Assembly (NCBI GenBank): GCA_963712745.1
Contig: CAVQJC010000020.1
Span: forward strand, 544,001 to 608,000
DNA from: an uncultured Chloroflexia bacterium
GTDB taxonomy: Bacteria > Chloroflexota > Limnocylindria > Limnocylindrales > CSP1-4
Reading direction: 5' to 3'
Length of the DNA: 64,000 nt
In this document: in pieces, positions 1-64,000 of the stretch
Layout: each line of letters opens with the position of its first letter
How positions within the stretch are numbered: the stretch's first letter is position 1
The notes under the pieces: model-generated
The model's database searches: none
What the model saw: only the letters and a program-made list of their open reading frames with translations
Told to the model about the DNA's origin: nothing
Translations under genes and position numbers: made by a program

Positions 1-456
1 GGCGGCAACGTGCCCGGCGGCTTCATCGGCCGACCCAACTACGAGCAGCACGTGCTCGAGTGGGAAGCGCGCCATGTCGCTTGGGTGCAGGATCGCGGCA
101 CGCCCGCCTCCTATCACAACTGCGGCCAGATCCAGGTGCTGGTCGAAGCCTACAAGCGTCTCGGCGTGGCGGCCGTGGAGCCATTCTCACCGCCGCCCAA
201 GCTGGGCGACGCGGACCTTGCAGAAGCCAAGCGAGCGGTCGCTGGCGACTACGTCATCATCGCCGGCATCGACCAGGTGGACGTCATCCAGAAGGGCAAC
301 GTCGAAGCTGTCCGCCGAGCCACAGCGGAGGCCATGCACATCGGCAAGCCGGGCGGCCGCTTCGTGCTGCAGAACGCCGACTTCCTGGAGTACGGCACGC
401 CCGTGGCGAACGTGGAGGCCTTCGTCGAGACGGCCATCGAGGGCGCCTGGTACTAG
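1..456 (+). CDS. Uroporphyrinogen decarboxylase-like / MtaA-CmuA family protein (C-terminal part, 5' truncated by window)
   Basis: Frame is open from base 1. Contains YHNCG (H-x-C metal motif), IIAGIDQVDVIQKG and GGRFVL...GTPVANVEAF, the typical C-terminus of the URO-D superfamily TIM barrel. Confidence 0.8.
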   Translation, partial: GGNVPGGFIGRPNYEQHVLEWEARHVAWVQDRGTPASYHNCGQIQVLVEAYKRLGVAAVEPFSPPPKLGDADLAEAKRAVAGDYVIIAGIDQVDVIQKGNVEAVRRATAEAMHIGKPGGRFVLQNADFLEYGTPVANVEAFVETAIEGAWY

Positions 457-490
457 CGCACCGGCCGGCGCGGCCCTCGTCTGCCGAGCC

Positions 491-1030
491 TCAGGGAGCC
501 GCGCGGTGCTTCGACACGAGGTCGGCCACGATATCGGCCACGCGGGGCAGAGCCGCCTCCACGGCCGGGCTCAGCCCCTCTCCCAGCTCGATGTCGGCGA
601 TGCCGATGCCGATGGCCACGGCCTCGGGACGGTGGCCCCCCAGCTCGGCCGCCAGCGCCACGAGCTCGCCGGCACCGACGTGATGCGACGAGGCCCCGGG
701 TTCGGCGCGCGTGTCCGCATCGGAGCGGGGCGCATCCGCCTCGAGATGGTGGATCTCGATGGAGCCAGGCAGTCCGCGCATGTCCGCATCGACGAAGATG
801 GCCAGCGTGGCCGCCGCGATGTCGAGCGACATCTCCGGCAGCAACTGATGCGCCCCGCGCACCTCCACGTCCTCGCCCGCCAGCCGTGGATCGGATGCCA
901 GCAGCTCTGCCGCCCGCGCACCCACGCCATCGTCCCGGCGGAGCATGTTGCCGAACCCGATGACGAGCACGTGACGCGAAGGGGCGCCGCTCCCTTCGTT
1001 GGGGGCGACGCCCTGGTCGTTCGGACACAT
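491..1030 (-). CDS. hoxW: Hydrogenase maturation endopeptidase (HoxW-type)
   Basis: VLVIGFGNMLRRDDGVG, IFVDA and SSHH motifs; directly downstream of the large subunit gene. Confidence 0.9.
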   Translation of the reverse strand: MCPNDQGVAPNEGSGAPSRHVLVIGFGNMLRRDDGVGARAAELLASDPRLAGEDVEVRGAHQLLPEMSLDIAAATLAIFVDADMRGLPGSIEIHHLEADAPRSDADTRAEPGASSHHVGAGELVALAAELGGHRPEAVAIGIGIADIELGEGLSPAVEAALPRVADIVADLVSKHRAAP

Positions 1031-1046
1031 GTCCAGAGGGGACTCC

Positions 1047-2468
1047 CTAGCGCTTGACGCGGTCGATGATCTCCCCGTCGGGCGAGAGCAACTGGATGTC
1101 CAGCGCCATGTCGCCGAGCGCGTGCGTCGAACAGGACAGGCAGGGGTCGTAGCAGCGGATGACCGCTTCGACCCGGTTGAGCATCGGCTCCTGGATCTTC
1201 TCGCCCTTCACGTGGTGGCGGGCCACCTGCTGCACGGAGCGGTTCATGGCCATGTTGTTGTGGCCGGTGGCGATGACCAGGTTGGCCCACTCCACGAGGC
1301 CGTCGTCGTCGACCCGGTAGTGGTGCATCAGCGTGCCGCGGGGAGCTTCGGAGACGCCGATGCCCTCGTTGCGGTTGATGCCGGCCGTGGCGAGCACGTG
1401 CCTGGACAGGATGTCCGGGCTGCGCAGGATCTGCTCGATCTTCTCGATCGCGTGCAGCGTGTCGATGAGCCGGGCGTAGTGGTAGTGGAAGGACGAGCCG
1501 GCCACACGACCGACTCGCCAGCGGAACTTCTGCAGCTCCTCGTCGGCACGCGGGGTGCCGGTCGCCTCGGCCACGTTGAGGCGCGCCAGCGGACCTACGC
1601 GATAGATGCCGTCGGGATAGCCCATCGGCTTGTAGTAGGTGGACTTGAGGTAGGACCACGGCTCCACGGCCTCGCCGATGTAGTCGTTGAAGTCCTTGGG
1701 ATTACCGCGGTCGACCAGCGGACTGCCGTCGGCATCGATGATGCGCAGGTCGCCGCCGTAGTGGTCGACATTGCCCTTCTCGTCGACAAGGCCCATGAAG
1801 GCGGAGCGGAAATTGCCGAAGGTCGACGCCTCCTCCTCCCACTTCATCATGTCGGTCTTGTACCAGGCGATGGCCCGCTGGAGCTGGGCGATGGCCTCGG
1901 GCACACCGGCCAGGATCTGGTCGCGGACCTCCTCGCTCAGCGGGTCGGCCACGCCTCCGGGCACGATGCCCCCCGGATGGATGCGCTTGCCGCCGAGCAG
2001 CGCGATGATCTCCTGGCCCCACTTGCGCAGGCCGATACCGTCCTTGGCCAGCTGCGGGTTCTCCTGGGCCACCGCGATGATGTGGCGCTTGGAGGAATCG
2101 GCGTCGAAGCCGAAGAGCAGGTCCGGCGAGGAGAGGTGGAAGAACGAGAGTGCGTTCGACTGGACGATCTGGCCGAGGTTGATGAGACGGCGCAGGTCCG
2201 CGCCTGTGGGCGGGGGGTCGACGGCCAGGATGTCGTCGACGGCCTTGGCCGAGGCGACCAGGTGGCTGACAGGGCAGATGCCGCAGATGCGCGCCATGAT
2301 GGCCGGCATCTCGTGGACCGGGCGGCCCTGGACGATGCGCTCGAACCCGCGGAACTGGGTCACGTGGAAGCGGGCGTCCGTGACCTCACCCTGCTCGTCG
2401 AGCTGGATAGTGATCTTGGAGTGGCCCTCGATCCGCGTGACCGGATCGATGGTGATCGTTCGACTCAT
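1047..2468 (-). CDS. hoxH: Bidirectional NiFe hydrogenase large subunit (group 3d)
   Basis: N-terminal PVTRIEGH, L1 motif RICGICPVSH, L2 motif DPCLSCSTH followed by a cleavable C-terminal extension. Confidence 0.96.
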   Translation of the reverse strand: MSRTITIDPVTRIEGHSKITIQLDEQGEVTDARFHVTQFRGFERIVQGRPVHEMPAIMARICGICPVSHLVASAKAVDDILAVDPPPTGADLRRLINLGQIVQSNALSFFHLSSPDLLFGFDADSSKRHIIAVAQENPQLAKDGIGLRKWGQEIIALLGGKRIHPGGIVPGGVADPLSEEVRDQILAGVPEAIAQLQRAIAWYKTDMMKWEEEASTFGNFRSAFMGLVDEKGNVDHYGGDLRIIDADGSPLVDRGNPKDFNDYIGEAVEPWSYLKSTYYKPMGYPDGIYRVGPLARLNVAEATGTPRADEELQKFRWRVGRVAGSSFHYHYARLIDTLHAIEKIEQILRSPDILSRHVLATAGINRNEGIGVSEAPRGTLMHHYRVDDDGLVEWANLVIATGHNNMAMNRSVQQVARHHVKGEKIQEPMLNRVEAVIRCYDPCLSCSTHALGDMALDIQLLSPDGEIIDRVKR

Positions 2469-2480
2469 GCTGGGGGGCTC

Positions 2481-3020
2481 CTATCGACCGAACCGTGAAC
2501 CGGCCGCCTCGGGGACGCGGCCGGAGAGCAGGTCATCGAGCAGGGTGTAGATGAGGTCCGCTGAGGGCGGGCAGCCCGGCAGGAAGACGTCGACGTCGAC
2601 GATCTTGTGGACCGGCGTCGACATGGGCAGCAAGGCCGGCACCACCTGGGTCGGCATCTGCGCGTTGATGGTCACGTTCTCGCGGTACGAACGATCCATC
2701 AGCGGCTCGACGCCGATGGGGTTGCGCATACCGGGCACGTTCGAGGTCACGGCGCAGTCGCCGAAGGCGATGATGGTAGTGGTGTGCTCGCGGACCAGTT
2801 TGACCTTGTGCAGGTCGTCCTCGCTGGACACCGCGCCCTCGACCAGGCAGACATCCACGTGCTCGGGGTAGTCCTTCCAGTCGACCAGCGGGCTGTAGAC
2901 GAGATCGGCCCGGCTGAAGATGTCGAGGATGCGCTCGTCCATGTCGATGAGCGACATGTGGCAACCCGAGCAGCCGTCCAGCCAGACGGTCGCGACTGAT
3001 GGCTTCCTTGACTCACTCAT
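2481..3020 (-). CDS. hoxY: Bidirectional hydrogenase small subunit
   Basis: WLDGCSGCHMS, GDCA and PGCPP motifs; no Tat signal. ATG at 3020 overlaps the hoxU stop (ATGA). Confidence 0.93.
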   Translation of the reverse strand: MSESRKPSVATVWLDGCSGCHMSLIDMDERILDIFSRADLVYSPLVDWKDYPEHVDVCLVEGAVSSEDDLHKVKLVREHTTTIIAFGDCAVTSNVPGMRNPIGVEPLMDRSYRENVTINAQMPTQVVPALLPMSTPVHKIVDVDVFLPGCPPSADLIYTLLDDLLSGRVPEAAGSRFGR

Positions 3021-3733
3021 AGACCGCGCTCCTCTCGGACCACCTTGAGCCACGGCAGGAACGGGCGGCGGTCCTTGCTACCGGCTGCGACCGGTCGGCC
3101 CTTCTCGAAGAGCGCCCCGGTGGGACAGACCTGGACGCACTTGCCACAACTGGTGCATGTCGTGGACTCGCCCCAAGGGGCGCCCATGTCCGTCTGGACA
3201 CGGGTCTCGAGGCCACGATGCATGACGTCCCAGGTGTGTGCGCCCTCGATCTCGTCGCAGACCCGCACACAGCGGAGGCACAGGATGCAGCGGTTGTGAT
3301 CGATGGCGAAGAACTTGTGACTGGCGTCGATATCGACGGCAGGGTTGATGCGGGGCAGGTCGAAGTGCTTGATGCCAAGCTCGTCGGCCATGTCCTGGAG
3401 TTCGCAGTGGTTGTTGGCGACGCACACGGCGCACACGTGATTGCGCTCCATGAACATCATCTCGGTGATCGCCTGGCGGTACTCCAGCAGCTTCTCCGAG
3501 TGCGCGGTGATGTCCATGCCCTCGGCGATCTTGGTCATGCAGGCAGCCGCGAGCTTGGGTGAGCCCGCGATCTCGACCATGCACAGACGGCAGGCACCAC
3601 GGTCGGTGATGCCCTCGAGGTGACACAGGCCCGGGATGTCGATGCCGTTCTCTTCGGCCACTTCCATCACGGTCTGGCCTTCGTTGCCGGCGACGTCCTT
3701 GCCGTCGATGGTCAGCGTGAAGACATCGCTCAT
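3017..3733 (-). CDS. hoxU: Diaphorase Fe-S subunit HoxU
   Basis: 2Fe-2S N-terminus (IPGLC...GACRLC), HVCAVC...CELQ and two 4Fe-4S motifs ([23 protein letters not shown]). Confidence 0.94.
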
Positions 3734-5382
3734 GCCACTACCTCAGCTGGCTTCGAGATGGGACAGACGCCGGCGGGACAGGTCTTGTCCACGATATGAG
3801 CCATGTACTCATCCCTGAAGTAGCGCAGCGTGCTGAAGATGGGGTTGGGTGCGCCCTGGCCCAGGCCGCAGAGAGACATCTTCGCGACGATGCCGGCCAG
3901 CCGCTCGAGCTGGGCCAGGTCGTCCTCGGTCGCCTCACCTTTGGTGATCTGGTCGAGGAGCATGTACATCTGCGTGGTGCCCACGCGGCAGGGAGTGCAC
4001 TTGCCGCACGACTCGTCACGACAGAAGTCCTGGAAGTACTTGGCCACATCGACCATGCAGGACGTGTCGTCCATGACGATCATGCCGCCCGAGCCCATGA
4101 ACGAGCCGAGCTCGATGAGGGTCTCGTAGCTGACCGGCGTGTCGAGGTGTTCGGCCGGGATGCAGCCACCCGACGGGCCTCCAGTCTGGACCGCCTTGAA
4201 GGGTCGGTCGTCGATGATGCCGCCGCCGATGTCGAAGATGATCTCCCGCAGGGTCATGCCCATGGGCACCTCGACCATGCCGGTGTTGACGACGCGGCCG
4301 GCCAGCGCGAAGACCTTGGTGCCCTTCGACTTGCCCACGCCGATGGCCGCGTACTTGTCGGGGCCATCACGGATGATGGTGGGGATGCTGGCCAGCGACT
4401 CGACGTTGTTGATGAGCGTGGGGCTGCCCCATAGGCCTGACACAGCCGGGTACGGGGGACGTGGCCGGGGCGTCCCGCGACGGCCCTCGACCGAGGCGAT
4501 GAGCGCCGTCTCCTCGCCGCAGACGAAGGCGCCCGCACCGAGGCGGACCTGCAGGTTGAAGGCGAACGAGGTGTCCATGATGTTGTCGCCCAGGTAGCCG
4601 GCTCGCTGCGCCAGCCGGATGGCCGTCTGCAGGCGCTTGACCGCGAGCGGGTACTCCGCACGGCAGTAGACATAGCCCTCGCTGGCATGCACGGCGAAAG
4701 CCGCGATGGCCATGCCTTCGAGCACGCGGAAGGGGTCGCTCTCGAGGACGCTGCGGTCCATGAAGGCGCCGGGGTCGCCCTCGTCGGCATTGCAGATGAC
4801 GTACTTCTTGTCGCCGGTGGCCTTGGCCACTGTGGTCCACTTGAGGCCGGTCGGGTAGCCGGCGCCACCGCGACCGCGGAGCCCCGATTCCATGACCTCG
4901 TCACGCACCTCGCCCGAAGTCATCTCGCTGAGGACCCGGCGCAGTGCCTGGTAGCCACCCACGGCGATGTAGTCGTCGAGGCTCTCGGGGTCGACCAGCC
5001 CGAAGTTCTCGGTGGCCACCCGCACCTGCTTCTCGAAGAAGGGGCCCTGGGGCTGTCGCTGCGCGTCGGGCGCGACCGCGTCGAGGGCTGCGGCGATGGA
5101 CTCGGCCTGGTCGGGGCGGATGTGCTCGAACAGCTCGCCTGTCTCGCCGATCTCGACCAGCGGGCCGGCGGCGCAGAGGCCGAGACAGCCGACACGCTTG
5201 ACGACCACGTCGGACTTGCCTTCGGTCAGCTCGCGCAGGCGGGCAGTGATCTCGTTGGCGTTGCCGGACATGCAGCTTGCGGCCTCGCACACGCGAGCGG
5301 TCGCGCGCGGCGGGCCGGCGTTCTCGTCGATGGTGATGGTGCGGTGACGCTTGGGGCGCGCCGCAGCTGCGTTGTCGCTCAC
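3730..5382 (-). CDS. hoxF: Diaphorase NAD/FMN-binding subunit HoxF (NuoF-like)
   Basis: [41 protein letters not shown] and [12 protein letters not shown] motifs, plus an N-terminal thioredoxin-like 2Fe-2S domain. Confidence 0.95.
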
Positions 5383-5870
5383 ATCGCCTCCAGTTCAGCC
5401 ATGAGCAGATCGGTCACGGCCTTGCCCTTCATCTCGCCATCGACGATGACGGCCGGGGCCAGGCTGCAGGCACCGATGCAACGGGCAGTCAGCAGGGAGA
5501 GCCTGCCGTCCTCCGTGGTGCCCTTGGGCTTCACGCCAAGTCTCGCATCGAAGGCCTCGATGATGTCGCGGGCGCCGTTGATGTAGCAGGCGGTGCCGGT
5601 GCACACCACGCAGGTGTGGTCGCCTTGCGGCTTGAGCGAGAAGAACGAGTAGAAGGTGGCGACGCCGAAGACGCGGGAGTGTGGGACACCGAGCGTGTCG
5701 CCGATGAAGTGCAGCGCGTCGTCGTCGAGGAAACCGAAGGCCTCCTGCGCGGCGTGGAGGGCCTCGATGAGCGCCTCCGGACGATCGCCGTGGCGGCGCA
5801 TGCGCGTCGCGACGATCTTCCAGCGCTTGTCATCATTGGGTGGTGCGGGTTTGCGGTACGGGATAGGCAT
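5379..5870 (-). CDS. hoxE: Diaphorase 2Fe-2S subunit HoxE (NuoE-like)
   Basis: DDKRWK...LIEALH.AQE.FG, GVATFY, CTGTAC and CIGAC motifs. Start chosen at ATG 5870 (MPIPYRK) after AAAGG. Confidence 0.93.
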
Positions 5871-6000
5871 GCGCGCCTTTCGAGGTCGTTGGTCAGACTG
5901 GCTGTGCCTGGCCCCCGCCCACATCCCAATAGGACCTGCCGGGGGCCACAGGCCGTGCTCTCCAAGCATAGGCACCGAACATCAGGGATTCGGGGTCCGA

Positions 6001-6023
6001 GCGGCCCCTTTCAGAGGGGCCGC
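6001..6023. other. GC-rich hairpin upstream of hoxE
   Basis: GCGGCCCCT-TTCAG-AGGGGCCGC, a perfect 9-bp stem. Confidence 0.5.
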
Positions 6024-6066
6024 GTGTACACGACGGCGTGCTCGACGGGTGCGCCACGGTTCCCAG

Positions 6067-6284
6067 CGGCCACCTCCCACCGGCCGGAGCGTGCACCTCA
6101 TGCACCAGTTCGACCACCGGCCACCGGCCACCGGCCGGAGCGTGCACCTCATGCACCAGTTCGACCAGCCGGCCACCTCCCACCGGCCGGAGCGTGCACC
6201 TCATGCACCAGTTCGACCAGCCGGCCACCTCCCACCGGCCGGAGCGTGCACCTCATGCACCAGTTCGACCAGCCGGCCACCTCC
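6067..6284. repeat. Tandem repeat, about 52 bp x 4
   Basis: Core GGAGCGTGCACCTCATGCACCAGTTCGACCA starts at 6086, 6137, 6189 and 6241. Each copy contains the inverted repeat GTGCA-N5-TGCAC. No unique spacers. Confidence 0.95.
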
Positions 6285-6530
6285 AGGCGTCGGGCCCTGT
6301 CATGCGGTGGCTTGCGTTGACGTTCTCGGTCGTCTGGTGCAAGGGACAGGCGGCATCCACGACCACGACCCCTCAGGACGGCCAGCATCGTCGAACTCGT
6401 GCGTGGGGCGCAGGGCGTTCACGACGAGTCGGCCGGGCGGAGACCGAGTAGACCGCGCTGCTCGTCGGGCCCATTGGCGCCACGAGCCTGTTCGTCGGCT
6501 GGCACATCCCAGCGGCGGCGCCGGTACGCC

Positions 6531-7649
6531 CTAGTAGTGCGTGTCGCGGATGGTCTCGATCATGGCCCAGAAGTTCTCCAGCGGCGTATCGAGCTGGACG
6601 TGGTGGGTGGGCCCCAGGATGAGTCCCCCACCGGCGCCGATGGTGGCCACCCGCGTGCGAATCTCCGAGCGTACGTCGTGGGGCGTCCCGAAGGGCAGCG
6701 TCTTCTGCTCATCGATCGAGCCCCAGAAGAGGAGCCTGTCGCCGTAGTCGCGCTTGAGCTCGGCCGGGTCCATGCAGGCCGGCTGGACCGGGTTGAGCAC
6801 GTCGATGCCGATCTCGATGAGCTCGTCGATGACCTCGCGCACGTCGCCGTCGGTGTGATATGCCACCTTGAGCTCGGGGTTGATGGCCTTGACGCGGCTG
6901 ACGAGCTCGGCCATGCGCGGCTTGAAGAACCGCCGCCAGGTGTCGGGGTGGAAGAGCATGCCCTTCTGCGAGCCGATGTCATCGCCGGTCCAGATCATGT
7001 CCACGCCCATCGCGGCCAGCTTCTCGGCAGCGGCCAGGTGATAGCGGAAGGGGATCTCGAGGATCCGGTCGGCCAGCTCCGGGTTCATGACCAGGTCCAT
7101 CAGCAGCCGCTCGTAGCCACGCAACGCCCAGGCCGTCTCGAAGATGGTGGTAACGGTGACACCCACGATCCAGTACTCGTCGCCGTACTCGCGGATGACC
7201 CGCTCGGAGTCGGTGTACAGCTCCGGGCGGTGCGGGTCCGGCGGCTGGTACGCATCGATGGCGTCGTCCTCGGCCAGCGGGAAGCCGACCATCTCGGTGT
7301 AGTGCCCGGTACCGAACGGTGTCTGGTAGGGGTGCTCCCGCCAGGTCACGCCCCACTCGTCGGTGTAGGTGTCGTGGCCGGCGTAGTAGTTGTTGGCCCA
7401 GCCCACTGAGGTCAGGATGAGATCGGAATCGATGGCGCGCTCAAGCTCGTAGGTGTTGCCGCCGCCGTGGGGATTGTGTTCACCCCCGCGGGCTACGTTC
7501 AGCCTGCCCTCGACCGTCCCGAGCTCCCCCCGGGCGACCATATCGGCACGCAGCCGTTCGGCGAACTCGGGCGTGAAGCTGATCTGCATCGGGCAGCGAT
7601 CGGGCACCTCGCGGGCGAGGGCCGTCGCCACCCGGTCGCGATGCCGCAT
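6531..7649 (-). CDS. Uroporphyrinogen decarboxylase-like (URO-D/MtaA superfamily) protein
   Basis: YTDEWGVTW, GDDIGSQKGML, YHTDG, VLNPVQP, WGSIDEQKTLPFGTP and GLILGPTH motifs; adjacent to the corrinoid protein gene. Confidence 0.85.
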   Translation of the reverse strand: MRHRDRVATALAREVPDRCPMQISFTPEFAERLRADMVARGELGTVEGRLNVARGGEHNPHGGGNTYELERAIDSDLILTSVGWANNYYAGHDTYTDEWGVTWREHPYQTPFGTGHYTEMVGFPLAEDDAIDAYQPPDPHRPELYTDSERVIREYGDEYWIVGVTVTTIFETAWALRGYERLLMDLVMNPELADRILEIPFRYHLAAAEKLAAMGVDMIWTGDDIGSQKGMLFHPDTWRRFFKPRMAELVSRVKAINPELKVAYHTDGDVREVIDELIEIGIDVLNPVQPACMDPAELKRDYGDRLLFWGSIDEQKTLPFGTPHDVRSEIRTRVATIGAGGGLILGPTHHVQLDTPLENFWAMIETIRDTHY

Positions 7650-7677
7650 GGCTGCTGGGCAGGGCCGGGCGGGATCG

Positions 7678-8306
7678 CTAGGCCAGCAGTTCCTGGGCCA
7701 CGTTGGCCGCGGTGGCGGCGTCCTTGGCGAAGCCGTCAGCGCCGATCTCGGCAGCGAACTCGTCGGTCACCGGCGCCCCGCCGACCATGATCTTGGCGTT
7801 GGGGTCGGCCGCACGGATGGCATCGATGGCGGCCTTCATGCCCACCATGGTCGTGGTCAGCAGCGCGCTGATGCCGACGATACTGGCGCCGTGCTCGACC
7901 GTGGCCTCGGCGAAGGCCTCGGGGCTGACACGTTGGTGCCCAGGTCGACGATCTCGAAGTTGGAGCCCTTGAGCATCATGCCCACGAGGTTCTTGCCGAT
8001 GTCGTGGAGATCACCCTGCACCGTGCCGATGACGGCGGTGTGCTCGGGCTTGATACCCGAGGCGGCCAGCAGCGGCTCGAGCAGCGCACTGGCTTCCTTC
8101 ATGGCGTGGGCGCTGATGAGCATCTCGGGCACGTACACGCCCTCGTTGCAGGCGAACTTGCGGCCGACCTCGGTCATGGCCTCGGTCATGGCGTCGAGGA
8201 TGACGTTGGGGTCGACGCCCTCGTCGATGGCAGCCTGGGTCAGGCTCACCGCGTCGGCGCGGTTGCCGGCCTCGACGGCGGCGGTCAGGGCGGCTAGGTC
8301 AGCCAT
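7678..8306 (-). pseudogene. Corrinoid (B12-binding) methyl-carrier protein, MtbC/MtaC-like, with an apparent +2 frameshift
   Basis: Cap domain (YVPEML) and GTVQGDLHDIGKNLV (DxHxxG). After DLGTNV the protein continues in another frame (SPEAFAEATVEHGASIVGISALLTTTM...VGGAPV...GADG) to a TAG at 7678. Span is 629 nt (3n+2); removing a GT duplication near 7928-7931 restores the frame. Confidence 0.85.
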
Positions 8307-8477
8307 GGTTCGTGTCCCTCCAAGGTGAGATGCTCGCGGCCTCAGGGTCGGATGCTCGCACAACGGGCACAGCATCGTGCCGTTTCCCTGCGTCGTGACG
8401 GGCCGGATGGCCCGATGAGATGGTCGGTCCGGACGGCAGCACGCCTCGCGCTTGCTCGGACCGTTGGCGGTCTGCAC

Positions 8478-9425
8478 TCATGACGATCGCATCCGCACCC
8501 ACCATGAGAACCTGCCGCCGGGCTCCAGGACACGCTCGCGGCCAGCAGCCATGGCGCCCGCGAGGTGGTCGTCGGTCGAGGTGGTCGGCTCGAGGGCTAC
8601 CTGCTCGTACGGCTGGCCCTCCGGCGGCCAGCCGCCATAGGCCAGCCAGATGCCGAGCACCGGCGCGAACTCACGGTCCCAGTCGAAGTCGAGCCGGGCC
8701 CCGTCTCGCGCCACCGCGCGGATCTCCTCCGGAGCGTAGGCATAGAGCTTCACGGCCCAGCCCGCGTCGGTGCGCACGCAGGCGAGGTCGATCTCCTCCC
8801 CCTCCGCGTCGACGGTCTTGGGCCAGTCGATGGTGTCAGGCAGGTCGATACCCATCTGCGCGGTGCGCACGGCCTGGTGGACCTCCGGCAAGTCGATGTA
8901 CGAACCCGGTTCGAGCTTGAGCACGGCATGCTGGGAGTAGAGCATGGGCAGCGGCTCGTCGGCCAGGCTCACGACCTCGTACTCGGCGAGCACGGTCTGT
9001 TCGTCGCTGAAGGAGAGCCGTCGCGACATGCGATAGCCCCAGCGAGGCACGCTCCAGGTATGCACGACCGCGCCGGCCGCCTCATCGATCGAAAGGTAGG
9101 CGCCGCGGCCCCACTGGTCACCGTGGTCACGTAGCGCCGGACCATCGGGCCGGAGCGGATCCGGGCATACCGAGACCGTGGGTAGGCACTCGTCCCAGCC
9201 GAACGACTCGCGTCCCCAGAATCCGACACCTTCTGCCGCCCAGGCCATCTGTTCCAGCTCCGCGGGCGGCTCGCCCTGCAACAGCCACTCGCGGTCGCGG
9301 CGCTTGTCGCGCAGCGAGACGACGCGTGCACCGACCTCACCCACGACCTCCAGCTCGACCGCGTCGGTGCTGAGCCTGAGCGAGGGCCACTCGCCCCAGG
9401 TCGCGTGGCTGATCCGCGTGCTCAC
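8478..9425 (-). CDS. Galactose mutarotase-like / aldose epimerase superfamily protein
   Basis: GARVVSLRD...REWLL, GWDECLPT, DHG.W, conserved His and ALEPTT motifs. GTG start at 9425; the longer upstream extension is a shadow of the permease gene. Confidence 0.7.
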   Translation of the reverse strand: MSTRISHATWGEWPSLRLSTDAVELEVVGEVGARVVSLRDKRRDREWLLQGEPPAELEQMAWAAEGVGFWGRESFGWDECLPTVSVCPDPLRPDGPALRDHGDQWGRGAYLSIDEAAGAVVHTWSVPRWGYRMSRRLSFSDEQTVLAEYEVVSLADEPLPMLYSQHAVLKLEPGSYIDLPEVHQAVRTAQMGIDLPDTIDWPKTVDAEGEEIDLACVRTDAGWAVKLYAYAPEEIRAVARDGARLDFDWDREFAPVLGIWLAYGGWPPEGQPYEQVALEPTTSTDDHLAGAMAAGRERVLEPGGRFSWWVRMRSS

Positions 9426-9490
9426 CCTGCCCTCCGGTCTCGTTGTGGCATCGGGTCCTCGGCTCGGTGGTCTCGTCGAAGTGCCGGCGG

Positions 9491-10663
9491 TCAGCCCGCG
9501 GCAGCTGCTGCGGTTCGGGTGCGGGCGCGCTCGGCGCGCGCCTGGCGCCACTGGGCCAGGGCCACGGCCGCGATGAGCAGCACGCCCAGCGCCACGCGCT
9601 GGTAGAACGTGCCCACCCCGAGCAAGGCCATGCCGTTGTTGAGCACGCCCACCAGGAGCACCGCCAGCACCGTGCCGACGATGGTGCCCTTGCCGCCGGT
9701 GGTCGCGGCGCCGCCGAGGAAGACCGCCGTGATGGCTTGCAGCTCGAAGCCGACACCGTTGATGGGATTGCCCGAGGTGGTGCGCGCAGTGAGCAGCACG
9801 CCGGCCAGCCCAGCCGTGGCGCCGCAGAGCATGTACATGCCGATCTTCATGCGCGTGAGGTTGATGCCCGCCAGGCGAGCCGCGGTGGCGTTGCCGCCGA
9901 TGGCATACACGGCGCGACCGAAGTCGGTGTACTTCATGAGCACATGGAAGAGGATGGCTACGACGATGAAGATGAGAAAGAGGATGGGCACGCCGGTCCA
10001 GGCACGCCCGCCCAACTCGGGCAGTGGCAGTTCGGGGAAGAGCCGGCCGGTGGCGAGCCACGTGTACTCGGGCTGGGTGACCACCCCGATAGGCTTTCCG
10101 TCGGGGGCGACGAGGAAGGCCAGGCCGGCGAACGCGGCCAGCGTACCCAGGGTGGCGATGATGGGATTGACATGCAGCTTGGTCACGACAAGGCCGTTGA
10201 CGATGCCGAGACCCACACCCGTGAGGATGCCGACCAGGATGGCCGCCTGCATCGAGCCCTGCACGAACGGCAGCGGGACTTCGATGTCGCCGGGGAGCGT
10301 GAGCGCACCCAAGGCAATGGCGGATGCGGCGGTAACCGAGGCCACCGAAGCGATGGACCCGACGGAGATGTCAAGCATGCCAGCGACGATGACGACGGTC
10401 TCGCCGATGGCCAGCAAGCCGACGATGACGATGGACTGGCTGAGGCTGTTCATCAGGTTCTGCCAGGAGAGGAAGAGCGGCTGCAGCCAGACGATGAGAA
10501 CGACGATGACGAGGAGCGCCAGGATCAGCGAGAGGTTGTCGACGCCGACGATATTGATGATGCGTCGCGCCGTGCTGACGTTCTCGTCGCCCGAAAACGG
10601 GGCCGGTCCGGTGCTTCCGCCACCGGCCCCGGCGCCAGCCGGGCTGGTCTGCAGCTCGCTCAC
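9491..10663 (-). CDS. Monosaccharide ABC transporter permease (RbsC/AraH family)
   Basis: LDISVGS, NPIIATLG, TDFGRAVYAIGGNATAARLAGI and ELQAITAVFLGG motifs. Confidence 0.93.
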   Translation of the reverse strand: MSELQTSPAGAGAGGGSTGPAPFSGDENVSTARRIINIVGVDNLSLILALLVIVVLIVWLQPLFLSWQNLMNSLSQSIVIVGLLAIGETVVIVAGMLDISVGSIASVASVTAASAIALGALTLPGDIEVPLPFVQGSMQAAILVGILTGVGLGIVNGLVVTKLHVNPIIATLGTLAAFAGLAFLVAPDGKPIGVVTQPEYTWLATGRLFPELPLPELGGRAWTGVPILFLIFIVVAILFHVLMKYTDFGRAVYAIGGNATAARLAGINLTRMKIGMYMLCGATAGLAGVLLTARTTSGNPINGVGFELQAITAVFLGGAATTGGKGTIVGTVLAVLLVGVLNNGMALLGVGTFYQRVALGVLLIAAVALAQWRQARAERARTRTAAAAAG

Positions 10664-12249
10664 TTGGCCTCCCCTCCTGCCGCGGCCGCCTCGGCGGCCG
10701 CCCGACGTACCCTGAGGTGCTCGTGCATGGCCAGCTCGAGTACCTGTTCCTCGGTCGTGCCCGGTCCGGGCAGCTCGCCGGTGATGCGGCCGCCCTGCAT
10801 CACATAGATGCGGTCGGACATGCCCAGGATCTCGGGCAGCTCCGACGAGATAAGCATGATGGCGAGACCCTCGTTGGCCAGCGCGTCTATGAGCCGGTAG
10901 ATCTCCGACTTGGCGCCGACGTCGATGCCGCGGGTGGGCTCGTCGAGGATGAGCACCTTGGGCTTGGCGGCCAGCCAGCGCGCAAGCACGACCTTCTGCT
11001 GGTTGCCACCGGAGAGTTTGCCCACCTCCTGGTCGATCGAGGGCGTGCGCACGTTAAGTCGCTGCACGTACTCGGTGGCGACCTGTCGCTCCTGGCGCCG
11101 CTGCACGATGCGGAACCGAGTCAGCCGTCGGATGATGGCCAGCGTGATGTTCTCGAGCACGCTTCGGATGAGCACCAGACCTTCGCGCTTGCGGTCTTCG
11201 GGAGCGAAGCCGATGCCCTCAGAGATAGCGTTGCTGGGCTGACCGATGCTGACCTGCTTGCCGTTGATGACGACGTCGCCTGATGACTTGGGCAGCTCGC
11301 CGAAGATGACCTTGGCCAGCTCGCTCCGACCAGCTCCGATGAGGCCGGCGAAACCGACGATCTCGCCGGCCTTGATGTCGAATGAGACGCCGTTGTGCCA
11401 TAGGCTCTGGACATCGCGCACCTCGAGCACCACGCGATCGGTGGCCGCGGGATGGCGGTCGAAGACCTCGCCCAGGTCGCGCCCGACCATGTTGCGCACG
11501 ATGTCGTCCTCGGTCAGCGCGGAGGCCTGTTCGACGATGACCAGCTTGCCGTCGCGCAGGATGGCCACGCGGTCGGCGATCTGCATGATCTCGTGGAGTC
11601 GGTGGCTGACGTAGATGATGGCCACGCCCTCCGCGCGCAGCCGACGTACGAGCGTGAAGAGCTGGTCGACCTCCTCTTCGGTCAGCGATGAGGTCGGCTC
11701 ATCGAGCGCAAGGATGCGCATCCTCGATCTGACCGCGCGCATGATCTCGACCAGCTGGCGCTGGGCCGAAGACAGCTCGTCGCCCATGCGCCAGCGCGGC
11801 AGTGACCGCTCGAAGCCGTACTCCGCCAGTTCGTGGTCGACCCGCGCGTTGAGTGCGCCGCGGTCGATGAACGGCCCACGCTTGGGCAGTTCGCCGGCGA
11901 AGATGTTCTCGGCCACGTCGACGCCGGGGATGATCTCGGGCTCCTGGTAGATGACGCGGATCCCGGCCGAGCGCGCCTCTCGCGGGTTGGCGAAGTGCAG
12001 CTGCTCCCCATCGATGCTGAGCGTGCCGAGATCGGGTCGATAGTCGCCGCTAAGGATCTTCAGCAGTGTCGACTTGCCGGCTCCGTTCTCGCCGAGGAAG
12101 GCGAGCACCTCGCCGGGTCGGACGTCGAGCGAGACGTCGTCGAGGGCCTGGACGTTGGGAAAAGCCTTGCTGACGTGGCGGATCTCGAGGACGCCGGAAC
12201 CGACGTTTGGCTCGGCTGCGGAGGCCTCGGGAGGCGCGGTCAGGGTCAT
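10660..12249 (-). CDS. Monosaccharide ABC transporter ATP-binding protein (RbsA/AraG type, two domains)
   Basis: GENGAGKST, LDEPTSSL, LSGGNQQKV and DEPTRGIDVGAK motifs. Confidence 0.96.
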   Translation of the reverse strand: MTLTAPPEASAAEPNVGSGVLEIRHVSKAFPNVQALDDVSLDVRPGEVLAFLGENGAGKSTLLKILSGDYRPDLGTLSIDGEQLHFANPREARSAGIRVIYQEPEIIPGVDVAENIFAGELPKRGPFIDRGALNARVDHELAEYGFERSLPRWRMGDELSSAQRQLVEIMRAVRSRMRILALDEPTSSLTEEEVDQLFTLVRRLRAEGVAIIYVSHRLHEIMQIADRVAILRDGKLVIVEQASALTEDDIVRNMVGRDLGEVFDRHPAATDRVVLEVRDVQSLWHNGVSFDIKAGEIVGFAGLIGAGRSELAKVIFGELPKSSGDVVINGKQVSIGQPSNAISEGIGFAPEDRKREGLVLIRSVLENITLAIIRRLTRFRIVQRRQERQVATEYVQRLNVRTPSIDQEVGKLSGGNQQKVVLARWLAAKPKVLILDEPTRGIDVGAKSEIYRLIDALANEGLAIMLISSELPEILGMSDRIYVMQGGRITGELPGPGTTEEQVLELAMHEHLRVRRAAAEAAAAGGEAK

Positions 12250-12271
12250 GCGTTCACCGGAGGTGTGAGGA

Positions 12272-12316
12272 GGCGGTCGCGCGGGCCCGGATCGAGCCAG
12301 GCTCCGCGCGACCGCC
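12272..12316. terminator. Intercistronic stem-loop after the binding-protein gene
   Basis: GGCGGTCGCGCGG ... CCGCGCGACCGCC 13-bp inverted repeat, at the usual position for differential mRNA stability in ABC operons. Confidence 0.55.
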
Positions 12317-12329
12317 GTTCCAGGACTGG

Positions 12330-13343
12330 CTACTGCGAGCAGTTGGCCAGGGATTCAGGGGTGAAGATATCGGTGTACGTCGTGGGGTCCACGATCGAGG
12401 TGGGAGCGATGGTGAAGGCCGGCAGATCAACGCCGTTGACGACGTTCTCGTACAGGACCTCGGCAGCCGACGCTCCGACGTCCAGGCCGGAGATGTACAG
12501 CGCAGCCTTGAACCCGCTGGGCTGATCGGCAGCCCAGAACTTGCAGGCCTCGTAGGCCCCAAGGCCGACGCCCAGGATGTTGTCGGGTGAGACGCCCTGC
12601 GTGGCGAGCGCGTTCAGGACGGCGAGAACGCCTTCGTCATTGCAGGCGAAGACGACCCAGTGGGTCACGTCGGGATGGGCGGTGATGACGGGGCCGGCCT
12701 TGTCCTGCGCATCGGGTGACTCGCCCGTGTACTGGACCTGGAAGATCGACTCGGCCGGAACGCCGACATCGAGCATGGCCTGCTTGGACGCGTTGGTGCG
12801 ATCCTCGCAGACGGACAGCGTCGGGACCTCGGTCGACAGGACGCCGAGGGTGATCGCCTCGTCCTCGAGCCAGCCACCTTCGGTCAGCAGGCGCGCGGCC
12901 TCTGCGCCCACCTTGGCGCCCATGTCGGGGCCGCTGAAGCCCACGAAGGGGACGGGGTTCCCAGCGGAATCCACGATGCTATCGTCGGTCGCCACGAGGG
13001 CGACGCCGGCCGCCGCGGCGGCGTCCGAGATAGCCGGGCCGATGGTCTGGTCGGGCACGGTGATGGCGATGCCGGCCGCGCCGGCGGAGATGGCGTCGTT
13101 CACGAGGTTGACACCCAGGCTCGGATCGAGCTTGGCGTCGGCCTTGAGTGACGTGGCGCCGAGCTCGGCGGCCTTGGCTTCGAACGAATTCTGCAGGTCG
13201 ATGAAGTACTGCTGGTCTGCGCTCTTGTTGATGACGTAAAGCAGCGGGGCCTCGTCCTGCGCGACCGCCGGCAGGGCGGAAGCGGTCAGGAGCGCGGCGC
13301 CACCCAGGGCGACCAGGGTCTTCTTGAAGCGAGAGTCAACCAC
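12330..13343 (-). CDS. Sugar ABC transporter substrate-binding protein (type I PBP, arabinose-binding-like)
   Basis: Signal peptide (KKTLVALGGAALLTASALPAVA-Q) and AraF-like motifs K..QQYF and CNDEGVL. GTG at 13343 lies 7 nt after GGAGGA; the ORF track starts it at 13358. Confidence 0.85.
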   Translation of the reverse strand: MVDSRFKKTLVALGGAALLTASALPAVAQDEAPLLYVINKSADQQYFIDLQNSFEAKAAELGATSLKADAKLDPSLGVNLVNDAISAGAAGIAITVPDQTIGPAISDAAAAAGVALVATDDSIVDSAGNPVPFVGFSGPDMGAKVGAEAARLLTEGGWLEDEAITLGVLSTEVPTLSVCEDRTNASKQAMLDVGVPAESIFQVQYTGESPDAQDKAGPVITAHPDVTHWVVFACNDEGVLAVLNALATQGVSPDNILGVGLGAYEACKFWAADQPSGFKAALYISGLDVGASAAEVLYENVVNGVDLPAFTIAPTSIVDPTTYTDIFTPESLANCSQ

Positions 13344-13503
13344 GAGCGATTCCTCCATTCCTCCGAAAGGGTTGGCTGGGACGTGTCGATGTTACCTGTT
13401 TCCAACACGAAACAACACGTTCTCTGGCAGATTACGTCCGAAGGTGCCCTCCTTCTGTTTCGACGGCGCGCTGTCCCTTCTCACCGGCCGCCTGGAAAGG
13501 TAC

Positions 13504-13521
13504 GATTGGTCAGAACCAATC
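13504..13521. promoter_or_regulatory. Palindromic operator, GntR/HutC (DasR/NagR dre-like) type
   Basis: GATTGGT-CAGA-ACCAATC, a perfect 7-bp inverted repeat (TGGT-N4-ACCA core) in the divergent intergenic region, overlapping a TACGAT -10-like hexamer. Confidence 0.6.
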
Positions 13522-13649
13522 TGCCGGGATTGTCTAACAGTCGCCGTTGAGAAGCAACCCTGACAGGGCCGACGGTCACCTGGTCGCCAGCCAGAAGGGG
13601 CTGGCACTGGCGACGGCGGCCCACGCCGATAGAGCGGACAGGAGGATCG

Positions 13650-16600
13650 ATGGAGCAGACCCCGCTGCGACTGCCCGAGCGGCCCCGGCACCTGCGCGAC
13701 CGCGACGTCGCCGCCTGGTCCGAGCCGGTGGTCATCGACACGTATCCGACGCCCGCGCCCGACCGCAATCCACTCTTCCTCGAGAACCGCGTGTACCAGG
13801 GCTCGTCTGGTCGGGTCTATCCCAACCCTGTCACCGACCGCGTCTCGGATATGGCGGTGCCCACGTCCTGGGAGGCGGTCCACCTCGAGAACGAGTACCT
13901 GCGCGTGATGATCCTGCCCCAGATCGGCGGCCGCATCCACGTGGTCCAGGACCGCCAGACCGGCTACGACGTCTTCTACCGCCAGAACGTCATCAAGCCG
14001 GCCCTGGTGGGGCTGCTGGGTCCGTGGATCTCCGGCGGCGTCGAGTTCAACTGGCCCCAGCATCACAGGCCTTCCACCTTCATGCCGACCGACTACGAGA
14101 TCGAGTCGCTGCCCGACGGCGGGGCCGTGGCGTGGTGCTCCGAGCACGAGCCCACCGATCGCATGAAGGGTATGCACGGCGTGGTCCTGCGGCCCGCCTC
14201 GTCGGTGCTGGAGCTGGCGGTCAGGCTGGGCAACCGGACCCCGCTGGTGCAGACGTTCCTGTGGTGGGCCAATGCGGCGGTGCGCGTGCACGACGACTAC
14301 GAGGCCTACTTCCCCCCGGACGTGACCTACGTGGCTGACCATGCGCGGCGCGCGATGTCTACGTTCCCTTGCGCTGAGGGCCGCTACTACGGCGTCGACT
14401 ACGGGTCGCGCCCTGCGCGCGATGCGGACCTGCGCTGGTACCGCAACATCCCTGTGCCTACGTCCTACATGGCCATGGGCACGGCGGCGGACTTCTTCGG
14501 CGGCTACGACCACGCTGCAGGCGAGGGCTTCGTCCACTGGGCCGACCACACCATCAGCCCGGGCAAGAAGCTGTGGACCTGGGGCAACCACGAGTTCGGC
14601 TACGCCTGGGACCGTGAGCTGACCGACCAGGATGGTCCCTACGTCGAGCTCATGGCGGGCGTGTTCACCGACAACCAGCCCGACTTCGGGTTCCTGCTTC
14701 CGGGCGAGGTGCGCACGTTCAGCCAGTACTGGTATCCGCTCGTCGGCACCGGGCCGGTACAGGCGGCCAACCTCGACGCCGCCGTGCGCCTCTCACGAGG
14801 GGCCGGCGTCGCCCATATCGGCGTGGCGGTGACGCGCCCGCGCGACGGGGCCACCGTGCGCCTCACCGAGCGGGGTCGGCCGATCTTCGAGCGCACCGTG
14901 GACCTTGCCCCAGGATCACCGTTCCTGGCCGGGGACATCGCGCTCGGCGAAGGCGCCAGGACGGCCGAGCTGCACCTGGCCGTGCTCCACGACGGGAGGG
15001 AGCTCATCAGCTACCAGCCCGCAGTGCGGCGTCGGGGCGATCCGCCTCCACCGGCTACCGAGCCGCCGCCGCCGGCCGAGGTCGAGACGCTCGAGGAGCT
15101 GTGGCTCACGGGCATGCACCTGCAGCAGTACCGCCACGCCACGCGCCGGCCAGAGGCCTACTACCGCGAAGCTCTGCGGCGGGACCCAGGCGACAGCCGC
15201 AGCAACACGGCCATGGGCGAGTGGCACCTACGCCACGGCGAGTACGCCCAGGCGGAGCAGCATCTGCGGGCAGCGCTGGAGCGACTGTCGGTGCGCAACG
15301 CCAACCCGCGGGACGGCGAGGCCAGCTACCTGCTGGGCGTGACACTGCGACTGGCCGGGCGCCCTGGCGAGGCGGACGAGGCCTTCGGCAAGGCCGGCTG
15401 GAACGGCGCGTTCGGAGCAGCATCCGATATCGCGCGGGCGGAGATCGCCTCGGCGCGAGGGGACACTGGCGCGGCCATGGCCCTGCTCGAGCGAGCGCTC
15501 CGCTCCAACGGCGCCGAACCCGGAGCCCTCGGCCTGCGAGCCGCTCTCCTGCGGCGCGGGGGTCGAACGACCGACGCGCGCGAGGCTGTGGCTTCGATGC
15601 TGGCCGCCGATCCGCTCGACATCCGCGCACTCCATGAGCGCGCCCTGCTCGATGGGGCCGATGGCCCGTTGCCGGGCGGTGCCCAGGCCGCCCTCGACAT
15701 CGCCCATGACGAGGCCCGCGCGGGGCTGCTCGAAGAGGCAGTCGATGCCCTGGAGCGCGCCATCGAGGCCGGCCCCGGCCCCGGGCACGCGCCACTGCTG
15801 CACTACACGCTGGCCTGGCTCGAAGCGCAGCGCGGGGACCATGCGGCAGCTTCACGCGAGCTGCGACTGGCGCGGAAGGTTGCTCCCGACTACGCCATGC
15901 CGGCCCGCCTCGAAGAGATCGCCGTGCTCGAGTGGGCCATCGGGCAAGATCCGTCCGACGCACACGCCCCCTACTACCTGGGCAACCTGCTCTACGACAA
16001 GCGGCGCTATCACGACGCCATCGCCGCCTGGCGACGCGCGGCCCGGCTGGACCCGGACTTCGCGACCGTGCACCGGAACCTGGGCATCGCCGAAACCAAC
16101 GTGCTCCACCGGCCGGAAAGGGCGCTGAGCGAGTATCGCAAGGCCTACCGGGCCGATCCAAGCGACGCCCGAGTGCTCTACGAGCTCGACCAGCTGCGAA
16201 AACGTCTGGGGCACGACCCTTGGGCCAGGCTGCGAGGGTTGGAGGCGGCGCTTGACGTCGTCGACGAGCGTGATGACCTCACCGTCGAGTTCGTGACCCT
16301 GCTCAACCTCGCCGGTCGCCACGGTGAAGCCGCCGAGATCCTCTGCGAGCGACGCTTCCACCCCTGGGAAGGCGGCGAGGGCCTGGTCTCGGAGCAGTGG
16401 GTCGTGGCACGGCGAGAACGCGCCCGTGCGCTCAGGGAGTCGGGCCAGCCCGCGCTCGCCGCCGAGCTCCTGCGCCTGGCCATGGTCTATCCGCCGAACC
16501 TCGGCGAGGGCAAGCACCTGCTGACGCCGGAGAACGAGCTGCAGTACCTGCTCGGTGAGTGTCTTCGCGATGCTGGCGAATGGGACGAAGCGAACGCATG

Positions 16601-16979
16601 GTTCCGGCGGGCGGCCCAACTGCAGGGCGACCCGGGTGCGCCCGCGGGCGACGGCCCCTACTGGCAGGCGCTGGCCCTGCGCGCCCTGGGTGATGACGTT
16701 GCGGCCGAATCACGCTTGACCGCGCTGGCCGATGCTGCCGCCGCGCAGGCGCGAACCGAGGTCACCATCCCCTATTTCGCCACGTCGCTGCCCACGTTGC
16801 TGCTGTTCGACGACGACCTCTCCGAGCGGGCCCACCAGGAGGCGGCCTACCTCGAAGGACTGGCGCTGATGGGCCGGGGCCAGACGAAGGCCGCCGCCAG
16901 CCGCTTCCGGGCGCTGCTCGCAGCCCGTCCCGACCATCTTGATGCCGCCCTGCGCCTCGCCGAGCTCGAGCGAGGCTGA
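13650..16979 (+). CDS. DUF5107 domain + tetratricopeptide repeat protein
   Basis: RVYQGSSGRVYP, LENEYL, IKPALVGLLGPWISGGVEFNWPQHHRP, PGKKLWTWG and ELMAGVFTDNQPDF, then TPRs and FHPWEGGEG. GGAGGA RBS. Confidence 0.88.
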   Translation: MEQTPLRLPERPRHLRDRDVAAWSEPVVIDTYPTPAPDRNPLFLENRVYQGSSGRVYPNPVTDRVSDMAVPTSWEAVHLENEYLRVMILPQIGGRIHVVQDRQTGYDVFYRQNVIKPALVGLLGPWISGGVEFNWPQHHRPSTFMPTDYEIESLPDGGAVAWCSEHEPTDRMKGMHGVVLRPASSVLELAVRLGNRTPLVQTFLWWANAAVRVHDDYEAYFPPDVTYVADHARRAMSTFPCAEGRYYGVDYGSRPARDADLRWYRNIPVPTSYMAMGTAADFFGGYDHAAGEGFVHWADHTISPGKKLWTWGNHEFGYAWDRELTDQDGPYVELMAGVFTDNQPDFGFLLPGEVRTFSQYWYPLVGTGPVQAANLDAAVRLSRGAGVAHIGVAVTRPRDGATVRLTERGRPIFERTVDLAPGSPFLAGDIALGEGARTAELHLAVLHDGRELISYQPAVRRRGDPPPPATEPPPPAEVETLEELWLTGMHLQQYRHATRRPEAYYREALRRDPGDSRSNTAMGEWHLRHGEYAQAEQHLRAALERLSVRNANPRDGEASYLLGVTLRLAGRPGEADEAFGKAGWNGAFGAASDIARAEIASARGDTGAAMALLERALRSNGAEPGALGLRAALLRRGGRTTDAREAVASMLAADPLDIRALHERALLDGADGPLPGGAQAALDIAHDEARAGLLEEAVDALERAIEAGPGPGHAPLLHYTLAWLEAQRGDHAAASRELRLARKVAPDYAMPARLEEIAVLEWAIGQDPSDAHAPYYLGNLLYDKRRYHDAIAAWRRAARLDPDFATVHRNLGIAETNVLHRPERALSEYRKAYRADPSDARVLYELDQLRKRLGHDPWARLRGLEAALDVVDERDDLTVEFVTLLNLAGRHGEAAEILCERRFHPWEGGEGLVSEQWVVARRERARALRESGQPALAAELLRLAMVYPPNLGEGKHLLTPENELQYLLGECLRDAGEWDEANAWFRRAAQLQGDPGAPAGDGPYWQALALRALGDDVAAESRLTALADAAAAQARTEVTIPYFATSLPTLLLFDDDLSERAHQEAAYLEGLALMGRGQTKAAASRFRALLAARPDHLDAALRLAELERG

Positions 16980-17035
16980 TCGGCCCGCGCTACGCTGGAG
17001 CCACATTCAACGACAGCCTATCTGGGAGGGATCCG

Positions 17036-17683
17036 ATGGACAGCATCCTCGAACGGATCGCACAGGCCGGAGTCGTCCCGGTCGTCGTCATCGACGACCC
17101 TGCGGACGCGTCGGCGCTGGTGGGCGCGCTGGCCGAGGGGGGCCTGCCCCTGGCCGAGATCACATTCCGCACGGCCGCCGCCGAGGATGCCATCCGGGCC
17201 GCGGTCGCAGATCACCCCGACGTGCTCGTGGGAGCCGGCTCCGTGCTGTCGCTCGAGCAGGTCGATGCCGCAGTCGCAGCCGGCGCCAGCTTCGTGGTCA
17301 GCCCCGGTCTCGAGGAGAACGTGGTGCGTCGCACCCTTGACCACGGCGTCCTGGCGCTGCCCGGCTGTGCCACCGCCAGCGACCTCATGCGCGCGCGCCT
17401 GCTGGGGCTGGACGTGGTCAAGTTCTTCCCGGCCGAGCCGAGCGGCGGACTGCCCATGATCAAGGCCGTGGCGGCGCCATTCCCGGGCCTGCGCTTCGTT
17501 CCCACCGGCGGAGTCAACACCACCAATCTCGAGGAGTACCTGGCCGACCCGCGCATCCTCGCGGTGGGCGGCTCGTGGATGGTCAAGCCGGCCATGATCA
17601 AGGCCAGGGACTGGACCGGCATCACCGCCGCTGCTCGCGCGGCAGTGGCAGCCGTGCGCCGGGCACGCAGCGGCCGCGCATAG
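17036..17683 (+). CDS. eda: KDPG/KHG aldolase
   Basis: EITFRT, VGAGSV, VSPG, KFFPAE and FVPTGGV motifs. Confidence 0.92.
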   Translation: MDSILERIAQAGVVPVVVIDDPADASALVGALAEGGLPLAEITFRTAAAEDAIRAAVADHPDVLVGAGSVLSLEQVDAAVAAGASFVVSPGLEENVVRRTLDHGVLALPGCATASDLMRARLLGLDVVKFFPAEPSGGLPMIKAVAAPFPGLRFVPTGGVNTTNLEEYLADPRILAVGGSWMVKPAMIKARDWTGITAAARAAVAAVRRARSGRA

Positions 17684-17734
17684 GCTCTGCCCGGGCGGAC
17701 GCCTCCGCCGCAGCGCGGCACGAAGCCGACAGGC

Positions 17735-18367
17735 CTAGCGAGCCACCGAGGCCGTCACCTGACGCGCCCGCTCGGTCACTCCAGCCGGGTCGCCGTCGCC
17801 GATGAGCCAGCCGCCCATGCCCACGGCCACTGCTCCTGCAGCGATCCAGTCACCGGCCGTCTCTGCAGAGACGCCACCGGTGGGCACGAACGGGATACCC
17901 GGGAACGGCCCTGAGATCTGCTTGAGGTAGGCGGTGCCGACGGCGGCAGCGGGAAACAGCTTCACCGCGCTCGCCCCAGCCGACCAGGCAGCATGGATCT
18001 CCGTCGGCGACAAGGCTCCCGGGAAACATGGCACGGCATTGAGCGCACACCAGGTGATGAGCTCGGTGTCGGTGTGGGGTGAGACGATGAATCTCGCACC
18101 GGCGTCGACCGCTCGCTTGGCCGCTCCGATCGAGAGCACCGTGCCCGCCCCCACCAGGGCATCAAGATCGTCGGCCACGCCTGCGAGTGCCTCGATCGCC
18201 CGCAGCGCGTCCTGCTCGGGCTCGTTCAGCGTCAGCTCCATGACGTGGACGCCACCGGCTAGCAGCGATTCGCCGATGCGGGGAGCGGCGGCGGCGGCGA
18301 TATTGCGCCCGATGGCGATGACCCTGCTGTCACTGACGAGCTCGGGGATCGGCGGACGGTCGGTCAT
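17735..18367 (-). CDS. Second KDPG/KDPGal-type aldolase
   Basis: IAIGR, ELTLN, VGAGTV, VSPH, KLFPA and VPTGGV motifs; ATG at 18367 (MTDRPP). Confidence 0.88.
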   Translation of the reverse strand: MTDRPPIPELVSDSRVIAIGRNIAAAAAPRIGESLLAGGVHVMELTLNEPEQDALRAIEALAGVADDLDALVGAGTVLSIGAAKRAVDAGARFIVSPHTDTELITWCALNAVPCFPGALSPTEIHAAWSAGASAVKLFPAAAVGTAYLKQISGPFPGIPFVPTGGVSAETAGDWIAAGAVAVGMGGWLIGDGDPAGVTERARQVTASVAR

Positions 18368-18462
18368 GTCGGCTCCGGGTCTCGGAGGTGTTCGGTGAAT
18401 GGCACCATCGTGCCAGAGAAGGCCCACACCAGCGCGCGACCCGACCCGCACCGGAGGACGAC

Positions 18463-19348
18463 ATGCCCCCACGTACGCTTCCCGCTCCTCAGGATCCTCT
18501 ACCAGCACGATGCCTTGGTGGGCGAGGGGCCCGTGTGGGATCCGCGCATCGGCAGGCTCGTCTGGGTCGACATCCCCAACAACCAGGTCTTCACCACCGA
18601 CCCCAACACCGGTCAGACCGCGAGCCGGCAGTTGGACCGCGCGGTCGGCGTGGTCCTGCCGCGCGCCTCGGGCGGCTACGTGGCGGCCCTGCAGGACGGC
18701 TTCTACACGCTGCCTGACGAAGGCGAGCCCGAGCTCATCGCGCCGGTCGAGGCAGACGACCCCACCACCCGCCTGAACGACGGTGAGACCGACCCGCAAG
18801 GCCGCTTCTGGGCCGGCACGATGGGCTGGCAGGCGGAGCCGGAGGCAGGCACGCTCTACCGCCTCGATCCCGACGGCACGGTCAGCCGCATGGTCGATGG
18901 CATCACCATCAGCAACGGTCTCGGCTGGAGCCCCGAAGGCACGACGATGTACTACGTCGACACCCCTACCCTGCGGGTCGACATGTTCGACTACGACCCG
19001 GCCAGCGGCGACATCACCAACCGGCGGGAGTTCGTGACCATCCGCCACGGCGGCGGCAGGCCCGACGGCCTGACGGTCGACAGCGAGGGTGCCGTGTGGG
19101 TCGCGACCTGGCCCGGCTACGGCGTCCACCGCTACCTGCCTGACGGCTCGCTCGACGCGGTCATCCCGCTGCCGGTCTCCAACGTCTCGAGCATCGAACT
19201 GGGCGGGCCCGACCTGCGCGACGCCTTCATCACCACCGCCTGGGAGCTGCTTTCCGAGGAGGAGCACGCGGCCCAGCCGCTGGCCGGCAGCCTCTTCCAC
19301 ACTCGGGTCGATGTGCCTGGGCGGCCACGCGTGCCGTTCGCGGGCTGA
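18463..19348 (+). CDS. SMP-30/gluconolactonase family protein (probable +1 frameshift near the 5' end)
   Basis: GEGPVWD, RLNDG..D.QGRFWAGTM, ISNGLGWSP and PDGLTVD motifs. The GGAGG-ATG at 18463 is out of frame by one base; the alternative is GTG at 18395. Confidence 0.85.
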
Positions 19349-19407
19349 GGCGGGCCGGCGGAGGGCTCTTCTTCGGGGCCGATCGGCTATCCCGCCGGGC
19401 AGAAGGG

Positions 19408-20187
19408 CTATGTCGACGGATCGGTGACGCGGATCTCGAACATCTGGGGCCAGTACTTGCCGGTGACCAGGAACGTACCGGAGGTCTCGTCCCAGGCGAT
19501 GCCATTGAGCACCGCGCCCCGGACCGTCTCGGCCGGATGGGGCTCCAGCAGCCCGTGCATGTCGAGCACACCGGTGACACGCCCGTCCTGGGGGTCGATG
19601 CGCACGATGAGATCGCGCATCCAGACGTTGGCCCAGACCGAGCCATCGACGCACTCGAGCTCGTTGAGCTCGTCCAGCGGCTGCCCTTCGAGCGTGACCT
19701 CGACCGAACCGGTGGGCTCGAAGGTAGCGGCATCGCGGAACGTGAGCGAGGAGCTGCCGTCGCTCATGACCAGCCGATCCCCGTCGTAGCAGAGACCCCA
19801 GCCTTCCCCCTCGTACGAGTGCGACCCGACCAGGTCGAAGGACTCGACGTCCCATTGCAGCGCGATGCCGGCCCTCCAGGTGAGCTGGACGAGCTCGTCG
19901 CCCACGAGTTCCAGGCCCTCACCGAAAAGCGCGTCGCTGAGCGAGCGGGAGCGGAGCAGCCGTCCGCTAGCGGGATCGACCTCGCGTAGCGTCGATCTGC
20001 CCCACTGGCCGGTGGACTCGAAGAGACGACCGTGATCGTCGAGCAGAAGACCCTGGGTATAGGCAGCCCCATCGTGTGGCCGACGCGAAACCACTTCCCA
20101 GTCCAGTCGCAGTTCCGGCTCGTCCGATGCGACAACGGGGCCGCACGCCAGGACCAGGAGCATCGCCAGCAAGGGCACCGTGCGCAT
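19408..20187 (-). CDS. Glutaminyl-peptide cyclotransferase (bacterial/plant type), exported
   Basis: PHD..AYTQGL, ESTG, FGEG, QLTW, EGWGL, NELE, WANVW, LNGIA and TGKYWP motifs; N-terminal signal peptide. Confidence 0.92.
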   Translation of the reverse strand: MRTVPLLAMLLVLACGPVVASDEPELRLDWEVVSRRPHDGAAYTQGLLLDDHGRLFESTGQWGRSTLREVDPASGRLLRSRSLSDALFGEGLELVGDELVQLTWRAGIALQWDVESFDLVGSHSYEGEGWGLCYDGDRLVMSDGSSSLTFRDAATFEPTGSVEVTLEGQPLDELNELECVDGSVWANVWMRDLIVRIDPQDGRVTGVLDMHGLLEPHPAETVRGAVLNGIAWDETSGTFLVTGKYWPQMFEIRVTDPST

Positions 20188-20586
20188 GGGCCAAGTCTGA
20201 CGCAATGGGCAGCAGGAGCAGAAGGGCGCCGGCCGCTCGCCTGCCTGAGCGTAACCGGCGCTATCGAGAGGCTATGCGCGCCAAGGCGTCGTGGGCATCG
20301 TCATGTCAGCGCCCCCGGCGGTGGGCCGGACGTACGGGGACCACGCCACCAGACCCCAGCCTCCACCCCGACAGCCGACCGGACCACCCTGCAACGAGCG
20401 CGGCGTCCGCTACTACGATGACACTGGAACGGACTTGAGAGACGACGTCCGCTGGGCGATACTGCGTCCACGAGCGCGAGGCGCGGCCGATGGTCCTGTG
20501 TCCAGCGGGAACCGAGTGGGCCATCGCGACTGGGGCAGAAACCGCTAGATTACGTCCAAGCCTGTCACACATGGAGGGATGACCCG

Positions 20587-21108
20587 ATGTCCGGTCCAGA
20601 GAGCGAAACCCCCAAGAAGACGACCAAGGCGGCCAAGGCCCAAGTGCCCGAGCCAGAGGCCGCGCAGTCGAGCGGCCCGTCCCAGACGGCTCAGGCCACG
20701 GCCGCCGCGTCGGCTGCGGTAGGCGTCGTGCGCGAGAAGCTCGTCGCCGGTGAGCAGTTGGTGCTCACGGCCGCGCTGGCGATCGTCCTGGTCGTCTATC
20801 TCCTGTTCGAGTTCCTGCTCGACTACCGCGTCATCAGCAACTTCACCGTCCTCGTCGCTGTGCTTTCGATCCTCGCCATCTGGATCCATCGCTGGGGCCA
20901 TTACGACTTCGGTAGCGCCTACCGCATCGTCATCGGCGCGCTGGGTCTGTCGCTGGCGCTCTTCGCGATCATGAACTTCCTGGAGTGGGCGCGCGCAGGT
21001 GGCGGCGCGGGAGAATTCCTCCGCCTCATCGGCTTCATCATCTACTGGATCAGCGGCCTCGCAGCCGGCTACGGCGCCTGGCTGGTCTTCCGCATCCGCG
21101 AGGACTGA
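20587..21108 (+). CDS. Hypothetical integral membrane protein (about 4 TM)
   Basis: GGAGG RBS, high GC3, four hydrophobic segments after a disordered N-terminus. Confidence 0.75.
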   Translation: MSGPESETPKKTTKAAKAQVPEPEAAQSSGPSQTAQATAAASAAVGVVREKLVAGEQLVLTAALAIVLVVYLLFEFLLDYRVISNFTVLVAVLSILAIWIHRWGHYDFGSAYRIVIGALGLSLALFAIMNFLEWARAGGGAGEFLRLIGFIIYWISGLAAGYGAWLVFRIRED

Positions 21109-21195
21109 CCGCCCAGAGGACCGACGCCGACCGCGCATGCGGTCGTCTCTCATGCTCGACCGGGTCGCCCCCGACGGCGGCCCGGTCTTCGATTC

Positions 21196-21204
21196 TGTGG
21201 ATAA
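21196..21204 (-). promoter_or_regulatory. Single perfect DnaA box (TTATCCACA)
   Basis: TGTGGATAA on the + strand in a roughly 430-bp intergenic region; only one copy seen. Confidence 0.35.
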
Positions 21205-21539
21205 CTTGGGTGCTCCTCGCGGGTCGACGGGTAGGCAGCCTCCCTGATGCCCTGCTAGGCTTGGGCCACCAGCCCACTCCAACGAGGCTTGCCAAACCAA
21301 AGACCCGCCGTCCCAGCGGCAGGGCCCGGTGCGAACGACCGCCGTGGTCAGTCGTACCGCCAGTCGGGCCCACGCGGCATCCCCAGATGTGGCCATGCTC
21401 GACGTTCGTCCCGGACTCACGTGTCCGGTGACCCGGTCCGGATCCCCAGTTCCGTGACCGACCTTCCTCCTGTCCTGCCCCTGCGCGGCTCTGTCGCCGC
21501 CGTTCGCCTCTGCGTTCGCGCGCGGCCCAGGAGGCATCT

Positions 21540-22838
21540 GTGCCCGAACCCTCTACAGGCGCCCGCGAGGCCCTCAAGACCCCCGCCCGCGCCAGTCGAC
21601 GCTCCGTCGCGCTGCGTGTCGCGATCGGTGCCGTCCTCGCCCTCTCCGTGCTGGCCATCCCGGAAGTGGCCGAGCCCGGGCCGGCGACCGCCGCATCTTC
21701 CTGCACGGGCTGGACCAGCCACGCCTCACCTCCGCGCACCATCCGTGTCCTCAATAGCAGGTCAGGCCAGGTCCAGACGGTAGCTTTCCGCAAGTACGTG
21801 GCCCAGGTCATGGCCTCCGGAGAGTGGCCGACTCGCCTGCGCTTGGCCACCCTCGAAGCCGGCGCCATCGCCACCAAGCAGTACGGCTGGTACTACGCCA
21901 TGGAAGGCAACCACCGCTCCGGATACGTGGCAGGTGGCAAGTGCTACGACGTGGCCGACACCACCAGTGACCAGCTCTACCGCCACTGGGCCAAGCCGAC
22001 GGCCCGGCAGCAGAAGGCGGTCGACCGGACCTGGGACTTGACCCTGCGCAAGAACAACCGCTTCTTCCTGACCGGCTACCGGCAGGGCACCAACGGCACC
22101 TGCGCAGCAGATGCCAACGGCTGGAAGCTGTTCGAGAGGAGCATCGACGCCTGTGCCCGCAAGGGATGGTCGAGCACGCGCATCCTCAGGACCTACCTCG
22201 GCCCCAACTTCAAGATCGTACGTTCGGACACCATGGGCCCGGTCCTCAAGGACCCGACGCTCAGGCTCGAGAGCGGCAACGTCCTGCCGGGCGCTGCCAC
22301 CATCGACTGGGGCAAGTTGTCCAGCCAGGACCAGATCGCCGGCTATAGGGTCCAGCGTCGGACCGGTGGCAGCGAGTGGAAGAGCGTCGACCTGGACTTC
22401 CCGCGGGCCAAGACCGCCGACGTCTGGCTCAGGACGGGCAAGGCCAACCGCTTCCGCGTCCGGGCCAAGGATCTCAAGGGCGAGTTCGGGCCATGGGCCT
22501 ACAGCCCGGTCCGCAAAGCCGCCATCCGTGGACCCAAGGGCATCAGCCTCGCCGGCTCGGATGCGACCGTCTCGAGCGCGGGACCCCGGAAGGTCAAGGT
22601 CCGTTTCAAGGGCCGCTCGGCTGCGTTCGTCACCGAGGTCGGGCCCGACATGGGCCGAGCCAAGATCTTCGTCAACGGACGCAAGGTCGCAGTCATCGAC
22701 CTGCAGCGTGACCGCAGCGTCGAGCGCAAGCTGGTGTGGGCCAAGAACTGGTCGAAGAAGAAGGAACGGGTCATCGTGGTGAAGGCCGCCAACCCCGCCC
22801 AGCGCGTGGTCTTCGACGGCATCTTCACGCTGCGCTAG
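21540..22838 (+). CDS. SpoIID/LytB-like domain secreted protein with C-terminal Fn3-like beta domains
   Basis: Signal peptide, YVAQVM..EW...LEAGAIATKQY, CYDV.DTTSDQLY and a later FRVRAKD..GEFGPW segment. GGAGG RBS. Confidence 0.7.
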   Translation: MPEPSTGAREALKTPARASRRSVALRVAIGAVLALSVLAIPEVAEPGPATAASSCTGWTSHASPPRTIRVLNSRSGQVQTVAFRKYVAQVMASGEWPTRLRLATLEAGAIATKQYGWYYAMEGNHRSGYVAGGKCYDVADTTSDQLYRHWAKPTARQQKAVDRTWDLTLRKNNRFFLTGYRQGTNGTCAADANGWKLFERSIDACARKGWSSTRILRTYLGPNFKIVRSDTMGPVLKDPTLRLESGNVLPGAATIDWGKLSSQDQIAGYRVQRRTGGSEWKSVDLDFPRAKTADVWLRTGKANRFRVRAKDLKGEFGPWAYSPVRKAAIRGPKGISLAGSDATVSSAGPRKVKVRFKGRSAAFVTEVGPDMGRAKIFVNGRKVAVIDLQRDRSVERKLVWAKNWSKKKERVIVVKAANPAQRVVFDGIFTLR

Positions 22839-23056
22839 ACCAAGGCCGGGCGGCGGTGACCGGACAGGTCGACAGGGCTACCGTGACCATCGGCTAGGGG
22901 ACGAGCGGGCGGACAGGCGACATGGTCGTCAGGTCATGCCTGCCCTGCCCTGCCGCGCCCGGCACCCCGTTCGGAGCGTGCCGAACTCGCACGATGGCAC
23001 AGCCTCGGTGTACGCTGCGCCGGTCCGATCGGAGCCGCACCGCTGGAGGTCCCTGC

Positions 23057-23905
23057 ATGTCCCGTGTCGTCCGTGGCGCCCTTGTCCAGGCCACCTGGAC
23101 AGGCGACAAGGAGTCGATGATCCAGAAGCACGAGCAGCACGCCCACGAGGCAGCCAAGCAGGGTGCTCAGTTCATCCTCTTCCAGGAGCTCTTCTACGGG
23201 CCCTACTTCTGCCAGGTGCAGGATCCCAAGTACTACGAGTACACCGAGCTCATCCCCGACGGTCCGACCACCGCGCGCATGCAGGACCTGGCCAGGGAGA
23301 CGGGCATGGTCATCGTCGCGCCCATGTACGAGGTGGACGAGACGGCCGCGGGCATCTACTACAACACCTCGGCCATCGTCGATGCCGATGGCAAGTACCT
23401 GGGCAAGTACCGCAAGACGCACATCCCCCATGTCCAGGGCTTCTGGGAGAAGTTCTACTTCCGGCCCGGCAACCTGGGCTACCCCGTCTTCGAGACGGCC
23501 ATCGCCAAGTTCGGCATGTACATCTGCTACGACCGCCACTTCCCCGAGGGTGCTCGAGCCCTGGGCCTCAACGGTGCCGAGATCGTGCTCATCCCCAGCG
23601 CCACCTCGCGCGGGCTCTCCGAGTATCTCTGGCACATCGAGCAGCGGTCGCATGCGGTGGCCAATGGCTACTTCGTGGGCACCATCAACCGCGTGGGCAT
23701 CGAGCCGCTGGGCGACGACGATTTCTACGGCCAGTCCTACTTCTGCGACCCGCGCGGCCAGTACATCGGCGAGATCGGCGACGCACACGAGGAGGAACTG
23801 ATCGTCCGGGACCTCGACCTCGACATGGTCAAGCAGGTGCGCGACACATGGCAGTTCTACCGTGACCGCCGCCCCGACGCCTACGAGGACCTCGTCCGAC
23901 CATAG
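23057..23905 (+). CDS. Nitrilase-family C-N hydrolase, beta-ureidopropionase / N-carbamoyl amidohydrolase-like
   Basis: E-K-C triad (FQELF.GPYFC, YRKTHIP, ICYDRHFPE) plus FWEKFYF. GGAGG RBS before ATG 23057. Confidence 0.88.
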   Translation: MSRVVRGALVQATWTGDKESMIQKHEQHAHEAAKQGAQFILFQELFYGPYFCQVQDPKYYEYTELIPDGPTTARMQDLARETGMVIVAPMYEVDETAAGIYYNTSAIVDADGKYLGKYRKTHIPHVQGFWEKFYFRPGNLGYPVFETAIAKFGMYICYDRHFPEGARALGLNGAEIVLIPSATSRGLSEYLWHIEQRSHAVANGYFVGTINRVGIEPLGDDDFYGQSYFCDPRGQYIGEIGDAHEEELIVRDLDLDMVKQVRDTWQFYRDRRPDAYEDLVRP

Positions 23906-23918
23906 GCCCGACGGCCGG

Positions 23919-25014
23919 GTGAGCGCTCGCCCCGCACGGGATCGGCGCGCTCCTCGCCGGGTTCGCGCTGGCGACGCTGGGCGGGCTCTGGCTGGCCCTC
24001 AGCCTCGTCACCATCCCTGGTACCGAGGGCTGGGGCTACGACTACCAGTCCTATGTGAACGCCGCGGAACGGCTGGCCGAGACCGGCACGCTATACCCGG
24101 ACGAGGCACTGGCGGGGGCCTACCGCACGGGCTCGATCTACAACTACTACTACGCGCCGCCGCTGGGCATCGCCATCGGGCCGCTGGACCAGCTGGGCGG
24201 CGGATCCGCGGTGGCCATCTGGTTCCTGCTGCACGTGGCCGCGCTGGCGGCCGCCTGCGCGCTGATGCCGGTGCCCGTGTGGGTGCGCCTGGCATCCTTC
24301 GGCGTGGTCGCGCTCAGCTTCGGGGCCACCCGCGACCTCGTGCTGGGCAACGTGAGCGTGCTCCTACTCCTGCCGCTGGCCGTGGCCTGGCGGTCCCTCG
24401 ACCGGCCGGTCGGCGCGGTAGCGCAGGCGCTGGCGATGTCGGTACGTCCGATGCTGGGCGTGCTGCTCATCTGGCAGATGCTCCGCCGGCAATGGCGGGC
24501 GGTCGCGTGGACGATCGGCAGCGGGCTGGCCATCATCGCGCTCTCGCTGCCATTCGTCGGCATCGACGGCTATCGCGACTACCTGACGGTGCTGCGAAAC
24601 CTCAGCGGACTGACGGGCGAGGCCCACAACCTCGATCTGAGCTCGACGGCCCTGGCGGCGGGTGCCGACCAGGCGGTCGCACAGCTGGCCCTCCTGGTCA
24701 GCTACGCCATCGGCATCGCTGCCATCGGCCTGAGCCTGCGGCGAGACCGCGAGATCGGTTTCGTGGTGACGGCCATGGCCTCGCTCCTGCTCGTTCCCCT
24801 GCTCTGGGACCACTACCTGGCGATGCTGGCGCTGCCGGCCGCGCTCCTGGCCTCGCGCGGCAGGCCGTGGGGCCTGGCCCTGCCGCTCCTCTCGTGGCTG
24901 CCGGCAGTGGCGATCCCGTTCGTCGTCATCGCCGCCACCTTGCTGCCGTTCACGGCACGCGACGCGGCGCCCGAGCCACCCGCGCCGTCCCCGGAGCCGG
25001 CCCGCGCGCTATGA
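23919..25014 (+). CDS. Glycosyltransferase family 87 (GT-C) membrane protein (probable +1 frameshift at 23938-23940)
   Basis: GYDY.SY, YYYAPP, LGNVS and LLWDHY motifs, multi-TM. The first TM lies upstream of the ORF-track start (24055) and joins GTG 23919 only if one G is removed. Confidence 0.8.
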
Positions 25015-26159
25015 GAAGTGACCGCGGGGCTCGGGCCGGGACCATCCTCTTCAGCGGCCTCGTCTTCAGCGTGGGCCTGCTCTGGCTGATCGGCTACTTC
25101 CTGACGTACCCGCAGGGCGACATCATCGATGGTCGGACCGTGCACGTCCTGGGCGACTTCTGGGGCTTCGACATCGAGGCCTACGTGGCGGCCGCGGCAC
25201 GGCTGCAGGCCGACGGCTCGCTCTACGCGCGCATCCAGGTCGATGCACCATTCATCCCCGGCGGCTACGGGTTCTATCAGTACGCCCCGCCCTTCGGCGT
25301 GGCCATGCTGCCGCTGACCGGCCTGTCCATCGGCGAGGCCGCCGCGGTCTGGTACTTCGTCAAGGTCGCAGCACTGCTCGTGGCGTGCCTGATCATGCCG
25401 GTGAAGCTGCCGGTACGGGCCCTGACCTTCACTTGCATGGCGCTTTCGGCCTGGGTCCTGCACGACCTCATCCTCGGCAACGTGAGCCTCTTCATGCTGC
25501 TGCCACTGGCCATCGCCTGGCGCTTCCTGGACCGTCCTCTCGGTTCGATCGCCGTCGCGGTGGCCATCGCCATCCGGCCCAGTCTTGGCGCCATCCTCAT
25601 CTGGCAGCTGCTGCGCCGGCGCTGGAGGATCGCAGCCTGGACGATCGGGGCCGGGCTCGCGCTGATGGTCCTGAGCCTGCCCTTCGTCGGCATCGACGGC
25701 TATCGCGAGTACATCAGCATCCTCGGGAACCTGCAGATCCCCGGTGCTGGCAGCGACAATCGCGACCTGGGTGCGACCATCGTCGGCATGGGGCTCGACG
25801 AGCGCTGGCTGGCCGTCCTGCGCCTGGGGGGTACGGCGCTCGGACTGGGCTTGATCGTGGCCGGCCTGCGCAAGGACCGTGAGACCGGCTACATGATCGC
25901 GGTCGCGGCCTCGATGCTCCTGGTCGGCCTTCTATGGGAGCACTATCTCATCACGCTGGCCCTGCCACTCGCGCTCATCGCGGACCGCTGGCGCCCGCTG
26001 GTGCTGCTCGTGGTAGGCGTCTCCTACTTGCCGCAGGCCATCACGCCGCTCGTACTGCTGGGCGTGCTCCTGGCGCTCTTCCTCGTGCCCGACCGACGGT
26101 CGGCCGAGCCGGTCCTGGAGCCGCTCGAGGCACGGCGGTTGCCCGCGCCGTCTCCATAG
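25011..26159 (+). CDS. Glycosyltransferase family 87 membrane protein
   Basis: GFDIEAY, YQYAPP, LGNVS and LLWEHY motifs; ATGA overlap with the upstream paralogue. Confidence 0.85.
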   Translation: MRSDRGARAGTILFSGLVFSVGLLWLIGYFLTYPQGDIIDGRTVHVLGDFWGFDIEAYVAAAARLQADGSLYARIQVDAPFIPGGYGFYQYAPPFGVAMLPLTGLSIGEAAAVWYFVKVAALLVACLIMPVKLPVRALTFTCMALSAWVLHDLILGNVSLFMLLPLAIAWRFLDRPLGSIAVAVAIAIRPSLGAILIWQLLRRRWRIAAWTIGAGLALMVLSLPFVGIDGYREYISILGNLQIPGAGSDNRDLGATIVGMGLDERWLAVLRLGGTALGLGLIVAGLRKDRETGYMIAVAASMLLVGLLWEHYLITLALPLALIADRWRPLVLLVVGVSYLPQAITPLVLLGVLLALFLVPDRRSAEPVLEPLEARRLPAPSP

Positions 26160-26177
26160 CGTGTAGGCTGCCCGGCC

Positions 26178-27185
26178 ATGGACTTCGGATTCACGCTCAA
26201 GCCCGAGCACAGCATCGAACGCACCATCGCCCTCACGAAGCAGGCAGAGGCGGCCGGCTTCAGCTACGGCTGGCTGTTCGACTCGCACATCCTGTGGAAG
26301 GACGTGTATCCACTGCTCACGTTGATGGCCGTGAACACCGAGCGCATGCGTCTGGGCACGTGCGTGACCAACCCCGCCACGCGGGACATCACCGTCACCG
26401 CGTCGGTGCTGGCCACGCTCGACCAGATCTCGGGCGGCCGCATGGACCTGGGCATCGGCCGCGGCGACAGCGCCCAGCGCGTGCTGGGCAAGGGGCCCGT
26501 GAAGACGCGAGTCCTGGATAACGCCGTGAGCATCATCAAGGACCTGGTCGAGGGTCGCACCGCCACGTACATGGACACCCAGCTCGATCTCACCTGGACG
26601 CCGGGCTACGACCTGCCGGTGTGGATCGCCGGCTACGGGCCCATGGTGCTGGGCATGGCCGGGCGCACGGCCGACGGCGTCATCCTGCAGCTCGCCGACG
26701 TCGACCTCATCAAGTGGATGATCAGCATCATGCGCGGCGCTGCCGAGGAAGCCGGGCGCGACCCTTCCCACATCAAGGTCCAGGCCGCCGCGCCGGCCCA
26801 CGTCGGCCCCATCGACGAGTGTCGCGAGCGCGTGCGCTGGTTCCCCGCGCTCGTCTCCAACCACGTCGTCGATCTCGTCAGCAAGTACCCCCGTGAGCAG
26901 CTGCCCGACTCGCTCACCGGCTACGTCCGTGACCGCGGGGCCTACGATTACCGGCATCACGCGGAGGTCGGATCGGACAACGCCGAGTTCGTGGTCGACG
27001 AGGTCGCTGACCGCTTCAGCATCGTGGGCCCCCCCGATGAGCATGTGCGCCGCCTCGTGGAGCTGCACCAGGCAGGCGTGGACCAGTTCAACGTCTACCT
27101 CATGAACGGCGACGAAGAAGCTCAGCTGGAGGCCTACGGCCGCGACGTCATCCCCGCGTTCCGAGAGGCCGTGAGCCGAGCCTGA
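26178..27185 (+). CDS. LLM-class F420-dependent oxidoreductase, CPS_4043 (TIGR03842)-like
   Basis: MDFG, W.FDSHILW, GTCVTNPATRD, GIGRGDSA, GYGP, DG.ILQLAD, VSNHV.DLV..Y and YDY.HH motifs. Confidence 0.85.
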   Translation: MDFGFTLKPEHSIERTIALTKQAEAAGFSYGWLFDSHILWKDVYPLLTLMAVNTERMRLGTCVTNPATRDITVTASVLATLDQISGGRMDLGIGRGDSAQRVLGKGPVKTRVLDNAVSIIKDLVEGRTATYMDTQLDLTWTPGYDLPVWIAGYGPMVLGMAGRTADGVILQLADVDLIKWMISIMRGAAEEAGRDPSHIKVQAAAPAHVGPIDECRERVRWFPALVSNHVVDLVSKYPREQLPDSLTGYVRDRGAYDYRHHAEVGSDNAEFVVDEVADRFSIVGPPDEHVRRLVELHQAGVDQFNVYLMNGDEEAQLEAYGRDVIPAFREAVSRA

Positions 27186-27240
27186 CGACCAGGGAGGGCC
27201 CGCGAACGGAAACCGCGGGCCTGTGGCACCATCCCTGCGG

Positions 27241-28164
27241 ATGAGTGGACCAACGAGACCCCCCAGTGGTGGCGCTCCCCGGCAGCCGTGGAAGCCGGAG
27301 CAAGCCCCCAACGGTGTCAGCTGCCCTGCATGTGGCCTTGTCAACGAGGTCGGCGTGCGCACGTGCCGCAATTGCGGCCTGCCGGTCGCCGGCGCGAACG
27401 ACCCCGTACGAGGGGTCGCGCCAGGCCGTGTCGAGATGCCCAGCGCCCAGCGCTCAGGGCTCTCGGCCACCGTCGGCCTGGTGCTGGTCATCGGACTGCT
27501 GCTGGTGGGTGGCACGCTCGCGGTCTCGGGCGGCGGGTTGCTCGGATCGGGCGGCCGCTTCGGCGCTGCTGCCGAGACCCCCTCACCCACGCCGGTGGTG
27601 CTCACCGACCCGCTCACCGGCGAGTCGGTGACGCCGGCGCCCAGCGAAGAGCCCGAGTTGCCCAAGGCCGCCGGTGTCCAGTTCGACTACACCTGCGAGG
27701 ACGCCGCCATCAAGGACCTCAGCCGCGGCAAGTGGCGTCTCAGCGAGGTGCAGGCCGGGGTCCGCACGGACGACGACGGCACCACCTTCGACCAGATCTA
27801 CTGGAAGCTGGCACGGATCTCCAAGCAGAAGCAGAAGAATCCCACCACGGTGACCATGCAGTGGACCACACCCAAGGCCGCCCAGGAGCGCTACGGCATC
27901 CCGCGCGTGCCGGGTACCCGTGCCCTCGTCGTCACCTTCAACGGCCCCGTCGACATCAGCGCGGGACAGACCATCGACTCCTTGCAGTTCGAGAACGAGG
28001 GCATCGACCAGGTCCGGAAGGTCCAGCTCTTCGAGAAGAACGGCAAGGTCCGCACGGTCATCGGCATGCGCGGAGAAAGCTGCGCCCGCATGGCCGGCAT
28101 CGGCTGGAGCAAGAAGTCGAACAAGGCGAACTCACGCGTCGAGCTCGACATCGAGCGCTTCTGA
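27241..28164 (+). CDS. Zinc-ribbon, single-TM protein with an extracellular domain
   Basis: CPACG...CRNCG, a TM helix, a Pro/Thr linker and a Lys-rich C-terminal domain. Confidence 0.7.
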   Translation: MSGPTRPPSGGAPRQPWKPEQAPNGVSCPACGLVNEVGVRTCRNCGLPVAGANDPVRGVAPGRVEMPSAQRSGLSATVGLVLVIGLLLVGGTLAVSGGGLLGSGGRFGAAAETPSPTPVVLTDPLTGESVTPAPSEEPELPKAAGVQFDYTCEDAAIKDLSRGKWRLSEVQAGVRTDDDGTTFDQIYWKLARISKQKQKNPTTVTMQWTTPKAAQERYGIPRVPGTRALVVTFNGPVDISAGQTIDSLQFENEGIDQVRKVQLFEKNGKVRTVIGMRGESCARMAGIGWSKKSNKANSRVELDIERF

Positions 28165-28216
28165 CGCATAGGGCGCTCCTCAGGCATCGCCCGGCTGGCG
28201 ATCGGAGCCGGGCATC

Positions 28217-30949
28217 CTACGGTGAGAGCCACTCGATCTTGTCGCTGAAGACAGCCGACCAGTTGCCCGCGGCATCCCGCACCTGAGCGTAGACGCGGCG
28301 GAGGCCCGGCCTGCCTGAGCCGCCCAACGTCTGGTCGGCCAGGTCCCAGGCGATGGTGTCGCGGACCGCCATCGTGATGCTCTTCTTCAGCCGGCCGCTT
28401 CCGTCCAGCGTGGAGACCCCGGAGAGCCGGACCTTGGTCACCCAGGTGGTGGCATCGTCCCAGCTGAGGCCGAGCGTGACACGACGATCCGCGGTGGTGG
28501 CCGCATCGTCATCGATGGTGAGCGCGCCGGTGGGCCGGTCGCGGTCGCTCGTGCAGGTGTAGATGCGCACGTCGTCGATGTACCAGCCACGCTCCCCGAT
28601 CGAGCGGTCAGAACCCATCCGGAAGCGCACCTTGAGCCGAGAGCCGGCGTATGCCGAGAGATCGATGCGCGCGCTTGCCCAGCCATGCGACGACCCGGTG
28701 AAGGCGGACCGGCCGGCCAGCGGGTTGCCGCCGCCCCTGGCGATGGTGCCGTTGTAGCCACCGTGGGTGAAGAGCTTGCGGACGCTGCGCCAGGGCCCGC
28801 CATCGACGCGGATCTCGACGATGCCCCCGTCGTAACGGCGCTTGGCATCGCGGTCGAAGGAGTAGCCGTGGCCGAAATGCAGATAGGCCTTGGCCGGAAG
28901 CACCACCGGCGTGGTCATGCGCATCATCGCATCGGAACGGTAGGCACGGTTGGGGGCGTAGAAGTTGAACCTGCCGCTGGATGCCCAGGTGCCGTCCCAG
29001 GCAGGCTTGTCGTTGGGGTTCTGGGGCCAGAACCAGCCCTTCTTGCCACCCACGCGCGTGGCGCTCTCCCAGGCCCGAGCCCCGGGATGCTCGAGATCGT
29101 CGTTCAACACGTAGGCCGGCGTCGTGCCACCCCTGCACAACGGCGCGGTGCGGGGCGCCCGCGCCTTGGGCGTGAGGTTCATCTGGGTGGCTCTCGTGGC
29201 GTCTTGCACGGCCGCGCAATGCGCGAACGTGATGCTGTGGCTGCCGGCCAGATCGGTGCAGGCCGAGATCAACGCGTCGGCCAGATCAACGTAGTTGGCG
29301 GCCGGGGTCAGGCGTGTCGTCAAGGCCTGGTACCAGACGCGCGCCATCCGCTCCCGCCCGATGCCCTTGATGCTGTAGCCACCGAATGTGCCGCCCGCGG
29401 CCACGAGCACCGCGGCCTTGTTGCCTACGCCGCTGTTGCGGTGGACACCGCCATCATCGCCCGATCCCGAATACCACTTGGGACTGCGCACGCGGTCGGG
29501 ATGACCATGACGAGTCGGGTCGCGCATGTCGCGGAAGATGCCGATGGGCGTATCCTCGCCGATCTTCCACTTGGTGAAGTCGGTGTCCTTCCCGCCGGGG
29601 TAGGCGAGGTCGATGAGCTCACCGAAGACATCGGCGTATGACTCGTTGATGGCACCGGACTGGTAGTGGTAGAAGAGCGGCGCCTCGGCATCGAGCACTC
29701 CATGGGTGAACTCGTGGCCCACGACGTCATCGGCCCTGGACCAGCCCCGGCCGAAGACGGCCTGCTGCTTGGCCCATTTCCACTCGGCGTTGCCCCAGGG
29801 ACAGCGATCGGCGGGGCAGTAGCGCACGGTGGCCTTCATGCGCGAGCCCTGGCCGTCGATGCCGTCCCGGCCGAAGCGGTCGGCGAAGAAGTCGTAGGTC
29901 GCGCCCATGAGCGTGTACAGCTTGTCCACGTCGGAGACACCCACGGGCGTCTGCCCCTCCGAGCGCGTGACGCCCGAGTCGCAACGCCAGCCACGGCCGC
30001 GGACGTTGCGGTTGTCGCAGATGCGCCGGTTGGGCCCTTCGGCGGTCCGGACGCGACCGATGGTGGTCACGACGTCGCCGTTGAGCGCGTCGATGAGCAC
30101 GAGGCGGTGGTGCGCCCGCACGACTCCGTCTGCGGGAACGTGCGCATCGATGCGCCACACCAGCCGCACCCGCGAGGTGCCGGGGTCGGGGTCGTCCATG
30201 AGGCGCGGATCGTACAGGCCCAGGCCCTCGGAGCGCGTGGTCACGGCTGAGGCAGGCCGACCGGCCAGGCGGGCCAGCCAGATCCGGGCCGTGGTGCGAG
30301 CGCGCCCGGCGCTGACCCTGGCCTTCGTCTTGGTCTTGGAGGCGGAAGGCAGGACTTCACCTGCGGCCGAGAGGACCTCCCCGTCCTGGCTGAGCTGCAC
30401 CACGATCTCGCCACCCAGCACCGCGGCGCCGTCGCGGACCTGCTCGAAGCGCACGGTGGCGCCCACACGCCCCGTCGAGGCGGGGCCGGCGGTGCCGGCA
30501 GGCAGCTGTGACCGTCGCTTGACGGCCCGGACCCGCAGCTCACGCCCGGGCGCCTCAAGGCCAAAGAGCGGGCCGTAGCGGTCGATGAACGCGCGGGACT
30601 TGGCACGCGCGTCGGCGCCGCTCAGCGAGCGCTTGCCGGCCGCCACCGCCACCACCCCGGCGGTGAGCGGCTTGGCCGGGGTGCCCGAGAGAAAGCGGAC
30701 GCGGCCGGTCTCGGGGTGATAGCCGAGCTTCGTCGCGCCCGGCAGCTTCTGGGCCAGCTTCCGGTCCCTCTTGGGCACGTTGGTGTCGCGGATCTCGCGT
30801 GCCGCCCAGCTCCTGGCGGCCTTGGGCTTGTGGTCGGCCCCTGCCGCGGCCGGGATGGCGCCGGACGGCAGCAACAGGATCAGGAGGGCCACGGTCAGGA
30901 TCAGGGCGAGGCCGCCTCTGGGGAGCGACCGCCGAAGGGTCTTGGGCAT
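28217..30949 (-). CDS. M4 (thermolysin) family secreted metallopeptidase with C-terminal beta domains
   Basis: Signal peptide and propeptide; DVVGHEFTHG (HExxH), SGAINESYAD and GGVHRNSG motifs. Confidence 0.92.
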   Translation of the reverse strand: MPKTLRRSLPRGGLALILTVALLILLLPSGAIPAAAGADHKPKAARSWAAREIRDTNVPKRDRKLAQKLPGATKLGYHPETGRVRFLSGTPAKPLTAGVVAVAAGKRSLSGADARAKSRAFIDRYGPLFGLEAPGRELRVRAVKRRSQLPAGTAGPASTGRVGATVRFEQVRDGAAVLGGEIVVQLSQDGEVLSAAGEVLPSASKTKTKARVSAGRARTTARIWLARLAGRPASAVTTRSEGLGLYDPRLMDDPDPGTSRVRLVWRIDAHVPADGVVRAHHRLVLIDALNGDVVTTIGRVRTAEGPNRRICDNRNVRGRGWRCDSGVTRSEGQTPVGVSDVDKLYTLMGATYDFFADRFGRDGIDGQGSRMKATVRYCPADRCPWGNAEWKWAKQQAVFGRGWSRADDVVGHEFTHGVLDAEAPLFYHYQSGAINESYADVFGELIDLAYPGGKDTDFTKWKIGEDTPIGIFRDMRDPTRHGHPDRVRSPKWYSGSGDDGGVHRNSGVGNKAAVLVAAGGTFGGYSIKGIGRERMARVWYQALTTRLTPAANYVDLADALISACTDLAGSHSITFAHCAAVQDATRATQMNLTPKARAPRTAPLCRGGTTPAYVLNDDLEHPGARAWESATRVGGKKGWFWPQNPNDKPAWDGTWASSGRFNFYAPNRAYRSDAMMRMTTPVVLPAKAYLHFGHGYSFDRDAKRRYDGGIVEIRVDGGPWRSVRKLFTHGGYNGTIARGGGNPLAGRSAFTGSSHGWASARIDLSAYAGSRLKVRFRMGSDRSIGERGWYIDDVRIYTCTSDRDRPTGALTIDDDAATTADRRVTLGLSWDDATTWVTKVRLSGVSTLDGSGRLKKSITMAVRDTIAWDLADQTLGGSGRPGLRRVYAQVRDAAGNWSAVFSDKIEWLSP

Positions 30950-31156
30950 GACGCCGCGTACGGTACACGACCGGTCAGTTCGTGCAGCCCCGCCAGGGGC
31001 GCCTCGGCCCCGGGACCCGAAGGTACCCTCGAGCTCAAAGCGTGACCGGCTTGCCCTGCGGTCTAACCCGCCTGCGCACTACCATGACCGCACTGGCCGC
31101 GATCCCCTGCGCCTTCATCATCGACGTGATCCAGGATCGAACGAATGGAGGGACCG

Positions 31157-32578
31157 ATGCGAACGCTCATCACGAACGGAACCGTCGTCAATGCCGACAG
31201 CTCCTACCGGGCCGATGTGCTCATCGAGGACGAGACGATCGCGGCGGTTGGCGTGATCGGGGATGGGACCGCCTCCGGGCAGGTGCTGAGTGCTCTTGCC
31301 GAGCTGGCCGTGGACAAGACCATCGACGCCCGGGACCGCTGGGTCATCCCCGGCGGGATCGACCCGCACACGCACTTCGACCTGCCCTTCGGGGGCACCT
31401 ACTCCAAGGACGACTTCGAGACCGGGACGCGCGCGGCGGCGTTCGGCGGAACCACCACCATCATCGACTTCGCCGTGCAGGGCAAGGGCGAGGCGCTGCG
31501 TCCGGGCCTCGAGACCTGGATGGCCAAGGCTGAAGGCAAGAGCAGCATCGACTACGGCTTCCACATGATCATGGGCGACGTCACCGACGCCACCCTCAAG
31601 GAGATGGACACGCTCGTGGCCGAGGGTGTCACCGATTTCAAACTCTTCACCGCGTATCCCGGCGTCTTCCTGTCCGACGACGGCGCCATCTTCGCGGCCA
31701 TGCGTCAGACGGCCGACAATGGCGGCCTCATCCTCATGCATGCCGAGAACGGCGTGGCCATCGACATCGTAGCCAACGCCAACGCCGAGGCGGGTCTGAC
31801 CGACCCCTACTACCACGGCGTCTCGCGCATGCCGGTCTTCGAGGGCGAGTGCGTGAACCGCGTCATCCGCTTCGCCGAGGCCGCCGACGTGCCGGTCTAC
31901 ATCGTCCACCTCTCCTCCCGCGATGCGCTCGAGGAGGTCGTGCGAGGCCGTGACCGCGGGGCCATGGCCTTCGCTGAGACATGTCCCCAGTACCTCTTCC
32001 TCTCGCTCGAGGACATGGGCAACGGCTTCGAGGGCGCCAAGTACGTGTGCTCGCCGCCGCTGCGTCCGGCCGACCACCAGGAGGATCTGTGGCGCGGGCT
32101 AGTCAGGGACGACCTGCAGACCGTGGGCACTGACCACTGCCCCTTCGACTTCGTCGGCCAGAAGGACCTGGGGGTGGGCGACTTCCGCAAGATCCCCAAC
32201 GGCCTGCCGGGCGTCGAGGAGCGCGTGGACCTGATGTTCCAGGGCGTGGTCAACGGTCGCTATGGCAAGGAGCGATGGGTCGAGGTCATCTCCACCTCGG
32301 CCGCCCGGATCTTCGGCCTGGCCGCACGGAAAGGCGTGGTCGCCCCCGGTTACGACGCCGACCTGGTCATCTACGACCCCCAGAAGAAGCACGTCCTCTC
32401 GGCCTCCACGCACCACATGAACGTGGACTACTCCTGCTACGAAGGCATGGAGGTGCAGGGCCACAGTGACATCGTGCTGTCCCGCGGCAAGGTCATCGTC
32501 GAGGACGGCGAGTGGCTCGGCCATCCCGGCCAGGGCCAGTTCCTGCGGCGCGAGGTCGCGCGCGAGTATCTGAAGTAG
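31157..32578 (+). CDS. hydA: Dihydropyrimidinase / D-hydantoinase
   Basis: PGGIDPHTH, GGTTTIIDF, FKLFTAY, HAENG, ETCPQYL, KYVCSPPLR, TDHCPF and IPNGLPGVE motifs. Confidence 0.95.
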   Translation: MRTLITNGTVVNADSSYRADVLIEDETIAAVGVIGDGTASGQVLSALAELAVDKTIDARDRWVIPGGIDPHTHFDLPFGGTYSKDDFETGTRAAAFGGTTTIIDFAVQGKGEALRPGLETWMAKAEGKSSIDYGFHMIMGDVTDATLKEMDTLVAEGVTDFKLFTAYPGVFLSDDGAIFAAMRQTADNGGLILMHAENGVAIDIVANANAEAGLTDPYYHGVSRMPVFEGECVNRVIRFAEAADVPVYIVHLSSRDALEEVVRGRDRGAMAFAETCPQYLFLSLEDMGNGFEGAKYVCSPPLRPADHQEDLWRGLVRDDLQTVGTDHCPFDFVGQKDLGVGDFRKIPNGLPGVEERVDLMFQGVVNGRYGKERWVEVISTSAARIFGLAARKGVVAPGYDADLVIYDPQKKHVLSASTHHMNVDYSCYEGMEVQGHSDIVLSRGKVIVEDGEWLGHPGQGQFLRREVAREYLK

Positions 32579-32730
32579 CCAGGGATACCGGCGCAGCGTG
32601 AGCAGGGCTACGCCGGGAAGTCCGGCCCACCGGGCAGATCGAGGATCGGCCGGGCCCGACTGCTCCGGGCCGGCCGCCGCGCTCAGGCCGGGCTGTTGGG
32701 GCCTTTCTCCGGAGCGGGCATGCGACTGGG

Positions 32731-32845
32731 CGAGCCGGCATTCCCGTTCAATGGGCCAACCGGCAAGCGACCGGCCGAGCCGGCATTCCCGTTCAATGGG
32801 CCAACCGGCAAGCGACCGGCCGAGCCGGCATTCCCGCTCAACGGG
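32731..32845. repeat. Tandem repeat, 45 bp x about 2.5
   Basis: CGAGCCGGCATTCCCGYTCAAYGGG at 32731, 32776 and 32821. Confidence 0.9.
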
Positions 32846-32923
32846 AGCAAGTGATGCAGTTTCCCGCTGGGCGGCAGGATCATGCACTCGGCGCACAAGG
32901 ACCCGCGCTCCGGGGCGGCGACT

Positions 32924-33027
32924 GGTCGCACTGTGCCGCTGAACGGCAAGCATCACGGGCCCAGGGTCGCACCGTGCCGCTGAACGGCAAGCATCACGGG
33001 CCCAGGGTCGCACCGTGCCGCTGAACG
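32924..33027. repeat. Tandem repeat, 41 bp x about 2.5
   Basis: GGTCGCACYGTGCCGCTGAACG at 32924, 32965 and 33006. Confidence 0.9.
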
Positions 33028-34313
33028 ACGGTCTGTCCCGGTCTAGCTCGGACCGCAGACCGGACCACCACGGGGAATCCGGCCTGCCCCAGGCGCGACG
33101 GCGCGCGACGCGCCTGCTGGTGGCGGCGGCGGCACTTGTCTCCATCGCGCACATCGCCGCCATCACCGTGGCCGCCATCGCCGCGCGCGAGATGCTCGAC
33201 GGCGCCGGCTTCGCCGGCGCCTCCACCACGACCACCATCCTGGGCTCGGCCCTGGGTACTTCGCTGCTGGCCTGGCTCATGGTCCGTCGCGGGCGCCGGA
33301 CCGGGCTCGTGCTCGGCCTGGCCATGGCCGTGGCCGGTGCGCTGGTCGCGTCCGCCTCGGTGTTGGCCGGCTCGTTCCCTCTCCTGCTGGTGGGCACGTT
33401 CCTGTTCGGCTTCGGCAACGCCGCCGCCAATCTCTCTCGCTACGTGGCCGCGGACATGGCGACGGCCGCGGGCAGAGCGTGGGCCATCGGCCTGGTCGTA
33501 TGGGCAGCCACCGTGGGCGCCGTCGTCGGTCCCAACCTCGCGCCGCTGGCGGCCTCGGTCACGGAGGGCCTGGGCGTGGCCTCGCTGGTGGGCCCTTTCA
33601 TGCTGGCCGCAGTGATCCTGAGCGTGGCCGCCATCCTGCTCTTCGGCTGGCTGCGTCCTGACCCCTACGATCTCGCCGACGAATCCTCGCGCATCGAACC
33701 CCAGGACCGAGGCGGCGGGGAATCGATGCGGCGTGTCCTCTCCCGCCCGACCGTGGCCATCGCGGTCATCGCCATGGTCCTGGGCCAAGTGGTGATGGTG
33801 GCCATCATGACCATGACGCCGGTGCATATGGACGACTACGGCCACGGGCTGGAAGCGATCGGCCTCGTCATCAGTGCGCACACGCTGGGCATGTTCGCGC
33901 TCTCTCCGCTCTCGGGCCGCCTGGCCGGTCGCATCGGCATGGTCCCCTCGATCCTGGTGGCAGCCGCCATCCTGGCCCTGGCCGCGGTGGTGACCGTCGT
34001 GGCGCCCGCTGACGCCGGGCCGGTGTTGGCGGTCGGCCTGTTCCTGCTCGGCTACGGCTGGAACCTGGGGTTCGTGGCCGGCAGCACGCTGCTGGTAAGC
34101 GGAGTCGAGCACGCCGAGCGGACCCGCACCGAGGGCTTCAGCGACACGCTGGTGTGGGGCAGCTCGGCTCTGGCCAGCCTGGCCTCGGGCTTGGTCCTGG
34201 CCAGTGTCGGGTTCGCCGCACTGGGAGCCGTCAGCCTTGTCCTCGTGGGATTCGGAGTGGTGGTCATCCTGCGCCTGCGCTCGGCCCTCGCCCCAGAGGC
34301 CGCCGCTGCCTGA
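33015..34313 (+). CDS. MFS transporter
   Basis: About 12 TM segments; RRGRR.GL, RYVAAD, VGPNL and M.MTPVHM..GH motifs. Start is uncertain because it lies inside the repeat. Confidence 0.88.
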   Translation: MPLNDGLSRSSSDRRPDHHGESGLPQARRRATRLLVAAAALVSIAHIAAITVAAIAAREMLDGAGFAGASTTTTILGSALGTSLLAWLMVRRGRRTGLVLGLAMAVAGALVASASVLAGSFPLLLVGTFLFGFGNAAANLSRYVAADMATAAGRAWAIGLVVWAATVGAVVGPNLAPLAASVTEGLGVASLVGPFMLAAVILSVAAILLFGWLRPDPYDLADESSRIEPQDRGGGESMRRVLSRPTVAIAVIAMVLGQVVMVAIMTMTPVHMDDYGHGLEAIGLVISAHTLGMFALSPLSGRLAGRIGMVPSILVAAAILALAAVVTVVAPADAGPVLAVGLFLLGYGWNLGFVAGSTLLVSGVEHAERTRTEGFSDTLVWGSSALASLASGLVLASVGFAALGAVSLVLVGFGVVVILRLRSALAPEAAAA

Positions 34314-34331
34314 TCCCGCCGAGCCCGGAGC

Positions 34332-35000
34332 CTAGCCCCCGGCGTCCTCCCAGCTGACCATGAGTCCCTCGCCGTCGGCCACGGCGGTGATCGACTGCAG
34401 GCCATGAGTGTGATGGTCCGCCTCGCCCAGATCGTCGAGTCCATGGGTCGTGAGCACGGCCAGCACGGTGGCGCCGGCCGCCTTGCCCGCGCTGATGCCG
34501 GCCGGCGCATCCTCCACCACCAGGCAGCGCGCGGGATCGACGCCCAGCAGCTCCGCCGCCCGCAGGTAGGGATCGGGCGCGGGCTTGCCGTTCTCGATGT
34601 CGTCAACGGTCACCAGCGCGGATGGCTCGGGCAGGCCCGCGTGGGCCAGCCAATGGCGGGCGATCATGCGAAAGGCGCTGGTGGCGATCGCCCAGCGGCC
34701 GGCCGGCAGTGCCCCCAGCAGCCTCGGGGCACCGGGCATGGGAGCGATGGCGTCGTCCACGCCGTCTTCATCGAGGGCCTCGTTGAATGCCTCGGACTCG
34801 GCCACGGCATCGAGGTGCGGAGCTACGATGCGCACCGTCTCCACGGGCGGACGCCCAGGATGGACGTGGGCGATGTCACGGTCGTAGTCGTAGCCATGTT
34901 GGGCGCCCCAGATGCGCCAGTGCCTGGCGTAGACGTCGCCCGAGTCGATGACGACCCCATCCATGTCGAAGATCAGTGCGTCCACGCGCAGCTCAGGCAT
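34332..35000 (-). CDS. HAD-IA family sugar-phosphate phosphatase (YfbT/HxpA-like)
   Basis: FDMDGVVIDS, ATSA, GKPAPDPY and VEDAPAG motifs. Confidence 0.9.
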   Translation of the reverse strand: MPELRVDALIFDMDGVVIDSGDVYARHWRIWGAQHGYDYDRDIAHVHPGRPPVETVRIVAPHLDAVAESEAFNEALDEDGVDDAIAPMPGAPRLLGALPAGRWAIATSAFRMIARHWLAHAGLPEPSALVTVDDIENGKPAPDPYLRAAELLGVDPARCLVVEDAPAGISAGKAAGATVLAVLTTHGLDDLGEADHHTHGLQSITAVADGEGLMVSWEDAGG

Positions 35001-35475
35001 CGGCTCCCTCCAGGCTTGGCTCGAGGATGACCACGGGGATGTCCCGCTCGGTCGCCTCAGCGTACCTCTGGTAGTGGTCCGTCCGGTCGGCGAACCTCGC
35101 CCACAGCCGCGCTCGCTCGTCGGGCTCGGCCTCCCTTGCCCGCACTGCGATGCTCCGACCCGGCAGCTCGATCCTGGCTGCCGGTCGCTACAGCAGGTTC
35201 AGCCACCAGGCCGGTGCCTGGGCCGCGCCGGCGTTGGAAGCCACGACCGCGAAGGCCTCGCCGTCGGGAAGGTAGAAGAGCATCGAGGTGCGTTCGCGGC
35301 CGGAGCGTCGTCCGGTCGTATGCAGGCGCAGGGTCCCCAGTCGGTCGGACGCACTCAGACGGAGGCCGAGCCGGCCGCCGCTGAGGGCGTATCCGGTCCG
35401 GTGCAGTGCCCAAAGGATGCGGTACACCCATCTCGGCGGGACGGCTCCGCCGCCCCGCCGCGGGTCCTGGGTCAA
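34993..35475 (-). pseudogene. Deazaflavin (F420)-dependent nitroreductase (DDN family) interrupted by an in-frame TAG at 35188-35190
   Basis: TTGRRSG..R and VASNAG...PAWWLNL*, continuing in frame RPAARIE...ERARLW...Y..Y...TERDIPVVILEP to TGA at 34993, which overlaps the HAD start. Confidence 0.85.
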
Positions 35476-35479
35476 GCGC

Positions 35480-37018
35480 CTACTTGGTGCGCGGGAAGCC
35501 CAGGTTGATCTCGGAGGTCGAGGGGTCAGGCCAGCGCGCGGTGATGACCTTGCCCTTGGTGTAGAACTTCATGCCCTCGGGCCCGTACATGTGCGTGTCG
35601 CCGAAGAGCGAGGCGCGCCAGCCACCGAAGGAGTAGTACGAGACCGGCACCGGGATGGGCACGTTGATGCCCACCATCCCGACATCGATGTCGAACTGGA
35701 ACTGGCGAGCTGCGCCACCGTCACGGGTGAAGATGGCAGTGCCGTTGCCGAACTCGTGGCTGTTGGTCAGCGCCACGGCTTCCTCGTAGGTGTCCACGCG
35801 GACGACCGTCAGCACCGGGCCGAAGATCTCGTCCCTGTAGCAGGACATCTCGGGGGTAACGTCGTCGATGAGCGAGACGCCCAGGTAGAAGCCATCGGAG
35901 TCCTTGAACAACGGGTGCTCGCGGCCGTCAGCCACGATGGTGGCTCCATCCTTCTCGCCTGCTTCGATGTAGCTGGCGACCTTGTCGCGGTGCTGCTCGG
36001 TGACGAGCGGGCCCATCATCGATTCGGGCTTGGTGCCGTCGCCGACCACGACCTGCGGCAGGCGTTCCTTGATGGCCTCGATGAGCGGGTCGTGGACGTC
36101 GCCCACGGTGACGACCGTGGCGATGGCCATGCAGCGCTCGCCGGCGCTGCCGTAGCCGGCATTGATGCAGGCGTCGGCGGTGAGGCCGATGTCCGCGTCA
36201 GGCAGCACGATCATGTGGTTCTTGGCGCCGCCCAGGGCCTGGACGCGCTTGCCGGCCTTGGAGCCGGTCTCGTAGATGCGCTTGGCCGCGGGGGTGGAGC
36301 CCACGAACGAGACGGCCGCGATGTCGGGATGCTCGGTCAGGCCGGCCACCGCCACACGGTCACCCTGGAGCACGTTGAAGACACCGTCGGGGAGACCCGC
36401 GTCCTGCATCAGCTGAGCCAGGAGCAGGGAGACGGAGGGGTCGACCGTGGAGGGCTTGAGGATGAAGGTGTTGCCGGTGGCGATGGCGTTGCCGAACATC
36501 CACATCGGCACCATGGCCGGGAAGTTGAAGGGGGTGATGCCGGCAACCACGCCGAGTGGCTGGCGGATGGAGTAGACGTCCACGCCGCCGGACACCTGCT
36601 CGCTGAACTCGCCCTTCTGCATCTGCGGCACGCTGCAGGCGAACTCGATGTTCTCGATGCCGCGGGCCAACTCGCCGGCCGAGTCGGAGAGGACCTTGCC
36701 GTGCTCGGACGTGATGAGCGCGGAGATCTCATCGCGGTGGGCGTCGAACGCGTTGCGGATGCGGAACATCGTGTCCGCGCGCTTGGCCAGCGAGGTGGCG
36801 CGCCACATGGGGAACGCTTCCTTCGCGGCCGCGATGGCCATCTCGATCTCTGCCACGCTGGCGACATCGACGGTCTTGGTCTGCTCGCCGGTAGCCGGGT
36901 TGTATACCGGGCGGCTGTTGCCGGATGTCGACGGCACGAGCCGGCCGTTGATCCAGTGGTTGACCCTGGGAAGGCCGGCCAGGGCCTCGGACGCCTGCGG
37001 CTCCATCGTCTGTGTCAT
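35480..37018 (-). CDS. mmsA: CoA-acylating (methyl)malonate-semialdehyde dehydrogenase
   Basis: GITPFNFPAMVPMW, FVGST, QALGGAKNH, GSAGERCMA, EIFGPVL and GINVPIPVP motifs. Confidence 0.95.
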   Translation of the reverse strand: MTQTMEPQASEALAGLPRVNHWINGRLVPSTSGNSRPVYNPATGEQTKTVDVASVAEIEMAIAAAKEAFPMWRATSLAKRADTMFRIRNAFDAHRDEISALITSEHGKVLSDSAGELARGIENIEFACSVPQMQKGEFSEQVSGGVDVYSIRQPLGVVAGITPFNFPAMVPMWMFGNAIATGNTFILKPSTVDPSVSLLLAQLMQDAGLPDGVFNVLQGDRVAVAGLTEHPDIAAVSFVGSTPAAKRIYETGSKAGKRVQALGGAKNHMIVLPDADIGLTADACINAGYGSAGERCMAIATVVTVGDVHDPLIEAIKERLPQVVVGDGTKPESMMGPLVTEQHRDKVASYIEAGEKDGATIVADGREHPLFKDSDGFYLGVSLIDDVTPEMSCYRDEIFGPVLTVVRVDTYEEAVALTNSHEFGNGTAIFTRDGGAARQFQFDIDVGMVGINVPIPVPVSYYSFGGWRASLFGDTHMYGPEGMKFYTKGKVITARWPDPSTSEINLGFPRTK

Positions 37019-37153
37019 GTACGTTGACCTCGTCTCGGGAGTGTGTGGAGTCAAAGATAATCGATTATGTCCAGCAGGGCCCATGGCCGAACGGCCCGCT
37101 GAGTGGGGACCTCGGCCGCCGGGCGTCCAGGCCCGGCCCGGGGTGATGACGGT

Positions 37154-37244
37154 CGCGCCGGCAGCCCCTCTCGCTGGCCGCGGTGGCGGCCCCTGTCGCC
37201 GGCCGCGCCCGCAGCCCCTGTCGCTGGCCGCGCCGGCGGCCCCT
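37154..37244. repeat. Degenerate tandem repeat, 25 bp x about 4, abutting the mdh stop codon
   Basis: GCRGCCCCT at 37161, 37186, 37211 and 37236. Confidence 0.8.
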
Positions 37245-38202
37245 AATCCTCGGCCGGGTCGCGCAGCTCGCCCATCGATACCAGCTTGTGGACGAGGCCA
37301 CGAACGGCCGTGGCCGAGTTGGCGAACTGCGCCTGCTCATCGGCGGTCAGACCGATCTCCACGATGCCCTCGACGCCGCCGCCGCCGAGCCGGGTGGGTA
37401 CGCCCATGTACAGCCCGTCCACGCCGTACTGGCCCTCCAGATACGCCGCACACGGAAGGACCATGTGGCGATCGTTGACGATGGAGCCCACCATCGCGGC
37501 CACTGACGAGGCCGGTGCGTAGAAGGCACTGCCGGTCTTGAGCAGGGACACGATCTCGGCACCACCGTTGCGGGTGCGCTCGACGAGCGCCTCGATGCGG
37601 TCGGGCGCCATGAGTTCGGTGATAGGCACGCCCCCGACCGTGGAATAGCGCGGCAACGGCACCATCGTGTCGCCATGGCCGCCGAGCACGAACGCGAAGG
37701 TGTTCGCCACCGAGACACCGAGCTCCATGGCGATGAACGTGCGGAAGCGGCTGGAATCGAGCACACCGGCCATACCGACCACGCGCTCCGAGGGCAGGCC
37801 GCTGGCCTCGAGCGCCACGTGGCACATGGCGTCCAACGGGTTGGTCACGACGATGACGACGGCCTCCGGCGAGTACGACACCGACTGCTCGACGACGCTG
37901 CGCACGATACCTGCGTTCCTGGCCATGAGGTCATCCCGGCTCATGCCCGGCTGGCGGGCGAGCCCGGAGGTCACCACGATGACGTCGGAACCTGCGGTAT
38001 CGGCGTAGTCGTTGGTGCCCTGCACCTCCATGTCGTGGCCGGCGACCGGCGCGGCCTGGGCCAGGTCGAGCGCCTTGCCCTGCGGCAGACCCTCGACGAT
38101 GTCCACGAGCCAGACGTCGGCGAGGCCCTGTTCCACGATTCGTTGGGCGGTCGTTGCGCCGACGTTGCCGGCGCCGATGACGGTGACGAGCGGATTGGCC
38201 AT
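37243..38202 (-). CDS. mdh: Malate dehydrogenase (LDH-like)
   Basis: [39 protein letters not shown] and GSAFYAP motifs. Confidence 0.96.
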
Positions 38203-38338
38203 GGGCTGGGCGACTCCTCAGATGCGTCGGTTCTGGAGTGCCAATGCTACTCCCCTGCCCGGCCCGAGCCCGTGCCTACCCGCGCCGCCCGCGCCGAGAG
38301 CGCCAGCCGCCCGCTCCGCCACGTTGACAGCGGCGACG

Positions 38339-39022
38339 TCAGTCGGAGACGTCGTCGTCGGGGGCGCCCAGGTCGGCCAACGGCAGGGTCACGGTGATGG
38401 TCGCCCCCTCACCGGGCACCGAATCGACCGCGATGGAGCCCCCCGCACCGTCGACGAACGGGGCCAGCGCCGATAGCCCGTTCCCGCTGCCACCGCGGTC
38501 GCTCTTGGTCGTGAAGCCGACCTCGAAGAGATGCTCGAGCGCTTCTGGGCTGAAACCGGGCCCCGTGTCGGCCACGATGATCTGGCCCTCATCGGCACTG
38601 GGACGAGCCGTGCGCACGGTGAGCCGGCCACCAGCTTCCATGGCGTCCCGCGCGTTGAGCGCGAGGTTGAGCACGATGCGCTCGATGCGCAGCTTGGAGA
38701 TGGTCACGTAGGCGCCGTCTGCGTCGGTCTCGAGGACCAGTTCGAGCGACCGCGGCAGCAGCGCATCCAATAGCCGCCGCATGGCCGAGACGCTGGTATC
38801 GAGGTTGACGGCCACGAGCGTGTCGGAGGTGTCGTTGCCATCGAGCTGGTCGATGAGGTCGAAGATGGTGGCGGTGACCACGACGCAGTGGGCGATGTCC
38901 TCACGCGATGGGTCTTCGGGTGAGATGCCGCGCAGCGCCAGCTCGGCATGACCGCGCACGGCCGTCAGCAGGTTGCGCATGTCGTGGGTGATCGAACGGA
39001 TGGCGTCGGGACCGGGCTCCAT
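38339..39022 (-). CDS. Histidine kinase core (HisKA + HATPase), no sensor domain
   Basis: H-box HDMRNLL, N-box LNLALNARDAM, DTGPG, FTTK and G.GL motifs. Confidence 0.88.
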   Translation of the reverse strand: MEPGPDAIRSITHDMRNLLTAVRGHAELALRGISPEDPSREDIAHCVVVTATIFDLIDQLDGNDTSDTLVAVNLDTSVSAMRRLLDALLPRSLELVLETDADGAYVTISKLRIERIVLNLALNARDAMEAGGRLTVRTARPSADEGQIIVADTGPGFSPEALEHLFEVGFTTKSDRGGSGNGLSALAPFVDGAGGSIAVDSVPGEGATITVTLPLADLGAPDDDVSD

Positions 39023-39071
39023 GCCCCTGAGGATAAGAGGACCGGCCGAACGACGCTGGCATACTCAGCGC

Positions 39072-39998
39072 ATGGGAGGCAAACCCGGTACCGAAACCAC
39101 CAAGACCCACGGCGGCCTCGACTTGGCCGGCAGCGCCAGTGTCGCGCTCGAGCGCAGGCTCGGTCGCCGCACCAGGCGCCAGCTGCGGGGCAAGCTGCTC
39201 GGTCGAACCCACCTGCTGCCCGACTTCCTCGTCATCGGCGCCTTGCGCTGTGGCGCGGTCCGGCTGTTTCACCAGCTGGAGGCCCATCCCAACCTCCTCG
39301 AGAGCCCGACGGCCACGCACTTCTTCCACTCGCACCGGTACACCTATGGCACCGGCTGGTACCGGCTGCGCTTCCCGGCCAACAAGGTTCGGCGCGAGGC
39401 CTACAGGCGTGGCCTGCATCCGGTCCTGACGGGCGAAGCAGACCCCAGCTACCTGGCCCATCCGGCAGCCCCCACCCGCGTGGCGCGCGCCGTACCCGGA
39501 GCCAGGCTGCTGGTGCTGCTGCGCGATCCGACCGAGCGGGCGGTCTCGCACTGGGCCTGGCGGCGGCGGCATGCCCTCGAGACACGCGACTTTCGTGCGG
39601 TCGTCGAGGCCGAGATCGGGCCGCCCGGCGATGAGGGCGGCATCCGCGTGCCCATCGACAAGGCCTACGAGGACCCGCTCGTGGTGCGCCGCGGCCTGTA
39701 CCAGGCGTCACTCGAGCGCTGGCGGACGCACTTCCCCGACGACCAGCTCCTGGTCATCGAGACGGAGCGATGGTTCGATGATCCCGCGCCCGTCATAGGC
39801 GATGTCTGTGACTTCCTTGGCCTGCCGCGGCCCACGACCCCGTTGCCGGCACCGCCTGCCGATGACGATGTCGACGACTCGCTCGACCCGGTCGATGAGG
39901 ACGTCGTGGCCCGCCTGCGGACGTTCTATCGAGCGCACAACGAGGAGCTCGCCCGGTACCTCGATCTGGAGCTTGACTGGGACGATCGGAGCGCCTGA
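39072..39998 (+). CDS. Sulfotransferase family protein (degenerate 5'-PSB loop)
   Basis: PDFLVIGALRCG, GEADPSY, LLRDPTERAVSHW and FY..HN.EL motifs. Confidence 0.8.
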   Translation: MGGKPGTETTKTHGGLDLAGSASVALERRLGRRTRRQLRGKLLGRTHLLPDFLVIGALRCGAVRLFHQLEAHPNLLESPTATHFFHSHRYTYGTGWYRLRFPANKVRREAYRRGLHPVLTGEADPSYLAHPAAPTRVARAVPGARLLVLLRDPTERAVSHWAWRRRHALETRDFRAVVEAEIGPPGDEGGIRVPIDKAYEDPLVVRRGLYQASLERWRTHFPDDQLLVIETERWFDDPAPVIGDVCDFLGLPRPTTPLPAPPADDDVDDSLDPVDEDVVARLRTFYRAHNEELARYLDLELDWDDRSA

Positions 39999-40107
39999 TC
40001 CTGCCGGCTTCGCACCCGGGAACGGGGCCGGGGGGTACCGATGGTGACCGAACGCACCGTACCAATGGCCCGCAGATGCGGAGAAGTGTGGAGCGGTCTA
40101 ATCTGAC

Positions 40108-42849
40108 GTGTCGATGTCCTGCTTCCGCGGGCCGAAGCGCGCCGTGCTCACTGCGCTAGGCCTATCTCTGCTGCTGCTCACCGGGGGTCTGGCGCTCGCG
40201 CCCGGACGGACGGCCCTCGCGGCCGACCCATGGGCGGGCGGCCCGCCCTCCGGAGCCCTGACCGTCGAGATCGATCCGGTGACGGGTGAGTCCGCGGCGA
40301 CCGCCGGCGCTCCCGGCACGTCTGCGTACGAGGATGCCTGCACCAGCGGTTTCTCTGACGTCGACAGCAAGGTCGACATGTCCCTGCACGGGGTCGCGCT
40401 CATGGGTCGCGGTGCGATCGCCGTCGGCTACATGCGAAGTCGCGACAACGACGAATCCGGGCGGCGCGAAATCGCCACCATCGTCAATCACGGGAGCCAG
40501 TGGGACCGCCTGCCGCCGCTCAGCCCCGGCGACGAGGACGGCCTCATGGCCGTAGCCTCACGCGACGGTGCGGCCACCTGGGCCGTGGGCTTCACCATCA
40601 AGCGGAGCCGCCTGATGCCGCAGGCGATGCGCTGGAACGGTCGCTCCTGGAAGTCCGACCGGCCCCGCATCGGCGGCAACCTGCCAGCCATGCTCACCGA
40701 CGTGACCATCGTCGGCGGCGCCAGCCCGCTGGCCGTTGGCTACCGCCTTGTTGCGGGCGGCAAGCGCAAGCCGCTGGTCGTGCGCAAGGACGGCAAGCGC
40801 TGGATCACGCTGCCCATCAAGACCGGCAGGAACGAGTCGATCAGCCTCAATGCGGTGGCCATCGACCGGCGCGGCGGCACCTGGGTCGTGGGCCACGGCG
40901 GCAACGGCGCGGAGGTCAAGCCGGTCGTGTACCGGCGCGGCGGCGGGGGCTGGACGCGTTTCCCCATGCCCGAACTGGATGGTGAGGCCGTCCTCACCGA
41001 TGTCGTGGCCGTTGACCGCAAGGACAGCTGGGCCGTCGGCTACCACCGCCACGATGGTCGCTCGGAAGCGCTCGTGCTGCGCTTCGACGGCAAGCGCTGG
41101 CACAAGGTCGATGCGCCCGGGTGGGCCTCCAACGAGGTCCTGCTCTCTGCCGTCTCGGCCGACCCGGCCGGTGGCGTGTGGGCCGTGGGCGCGGCCTGGG
41201 ACGACGAGTACAAGAGCCACGAGGCCGTCGCCGCCTGGTGGGACGGCCGCGCCTGGAACGAGGTGGCGGGCCGCGCCGGCGGGACCGAGCTGCACGATGT
41301 CGTCGGATCGCTCGACGATGACGGCTGGGCCGTGGGCCGCTCGGGCCAGTCCGCGCGTGCCACGCGTGTGTGCACGCCCCCTCAGGCGGGCGTCTTCGGG
41401 GCTTCGGGGCCGCTGCCCGAGCCGGGCCTGACCGCCTCCATCGCGGGCCTTGGCCCGACAGAGGCAGCCACTCTGGCAGGCGGAGCCGATCCGGCCGAGG
41501 GAGCCACCGCCGAGATCGAGGACACGGACATCGAGCTCGCCAGCACCGCCGACGTGGCCGTGGTCGATGAGCCGGTCGGGACCGAGGAGTCGTCGGCCGG
41601 CGCCGCCAAGAGCAAGCCATCGGGCAAGACCAAGAAGAAGCCGACCCGCAGGGCTGCCCAGGGCAAGGCCAGGGTCGTCCGTGTCAAGACCGGTTCGCTG
41701 CCGCCCGCCCGGCCGGACAAGTCCATCTACGCGGTCGACGTGGCCCGCGGGGTGGGACTGTACGAGGAGACCAGCACCTACGGCGCTGTCGTCGACGACT
41801 TCGACGGCGACGGTACCGACGATCTCTTCATCGGTCGTCACGGCCGTCCCGGCCGGCTCATGCTCGACCGGGACGGTCGCTACGAAGAGCACGAGGCCTT
41901 GAGCCTCGCCTCCTACGACCGCCACGGCTGCACCAGCGCCGATATCGATGGCAGCGGCCTGCCCGACCTCTACTGTGCAGTCGGTGGCAAGCGCGGATCA
42001 GGGCTCAAGGCCAACGAGCTGATCCTCGACCCCGGCAGCGCCGAACCCCGTGAGGTCGCGGTCGAGTTCGGCGTCTCCGACCCCACCGGCCGGGGTCGCG
42101 TGGCCGCCTTCCTCGAGACCAGCGAGGGCCCTGGCACCAGGCTCGTGGTGGCGAACGCACCCGTCCGCGTGGACGGCCTGCCCTCGCTGGGACGCACCTA
42201 CACCGTCCGTGGGGATGGCCAGTTCGTGGCCCGGGCGCGGCCCGGCTTCGAGCCGCGCGTCGGTGGCCTCGCCTCCCAGAGCGCGGACTACGACGGTGAT
42301 GGGCGGGAGGATCTGCTGCTCATCGCCGGCGGCCAGGCTACCGGCAGCCGGGTCCTGACCAAGCTCTACCGCAACACGCCACGCGGGCTGGTCGACGTCA
42401 CCCGCAAGCTCGGCATCCGCCCCTTCAACGAGGTCGACGCCGAGCTGGTCGACGTCAACAAGGACGGCAAGCTCGACCTCGTGCAGCTGTCGGAGACCAA
42501 GCTTCGCATCAGCGTCCTGCGGCGGGGCAGGTTCAAGCAGGTCTACCAGCGCCGCCTGACCAACGGGCGCGCCGTGGCCGGTGGCGATGTCAACGGCGAC
42601 GGTCGCAACGACCTCTACATCGTGCGCACACACTATGACCGCAACTATCCGGACGTCATGCTCGTGAACCGGGGCCAGGGAGGGCGCTGGTCCTCGCTGG
42701 CCATCCCCCAGACCGGACGTGGCGGAGGCGACGACGCCGTGGCCTTCGACCATGATGGCAACGGGCTCGACGACTTCCTCGTGCTCAACGGACGCAACGG
42801 CCGCGGCCCCATCCAGCTCATCGCCTTCTATCCGCGCCAGGCGCGATAG
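40108..42849 (+). CDS. Secreted protein with repeated WAVG blades and C-terminal FG-GAP/VCBS repeats
   Basis: Signal peptide, repeated WAVG...RWNG..W units, and DFDGDG.DDL, DVNKDG.LDL and DVNGDGRNDL motifs. Confidence 0.8.
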   Translation: MSMSCFRGPKRAVLTALGLSLLLLTGGLALAPGRTALAADPWAGGPPSGALTVEIDPVTGESAATAGAPGTSAYEDACTSGFSDVDSKVDMSLHGVALMGRGAIAVGYMRSRDNDESGRREIATIVNHGSQWDRLPPLSPGDEDGLMAVASRDGAATWAVGFTIKRSRLMPQAMRWNGRSWKSDRPRIGGNLPAMLTDVTIVGGASPLAVGYRLVAGGKRKPLVVRKDGKRWITLPIKTGRNESISLNAVAIDRRGGTWVVGHGGNGAEVKPVVYRRGGGGWTRFPMPELDGEAVLTDVVAVDRKDSWAVGYHRHDGRSEALVLRFDGKRWHKVDAPGWASNEVLLSAVSADPAGGVWAVGAAWDDEYKSHEAVAAWWDGRAWNEVAGRAGGTELHDVVGSLDDDGWAVGRSGQSARATRVCTPPQAGVFGASGPLPEPGLTASIAGLGPTEAATLAGGADPAEGATAEIEDTDIELASTADVAVVDEPVGTEESSAGAAKSKPSGKTKKKPTRRAAQGKARVVRVKTGSLPPARPDKSIYAVDVARGVGLYEETSTYGAVVDDFDGDGTDDLFIGRHGRPGRLMLDRDGRYEEHEALSLASYDRHGCTSADIDGSGLPDLYCAVGGKRGSGLKANELILDPGSAEPREVAVEFGVSDPTGRGRVAAFLETSEGPGTRLVVANAPVRVDGLPSLGRTYTVRGDGQFVARARPGFEPRVGGLASQSADYDGDGREDLLLIAGGQATGSRVLTKLYRNTPRGLVDVTRKLGIRPFNEVDAELVDVNKDGKLDLVQLSETKLRISVLRRGRFKQVYQRRLTNGRAVAGGDVNGDGRNDLYIVRTHYDRNYPDVMLVNRGQGGRWSSLAIPQTGRGGGDDAVAFDHDGNGLDDFLVLNGRNGRGPIQLIAFYPRQAR

Positions 42850-43709
42850 GTCTCGCCAGTCTCCCCTGGCTCCCCCGGACTGCCCAGCTTCGGCGGCCGA
42901 CTGTGCCGCCAGACGGCGGTGCCGATGCCGGCCGCGATGAGCGCGGCCCCGATGAGCATGGCCGTGGGCACCCCCAGGACCGTCCAGTTCCAGCCCTCGC
43001 GGAAGAGCTCGAGGACCAGCCGCACGCTGCCGTACCAGACCATCCAGAAGGAGGCCAGGTCGCCGTCGAGCAGCCGGTCGCCGAATCTCCGCGCCACGAC
43101 CAGCGCGATGATGCCACCGGCGATGGTGAGCGCCGACTCGTAGAAGAAGAGGGGGTGGAAGCCGGTGGTCTCGAAGGGATACGCCGAGCACGGGTACTGC
43201 GCGACGCGGTGGGCACACTCGATGGTGATGCCCCAGGGCAGGTCGGTCGGCGGGCCGTAGAGCTCCTGGTTGAAGAAGTTGCCCCAGCGGGCGATGCCCT
43301 GGGCCAGGAGCGTGCCTGGCACGACCACGTCGAGCGCGCGGCCGAGTGGGACGGACTTGCCCCGGACGTAGACCCAGATGCCGATGGCCGCGCCGATGAT
43401 GCCGCCGTACAGGCCCAGCCCGGAGTAGGGCGGCAGGACCACCTTCAACGGATCGCCGGCATAAGTGTCCCATTCACCCGCGACGTGGTAGAGCCGGGCG
43501 CCGACGAGCGCGAAGATGCCCACCACCACGATGGCGTTGGTCACCAGGCCCGGGTCCAGGCCCTTGCGCCGGGCTTCCGACTGGCTGACCAGGAGCATGA
43601 CCGCGATGGCGACGACGTAGCCCAGACCGTAGATGCCGAGGGTCAAGGGGCCGAGCTCGATCCCGGCAGGCGGGACGATCTCGATCAGCGCGAGCAGTTG
43701 GGGCGGCAC
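42828..43709 (-). CDS. lgt: Prolipoprotein diacylglyceryl transferase
   Basis: YGL, GARLYHV, GL..YGG, AQGIARWGNFFNQELYG.PT.LPWG and HP.FFYES motifs. Confidence 0.95.
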   Translation of the reverse strand: MPPQLLALIEIVPPAGIELGPLTLGIYGLGYVVAIAVMLLVSQSEARRKGLDPGLVTNAIVVVGIFALVGARLYHVAGEWDTYAGDPLKVVLPPYSGLGLYGGIIGAAIGIWVYVRGKSVPLGRALDVVVPGTLLAQGIARWGNFFNQELYGPPTDLPWGITIECAHRVAQYPCSAYPFETTGFHPLFFYESALTIAGGIIALVVARRFGDRLLDGDLASFWMVWYGSVRLVLELFREGWNWTVLGVPTAMLIGAALIAAGIGTAVWRHSRPPKLGSPGEPGETGETYRAWRG

Positions 43710-43773
43710 CGCGAGAGGATAGCCGAGCGCTGCCTGGGCCCACTGTGCGGGCGCTCACGATATGCTCGCGCGC

Positions 43774-44184
43774 ATGATCGAAAGCTGGGCCATGTGGCTG
43801 TTACTGGTGGGGCTGGCCATCGGCGCGACCGCGACGGGCGTGCTGCTCGTCCGCCTGCCGCGGGCCAAGGACGACATCGGGGCCGACGAACGCCGGATAG
43901 AGGCGTCGTGGATCGCACAGACCATCGAGCAGCACGGCGGCGTGGCGCCACCCTCCCTCGTGGAAGAGGTGCTCGAGCTGGATGCGGCGTACCGGCAGCT
44001 GCAGCGGCCACCGCTACCGCCAGGGGCTGAACCGCCAGCTCCCTTGGCCGTTGCGCCACCACCCGGCTACGCGCCCCCACCTGGCTACGCGCCCCCACCT
44101 GGCTACGCGCCCCCACCGGGCTACTCGCCGCCGCCTCCGCCTCCGCCGGGCTACCCGCCGCCACCTCCGCCGGCGGGGCGCTAG
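43774..44184 (+). CDS. Small single-TM protein with a Pro-rich PPPGY-repeat tail
   Basis: N-terminal TM and 18-bp coding repeats (APPPGY) at about 44053-44160. Confidence 0.7.
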   Translation: MIESWAMWLLLVGLAIGATATGVLLVRLPRAKDDIGADERRIEASWIAQTIEQHGGVAPPSLVEEVLELDAAYRQLQRPPLPPGAEPPAPLAVAPPPGYAPPPGYAPPPGYAPPPGYSPPPPPPPGYPPPPPPAGR

Positions 44185-44214
44185 CCGAACGGCATCCGCA
44201 GCCGGCGGCCCCGC

Positions 44215-44553
44215 CTATCCCGACCGGTCCTCGCCCGCGCCCCAGCCGGCGACACGGCGGGGCTCGCCCGCGAGCGAGCCGGGCGGCAGATGAGCCTCCA
44301 GGCAGATGACCCCGGTCGGGCCCACGTCCGCACCGTGGAGCGTTCCCGCAGGCAGATCGAGCCGGTCGGCGGTGTCGAGCAGGACGTCCCGGCCGAGCTG
44401 GGGCAGGTGGAAGGTGATGGAACCGGCGGCAGCCACCAGCACCTTGTCGTAGGGGTGGCGATGCTGGCCGTAGTGGTCGAAGGGTCCGTTGCCCCAGGAA
44501 GAAGCGTCGAGCCCCTCCCCCTTCAGACGAGCGCGCAGGTCGGCCTCGCTCAC
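44215..44553 (-). CDS. Small cupin-fold protein
   Basis: W.NGP...Y..H.HPYDKVL...GSITF...DRLDLPAGTLH.A.VG..G..CLE; GTGA overlap with the VIT1 gene. Confidence 0.75.
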   Translation of the reverse strand: MSEADLRARLKGEGLDASSWGNGPFDHYGQHRHPYDKVLVAAAGSITFHLPQLGRDVLLDTADRLDLPAGTLHGADVGPTGVICLEAHLPPGSLAGEPRRVAGWGAGEDRSG

Positions 44554-45722
44554 CCGACCACCGAAACGCCGATGATGCTGCCCACGACGTACGTCACCAG
44601 GGCCGCGGCGCCGCCGATGGCGACCTGGCGGATCCCGCTGAAGAGCAGGCCCCGCCCGGTCAGCAGGCTCACCAGCGCCCCCACGATGAACAGCGCGGTC
44701 AGCGCCAGGACCGTCGAGATGAGGATGGCCGCGAGCCCGTCGGTCAGGAGGAACGGTGCCAGAGGGATCAGCGCGCCCAGCGCGAATGCGGCGAACGAGT
44801 AGGACGCAGCACCCCAGGGCGAACCCAGCTCATCGGGATCGAGGCCCAGCTCCTCGCGGATCTTGGTGTCGAGCGCGTGCTCGGGATCCTGCATCAGGCG
44901 GGCTGCGACCATGTCGGCCTCGTCTTCCGACAGGCCCTTCGAGCGGTAGAGGGCGGACAGCTCCTCCTGCTCCTTCTCGGGCATGAAGCGGAGCTCCTCG
45001 CGCTCCAGCTCGATCTGGCGCTCGAAGAGCTCCTTCTGGCTCTGCATGCTGATGTACTCGCCGGCGGCCATGCTGAAGGCACCCGCCAGCAGTCCGGCGA
45101 TGCCGGCCAGCACGATCATGCTGTTGTCAGTGGCAGCTCCGGCGAAGCCCATGACCAGCGCAAGGTTGCTGACGAGGCCGTCGTTGATACCGAAGACCGC
45201 GGCACGCAGCGTTCCGCTCTGGCCGGCGGCGCGGTGCCACGACTCGTCACGGATGGCGATCTCGGCCGCGGCCGCGGCTTCGGGGCTGCCGGGCTCGACG
45301 CCGGGCATGCCCATGTCGAGGCGCTTCCAGATGGCGGCGTGCTCGCGCTCATCGGCGGCGATGGCCTGCATCTCGAGTCCCTCGAGGCCCTCGTACAGCT
45401 CCAGCTCGTCGCCCTCGAGCGCCTTGACCATGCCCGACACGGACTTGGTGCCGAAGACACGGGCACAGGCCAGCACCGCCCGCACCCGCCAGCGCGGCGG
45501 CTCCATGGGCGGGACCTCAGCGCCGCGATTCTCGATGCGCGAGGCCCAGACGAACGCGTGCCGCCGCTCGTTGCTGCCGATGGCATGGAAGGCATCGGCG
45601 CGGATGGGGTCCTTCTCGAGCTCCGCCAGCCCGTCGTACAGCTGCACAGCGTCGCGCTCGAGCTTGAGGTTGTGGAGGCAGCGCTGAAGATCGGCCGGAT
45701 CGGTCGACTGGGTCGTGGTCAC
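44550..45722 (-). CDS. VIT1/CCC1 family iron transporter with an N-terminal ferritin/rubrerythrin-like domain
   Basis: ExxH motifs (E.RH, DEREH), LRAAVFGINDGLVSN and GAFSMAAGEYIS. Confidence 0.92.
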   Translation of the reverse strand: MTTTQSTDPADLQRCLHNLKLERDAVQLYDGLAELEKDPIRADAFHAIGSNERRHAFVWASRIENRGAEVPPMEPPRWRVRAVLACARVFGTKSVSGMVKALEGDELELYEGLEGLEMQAIAADEREHAAIWKRLDMGMPGVEPGSPEAAAAAEIAIRDESWHRAAGQSGTLRAAVFGINDGLVSNLALVMGFAGAATDNSMIVLAGIAGLLAGAFSMAAGEYISMQSQKELFERQIELEREELRFMPEKEQEELSALYRSKGLSEDEADMVAARLMQDPEHALDTKIREELGLDPDELGSPWGAASYSFAAFALGALIPLAPFLLTDGLAAILISTVLALTALFIVGALVSLLTGRGLLFSGIRQVAIGGAAALVTYVVGSIIGVSVVG

Positions 45723-45763
45723 CCCTCCATCGTATCGGTCCGGGGCGGCCCTAGACTTGGCCG

Positions 45764-46753
45764 ATGGACATCCCTCCCCTGCGCTACCTCTCGGCGGCCG
45801 ACGTGCTCGCCGCCATGCCGGCCATCGACGAGCGCCTGCAGCTTGCGGCCACGACCATGCTCGCGCTTGCGGCTGACGCCCAACTGCCGCCCAAGATCGG
45901 GGTCGACCCCGCGCCGGCCGACTCCTTCGCGCACGCCATGCCGGCCTGGGCGCGCGGCGAAGCCGCTGACGGGTCGGCCGACCTGCTGGGCATGAAGTGG
46001 GTGGTGGGCTTCCCGGAGAACGCCCGACGCGGTCTACCTGCCATCTCCGCCTCCACCATCGTGAGCGATGCGCTGACGGGCCTGCCGCGCGGCATCCTCG
46101 ACGCCGGCGCCATCACCGCCTATCGCACCGCAGCCGTGAGCGGCCTGGCCATCCGCCACTGGGGTCCCGCGCCAGACGGTCCGGTCGCCATCATCGGGGC
46201 TGGCGTGCAGGCCCGCAGCCACCTGCCGGTCGTGGCTCACCTTCGCCCCGGTACCGACATCGTCCTCTGCGACCGTGACCCGGGCCGCCTGGCACTGCTG
46301 GCCGAGGAGGTGGACGCCGGCGACCACGGCCGGCTGGGGAAGGTCCGCACCGTGGCCGAACCGGCGCTGGCCGTGGCGAACGCGCCGCTGGTCCTGACGC
46401 TGGTGTCGTTCGGCCCCGACCGTCAGTCGATCCCAGAGGCGGCGTTCGCGCCCGGTGCCACGGTCGTGGCCGTGGACTACGACATGTGCGTGCCGGCCTC
46501 GCTGGCCTCGGATGCCGCACTCTTCCTCACCGACGACCGGGGCCAGTACCTGGCCAATCGCACCGAGACGCGATTCGTGGGCTACCGCGAGCCGGACGCC
46601 ACCATCGGCGAAGCCATCGTGGCCGCCACTCCGCGGCCCCGGGGCCGGGTCCTCGTCTCGCACCTGGGCGTGGGCCTGGCCGACGTCGTCTTCGGCGAGG
46701 CCATCCTGCGCGCTGCCGAGCGCCAGGGCATCGGGACCATCCTCGAACGCTGA
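45764..46753 (+). CDS. Ornithine cyclodeaminase / mu-crystallin family protein
   Basis: HAMPA, GMKWV..FPEN, ITAYRTAAVS, IIGAGVQARSH and G.GLADV motifs. Confidence 0.88.
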   Translation: MDIPPLRYLSAADVLAAMPAIDERLQLAATTMLALAADAQLPPKIGVDPAPADSFAHAMPAWARGEAADGSADLLGMKWVVGFPENARRGLPAISASTIVSDALTGLPRGILDAGAITAYRTAAVSGLAIRHWGPAPDGPVAIIGAGVQARSHLPVVAHLRPGTDIVLCDRDPGRLALLAEEVDAGDHGRLGKVRTVAEPALAVANAPLVLTLVSFGPDRQSIPEAAFAPGATVVAVDYDMCVPASLASDAALFLTDDRGQYLANRTETRFVGYREPDATIGEAIVAATPRPRGRVLVSHLGVGLADVVFGEAILRAAERQGIGTILER

Positions 46754-46770
46754 GGGAACGGCGCGGTGGA

Positions 46771-47475
46771 CTACGCCGGAGCCGGACCTCCGGGACCACC
46801 GGGCCCAGGACCGCCGATGCCCGGGTTGCGATAGGCCCCGGGGTCGATGATGTGGTCATCAGGCGTGAGCAGGCGCACTTGCACGACCATGCCGGCAAGC
46901 GACAGCATCACGATGGCCAAGGCACCCAGCAAGCCAAGCTCCTCGCCGCTGAAGATGCCCACGATGCCGTCGCGGAGCTGCGAGTACTCGCTGACACCGA
47001 GCGCCAGGGCCAGTCCGGCCACCGTCGAGGCTGCACCCGCGATGGCCGTGCCGACGATGGCCAGCACCGTGGGCATGCGCAGCAGCAGGAAGGCCACACC
47101 CAAGGCCAGCCCGGCCACGAACCCGAGCGTCATGGTGAGCACGCCCGACTCGCTCAAGCCGATCCAGGCCAGCACGCCGACCGTCAGCTGATAGCCGAGG
47201 ACGCCGCCGAAGATGCCCACGGCCAGCCAGTAGTAGAAGTACGAGAGCACCGCGAAGACCAGCCCCAGCAGGAACCCGCCGGCCCAGCCCAGGACGGTAC
47301 CGAGGAAGGCGTCGCCAAAGATGTGCTCCACGAAGTTGGCCCCGAGCAGGAAGCCACCCAGGAACCCCAGCACCGGCAGCAGGAAGAGGAAGAGGCGAAA
47401 GCCACGCAAGACGAGCGCCAGGCCGATGGCGATGCCGATGACGCCGAGCATGAGGCCGGTGGGGTTCGGGTCCAT
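46771..47475 (-). CDS. DUF4203 (TM7S3/TMEM198-like) membrane protein
   Basis: GFRLF..LLP..GFL.GF..G motif in a Gly-rich multi-TM protein. Confidence 0.75.
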   Translation of the reverse strand: MDPNPTGLMLGVIGIAIGLALVLRGFRLFLFLLPVLGFLGGFLLGANFVEHIFGDAFLGTVLGWAGGFLLGLVFAVLSYFYYWLAVGIFGGVLGYQLTVGVLAWIGLSESGVLTMTLGFVAGLALGVAFLLLRMPTVLAIVGTAIAGAASTVAGLALALGVSEYSQLRDGIVGIFSGEELGLLGALAIVMLSLAGMVVQVRLLTPDDHIIDPGAYRNPGIGGPGPGGPGGPAPA

Positions 47476-47520
47476 ATCACCTACTTGTCGAACAGGGACG
47501 CCGCGCGTCGAAGGAAAGGG

Positions 47521-47871
47521 CTACTCGTTGATGGGGATGTCGCCCTCGGGCAGCTCGATCACGATGTCGGCGCCTTCCTCGCTCACCGGGTACGTCACCA
47601 GTGGCAGATCCGCCGGCGGGTCCAGCGACTCGCCGTCAGAGAGGTCAAAGCGAGACAGGTGCAGGGCGCAGGTCACCGAGCCGGCGCTGAGGAAACCCTT
47701 GTCGAGCTCGAAGTACTCGTGCGAGCAGGTGCCCTGTAGAGCATGAAGGCCTTCCTGGCGGACGAGGAGGATGAGGGTGCCGTCGACCTCGACCATCTGC
47801 ATGGTGCCTTCCTCGAGGTCGGCGGACTTGGCCGCCTTGACGCGGCGGACGGGGCGCATCTCCGATTCCAT
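47521..47871 (-). CDS. Rieske-type [2Fe-2S] ferredoxin
   Basis: CSHE...CALH.SRFDL..G....PP motif. Confidence 0.9.
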   Translation of the reverse strand: MESEMRPVRRVKAAKSADLEEGTMQMVEVDGTLILLVRQEGLHALQGTCSHEYFELDKGFLSAGSVTCALHLSRFDLSDGESLDPPADLPLVTYPVSEEGADIVIELPEGDIPINE

Positions 47872-47899
47872 GAGGGCCAATGGTAGCCGCGCATACGAA

Positions 47900-47930
47900 G
47901 ATCGGCCGGCACTCGCGGTGCCGGCCGATC
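47900..47930 (-). terminator. Hairpin downstream of the second DUF4203 gene
   Basis: GATCGGCCGGCAC-TCGCG-GTGCCGGCCGATC, a perfect 13-bp stem. Confidence 0.55.
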
Positions 47931-47967
47931 CGATGAGCGGCTCAGGGCCGGTCTCATCCCGTGATGG

Positions 47968-48714
47968 CTAGGCGGGCGAACTACCCCGGGGGCCGGCCAT
48001 CTCCTCGTCGAGGCCAGGGTTCATGTAGGAGTCGGCCGTGATAGCCGCCGACATGTCCGCGATGGTCCTGGTCTGGTAGATCGCTCCAGCGAAGGCCAGG
48101 GCGATGCCGATGATGATCCAGATCCAACCGAGCTCGACGTTCACGAGTTCTCCGGTGTCAGGGTGCACGTACTTGCCGAGGCCACCGAGAAGGCCGGTGT
48201 CAAGCGCAGAGACCGGCACCAACCCGAGTCCTACGACGATCCCGGCGATCGTTGCCATCGCTCCCGAGATCGCAGTCGCCACGATGACCAGCACCGCGGG
48301 CATCCGCAGCAGGAAGAAGCCCACCGCGAAGAGAGCGCCTCCGGCGAGTGCGAGGATGAATGCGAAGAGGCCGGTAGCCTCGAAGCCGATCCACTGGAGC
48401 AGCCCGATCGTCAACTGATAGCCAAGCGCGCCTCCAAGCAGGATGACAGCCACCCAGTAGTACAGGTACGAGAGCACGGCGAAGAGCAAGCCCAGCAGGA
48501 AGCCGACCACCCAGCTCAACACCGTGGATAGGAATGCATCTCCGAAGATGGCCTGGACGCCGTTCGCCCCGAGGATGAACCCGGCAAAGAACCCCCAGAT
48601 CGGCAGCAGGATCAGGAAGACCCTGAAGCCCCAGAAGGAGAATGCGAGGCCGATGGCGATCGCCAGCAGGCCCACCAAGAGGCTCTCCCATGAGAAGAAC
48701 TCGAACAGTTCCAT
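47968..48714 (-). CDS. DUF4203 membrane protein (paralogue of 46771-47475)
   Basis: GFRVF..LLPIWGF and FGDAFL.TVL.W, near-identical to the paralogue. GGAGAG RBS before ATG 48714. Confidence 0.78.
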   Translation of the reverse strand: MELFEFFSWESLLVGLLAIAIGLAFSFWGFRVFLILLPIWGFFAGFILGANGVQAIFGDAFLSTVLSWVVGFLLGLLFAVLSYLYYWVAVILLGGALGYQLTIGLLQWIGFEATGLFAFILALAGGALFAVGFFLLRMPAVLVIVATAISGAMATIAGIVVGLGLVPVSALDTGLLGGLGKYVHPDTGELVNVELGWIWIIIGIALAFAGAIYQTRTIADMSAAITADSYMNPGLDEEMAGPRGSSPA

Positions 48715-48845
48715 GTCGTCTCTCCCACTCCTGACACTTGCTATAGCCGGGGCACGTGATGAATAGCCTAGCGCGCGATCGCACGCTGGGAAACACACAT
48801 CTGCGCCGTACCGCACGTCCGACGCGGCCCGCCATCAGGGTCGGC

Positions 48846-50194
48846 TCAGGCGACGGCCTCCCGGGTCGTGTCTTTCGGCCACTTCCGCTCGAGCAGGCCA
48901 CGCAGGCGCTCCTGCGCCTCGGGCAGCGGGATGCGGGCCACGACCGGCTCCAGGAAGCCGAGCACGATGGCCTTGCGCGCATCGTCGCGCGAGAGGCCGC
49001 GGCTCATGAGGTAGAACACCTGGTTCTCGTCGATGGGGCCGACCGACGAGCTGTGCATCGCGCGACGGCAGTCGGGCTGGTCGATCTCCAGCGACGGGAT
49101 CGTGACCGACCGCGCCGAGCGCTCCAGCAGCATGCTGAACTCGCCCAGGAAGCTGTCTGTGCCACGCCCGCTGTGGGGGATGTCGATGAGGCCCTTGATG
49201 TAGCCGCGAGCCTTGCCCGTGAAGACGCCCTTGCTCAGCAGGTCGCTGGTGGTGTCCTCGCCGAGGTGGCGCGTGTAGGAGGTCAGGTCGAAGAGCTGAC
49301 GACCGTCACCAAAGCCGATCTCCACCTGGGAGACCGACGAGCCGCGGCCCTCGAGCAGGTTCTCGATGCGGCTGCGATGGAGGCGGCTGCCCACGCTGGC
49401 GATGGCCCAGTTGATGGTGGCGTCGCGGCCCACGCGCGACTGGCGTGAGACGAAGGCGGCCGTGGCCGGCCCAAAGTCCTGCTCGCCGCCGAAGTCGAGC
49501 GTGGCACCGGCGTCGAGGGTGATCTCGGTGGTGCCCCACCAGATGGAGTCGGCGCGAGCGCCCGGCTCGCGCGCAGCCTCCGACGAAGCCACCTGCTCCT
49601 CGAAGATCGAGGCATGCGCGTTCTTGCCGAGGGAGATGACCGTGCGGCTCACGAGCCCGAAGCCCGGAGCACCGGCCGACCAGCGCAGCACGATGGGTGC
49701 CTCCAGGTCGACGCCGGCCGGCACGTGGATGAACAGGCCCAGCGAGTTGAAGGCCCGGGCGACCTGGCCGAAGGCGTCGTCGTGGGGGAGCGAGCCGCCG
49801 CCCTCGATGAGTTCGCGCACCAGCTCCGGCCTGTCGCGCGCGACCTCGGCCAGCGAGCTGATGATCACGCCCTTGTCGCGAGCCTCTGCCGAGAGTGCGC
49901 AGCCGATGACCGCGCGCTCGTCCACGTGGACCAGGGCGGCTGCCCCGTGGGGCAGCTCGGCGTCGGCGAGACAGTCGGCTGCAGGTGTCGGCGGGTAGGG
50001 CTCGACCGCGGTGAAGTCGACCGCGCGCAGGTCGACGTACAGAGTGAACAGCTCGTTCGGCTCGACCGGCAGCTCGGCGACGCGCTCGAGGGCGGCCAGT
50101 CGGTCAGCCGTCAGCCACTCGGGCTCACCGAGCGCGCGCGACGTGCCGCGGACGTGGGCCGCGGTGGCCCAGGACAGGTTCAGTGGGGCGACAC

Positions 50195-50198
<4 letters not shown>
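48846..50198 (-). CDS. sufD: Fe-S cluster assembly protein SufD
   Basis: Beta-helix region, IPSLEI...HSSSVG.IDE.QVFYLMSRGL; overlaps the sufB stop. Confidence 0.88.
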
Positions 50199-51595
<1,397 letters not shown>

Positions 51596-51720
51596 GTGGC
51601 CTCCTGGAGGCATCGGAGTCGGGTTTGCCGACCGCCGTGGCGGGCGCTTGGGGGTCCGCTCGGGCGGTCCGCCGGGGCCGACCGAAGCGGTTCGATGATC
51701 GCGATCGGCCTGACCGTCGC

Positions 51721-51747
51721 TAATCCTGACCTATTCTATCGGAATTA
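51721..51747. promoter_or_regulatory. Rrf2/IscR type-1-like operator upstream of sufB
   Basis: AT-rich imperfect palindrome TAATCCTGAC-CTATTCT-ATCGGAATTA (GAC-N7-RTC geometry) about 125 bp upstream of sufB. Confidence 0.6.
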
Positions 51748-51776
51748 ACCCCGATCGCGCCAGCCCCAGTCCTCCC

Positions 51777-51899
51777 AAGGCGCCAGCCCTGCCCTGCGAG
51801 GACGCCAGCCCTCCCCTGCCAAGGCGCCGGCCCCTGCCCTGCGAGGACGCCAGCCTCTGCCCCCGTGAAGGCGCCGGCCCCTGCCCTGCGAGGACGCCA
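51777..51899. repeat. Tandem repeat, about 44-47 bp x 3
   Basis: AAGGCGCCRG...CCTGCCCTGCGAGGACGCCA at 51777, 51821 and 51868. Confidence 0.85.
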
Positions 51900-52218
51900 C
51901 GCAGCCATCGACCGATCGTCGCTCAGCGGGACAGCACGACCAGGGGGGCGCCGGATCTGCGAGTTCCGTGCACCCGGTGAGCAGGGTCGCCAGTACCGAC
52001 CGCCTGGTGCAAAGAATCAGCAGACTCGAGCGGAATCACGTCGTGATGTCCCGCTCAACGGCAAGGCGGACCCGAGCAGCGGGCCGACCCGAAGATGCAG
52101 GCCGGACAACGCGACCGACCACCCGATAGCCGTCTGCGCCGTGGCCCGACCGGGTCGCGGCGCAGTACTTCTTGGGCCACGCTCCGCGGCGCGTCGGCGA
52201 AGCCTTTGTACAGCGCAA

Positions 52219-52410
52219 GCGCGACGGTCAGCGCAGTGCGGGCGCGACGGTCAGCGCAGTGCGGGCGCGACGGTCAGCGCAGTGCGGGCGCGGCGGTCAG
52301 CGCAGTGCGGGCGCGGCGGTCAGCGCAGTGCGGGCGCGGCGGTCAGCGCAGTGCGGGCGCGACGGTCAGCGCAGTGCGGGCGCGACGGTCAGCGCAGCGC
52401 AAGCGCGACG
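52219..52410. repeat. Tandem repeat, 23 bp x 8
   Basis: GCGCGRCGGTCAGCGCAGTGCGG from 52219 at a 23-bp period, bounded on both sides by CAGCGCAAGCGCGACG. Confidence 0.95.
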
Positions 52411-52508
52411 ATGAAGACCACCAGGAGCACGGCCCAGACCACGCCGAGTACGACGACCGTCCACTCGCCACATCCCTGTGGGCCGCGCAGGCGCCCCTCG
52501 TCCGACAC
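52389..52508 (-). CDS. Unannotated 39-aa single-TM protein, possibly Flp/pilin-like
   Basis: MSDEGRLRGPQGCGEWTVVVLGVVWAVLLVVFIVALALR*; GTG start 38 nt after the tadG stop; high GC3. Confidence 0.55.
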   Translation of the reverse strand: MSDEGRLRGPQGCGEWTVVVLGVVWAVLLVVFIVALALR

Positions 52509-52546
52509 CTGCCTGGTTCAGAACGAGGTGGACAGGTTGGCGGCGC

Positions 52547-54925
52547 TCAGGGCTGGACCAGGTGCACGGGGTTGCCGATGAGGTTCACCTTCCAGGTCGT
52601 GACGTCGTTGGAGGTGCCATTGCCGGTCATCCGATAGCGGATGCGCCACCAGCCGTCCTGATAGGCCTCGTAGTCGGCCGGGATTGCCGCGCGCATGGTG
52701 AGCCAGCATCCGTTGAAGGTCCCGTTGGTGCTGCCCACGTTCGTCGTCACGATGTCCGTTCCGCCGGGCGGGCTTTGTGCCGAGTTGCAGCTCGCCGCGG
52801 CCGAGTGGGACGTACCCCGCGAGGCCGTGTAGCTGAACCTGGTGGGCACCCAGCCGGTCTGCGTGGGGATGAGGATCTGCAAGCGGGCCTCGAGGGGCCG
52901 GGTATCACCGGGATCCCAGAGCTGGATCTCGAGTGTCTTGCCCTTGTGAGCGGCCTCGATCTGGGCCAGGAAGAACTCCGATACCTGCTCGCCACCGCTG
53001 GCGGTGAGTGGCGTGAAGGCCTGCATCGCGCCCAATCCGTAGACCCTGGGCTCACCCAGGCTGGACTCCACGAAGATGGCGAAGCTGTTCTCACCATCGG
53101 TGCCCAGCTGGTCGTTGGGAGCGGCAGGATCGGTGGAGGAGGTGTGAAGGCGGTAGACGCGGCCCTTCGAGCCGCCACTCAGGTTGTCGTACAGGCGATA
53201 CCAGCGATTGTGATAGTCGCGGCCGTCGCCGTATAGCGCGTCGGTCCGATACAGGCACTCGTCGCCGCTGGTGCCGCCTGACATGGTCGAGTCGCTGGCA
53301 TGGATGCCCCGGAAGAGATCCTCGTCCCCGGCGACTGGGAGACCGTCGTCCGAGTAGTCGTAGAGGGTGTCCCGGGTGTCGTAGAGCGTATAGAAGGTGC
53401 TGACCGACCGACTCTGGCCAGAGCTGAACCAGCGATCGCCGGTGCCTTTTGCGGTCCCGACCGCACAGTGCTGCGGATCATAGATGTAGACCGAGCCCGT
53501 CGCGAGGGGCGGGATCTCGATGGCGTAGTTGTAGTAGGTATCGGCGTCGTAGCAGGCCATGCCATCGGCGGGGCACTCCAGACTGGTCGTCGACGTCCTC
53601 CGATCGTAGCCTGGCTGGTGGGCGTCTCCGTTGACGTTCTCGGCACCCTGGGTGTTGAGCGTGCCCCAGAACCCTCGCGGATTGAGATCGTCGCCGTCGG
53701 CCTCGAAACAATCCGCCTTGCCCGTGGTGCACGCGTTCCCCGGGCCCTTCAGTGGAAGGTCCCCGAGGTTCGTGGTGACGTCCTGCGTCGTTGTGTAGCT
53801 GTAGTCCCAAGTGATGCGGACCTCGGCCTCGTCGACGCGGAAGGTCTTGGACCCCGTGCAACCCTCAGTTGCTGTCAGGCGCATCCGGAAGTTCGCGTCT
53901 GAGAATTCGTCGCGGGTCCAGGAATGGCTGCCCCAGTCGCTCGTGTTGGAGGCGTTCCCGAGCGTGTAGGCGTTGTTGAATCCCGTATCGAGGTTCGGGG
54001 TCTCCACCAGGTCGCTCCAGGACCCGGGTACACCGCCCTGCCAGGAGAGCTCGACGCCGACCCGCGCGCTGCCGCCCGAGCAGCTCGAGTTGATGAAGAC
54101 GTCGGACAGTCGGACCTCGATCCCGGCGATGCTGAGCGACTCGCCCGCACCCGGCGTGGGCATGCCGCCCTGGGCGTTGATCCCAGACCACACGTGCTGG
54201 GCGCCGTTCGAGCTCGCGAGAGCGTTGCTGCCGTCATCGTTGTAGAGCGCGTAGTTCAGGCTGCCGGAGGAGGGGCTCCAGTCCCCGCCGTCGTGCGCAG
54301 TCGGAGAACGCCAAGGGCTCGAGTTGCGATCGGCAGTCGGCACCTCCTCGGTGGCCGTAGAGGTCAGGCCGCGAGCCAGGCCGAAGGCGCCGTAGTAGTT
54401 CTCCGGGCTGCCCATGGGCACAGGCAGCACGAACTCCGCCGCGCTGGTGACGCCGACGTCGACGGTCTTGAGACAGGGCCCGCCGTCCCAGCAGAAGACC
54501 CGAGCGAAGTTGGTCTGGACAGGACCCTGGATGTCGACGATCAGCTTGCGGTCATTACGGGGCGTGTTGTCATCGCGCCGCGGCGTCACGATGACGCCGT
54601 CGACACCGTTCGTGAAGCCGTTCTTCTCGGCCTCGTCCAGGGCCGCCGCGAAGGCGCGGGACTCGTTGTTCGGGAGATAGACAGCGCCGGCGAGCGATGC
54701 CGCATCCGCAGCGCGTTGCGCCTTCAGTTCCACGGTCCACCACCAGGCAACGTCGGTGAGCAACGCCGCACCGCCGATGAGCACCACCGACATGATGGCG
54801 AAGATGGGTAGCACCTGACCCAGCTGGCGCCTGCGAGACTTCTGGCTCGCGTCGCTCGTCTGGCTCATGGCATCGGACCGGTCTCGCCGCCTCGCGATGG
54901 CTCTGAGGATGGTGTTCGGGCGCAT
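52547..54925 (-). CDS. tadG: TadG-like Flp pilus-assembly protein with a large extracellular domain
   Basis: GQVLPIF-hydrophobic-DV...AQRAADAASLAGA Tad motif; AGGAG RBS. Confidence 0.8.
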   Translation of the reverse strand: MRPNTILRAIARRRDRSDAMSQTSDASQKSRRRQLGQVLPIFAIMSVVLIGGAALLTDVAWWWTVELKAQRAADAASLAGAVYLPNNESRAFAAALDEAEKNGFTNGVDGVIVTPRRDDNTPRNDRKLIVDIQGPVQTNFARVFCWDGGPCLKTVDVGVTSAAEFVLPVPMGSPENYYGAFGLARGLTSTATEEVPTADRNSSPWRSPTAHDGGDWSPSSGSLNYALYNDDGSNALASSNGAQHVWSGINAQGGMPTPGAGESLSIAGIEVRLSDVFINSSCSGGSARVGVELSWQGGVPGSWSDLVETPNLDTGFNNAYTLGNASNTSDWGSHSWTRDEFSDANFRMRLTATEGCTGSKTFRVDEAEVRITWDYSYTTTQDVTTNLGDLPLKGPGNACTTGKADCFEADGDDLNPRGFWGTLNTQGAENVNGDAHQPGYDRRTSTTSLECPADGMACYDADTYYNYAIEIPPLATGSVYIYDPQHCAVGTAKGTGDRWFSSGQSRSVSTFYTLYDTRDTLYDYSDDGLPVAGDEDLFRGIHASDSTMSGGTSGDECLYRTDALYGDGRDYHNRWYRLYDNLSGGSKGRVYRLHTSSTDPAAPNDQLGTDGENSFAIFVESSLGEPRVYGLGAMQAFTPLTASGGEQVSEFFLAQIEAAHKGKTLEIQLWDPGDTRPLEARLQILIPTQTGWVPTRFSYTASRGTSHSAAASCNSAQSPPGGTDIVTTNVGSTNGTFNGCWLTMRAAIPADYEAYQDGWWRIRYRMTGNGTSNDVTTWKVNLIGNPVHLVQP

Positions 54926-54933
54926 CGGGGCTC

Positions 54934-55566
54934 CTAACTCGACGGATTCAGGGCCATGACGGTTGTCTCCTTGAGGGGCATCTGCAGGCGCCCTCCAGAG
55001 ATCGCATTAGCTAGCGCGGCCACGGGCATGACGAAGTTGTAGGTGTAGCCGACGGAAACCCCGATGGAGTCAGGGAACGCACCGGTGTTGTCACGGCTGC
55101 ATACGGGCCACGATTGTCTCGACGGGTCCGGGCCGAAGACGATCAGCTCGGTGCCGGCTCCGGGATCGACGTCGGTCGGGCCGAAGTTCCGATGCCAGAC
55201 ATTCACCGGTCCGGCCTCCGCGCCGGAGTCAGTGGCCTTGAAGATGCGGATCTCCTCTACCTGGGCAAGCCTGACTCCCGAATCCGGCGACTGAAGGATG
55301 CGCTGCACGGCCGCGACCAGGGTGGCGTCGACGCCAGACGGGTCGTCGGGCTGGCCGGGCCCGCAGAGCGCGGGGTCCCCGCGTGCGAGCGCAGAGCCGA
55401 CCCGGGCACCTTCTCGGGACCCGTACACCAGCGACTGGACGTTGCCGTAGACCACGCCCAACTCGGCCACGCTGACCACCAGTAGTAGCACGATGGGCAG
55501 GACCAGGGTGGCCTCGACCAGGGCCTGACCGCGCTCGCCCTCAGGACGTCGCGAGAAGAACCTCAT
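54934..55566 (-). CDS. tadE: TadE-like pseudopilin
   Basis: ERGQALVEATLVLP...SREGAR motif. Confidence 0.85.
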   Translation of the reverse strand: MRFFSRRPEGERGQALVEATLVLPIVLLLVVSVAELGVVYGNVQSLVYGSREGARVGSALARGDPALCGPGQPDDPSGVDATLVAAVQRILQSPDSGVRLAQVEEIRIFKATDSGAEAGPVNVWHRNFGPTDVDPGAGTELIVFGPDPSRQSWPVCSRDNTGAFPDSIGVSVGYTYNFVMPVAALANAISGGRLQMPLKETTVMALNPSS

Positions 55567-56216
55567 AGCACCGGCTCGATTCGGAACACGTTGCGCTGGA
55601 CCATCATCCAGCCGGTGTCGTTGCCGGCGAAGATGTTGAAGATGGAGTCGAGGGGCGTCACCCAGCGGTGGCGATAGCGGACGGTGACCGCGATGTTGTC
55701 CACGGTGGAGCGCTCCGGTGTGAACGGCGGATCAGGACAGCCCTTCAGCACGTTGCAGCGTTGCTCCTCGGGGTATTCCGGAAGGCCCGCCACGCCGGGG
55801 TTCTCGAGCCTGTAGGGGACATCGACATCGGTCCCGTCGGGCAGGGTGCAAGGGGTTCTCAGGCCGTCGATACGCTCCCACTTCTGTTGCGCGAGGGACA
55901 ACGCGCCGGACTTGGTGGACCGCCCGATGACCACGTGCTGGATCCTGTGGGGGTCGGTGGGCGCGTAGATGTCCTTCTCGACCTCGGTAAGGACCAGGCA
56001 GTCCGCGCCAGCCTGATTGCCCATGATGGCCGCGATGTGCGCGCCGTTCTGCGAGGCGCGGTTCACTGCCATGTAGGCGTTGAACAGCAACGAGATCTCG
56101 ATCAGCGCCATGAAGAGGAAGATGAGGATGGGGATGACCAGCGCGAACTCGACCAGGGTCTGCCCGGAATCGCGTGAGCGACCGGGCCCCCCCTGGTCTT
56201 CGGTTCTGCGAGGCAT
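55563..56216 (-). CDS. tadE: TadE-like pseudopilin
   Basis: SGQTLVEFALVIP...RASQNGA motif; ATGA overlap with the next gene. Confidence 0.85.
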   Translation of the reverse strand: MPRRTEDQGGPGRSRDSGQTLVEFALVIPILIFLFMALIEISLLFNAYMAVNRASQNGAHIAAIMGNQAGADCLVLTEVEKDIYAPTDPHRIQHVVIGRSTKSGALSLAQQKWERIDGLRTPCTLPDGTDVDVPYRLENPGVAGLPEYPEEQRCNVLKGCPDPPFTPERSTVDNIAVTVRYRHRWVTPLDSIFNIFAGNDTGWMMVQRNVFRIEPVL

Positions 56217-56537
56217 GTCGGGCACTGACAGCCACCTTTCGATCGGAGCGCGAAGTCCGGGTCGCCTACCGGTACCAAAGGACCGGTGGCATGACGACCG
56301 GGCCATCTAACGATGAGGACTTCCGGATTTCAATAGAACTATCGGGGGATGGCGCACTGTCTGGTGACCCATCGCAACGACGAATCCAGCCGAGTCCGGA
56401 GGATGTCTGCACCGGATGTCCCCCGACGGCACCGCACCGGTCACAAGCGCCCACATGCCCTCATCCCGCCTCCGTCGAGCGTCGATCGACCCGCCGATCG
56501 AGGGCGCGGCCTTGTTCGCGTTGTCCAGGCGCGTGGC

Positions 56538-57926
56538 CTACGGTTCGAAGAAGCCTTCCACCTGGGTCACTTCGACGATCGTGGGCGTCTCACCGGCCAC
56601 CGTCAGCTCGTAGGTGCCGGGACCGTCGGCGTCGGCCAGTCGCGTGCAGAAGTCGTCGAACGGCGAGCGGGTGACGTCCTGCCCGTCGATACGGGTCACC
56701 TCCGCCCCGAGCTCGAGGTCCTCGTTGCCGGGCCAGCCCTCGAGATAGGCGCCGATCACGTAGCCCTCGTCCCAACCGAGCGACACCGAGGCGGGGTCAG
56801 GGGGTGCGGGCGCATCGTCGATCGGGTCGAGGTACAGCGCGTCCTCAACCCAGTCGATGGTCAGCACGAAGTGGCGTAGGAGATCGGTGCCCGCGTCGCC
56901 CCGTCCCTGGGGTAGCAGCTCCGACGTCGCGAGCGGCAGGCGCAGTTCGCTGGCCGCTCCCGCCTGACCGAACCCCAGGTCCGCGGCGGTCCAACGGACC
57001 CGCGTGCCGACCGGGCCGCCCGCGGTGGTGGCCAGCACGGCCGACGCAGGGGCGTCACCCGGGAGGGCCAGGCCGACGCCCTCGAGGTCCGCGGGGTTGA
57101 CCGTCAGCCAGCCGTCTGAGCCGGTATCGAGCAGGAATGCCAGGAAGCCCTCCGCCGCACGCAGCTCGAAAAGCGGTGAGGGCGAGGTGTCCGAGGCGCG
57201 GGTGAAGTCGAGCCGGATGGCGCCGTCGATGTGGTCCAGGTCCGCGGTCGAGCCAGCGATGGTGATGGTTCGCGCGGTCGGGTCGACCTGCCACACGGCG
57301 GTGCGCATGAGGCTGGCTCCGATGAACCCTTCATCGCTCAGGCAGTAGAACGGGTTGCCCGGCTCGATGGCGTCGACTACGGCCCCTGCGTCGCTGAATA
57401 GCGCGTCGCCGATGGCCAGGCGCGGCAACTGGACGACATCGCTGGTGATGACCTGTCCGTCCGCCGAGGCGGTGGAGACCGTGCCCGCCACACCGTCGGC
57501 GAAGACCTCGGCGATCTCCTGCGAGACGATGGTGGGCGCGCCCGTGTCGACGATCATGGGAACCGTCCGGCTGTCGTCCCCGAGCGTGACGTCGATGACG
57601 ATGGAGCCGGCGACCTCGCGGTACGGGACCGTCACGGGGAGGGTGTCCACGTCGACGGTCGTGCCGGCGAGCACCTCCGCACCGGCGTCCTGGTCCCCGC
57701 GGGCGATGAGGACGATGGCCGCGATGAGCCCCACAGCGATGGCGATGATGACCACCGGCACAGCCATGGAGGTCGACCAGCCGCTGGGCGGCTCGATGCC
57801 GACCGCGGTGGCGCCTTGCGCCGAGTCTGGCGGGCGCTCGGGCTGTGGCTCCGCCGCGTTCGGGCGCTCGGGCCGGTGCTCGGGCTGGAGCTCCGCCGGG
57901 TTCGGGCGCTCGGGCTCGTCAGGCAT
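56538..57926 (-). CDS. Membrane-anchored retropepsin-like aspartyl protease (two DTG lobes, PDZ-like tail)
   Basis: TM helix, IVDTGA, GFIGAS, LLDTGS and G.D.LRHF motifs; start overlaps the upstream GT87 stop. Confidence 0.8.
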   Translation of the reverse strand: MPDEPERPNPAELQPEHRPERPNAAEPQPERPPDSAQGATAVGIEPPSGWSTSMAVPVVIIAIAVGLIAAIVLIARGDQDAGAEVLAGTTVDVDTLPVTVPYREVAGSIVIDVTLGDDSRTVPMIVDTGAPTIVSQEIAEVFADGVAGTVSTASADGQVITSDVVQLPRLAIGDALFSDAGAVVDAIEPGNPFYCLSDEGFIGASLMRTAVWQVDPTARTITIAGSTADLDHIDGAIRLDFTRASDTSPSPLFELRAAEGFLAFLLDTGSDGWLTVNPADLEGVGLALPGDAPASAVLATTAGGPVGTRVRWTAADLGFGQAGAASELRLPLATSELLPQGRGDAGTDLLRHFVLTIDWVEDALYLDPIDDAPAPPDPASVSLGWDEGYVIGAYLEGWPGNEDLELGAEVTRIDGQDVTRSPFDDFCTRLADADGPGTYELTVAGETPTIVEVTQVEGFFEP

Positions 57927-59100
57927 GACTGGTGACGGGTTCAGGGGCGCCGCGATCACGCGGCCACAGCGAGTGTGCGGCGACAACGACCAGGACAGTG
58001 GCCCCGGCCAGGGCGAGTGGTTCCATCGTCATCGAGATCGACACCAGGCCCGCGGAGGCCACCAGCCCGACCCGAGCGGTGGTCCCGGCGCGCGGCCATG
58101 CCATCGCCGCGAACGGCAGAAGGACGACCAGGTAGTGGTACCAGAACTGTCCAGGCACGAGCAGCATCGCCACCGTTCCCATGAGGGCGGCTGCCGGATA
58201 GCCAGCTCGCCGTCGCGCCAGCCAGATGCTGGCCAGGACCGCCAGGCCGCCAGCCAAGAGAGCCGCGACGCGCACGGCCGTGACGACGAAGCCCGGCAGG
58301 CCGAGTTGGGCTGCGACGCTGGCGGGGGCCAAACTGGACGGGTGGTTGCCGGAGCCTCCAAGGAGGTTCATGAGCACGGTCGGGAACTCGAACCACGCTG
58401 CCGGCGCAAGGACGAACGAAACGCCCACGATGGCCAGCAACGAGATGGCCAGGGCCGCCCGTGCCCGGTGGCTCATGGCGACGACCGCGGGCACGAAGGC
58501 GACCGGGCTGACCTTGAGCAGCGCCATGGCCGCGGCGCTGACCCCGGCGGCCGTGCCGCCGAACGCGACCAACGTCGAGCCCAGTGCCACGAAGCCACTG
58601 ACATTGGCGAACCAGAGCGCCAGCCACGCGGGCAGGAACAGCAGGGTCGCGACCAGGCACCACAGGCCACGTTCCAGGCTGCGGGAGGACCCGCCCAGCC
58701 CGGCACCGAGCCAGGTGGCCGCGTACACCGACACGAACTGCAGGACGTACCACAGGCCTGAGGTGAGTGATTCAGGAAGTCGCGCCACAGGGGCGAGGGT
58801 CTGCGCCAGCGGCGGCGGGTACAGGTAGCCCCAGGTGCCGATCTCGATCGGCCCATTCAGGTGTGCGGGCAAGTACGGCGAGAAGCCGTCGAGGAGGCGC
58901 AGCGAGGCGTCTCGATAGGCGTTGAAGTCGGAGGCGTCCGCGCCGCTGTACCCGAGCGCCACGGTCCACAGCGCGAGGTGCACGAGGACCCCGACGACGG
59001 CCAGCACCAACGCCAGGACGAGTCTGAATCGAGGCGAACTCAGGGCACGCGGCCCCGGTCCTGGCGAGGCGGCCGACCGCCTCGCGATGCCGAAGTTCAC
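57919..59100 (-). CDS. Glycosyltransferase family 87 membrane protein
   Basis: SDFNAY, YLYPPPLAQ, ANVS, KVSP and WYHY motifs; GTGA overlap with the upstream gene. Confidence 0.85.
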   Translation of the reverse strand: MNFGIARRSAASPGPGPRALSSPRFRLVLALVLAVVGVLVHLALWTVALGYSGADASDFNAYRDASLRLLDGFSPYLPAHLNGPIEIGTWGYLYPPPLAQTLAPVARLPESLTSGLWYVLQFVSVYAATWLGAGLGGSSRSLERGLWCLVATLLFLPAWLALWFANVSGFVALGSTLVAFGGTAAGVSAAAMALLKVSPVAFVPAVVAMSHRARAALAISLLAIVGVSFVLAPAAWFEFPTVLMNLLGGSGNHPSSLAPASVAAQLGLPGFVVTAVRVAALLAGGLAVLASIWLARRRAGYPAAALMGTVAMLLVPGQFWYHYLVVLLPFAAMAWPRAGTTARVGLVASAGLVSISMTMEPLALAGATVLVVVAAHSLWPRDRGAPEPVTSHA

Positions 59101-60248
59101 GACGCGGGCGCCCTTGGGGGCCACAAGGCCAGGATGATGATCAGAGACATGGCGGTGCCCCCTGCCAGCGCGAGCGGATCGACGCCGAAGCTGACGCTGA
59201 CGACACCGGCCGAGATGAGGAGCCCGAAACGGGTTGCCGGTCTGGCCTTGGGCCACGCGATCGCAGCGAACGGCAGCAGCACCACGAGGTAGTGGTACAG
59301 GAGCGTCCCCCGGATGGTAAGTGCGGCGACGGTGGCAAGGAATGCCGCCTCGGGCCATCCTTCCCGTCGCCGTGCAAGCCACAGGCTCACGATGAAGGCC
59401 ACTCCACCGGTCGTGAGGGTCGCCAGCCGTGTCAGGAGCACGAGCCCGTCAGGTAGCCCACTCCGGGCGGCGATGTTCGCGGGGGCGATGCTGACATGCC
59501 CGGATGCGGCCAGGTCGAGCAGGATACGCGGATAGTCGAGCCAGGCCCCGGGTGCGAGCGCGAAGCTGATGCCAAGCGCGACCACGAGGCTGATGACCAC
59601 GGCCCAGCGCGACTCGCGGCCCATCAGCAAGGATACCGGCACGAGCGAAGCCGGGCTCACCTTCAGCAGGGTGAGAAGCACCGCACTCGCACCCGCGGCT
59701 GCTCCTCCGGCCGCCACGAGCGTAGCTCCCAGGGCGAGCACGGTGCTGATGTTGCCGTACCAGAAGGAGCTGAAGGCCGGCATGAACCAGAGCATCGGCA
59801 CGAGACACCAGAGCGCACGCTCCAGGGACCGGCGGGCACCACCCAGTCCCGTCCCGATCCAGAGTGCCGCGTACATCGCGACGAACTGGATGCTGTACCA
59901 GCTGAACTCGGCCACCGGCGCCGGCACCAGCGTCAGCGGTGAAAGCAGCTGGGCCAGAGGTGGCGGATAGATGTAGCACGTCGGACAGTAGGCCTCGGCG
60001 GCCCCGGTGACCTGCGCGACCGTGTACGGAGAGCCGACCTCAAGCCACCGTTCCGACCCGGCGAGGTACGCGAAGAAGTCGTACCCACCCTCGTGGCCGA
60101 TCGCCGAGAGCAAGCTCGGGTAGAGCAGGAGCAGGTAGACGCCTAGGGCACTCAGGGTGAGCGCGAGGGCCAGCCGAAATCCCTGTGAACCGAACACCCG
60201 GAGTCCCGGCATGCCGGTCACATCCATGCGCTGCACCACGCCGTTCAT
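59097..60248 (-). CDS. Glycosyltransferase family 87 membrane protein
   Basis: YDFFAY, YIYPPPLAQ, GNIS, KVSP and YHY motifs. Confidence 0.85.
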   Translation of the reverse strand: MNGVVQRMDVTGMPGLRVFGSQGFRLALALTLSALGVYLLLLYPSLLSAIGHEGGYDFFAYLAGSERWLEVGSPYTVAQVTGAAEAYCPTCYIYPPPLAQLLSPLTLVPAPVAEFSWYSIQFVAMYAALWIGTGLGGARRSLERALWCLVPMLWFMPAFSSFWYGNISTVLALGATLVAAGGAAAGASAVLLTLLKVSPASLVPVSLLMGRESRWAVVISLVVALGISFALAPGAWLDYPRILLDLAASGHVSIAPANIAARSGLPDGLVLLTRLATLTTGGVAFIVSLWLARRREGWPEAAFLATVAALTIRGTLLYHYLVVLLPFAAIAWPKARPATRFGLLISAGVVSVSFGVDPLALAGGTAMSLIIILALWPPRAPAS

Positions 60249-61162
60249 GCCGGATCAGGCCCCCCGGTAGCGGGCCGCAGTCCGAGGCGCATCAAGGCCC
60301 GAGTCGCGAGGCTGGGCGTGGCTGCCGGGTATCGGCGGTGCCACTCGGCGATGAGCCCCACCAGCATGGCCAGGCCATGGACCCACAGCACCGGCAGTGC
60401 CCACGTGGCCGCGACCAGCACCGTCCAGCGGCGGTCGGTGCGGGCACCCCAGACCACGAGGACGGTGGCCGTCGCAAGCCGGGCCACCAGCGGCACGCGC
60501 ACGAGGTTGATCCAGTACGGGTCCAGGCCGATGCGCTCAGCCTCGAGGACATAGTCCCACCATTCCCGCCAGAGATGAGGCCACAGGACAAGGGAGACCA
60601 GGCAGGCGACGGCCGTGGTCCCCAGGGCGATGGCCAACGAGCGCCACTCGCCGCGGACCACGAACCAGAGCAGGCCCACGCCGGCCGTGAACTTCGTGAG
60701 CAGCACGAAGGACCAGGTCCAGGGATGGCGGAAGCCGAGCAGGATGGCCACGGCCAGGAGGATGTGGATGTTGCCGTGGTAGAGCTCGAGGGCCACGAAG
60801 GGGATGGCGAAGGCGGCCACGATCCAGCCCGCACTGCCGCCGATCCAGACGAGCGAAGCCACCATCAGCGCCGTCCACAGCCACAGGAAGTCCCACCAGG
60901 AAACGAGGCTGAACGTGCTCATCACCGCGGCCATCGGCGGGGTGTAGGGGAACGCTCCCACCTCACGATGCGGGATGTCGTACACGGCCTGCATGTCCAC
61001 GACCCAGTAGGAATAGGCATCGATGCCGAAGGACTGGACTCTCGGCGCGAGCACGAGGAAGACGAAGCCGAGAAAGATCAGCCCCGCCACGACCATGCCG
61101 TGGGTGACCGCGCGAGCGCGCCCGCTCGCAGCCAACCCGCTCAACCTTCCTGCTGCTGTCAT
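60245..61162 (-). CDS. Short GT87-like membrane protein
   Basis: DAYSYW, FPYTPP, ELYHGNIH and LLTK motifs. Confidence 0.75.
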   Translation of the reverse strand: MTAAGRLSGLAASGRARAVTHGMVVAGLIFLGFVFLVLAPRVQSFGIDAYSYWVVDMQAVYDIPHREVGAFPYTPPMAAVMSTFSLVSWWDFLWLWTALMVASLVWIGGSAGWIVAAFAIPFVALELYHGNIHILLAVAILLGFRHPWTWSFVLLTKFTAGVGLLWFVVRGEWRSLAIALGTTAVACLVSLVLWPHLWREWWDYVLEAERIGLDPYWINLVRVPLVARLATATVLVVWGARTDRRWTVLVAATWALPVLWVHGLAMLVGLIAEWHRRYPAATPSLATRALMRLGLRPATGGPDPA

Positions 61163-61213
61163 GGCGCGGTCGCGGTGCCCGGCACCGACGCGGTGGCTGG
61201 GGAGGCCAGCGCC

Positions 61214-62032
61214 TCACGCCTGGCGGCCAGTGAGCGCTGCACGAAGCTCGGGGACGATGCCGACCAGCATCACGAAGCTGCCCAGCCAAAGGATCGGCAG
61301 TGCCACCATCGAGGCCACCACGACCGTCCAGCGCCGGTCGGTGCGGGCACCCCACACGACGAGCGCCGCGGCCGCGATGAGGCGGATCCAGAGGGGAACC
61401 ATCACCGCGTTGCCGACCGGCGGTCGGCCGACGTTGTCGAGGATCAGGTCCACCCACTCGGCCCACAGTGACGGCATGAGGACCAGTGACGCGACGCACA
61501 GTACGGCCGTGGCCGCGAGGGCGATCCCCAGCTGCCGCCATTCTCCGCGGACCACGAACCAGAGCAGGCCGATGCCAGCGCTGGGCTTGGTCAGCAGCAC
61601 GAACGACCAGGTCCAGGGATGCCTGAAGCCGAGCACGATGGCGACCACCAGCAGGATGTGGATGTTGCCGCCGTAGAACTCGAGGGCGACGAAGGGAAAG
61701 GCGAGTGCCGCCAGGATCCAGTTCGGCGTCCAGCCGATCCAGATGACCGAGCCCACCAGCAGCATCAGCCACAGGAAGCTGAAGACCCACCAGTCCACGA
61801 GGCTGAAGGAGTCGAACACGAGCGCGACCGGTGGCGCGTAGTTGAAGGCCCCCAGATCCCCCACCGGGATGGAGTAGGCGTCCGGCAGGTTCACGTTCCA
61901 GTACGCGAACGCGTCGTGGTGGAAGTTCTGCATCTGGGGAGCCACCACCACGAAGAGGTAGACCATGAAGAGCAGCCCGGCCAGGATCAGCCCGTGTCCG
62001 ACCGGCCGTGCGAACCGACGGGCGGTCTTCAT
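61214..62032 (-). CDS. Short GT87-like membrane protein (true 3' end possibly 61159 via a +1 frameshift)
   Basis: DAFAYW, FNYAPP, EFYGGNIH and LLTK motifs; close paralogue of 60245-61162. Confidence 0.75.
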   Translation of the reverse strand: MKTARRFARPVGHGLILAGLLFMVYLFVVVAPQMQNFHHDAFAYWNVNLPDAYSIPVGDLGAFNYAPPVALVFDSFSLVDWWVFSFLWLMLLVGSVIWIGWTPNWILAALAFPFVALEFYGGNIHILLVVAIVLGFRHPWTWSFVLLTKPSAGIGLLWFVVRGEWRQLGIALAATAVLCVASLVLMPSLWAEWVDLILDNVGRPPVGNAVMVPLWIRLIAAAALVVWGARTDRRWTVVVASMVALPILWLGSFVMLVGIVPELRAALTGRQA

Positions 62033-62068
62033 ATGTGCGAAGGGACGACGCCGGAAGAGCCGCCGGGC

Positions 62069-63034
62069 TCAGTCCAGCTCGACCGGGACCCCTGTCTCAG
62101 CGGAGCGGTACAGCGCCTCGATGGTGCGCGCCTGGCCCATGGCATCGTCACGGCCCAGGCGGGGCGCCTTCAGGCCACGGATGGCGGCGGCCATGTCGTC
62201 GAGCTCGCACATGTAGGGGTTGGGCGCATCGACGTTCTGCTCCTGGCCATCGACGATGAGCACGCCGCGCAGCGAGTGCCACGGGTCAGGCAGGAAGATC
62301 GTGCCCGACCGGCCGGTCACCTCCAGCGACTCGCTGAAGCTGTCGAAACCGCTATGGAACGTGGCCACGAGGCCAGAGGGGAAGCGCAGGTAGCCTGTGA
62401 AACGGCGGTCCACGCCGTCGGCCGTGGTGACCCCCTGGCCGAACACGAGCTCGGGCTCCTCGCCCGCGATGAGGCGAGCGCCGGACACGCAGTAGCAGCC
62501 CACGTCCATGAGCGAGCCGCCCTCCAGGGCGGCGGAAACGCGGATGTCGGCATCGTCCTGCAGACGGTGGCTGAACGTGGAGCGCACGTGGATGAGCTCG
62601 CCGATCTGCCCGGCCAGCTCGACCAGCCTGGCCGCCTGGGGCGTGTGGCGCCACATGAACGCCTCCATGAGCACGACCCCGGCGGCATCGGCCGCGTCCC
62701 AGGCTTCGTCCACCTCCGCGGAGTGGCGCGTGTAGGGCTTCTCGCAGAGGACGTGCTTGCCGGCCGCGATGGCCTTCAGCGTCCAGGGGTGGTGAAGCGC
62801 GTTGGGCAGGGGGATGTAGACCGCGTCGATCTCTGGGTCGGCCAGCAACGCGTCGTAGCTGACGTGCACCTTGCCGATGCCGTTGGCGGCGGCGTAGGCC
62901 TCGCCGCTCTTGGCCGTCCGGCTGCCCACCGCCACGACCTCGGCCGCGTCGGTCAGGCGAGCGCCGCGCAGCAGCTTCTCGTTGATGCGGGATGTGCCCA
63001 TCAGACCCCAGCGGATCGGTTCGTTCGTGCTCAC
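62069..63034 (-). CDS. Gfo/Idh/MocA family oxidoreductase
   Basis: DAVYIPLPN.LH, GKHVLCEKP, EAFMWRH and GGSLMDVGCY motifs. Confidence 0.92.
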   Translation of the reverse strand: MSTNEPIRWGLMGTSRINEKLLRGARLTDAAEVVAVGSRTAKSGEAYAAANGIGKVHVSYDALLADPEIDAVYIPLPNALHHPWTLKAIAAGKHVLCEKPYTRHSAEVDEAWDAADAAGVVLMEAFMWRHTPQAARLVELAGQIGELIHVRSTFSHRLQDDADIRVSAALEGGSLMDVGCYCVSGARLIAGEEPELVFGQGVTTADGVDRRFTGYLRFPSGLVATFHSGFDSFSESLEVTGRSGTIFLPDPWHSLRGVLIVDGQEQNVDAPNPYMCELDDMAAAIRGLKAPRLGRDDAMGQARTIEALYRSAETGVPVELD

Positions 63035-63131
63035 TCGTTCCTCCCGATGCAGCGGTTCTCGTGGTCTCCAGACCGCACCGTACCTGACCGTACGAGTGCC
63101 CTACCATGCCCGACACCACCCGGAGGTACCT

Positions 63132-63336
63132 ATGCGCGTCGGACTCGTGCTGCCCATGGGCAGCCACGTCGGCGGGCCGCGGCCGTGGCGACATCGGCGG
63201 TGATCCGGGTGAGATCGCGGAGCGCTTGCAGTCCTTCGCGGAAGCGGGATACTCAGAGGCGATCGTTTGGCTCGGGCCCATGAACGAGCGCGGACTCGAC
63301 CGCTTGGCCCAGGCGGTCGCCATCATTCGTGCCTGA
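63132..63336 (+). pseudogene. LLM-class oxidoreductase remnant with a large internal deletion
   Basis: GGAGG-ATG, then MRVGLVLP... (LLM N-terminus) fused out of frame to GDPGEIAERLQSFAEAGYSEAIVWL...LA (LLM C-terminus). Confidence 0.65.
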
Positions 63337-63360
63337 GAAGTGGACGGAGGGAGACACCTC

Positions 63361-64000
63361 ATGACCGACGAGCAGCCGGGCCAGCCCGGGGGGCCGGAGC
63401 AGGACGGAGAGTTGGAGCACGACGTCGTAGCAGAGGCTGCGACGTCGACCACGGATGGCGGTGGTGGCAGAAGCCGCAACCGGCGGGTGCTGGCGGCGGT
63501 CTTCTGGCTCCTGGCCAGCCTTTCCGTGCTCTTCGGGGGCATCACGCTGTGGGCACACCAGACGCTGCTGACCCCCGACGGATGGGGCGGCATCGTCGAG
63601 GATGTCGTCTCTGACGAGGAGGTCGTCGACGCGGTCAGCGTCGTCATCGTCGATCGGCTGGCGGGCTCACTCGGCGTACGCGAGGCCGTGGCCAACGCGC
63701 TCCCAGGGCCGGACTTCATCGCCGGAGCGCTCACGGCCACCGTGGAGAACCGCATCACCGACGTGGTCGCTGACTTCGCCTCGTCGGAGGCGTTCAGGGA
63801 CGCGGTCGTCAACGTGAACAAGGCCGGCCACGCTGCGGCCCTGAAGGTCATTCGTGGCGGCGAGAGCAAAGCGCTCACATCCGGCGAGGGCGTGCTCTCG
63901 CTCAACATCTTCCCGCTCATCGAGGGCGTGCTGGTCAGCCTCCAGGACGCAGGCATCATCGATGCCAGCCGTGACATCCCGGATCTCACGAACTACCAGC
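63361..64000 (+). CDS. Hypothetical membrane protein (3' truncated by window)
   Basis: GGAGG RBS, ATG at 63361, TM segment VLAAVFWLLASLSVLFGGITLW; frame open to the window end. Confidence 0.75.
   Translation, partial: MTDEQPGQPGGPEQDGELEHDVVAEAATSTTDGGGGRSRNRRVLAAVFWLLASLSVLFGGITLWAHQTLLTPDGWGGIVEDVVSDEEVVDAVSVVIVDRLAGSLGVREAVANALPGPDFIAGALTATVENRITDVVADFASSEAFRDAVVNVNKAGHAAALKVIRGGESKALTSGEGVLSLNIFPLIEGVLVSLQDAGIIDASRDIPDLTNYQ

Follow-up and report, generated by a model that had tools for sequence, protein, structure and literature searches.

A sugar-uptake locus with candidate corrinoid methyl-transfer genes beside a hox hydrogenase operon in an uncultured Chloroflexota bacterium

The window, a stretch of 64,000 nucleotides from contig CAVQJC010000020.1 of an uncultured Chloroflexia bacterium (assembly GCA_963712745.1), carries in its first 19,348 positions the genes and the tandem repeat listed in Table 1, including hoxEFUYHW, an operon for an NAD-linked Hox-type [NiFe] hydrogenase. 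The genes proposed in a first-pass annotation were recovered with Pfam and NCBIfam, but four corrections were needed. For instance, both aldolases that had been placed downstream of the divergent DUF5107 gene belong to the Eda family, but the second lies on the minus strand, and the corrinoid and left URO-D genes are both present but each frameshifted in this assembly.

Table 1. Features of the locus with their positions in the window, strand and supporting evidence.
Feature	Position	Strand	Evidence
UROD4, C-terminal 151 aa of a URO-D-fold paralog, YHNCG	1..456	+	Pfam URO-D E 9.3e-10; TIGR01463 E 1.3e-8
hoxW-like hydrogenase maturation protease	491..1030	-	TIGR00072 81.9 bits (cut-off 47.45)
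hoxH	1047-2468	-	Pfam
hoxY	2481-3053	-	Pfam
hoxU	3017-3733	-	Pfam
hoxF	3730-5382	-	Pfam
hoxE	5379-5975	-	Pfam
Tandem repeat, period 52 bp, 4.3 copies, within UROD5-hoxE spacer	6063..6284	.	Repeat search
UROD5, URO-D/MtaA-fold enzyme	6531..7649	-	Pfam URO-D E 1e-27; TIGR01463 72.8 bits (cut-off 235.4)
Corrinoid protein, ~209 aa, GDLHDIG motif	7678..8306	-	Pfam B12-binding_2 + B12-binding; TIGR02370
Galactose-mutarotase-fold protein	8478..9416	-	AF2 model + Foldseek
AraH-like ABC permease	9491-10663	-	Pfam
AraG-like double ATPase	10660-12249	-	Pfam
AraF-like substrate-binding protein (SBP)	12330-13358	-	Pfam; 1abe match
YphG-like DUF5107 + TPR protein, 1109 aa, divergent from importer	13650..16979	+	Pfam DUF5107 E 1.4e-54
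KDPG/KHG aldolase (Eda)	17036..17683	+	PF01081 E 3e-64; TIGR01182 236.4 bits (cut-off 156)
Second Eda-family aldolase	17735..~18400	-	PF01081 E 2.5e-37; TIGR01182 170.7 bits (cut-off 156)
SMP-30/SGL (gluconolactonase-family) protein	18395..19348	+	PF08450 E 4.2e-82

The cluster runs on beyond base 1, extending approximately 15 kb past the left edge of the window through UROD4, UROD3, UROD2, UROD1, EamA, PTE, ROK, an FAD oxidoreductase, GntR, and metH. UROD4 converges on hoxW, begins approximately 744 bp before position 1 of the window, and spans two frames there through a +1 frameshift; its halves lie in one frame in all four relatives holding both. The corrinoid gene encodes a cap domain and a Rossmann domain and is broken near 7924-7928, where a 2-bp GT insertion leaves two frames, 7926-8306 and 7678-7923; the insertion was missing from 4/4 relatives in a DNA alignment; intact orthologs measure 208-211 aa. 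The mutarotase-like frame gave no match in Pfam and NCBIfam searches. Its AF2 model (pLDDT 91.6) bore out the first-pass assignment, since it matched galactose mutarotases best (4bze, Foldseek E 3.6e-13), with E. coli YphB (3nre) at rank 6 and 5cd6 (DUF5107) at rank 8. The closest solved structure to the SBP is the E. coli L-arabinose-binding protein (1abe, E 1.1e-29), and the DUF5107 + TPR protein, encoded by one gene copy in the genome, is 38% identical to E. coli YphG over its full length.

UROD5 belongs to a family with 64-72% identity over at least six phyla; 4298 proteins reached E ≤ 1e-20 among 8000 scored candidates, and the best 120 homologues were all at least 67% identical. MtaA is its sole solved sequence relative (4ay7, E 1.7e-11) and also the top fold match (Foldseek 4ay8, E 4.9e-11) of a mediocre model (pLDDT 68.9, residues 1-90 below 50). 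In contrast to MtaA, whose zinc ligands are His-x-Cys and Cys, UROD5 has His265-x-Asp267 and His349/His350, and it scores well under the cut-off of the MtaA/CmuA model TIGR01463. The stretch G222-D-D-x-G-x-Q228 is invariant across the family. UROD5 is a candidate substrate:corrinoid methyltransferase, with the missing Cys ligands and the low model score counting against it. Contigs from an RNA library (run X17) match the gene over 228 bases without a difference and over 151 bases with one, a weak hint of expression because DNA can occur in RNA libraries.

At least 594 stretches matched the UROD5 query, of which 576 were confirmed and 80 kept for comparison. By title, the latter are MAGs from classes of the Chloroflexota and from Acidobacteriota, Planctomycetota, Spirochaetes, Halanaerobiales, Gemmatimonadales, and further groups. 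By UROD5 identity, 14 loci lay at 80% or more, 9 at 70.5-80%, and 57 below 70.5% (here "distant"); the genus-level loci are not independent, since several of the 14 are the same contigs as the congener set. Within 10 kb of UROD5, the distant loci carried an ABC ATPase (31), a monosaccharide-type permease (30), an SBP (27), a further URO-D paralog (24), LacI (15), a corrinoid protein (11), a mutarotase-fold protein (6), and DUF5107 (3), and in 12/57 the permease gene ended within 400 bp upstream of UROD5 on the same strand. At 70.5-80% identity, a URO-D paralog occurred in 7/9 loci and a corrinoid protein in 5/9, directly upstream of UROD5 in all five. De novo clustering of genes within 7 kb of UROD5, named by Pfam, yielded FGGY kinase (11), FucI-like isomerase (8), and GH42 (4) across 66 loci, together with class II aldolase and GalK, each in 7 (6 of them distant). 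At least one carbohydrate-type neighbour was found in 39/57 distant loci, and a fucose-, arabinose- or galactose-type catabolic enzyme in 23/57. Fourteen loci also encode a distant UROD3-like protein of 373 aa (E 1e-6), in 13 of them on the strand of UROD5 and no more than 184 bp away.

The synteny proposed for corrinoid, URO-D-like, sugar ABC, and DUF5107 genes recurred outside the genus, in other genera and classes (L048, L049, L058, L064, L087, L097), and the pairing of corrinoid and URO-D genes with a monosaccharide-type importer also held statistically in the distant loci. For example, L048 has the order DUF5107, then SBP-ATPase-permease-CP-UROD5-UROD3-UROD4 (CP, corrinoid protein); the Anaerolineae loci L064 and L058, with importer genes 63-71% identical to those of the window, have two SBP genes, ATPase, and permease, then URO-D, UROD5, and CP; L092 reads LacI-SBP-ATPase-permease-UROD5-CP-URO-D-URO-D; and L047 has a pterin-binding-like ORF immediately upstream of CP-UROD5. 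The link from UROD5 to the corrinoid protein, URO-D paralogs, sugar enzymes, and importers of the sugar type thus spans phyla. In the source genome, which holds 22 URO-D matches, 10 of 19 URO-D places had one of the 34 monosaccharide-type permeases no more than 8 kb away, compared with a fraction of 0.107 at random sites (binomial 7.5e-6, the places not being fully independent). The same genome encodes MetH, seven small cap-domain ORFs, and two RACE proteins, one of them near two small pterin-binding ORFs. No RACE or pterin-binding methyltransferase gene was found in the locus; of such genes anticipated beyond the left edge, metH does lie there, but RACE and methyltransferase-like genes are on another contig, C11, a hub of RACE, pterin-binding proteins, a corrinoid protein, and URO-D genes.

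Where UROD5 loci have no adjacent corrinoid protein, all ten such genomes encode one elsewhere: the first five hold cap-domain ORFs other than MetH, and a further five gave full-length corrinoid-profile matches with E 8e-79 to 1e-96, versus 1.9e-41 for a MetH-sized frame. Conversely, the four congeners lacking a URO-D paralog match gave MetH-sized matches only and no stand-alone corrinoid protein, and congener G007 has three URO-D paralog matches and three small corrinoid-profile matches; the two gene types co-occur at genome level. Complex prediction for UROD5 and the corrinoid protein, modelled with the intact 91%-identical L034 ortholog in place of the broken gene, scored 0.78, against 0.00 for the best of three controls; the mark it passed was reached by 58/80 solved complexes and 2/110 mismatched pairs, counts that are rough because our own alignments were used. 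The runs shared at least 80% of contacts (partner pLDDT 81-82), and the predicted interface joins UROD5 residues 227-237, adjoining the invariant stretch, to the invariant V59-P-E-M-L63 of the carrier. The model supports binding of the corrinoid protein by UROD5, although a passing score may mirror family likeness and not binding by this particular copy. Taken with the neighbours in distant loci, the carrier encoded elsewhere, and the congener control, it supports a link between sugar import and B12-dependent methyl transfer, in which the carrier and the URO-D-fold enzymes form a set with the monosaccharide-type importer, the DUF5107/YphG-like protein, and the protein of mutarotase fold.

The first-pass annotation had gone further, proposing one co-transcribed unit in which methyl-sugar demethylation is joined to an Entner-Doudoroff-type cleavage and Hox balances NAD(H) or supplies reductant for corrinoid activation. 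Within the genus, all ten congeners with a UROD5 ortholog have CP-UROD5 followed by hoxEFUYHW on one strand, hox lies within 10 kb of UROD5 in 11-12 of the 14 loci at 80% identity or more, and four congeners that have no UROD5 hold no orthologous hoxH either, only 32-34% homologs. Against this coupling, hox was within 10 kb in 0/9 loci at 70.5-80% identity and 0/57 below, its flanking genes are contiguous without it in L046 and L048, and G007 holds hoxEFUYHW at 74-83% identity (hoxW 40%) with no CP, URO-D or ABC query genes within the 38 kb examined. The UROD5-hoxE distance varies among ten relatives between approximately 140 bp and 5.5 kb (in G011, other genes intervene), and the spacer here measures 555 bp and holds the private repeat, whose unit was found at no other site in the genome, in none of the 40-kb stretches of ten relatives, and in none of the 80 loci; one contig of run X2 carries a length variant shorter by 30 bases. 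The Entner-Doudoroff ending is weakly indicated: the aldolases and lactonase are close by in most congeners and, outside the genus, in L049 alone, and Eda and SGL occur in 0/57 distant loci, which carry isomerase, kinase, and class II aldolase or GalK and GH42 genes instead, and no sugar dehydrogenase, dehydratase or kinase was present among the ORFs scanned at 1-26159. The fully coupled scheme is therefore very unlikely, and the hox genes look like a lodger inside the module, next to UROD5 only in this genus.

A different function for the corrinoid and URO-D genes was also weighed. The methyl group might come from something other than a sugar (methanol, a methoxylated aromatic, or a methylated thiol or selenide, for instance), the sugar genes being mere neighbours; the characterised UroD-superfamily corrinoid methyltransferases named in PMC10418091, i.e., the coenzyme M methyltransferases (SCMTs), OdmB, and VdmB, all use such donors, and the C11 hub has a canonical composition. 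We consider this improbable given the immediate same-strand adjacency to monosaccharide-type importers and the LacI, isomerase, kinase, aldolase, GalK, and GH42 genes recurring across phyla, the excess of URO-D places near such permeases, and the AraF-like SBP. With a similarly small probability, UROD5-type enzymes could catalyse another URO-D-barrel reaction on a sugar derivative (e.g., decarboxylation or hydrolysis), leaving the corrinoid protein to other paralogs. The founding activity of the fold is cofactor-free decarboxylation, the His/Asp/His triad is unlike the MtaA zinc site, and in 46/57 distant loci the nearest 10 kb hold no corrinoid gene; its adjacency in only 11 counts against methyl transfer. 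The passing complex model, the corrinoid genes directly upstream at mid-distance, and the genome-level distribution of carriers speak the other way.

Decay of the module in this strain, with both frameshifts real, would be compatible with any function of the intact genes. The corrinoid insertion is not in a homopolymer, UROD4 carries a +1 shift, and the 2 of approximately 33 genes hit in the region both come from the methyl-transfer set. However, split genes of all kinds (hoxH, hoxF, metH, DUF5107, and others) are common in the congeneric assemblies G005, G011, G014, G021, and G002, which points to assembly error, and the two extra bases are absent from public-run contigs (X2, two contigs, depth 6.5/6.5; X1, 7.18/21.8), though these may derive from relatives. 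Because the two genes are frameshifted in the assembly, this strain may have no working module; true decay nevertheless appears unlikely.

The reading we tentatively prefer, at somewhat less than an even chance, is that the stretch is a composite of a sugar-uptake module with corrinoid methyl transfer (the AraFGH-like importer, mutarotase-fold protein, corrinoid protein of approximately 209 aa, UROD5, YphG-like protein, and left extension) and an independent hoxEFUYHW inserted in this genus only. A methylated sugar, probably of arabinose, galactose or fucose type, would be imported; UROD5, perhaps with paralogs, would move the methyl group to the Co(I) corrinoid protein, its His/Asp/His triad sitting at the MtaA zinc-ligand position. 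A second methyltransferase, either another URO-D paralog or the pterin-binding proteins of C11, would unload the methyl-Co(III) carrier onto tetrahydrofolate or a thiol, and reactivation of oxidised carrier would fall to one of the two RACE-type activases, whose genes lie elsewhere. Ordinary catabolism would take up the freed sugar, with Hox as an independent neighbour. The O-methyl sugar as substrate is our inference, as are the direction of transfer and the acceptor. Against it, the UroD-superfamily O-demethylases known so far take aryl methyl ethers as substrates, whereas the proposed module would act on sugar ethers, and a sugar alkoxide is the poorer leaving group. Our literature search found no published description of such a system. 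If the proposed route is correct, the module may remove methyl groups from sugars without oxygen.

The assembly that carries the window has a size of 4.2 Mb with a G+C content of 68%, is distributed over 20 contigs, and is 84.55% complete. According to the Pfam and NCBIfam searches, all of the parts named in the first-pass annotation are present, with three corrections: the corrinoid protein gene and the left URO-D gene are frameshifted, and the second aldolase is situated on the opposite strand. The features are collected in the table below; we refer to the importer, the mutarotase-fold gene, the corrinoid protein gene (CP), the URO-D/MtaA-fold gene UROD5, the YphG-like gene (DUF5107+TPR), and the URO-D paralogs of the left flank as the module. 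To the right of the lactonase (19408-26159), genes encoding a glutaminyl cyclase (-), a family-less ORF (20545-21537), a SpoIID-domain protein, a carbon-nitrogen hydrolase, and a GT87 glycosyltransferase are located, whose synteny is kept in congeners and which lie outside the module elsewhere.

Features of the window and of the 18 kb to its left, with strand and basis of identification
Feature	Position	Strand	Basis
URO-D gene, C-terminal 151 residues (UROD4), YHNCG	1-456		
hoxW-like protease	491-1030	-	Pfam/NCBIfam, TIGR00072
hoxH, hoxY, hoxU, hoxF, hoxE	1047-5975	-	Pfam/NCBIfam
52-bp x 4.3 tandem repeat in the 555-bp UROD5-hoxE spacer	6063-6284		
UROD5 (URO-D/MtaA-like)	6531-7649	-	Pfam/NCBIfam
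B12-binding corrinoid protein gene (CP)	7678-8306	-	Pfam, TIGR02370
Mutarotase-fold ORF without family match	8478-9416	-	Pfam/NCBIfam negative
ABC permease, double ATPase, binding protein (SBP)	9491-13358	-	Pfam/NCBIfam
DUF5107+TPR gene, 1109 aa, divergent from the importer	13650-16979	+	Pfam
Eda aldolase, beyond the DUF5107+TPR gene		+	
Second Eda-family aldolase		-	
SMP-30/SGL lactonase		+	
Left flank, outward order: UROD4 (frameshifted), UROD3 (LHYCGN), EamA transporter, weak URO-D-like gene, UROD1			
Left flank beyond UROD1, outward order: PTE-family protein, ROK protein, PF12831 FAD oxidoreductase, GntR/UTRA regulator, full-length metH			

UROD5 is MtaA-like in fold and in partner, and it is placed outside the MtaA/CmuA family because it falls below the TIGR01463 cut-off of 235.4 bits (72.8 bits, and 34.5 bits for the fragment at 1-456), although MtaA is its first fold match. 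A Foldseek search with the AF2 model (pLDDT 68.9, with residues 1-90 poor) returned 4ay8 (E 4.9e-11) and 4ay7 (E 7e-11), followed by HemE structures, which assigns UROD5 to the URO-D (beta/alpha)8 fold, and MtaA (4ay7) was also the sole solved relative by sequence (E 1.7e-11). The family comprises 4298 proteins at E<=1e-20 among the 8000 scored, the best 120 being at least 67% identical. Across an alignment of 17 of its sequences, the segments HNPHGGGN, GDDxGxQ, YH(T/S)DG, and PTHHVQLDTP were invariant, as were His265, Asp267, His349, and His350 (17/17). The His-x-Cys...Cys zinc ligands of MtaA are replaced: the HICG of MtaA aligns to HSDG/HTDG and its PGCG to PTHH, placing H265-x-D267 and H349/H350 at the H-x-C and C positions. 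When aligned to the same positions, the paralogs of the source genome form four groups, namely HxC...GC (three genes), HxC...H (five, including UROD1), HxD...H (five, including UROD5), and a group with no third ligand (including UROD3 and UROD4). UROD5 was matched in 16 of the 41 sampled relatives, all within the genus (15 of 24 congeners), whereas the other family, represented by 16 small genomes, gave no match. In seven of ten congeners, CP-UROD5 is accompanied by the importer and the DUF5107 gene, which are absent in G005, G011, and G014.

The corrinoid protein matches Pfam and TIGR02370 and is composed of a cap domain and a Rossmann domain with the DxHxxG motif in the form GDLHDIG. In this assembly, its gene is split into two frames by a 2-bp GT insertion at 7920-7930 (AACGTGTCAGCC here vs. 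AAC--GTCAGCC in relatives), which lies outside any homopolymer and is absent from all four aligned relatives, where the gene is intact. Likewise, UROD4 carries a +1 frameshift approximately 90 bp left of the window (~17900-17960 of the left-hand DNA, L001) and is in frame in the four relatives holding both halves. Since the congener assemblies often contain split genes, whatever the gene type, both frameshifts may be assembly errors. The GT insertion was also missing from contigs of two public sequencing runs, possibly derived from relatives, at depths of 6.5 of 6.5 (X2) and 7.18 of 21.8 (X1).

The partnership between the two proteins was modelled with the intact corrinoid protein of locus L034, which is 91% identical to that of the window. 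The complex with UROD5 reached 0.78 vs. 0.00 for the best of three controls, a score level reached among solved complexes in 58 of 80 cases and among mismatched pairs in 2 of 110 (rough counts, since alignments made for this analysis were used), with contact agreement of at least 80% between runs and a partner pLDDT of 81-82. This predicted complex supports binding of UROD5 to the corrinoid protein. Genome content was consistent with such a pairing. All five genomes without a corrinoid gene at the UROD5 locus hold cap-domain ORFs besides MetH according to Pfam, and because those of 284-375 aa could be CarH-like regulators, the co-occurrence test was repeated with a corrinoid-protein profile. 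Five further genomes of this kind all contained full-length matches (E 8e-79 to 1e-96), while four congeners without any URO-D paralog match, used as a control, had MetH-sized matches only (E 1e-24 to 1e-34), and congener G007 had three URO-D paralog matches and three small corrinoid-protein matches. As kin are not independent, these counts are consistent observations and not statistics. The same pairing was observed at another locus of G007 (C40:66659-68253), where a URO-D paralog 38% identical to UROD5 is situated directly upstream of a corrinoid-protein match. At locus L047, a pterin-binding-like ORF is located directly upstream of CP-UROD5, an arrangement that hints at H4folate as the methyl acceptor.

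Regarding the transport and carbohydrate-related parts, the binding protein is AraF-like, its best solved relative being 1abe (E 1.1e-29). In the alignment with ABP, D89, D90, R151, and N205 are kept, and M108, M204, N232, and D235 are replaced by F, C, G, and E, a comparison that is only a lead. The ORF at 8478-9416, described earlier as mutarotase-like, indeed has a galactose-mutarotase fold and is family-less by Pfam and NCBIfam: its AF2 model (pLDDT 91.6) retrieved 4bze (E 3.6e-13) in Foldseek, with YphB (3nre) at rank 6 and 5cd6, a DUF5107 structure, at rank 8, the Atlas pointed in the same direction, and sequence comparison with solved structures remained at chance level (E >=0.5). The locus resembles yphGFEDCB/yphH of E. 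coli K-12 in that genes for a YphG homolog, a CUT2-type ABC importer, and a mutarotase-fold protein are adjacent and a ROK gene is close by, and the DUF5107-TPR protein is an ortholog of YphG (38% identity over 1102 aligned columns, approximately full length). In contrast, the binding protein shows no similarity to YphF, for which reason orthology of the importer to YphDEF was rejected as far as the binding protein is concerned; the mutarotase-fold protein shares the fold alone with YphB (E 0.007 over 78 residues), neither YphF nor YphB has an ortholog here, and the zinc dehydrogenase YphC of E. coli stands where this locus has CP and UROD5. Among the papers listed for yphG, none was functional judging by title or abstract, and a search for DUF5107 gave nothing related, judging by title and abstract.

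The association between UROD5 and sugar uptake extends to other genomes. A locus scan with one genome per species matched at least 594 stretches. Confirmation succeeded for 576 of them, and the 80 best loci were retained; by identity to UROD5, these comprise 14 loci at 80% or above (partly the same contigs as the congener set), 9 at 70.5-80%, and 57 below 70.5%. Neighbouring ORFs were called by the rule GC3>GC1>GC2. In 9 of the 80 loci, this rule did not recover the anchor ORF, but these loci were still counted, as anchoring in the tallies was by tblastn. Within 10 kb of UROD5, the 57 distant loci contained an ABC ATPase in 31 cases, a permease in 30, a binding protein in 27, a further URO-D paralog in 24, a LacI regulator in 15, a corrinoid protein in 11, a mutarotase-fold protein in 6, and DUF5107 in 3, and in 12 of them a same-strand permease gene ended within 400 bp upstream of UROD5. 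At least one carbohydrate-type neighbour was found in 39 of the 57 loci and a sugar-catabolic enzyme in 23. Two low-GC, fully annotated loci illustrate the organization: L092 reads LacI-SBP-ATPase-permease-UROD5-CP-URO-D-URO-D, and L059, from a Spirochaetales MAG, reads PocR/AraC-ATPase-permease-SBP-UROD5, with the importer-UROD5 operon behind PocR/AraC and the folate-related genes for a thymidylate-synthase-like protein, SHMT, and FolE2 (L059:2948-6856). De novo clustering of the genes up to 7 kb away, with Pfam used to name the clusters, gave FGGY kinase (11 loci), FucI-like isomerase (8), Peptidase_M24 (7), and GH42 (4), while class II aldolase and GalK each occurred in 7 of the 66 loci below 80% identity (6 among the distant ones). 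Counts of metH as a neighbour were rejected, being cross-matches of the corrinoid protein to the MetH B12 domain.

Another recurrent neighbour is a 373-aa protein without a Pfam match that is distantly UROD3-like (24% identity, E 1e-6) and carries FHIDG where UROD3 has LHYCG. This family (L093:5830-6951 and 13 other distant loci) is likely an obligate partner of UROD5, since in 13 of the 14 loci its gene lies on the same strand directly beside UROD5, within 184 bp. The Peptidase_M24-family gene recurs near importer/UROD5 loci (e.g., L093:123-1217, among the seven distant loci). Three of the 66 loci (L051:10887-14015, L071, and L107), two of them distant, encode a glycyl-radical enzyme no more than 7 kb from UROD5, and the L051 frame also carries radical-SAM activase domains.

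The first-pass annotation had suggested looking beyond the left edge for further corrinoid components, a RACE/RamA activase and a methyltransferase (MeTr). Across the window and the 18 kb to its left, no RACE was found, and the only pterin-binding methyltransferase domain was that of MetH; the genes are instead on contig C11 of the same genome, with two RACE and two small pterin-binding ORFs. The two PF14574 (RACE) matches scored 316 and 219 bits. A second, canonical-looking corrinoid hub at approximately 370-385 kb of C11 contains a RACE gene (370258), the small pterin-binding ORFs (373478 and 378727), URO-D genes (381286 and 383155), and a corrinoid protein gene (384729), and the other RACE gene is located at C11:319147. 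At C11:344992-345576, a corrinoid-protein match is at zero distance from, or overlaps, a URO-D match and may represent a URO-D/corrinoid-protein fusion. Genome-wide, 22 URO-D matches were identified, together with MetH and seven small cap-domain ORFs. Of the 19 URO-D places, which are not fully independent of each other, ten had at least one of the 34 importer-type permeases at a distance of 8 kb or less, compared to 0.107 for random sites (binomial 7.5e-6).

The hydrogenase genes were considered separately. All Hox components occur in canonical order, with matches to PF01257 (HoxE), PF01512 and PF10589 (HoxF), PF13510 and PF10588 (HoxU), PF01058 (HoxY), PF00374 (HoxH), and TIGR00072 (HoxW), so that the HoxE/F/U diaphorase, the HoxY/H hydrogenase, and the HoxW protease of a Hox-type NAD-linked [NiFe] hydrogenase are complete. 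Compared to the known NAD-linked bidirectional HoxEFUYH+HoxW enzymes, the operon is ordinary, its one unusual aspect being that in this genus it lies inside the module. The proposal that this hydrogenase is coupled to demethylation could draw on the fact that hoxEFUYHW comes after CP-UROD5 in all ten congeners whose region was examined, and that hox lies within 10 kb of UROD5 in 11-12 of the 14 loci at 80% identity or above. The association ends there: hox was near UROD5 in none of the 9 loci at 70.5-80% and none of the 57 below 70.5%, hence in 0 of the 66 loci outside the genus. Moreover, the module exists in hox-free form. L048 is organized as DUF5107, divided from SBP-ATPase-permease-CP-UROD5-UROD3-UROD4, L046 as CP-UROD5-UROD3-UROD4-UROD1-GntR followed at a distance by FADox-ROK-PTE, and L049 has the module genes of both types around CP-UROD5. 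G007, a congener lacking a UROD5 ortholog, nevertheless carries hoxEFUYHW (74-83% identical; hoxW 40%) in a different context, and in four other congeners lacking UROD5 the hoxH homologs are only 32-34% identical. The spacing between UROD5 and hoxE also varies among the ten congeners, from approximately 140 bp to 5.5 kb. The coupling is therefore not supported, and the simplest reading is that hox entered a pre-existing module in this genus.

Within the UROD5-hoxE spacer, the 52-bp repeat is private to this assembly, being absent from the rest of the genome, 10 relatives, and the 80 loci, which likewise speaks against an obligatory link to hox. In run X2, one contig is 30 bases shorter at 6084; therefore, the array varies in length in nature. 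The contigs of four public runs leave 6236-6443 of the spacer uncovered. A scan of 5800-6700 predicted no promoters and no terminators, an outcome that is uninformative for this kind of organism. Shares of words were below 0.5 in all 20 public runs, and no habitat was assigned.

The suggested Entner-Doudoroff or De Ley-Doudoroff ending of the pathway is weak. The two Eda-family aldolases and the lactonase are present (Pfam/NCBIfam), while the ORFs scanned at 1-26159 included no sugar dehydrogenase, dehydratase, or kinase; ROK, PTE, and the FAD oxidoreductase are encoded on the left flank. A connection of sugar import with B12-dependent methyl transfer is supported by the neighbours in the 57 distant loci, the complex model, and the co-occurrence of URO-D and corrinoid proteins.

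When considering known systems, marine bacteria demethylate 6-O-methyl-D-galactose by a cytochrome P450 system that needs O2 and releases formaldehyde, and the only sugar demethylation route known to us is oxygen-requiring. By analogy, the proposed system would likewise remove the methyl ether so that the sugar can be catabolized; in contrast to the P450 system, it would work without O2 and keep the methyl group for further use. A literature search with thin coverage of subscription journals gave no paper on demethylation of sugars via corrinoids, nor was any published enzyme found for O2-independent demethylation of alkyl (sugar) methyl ethers via cobalamin.

The three-component corrinoid O-demethylases (OdmB/VdmB as MT I, a corrinoid protein, MT II, and an activase) share with our system the small cap-domain corrinoid protein with DxHxxG, several URO-D-fold paralogs per genome, RACE activases in the genome, and, by analogy, the proposed methyl transfer via Co(I)/methyl-Co(III). 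They differ in that our locus combines a monosaccharide importer and sugar enzymes and has neither MT II nor activase. Their known substrates are aryl methyl ethers (PMC3727330; PMC10418091). The nearest published genomic parallel is the type 1 mlp cluster (Kountz & Balskus, bioRxiv 2023, PMC10418091), in which, as described in the main text, several UroD-superfamily paralogs stand beside one corrinoid protein, the hosts are non-methanogens, and the H4folate methylase is missing from the cluster. Those clusters, mostly from Firmicutes and proposed there for methyl-sulfur or methyl-selenide metabolism, include Ram/RACE, which is absent from our locus, and the main text of that preprint mentions neither sugars, carbohydrates, and ABC transporters nor Chloroflexi. 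Finally, MtaA with MtaC resembles our pair in that MtaA (4ay7/4ay8) is the only solved relative of UROD5 and the partner corrinoid protein belongs to the same family, TIGR02370. The differences comprise the low identity to UROD5 (17-18%), the His-x-Asp plus His-His site vs. His-x-Cys plus Cys, the score below the family cut-off, and a bacterial setting with no coenzyme M context. In architecture, the system is of the corrinoid O-demethylase/methylotrophy type, but its surroundings are those of carbohydrate metabolism, its His/Asp/His site is unusual, and the locus has no MT II or activase.

Polymers of plants, algae, and microbes commonly contain methylated sugars. The components and their genomic linkage are observed, and from them we infer a mechanism of methyl-sugar demethylation, to which we give slightly less than an even chance. 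After import of a methylated sugar of the arabinose, galactose, or fucose type, UROD5 or a paralog would transfer the methyl group of the sugar to the Co(I) centre of the corrinoid protein; a second methyltransferase would unload the methyl group from this carrier; RACE would reactivate the carrier in trans; and the freed sugar would be taken by the mutarotase-fold protein and ordinary sugar enzymes. The wider proposal is rather more tentative: UROD5, its paralogs, and the small corrinoid protein could constitute an O2-independent, cobalamin-dependent demethylase for alkyl (sugar) methyl ethers, with O-methyl galactose, fucose, or arabinose as candidate substrates, derived from polysaccharides of plants, algae, and microbes. 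Such a demethylase would be spread over Chloroflexota, Acidobacteriota, Planctomycetota, Spirochaetes, and others, and the approximately 20 paralogs of this genome could act on different methylated sugars.

The result on hox removes a tempting, unsupported link to hydrogen metabolism. If the demethylation reading is true, a B12 route would account for the access of anaerobes and of bacteria from sediment or soil to methylated sugars, the methyl groups would be fed into one-carbon metabolism, and corrinoid O-demethylation would be extended from aryl to alkyl ethers. With its high conservation, His/Asp/His triad, predicted corrinoid partner, and defined importers, the UROD5 family offers a biochemical handle on this process.
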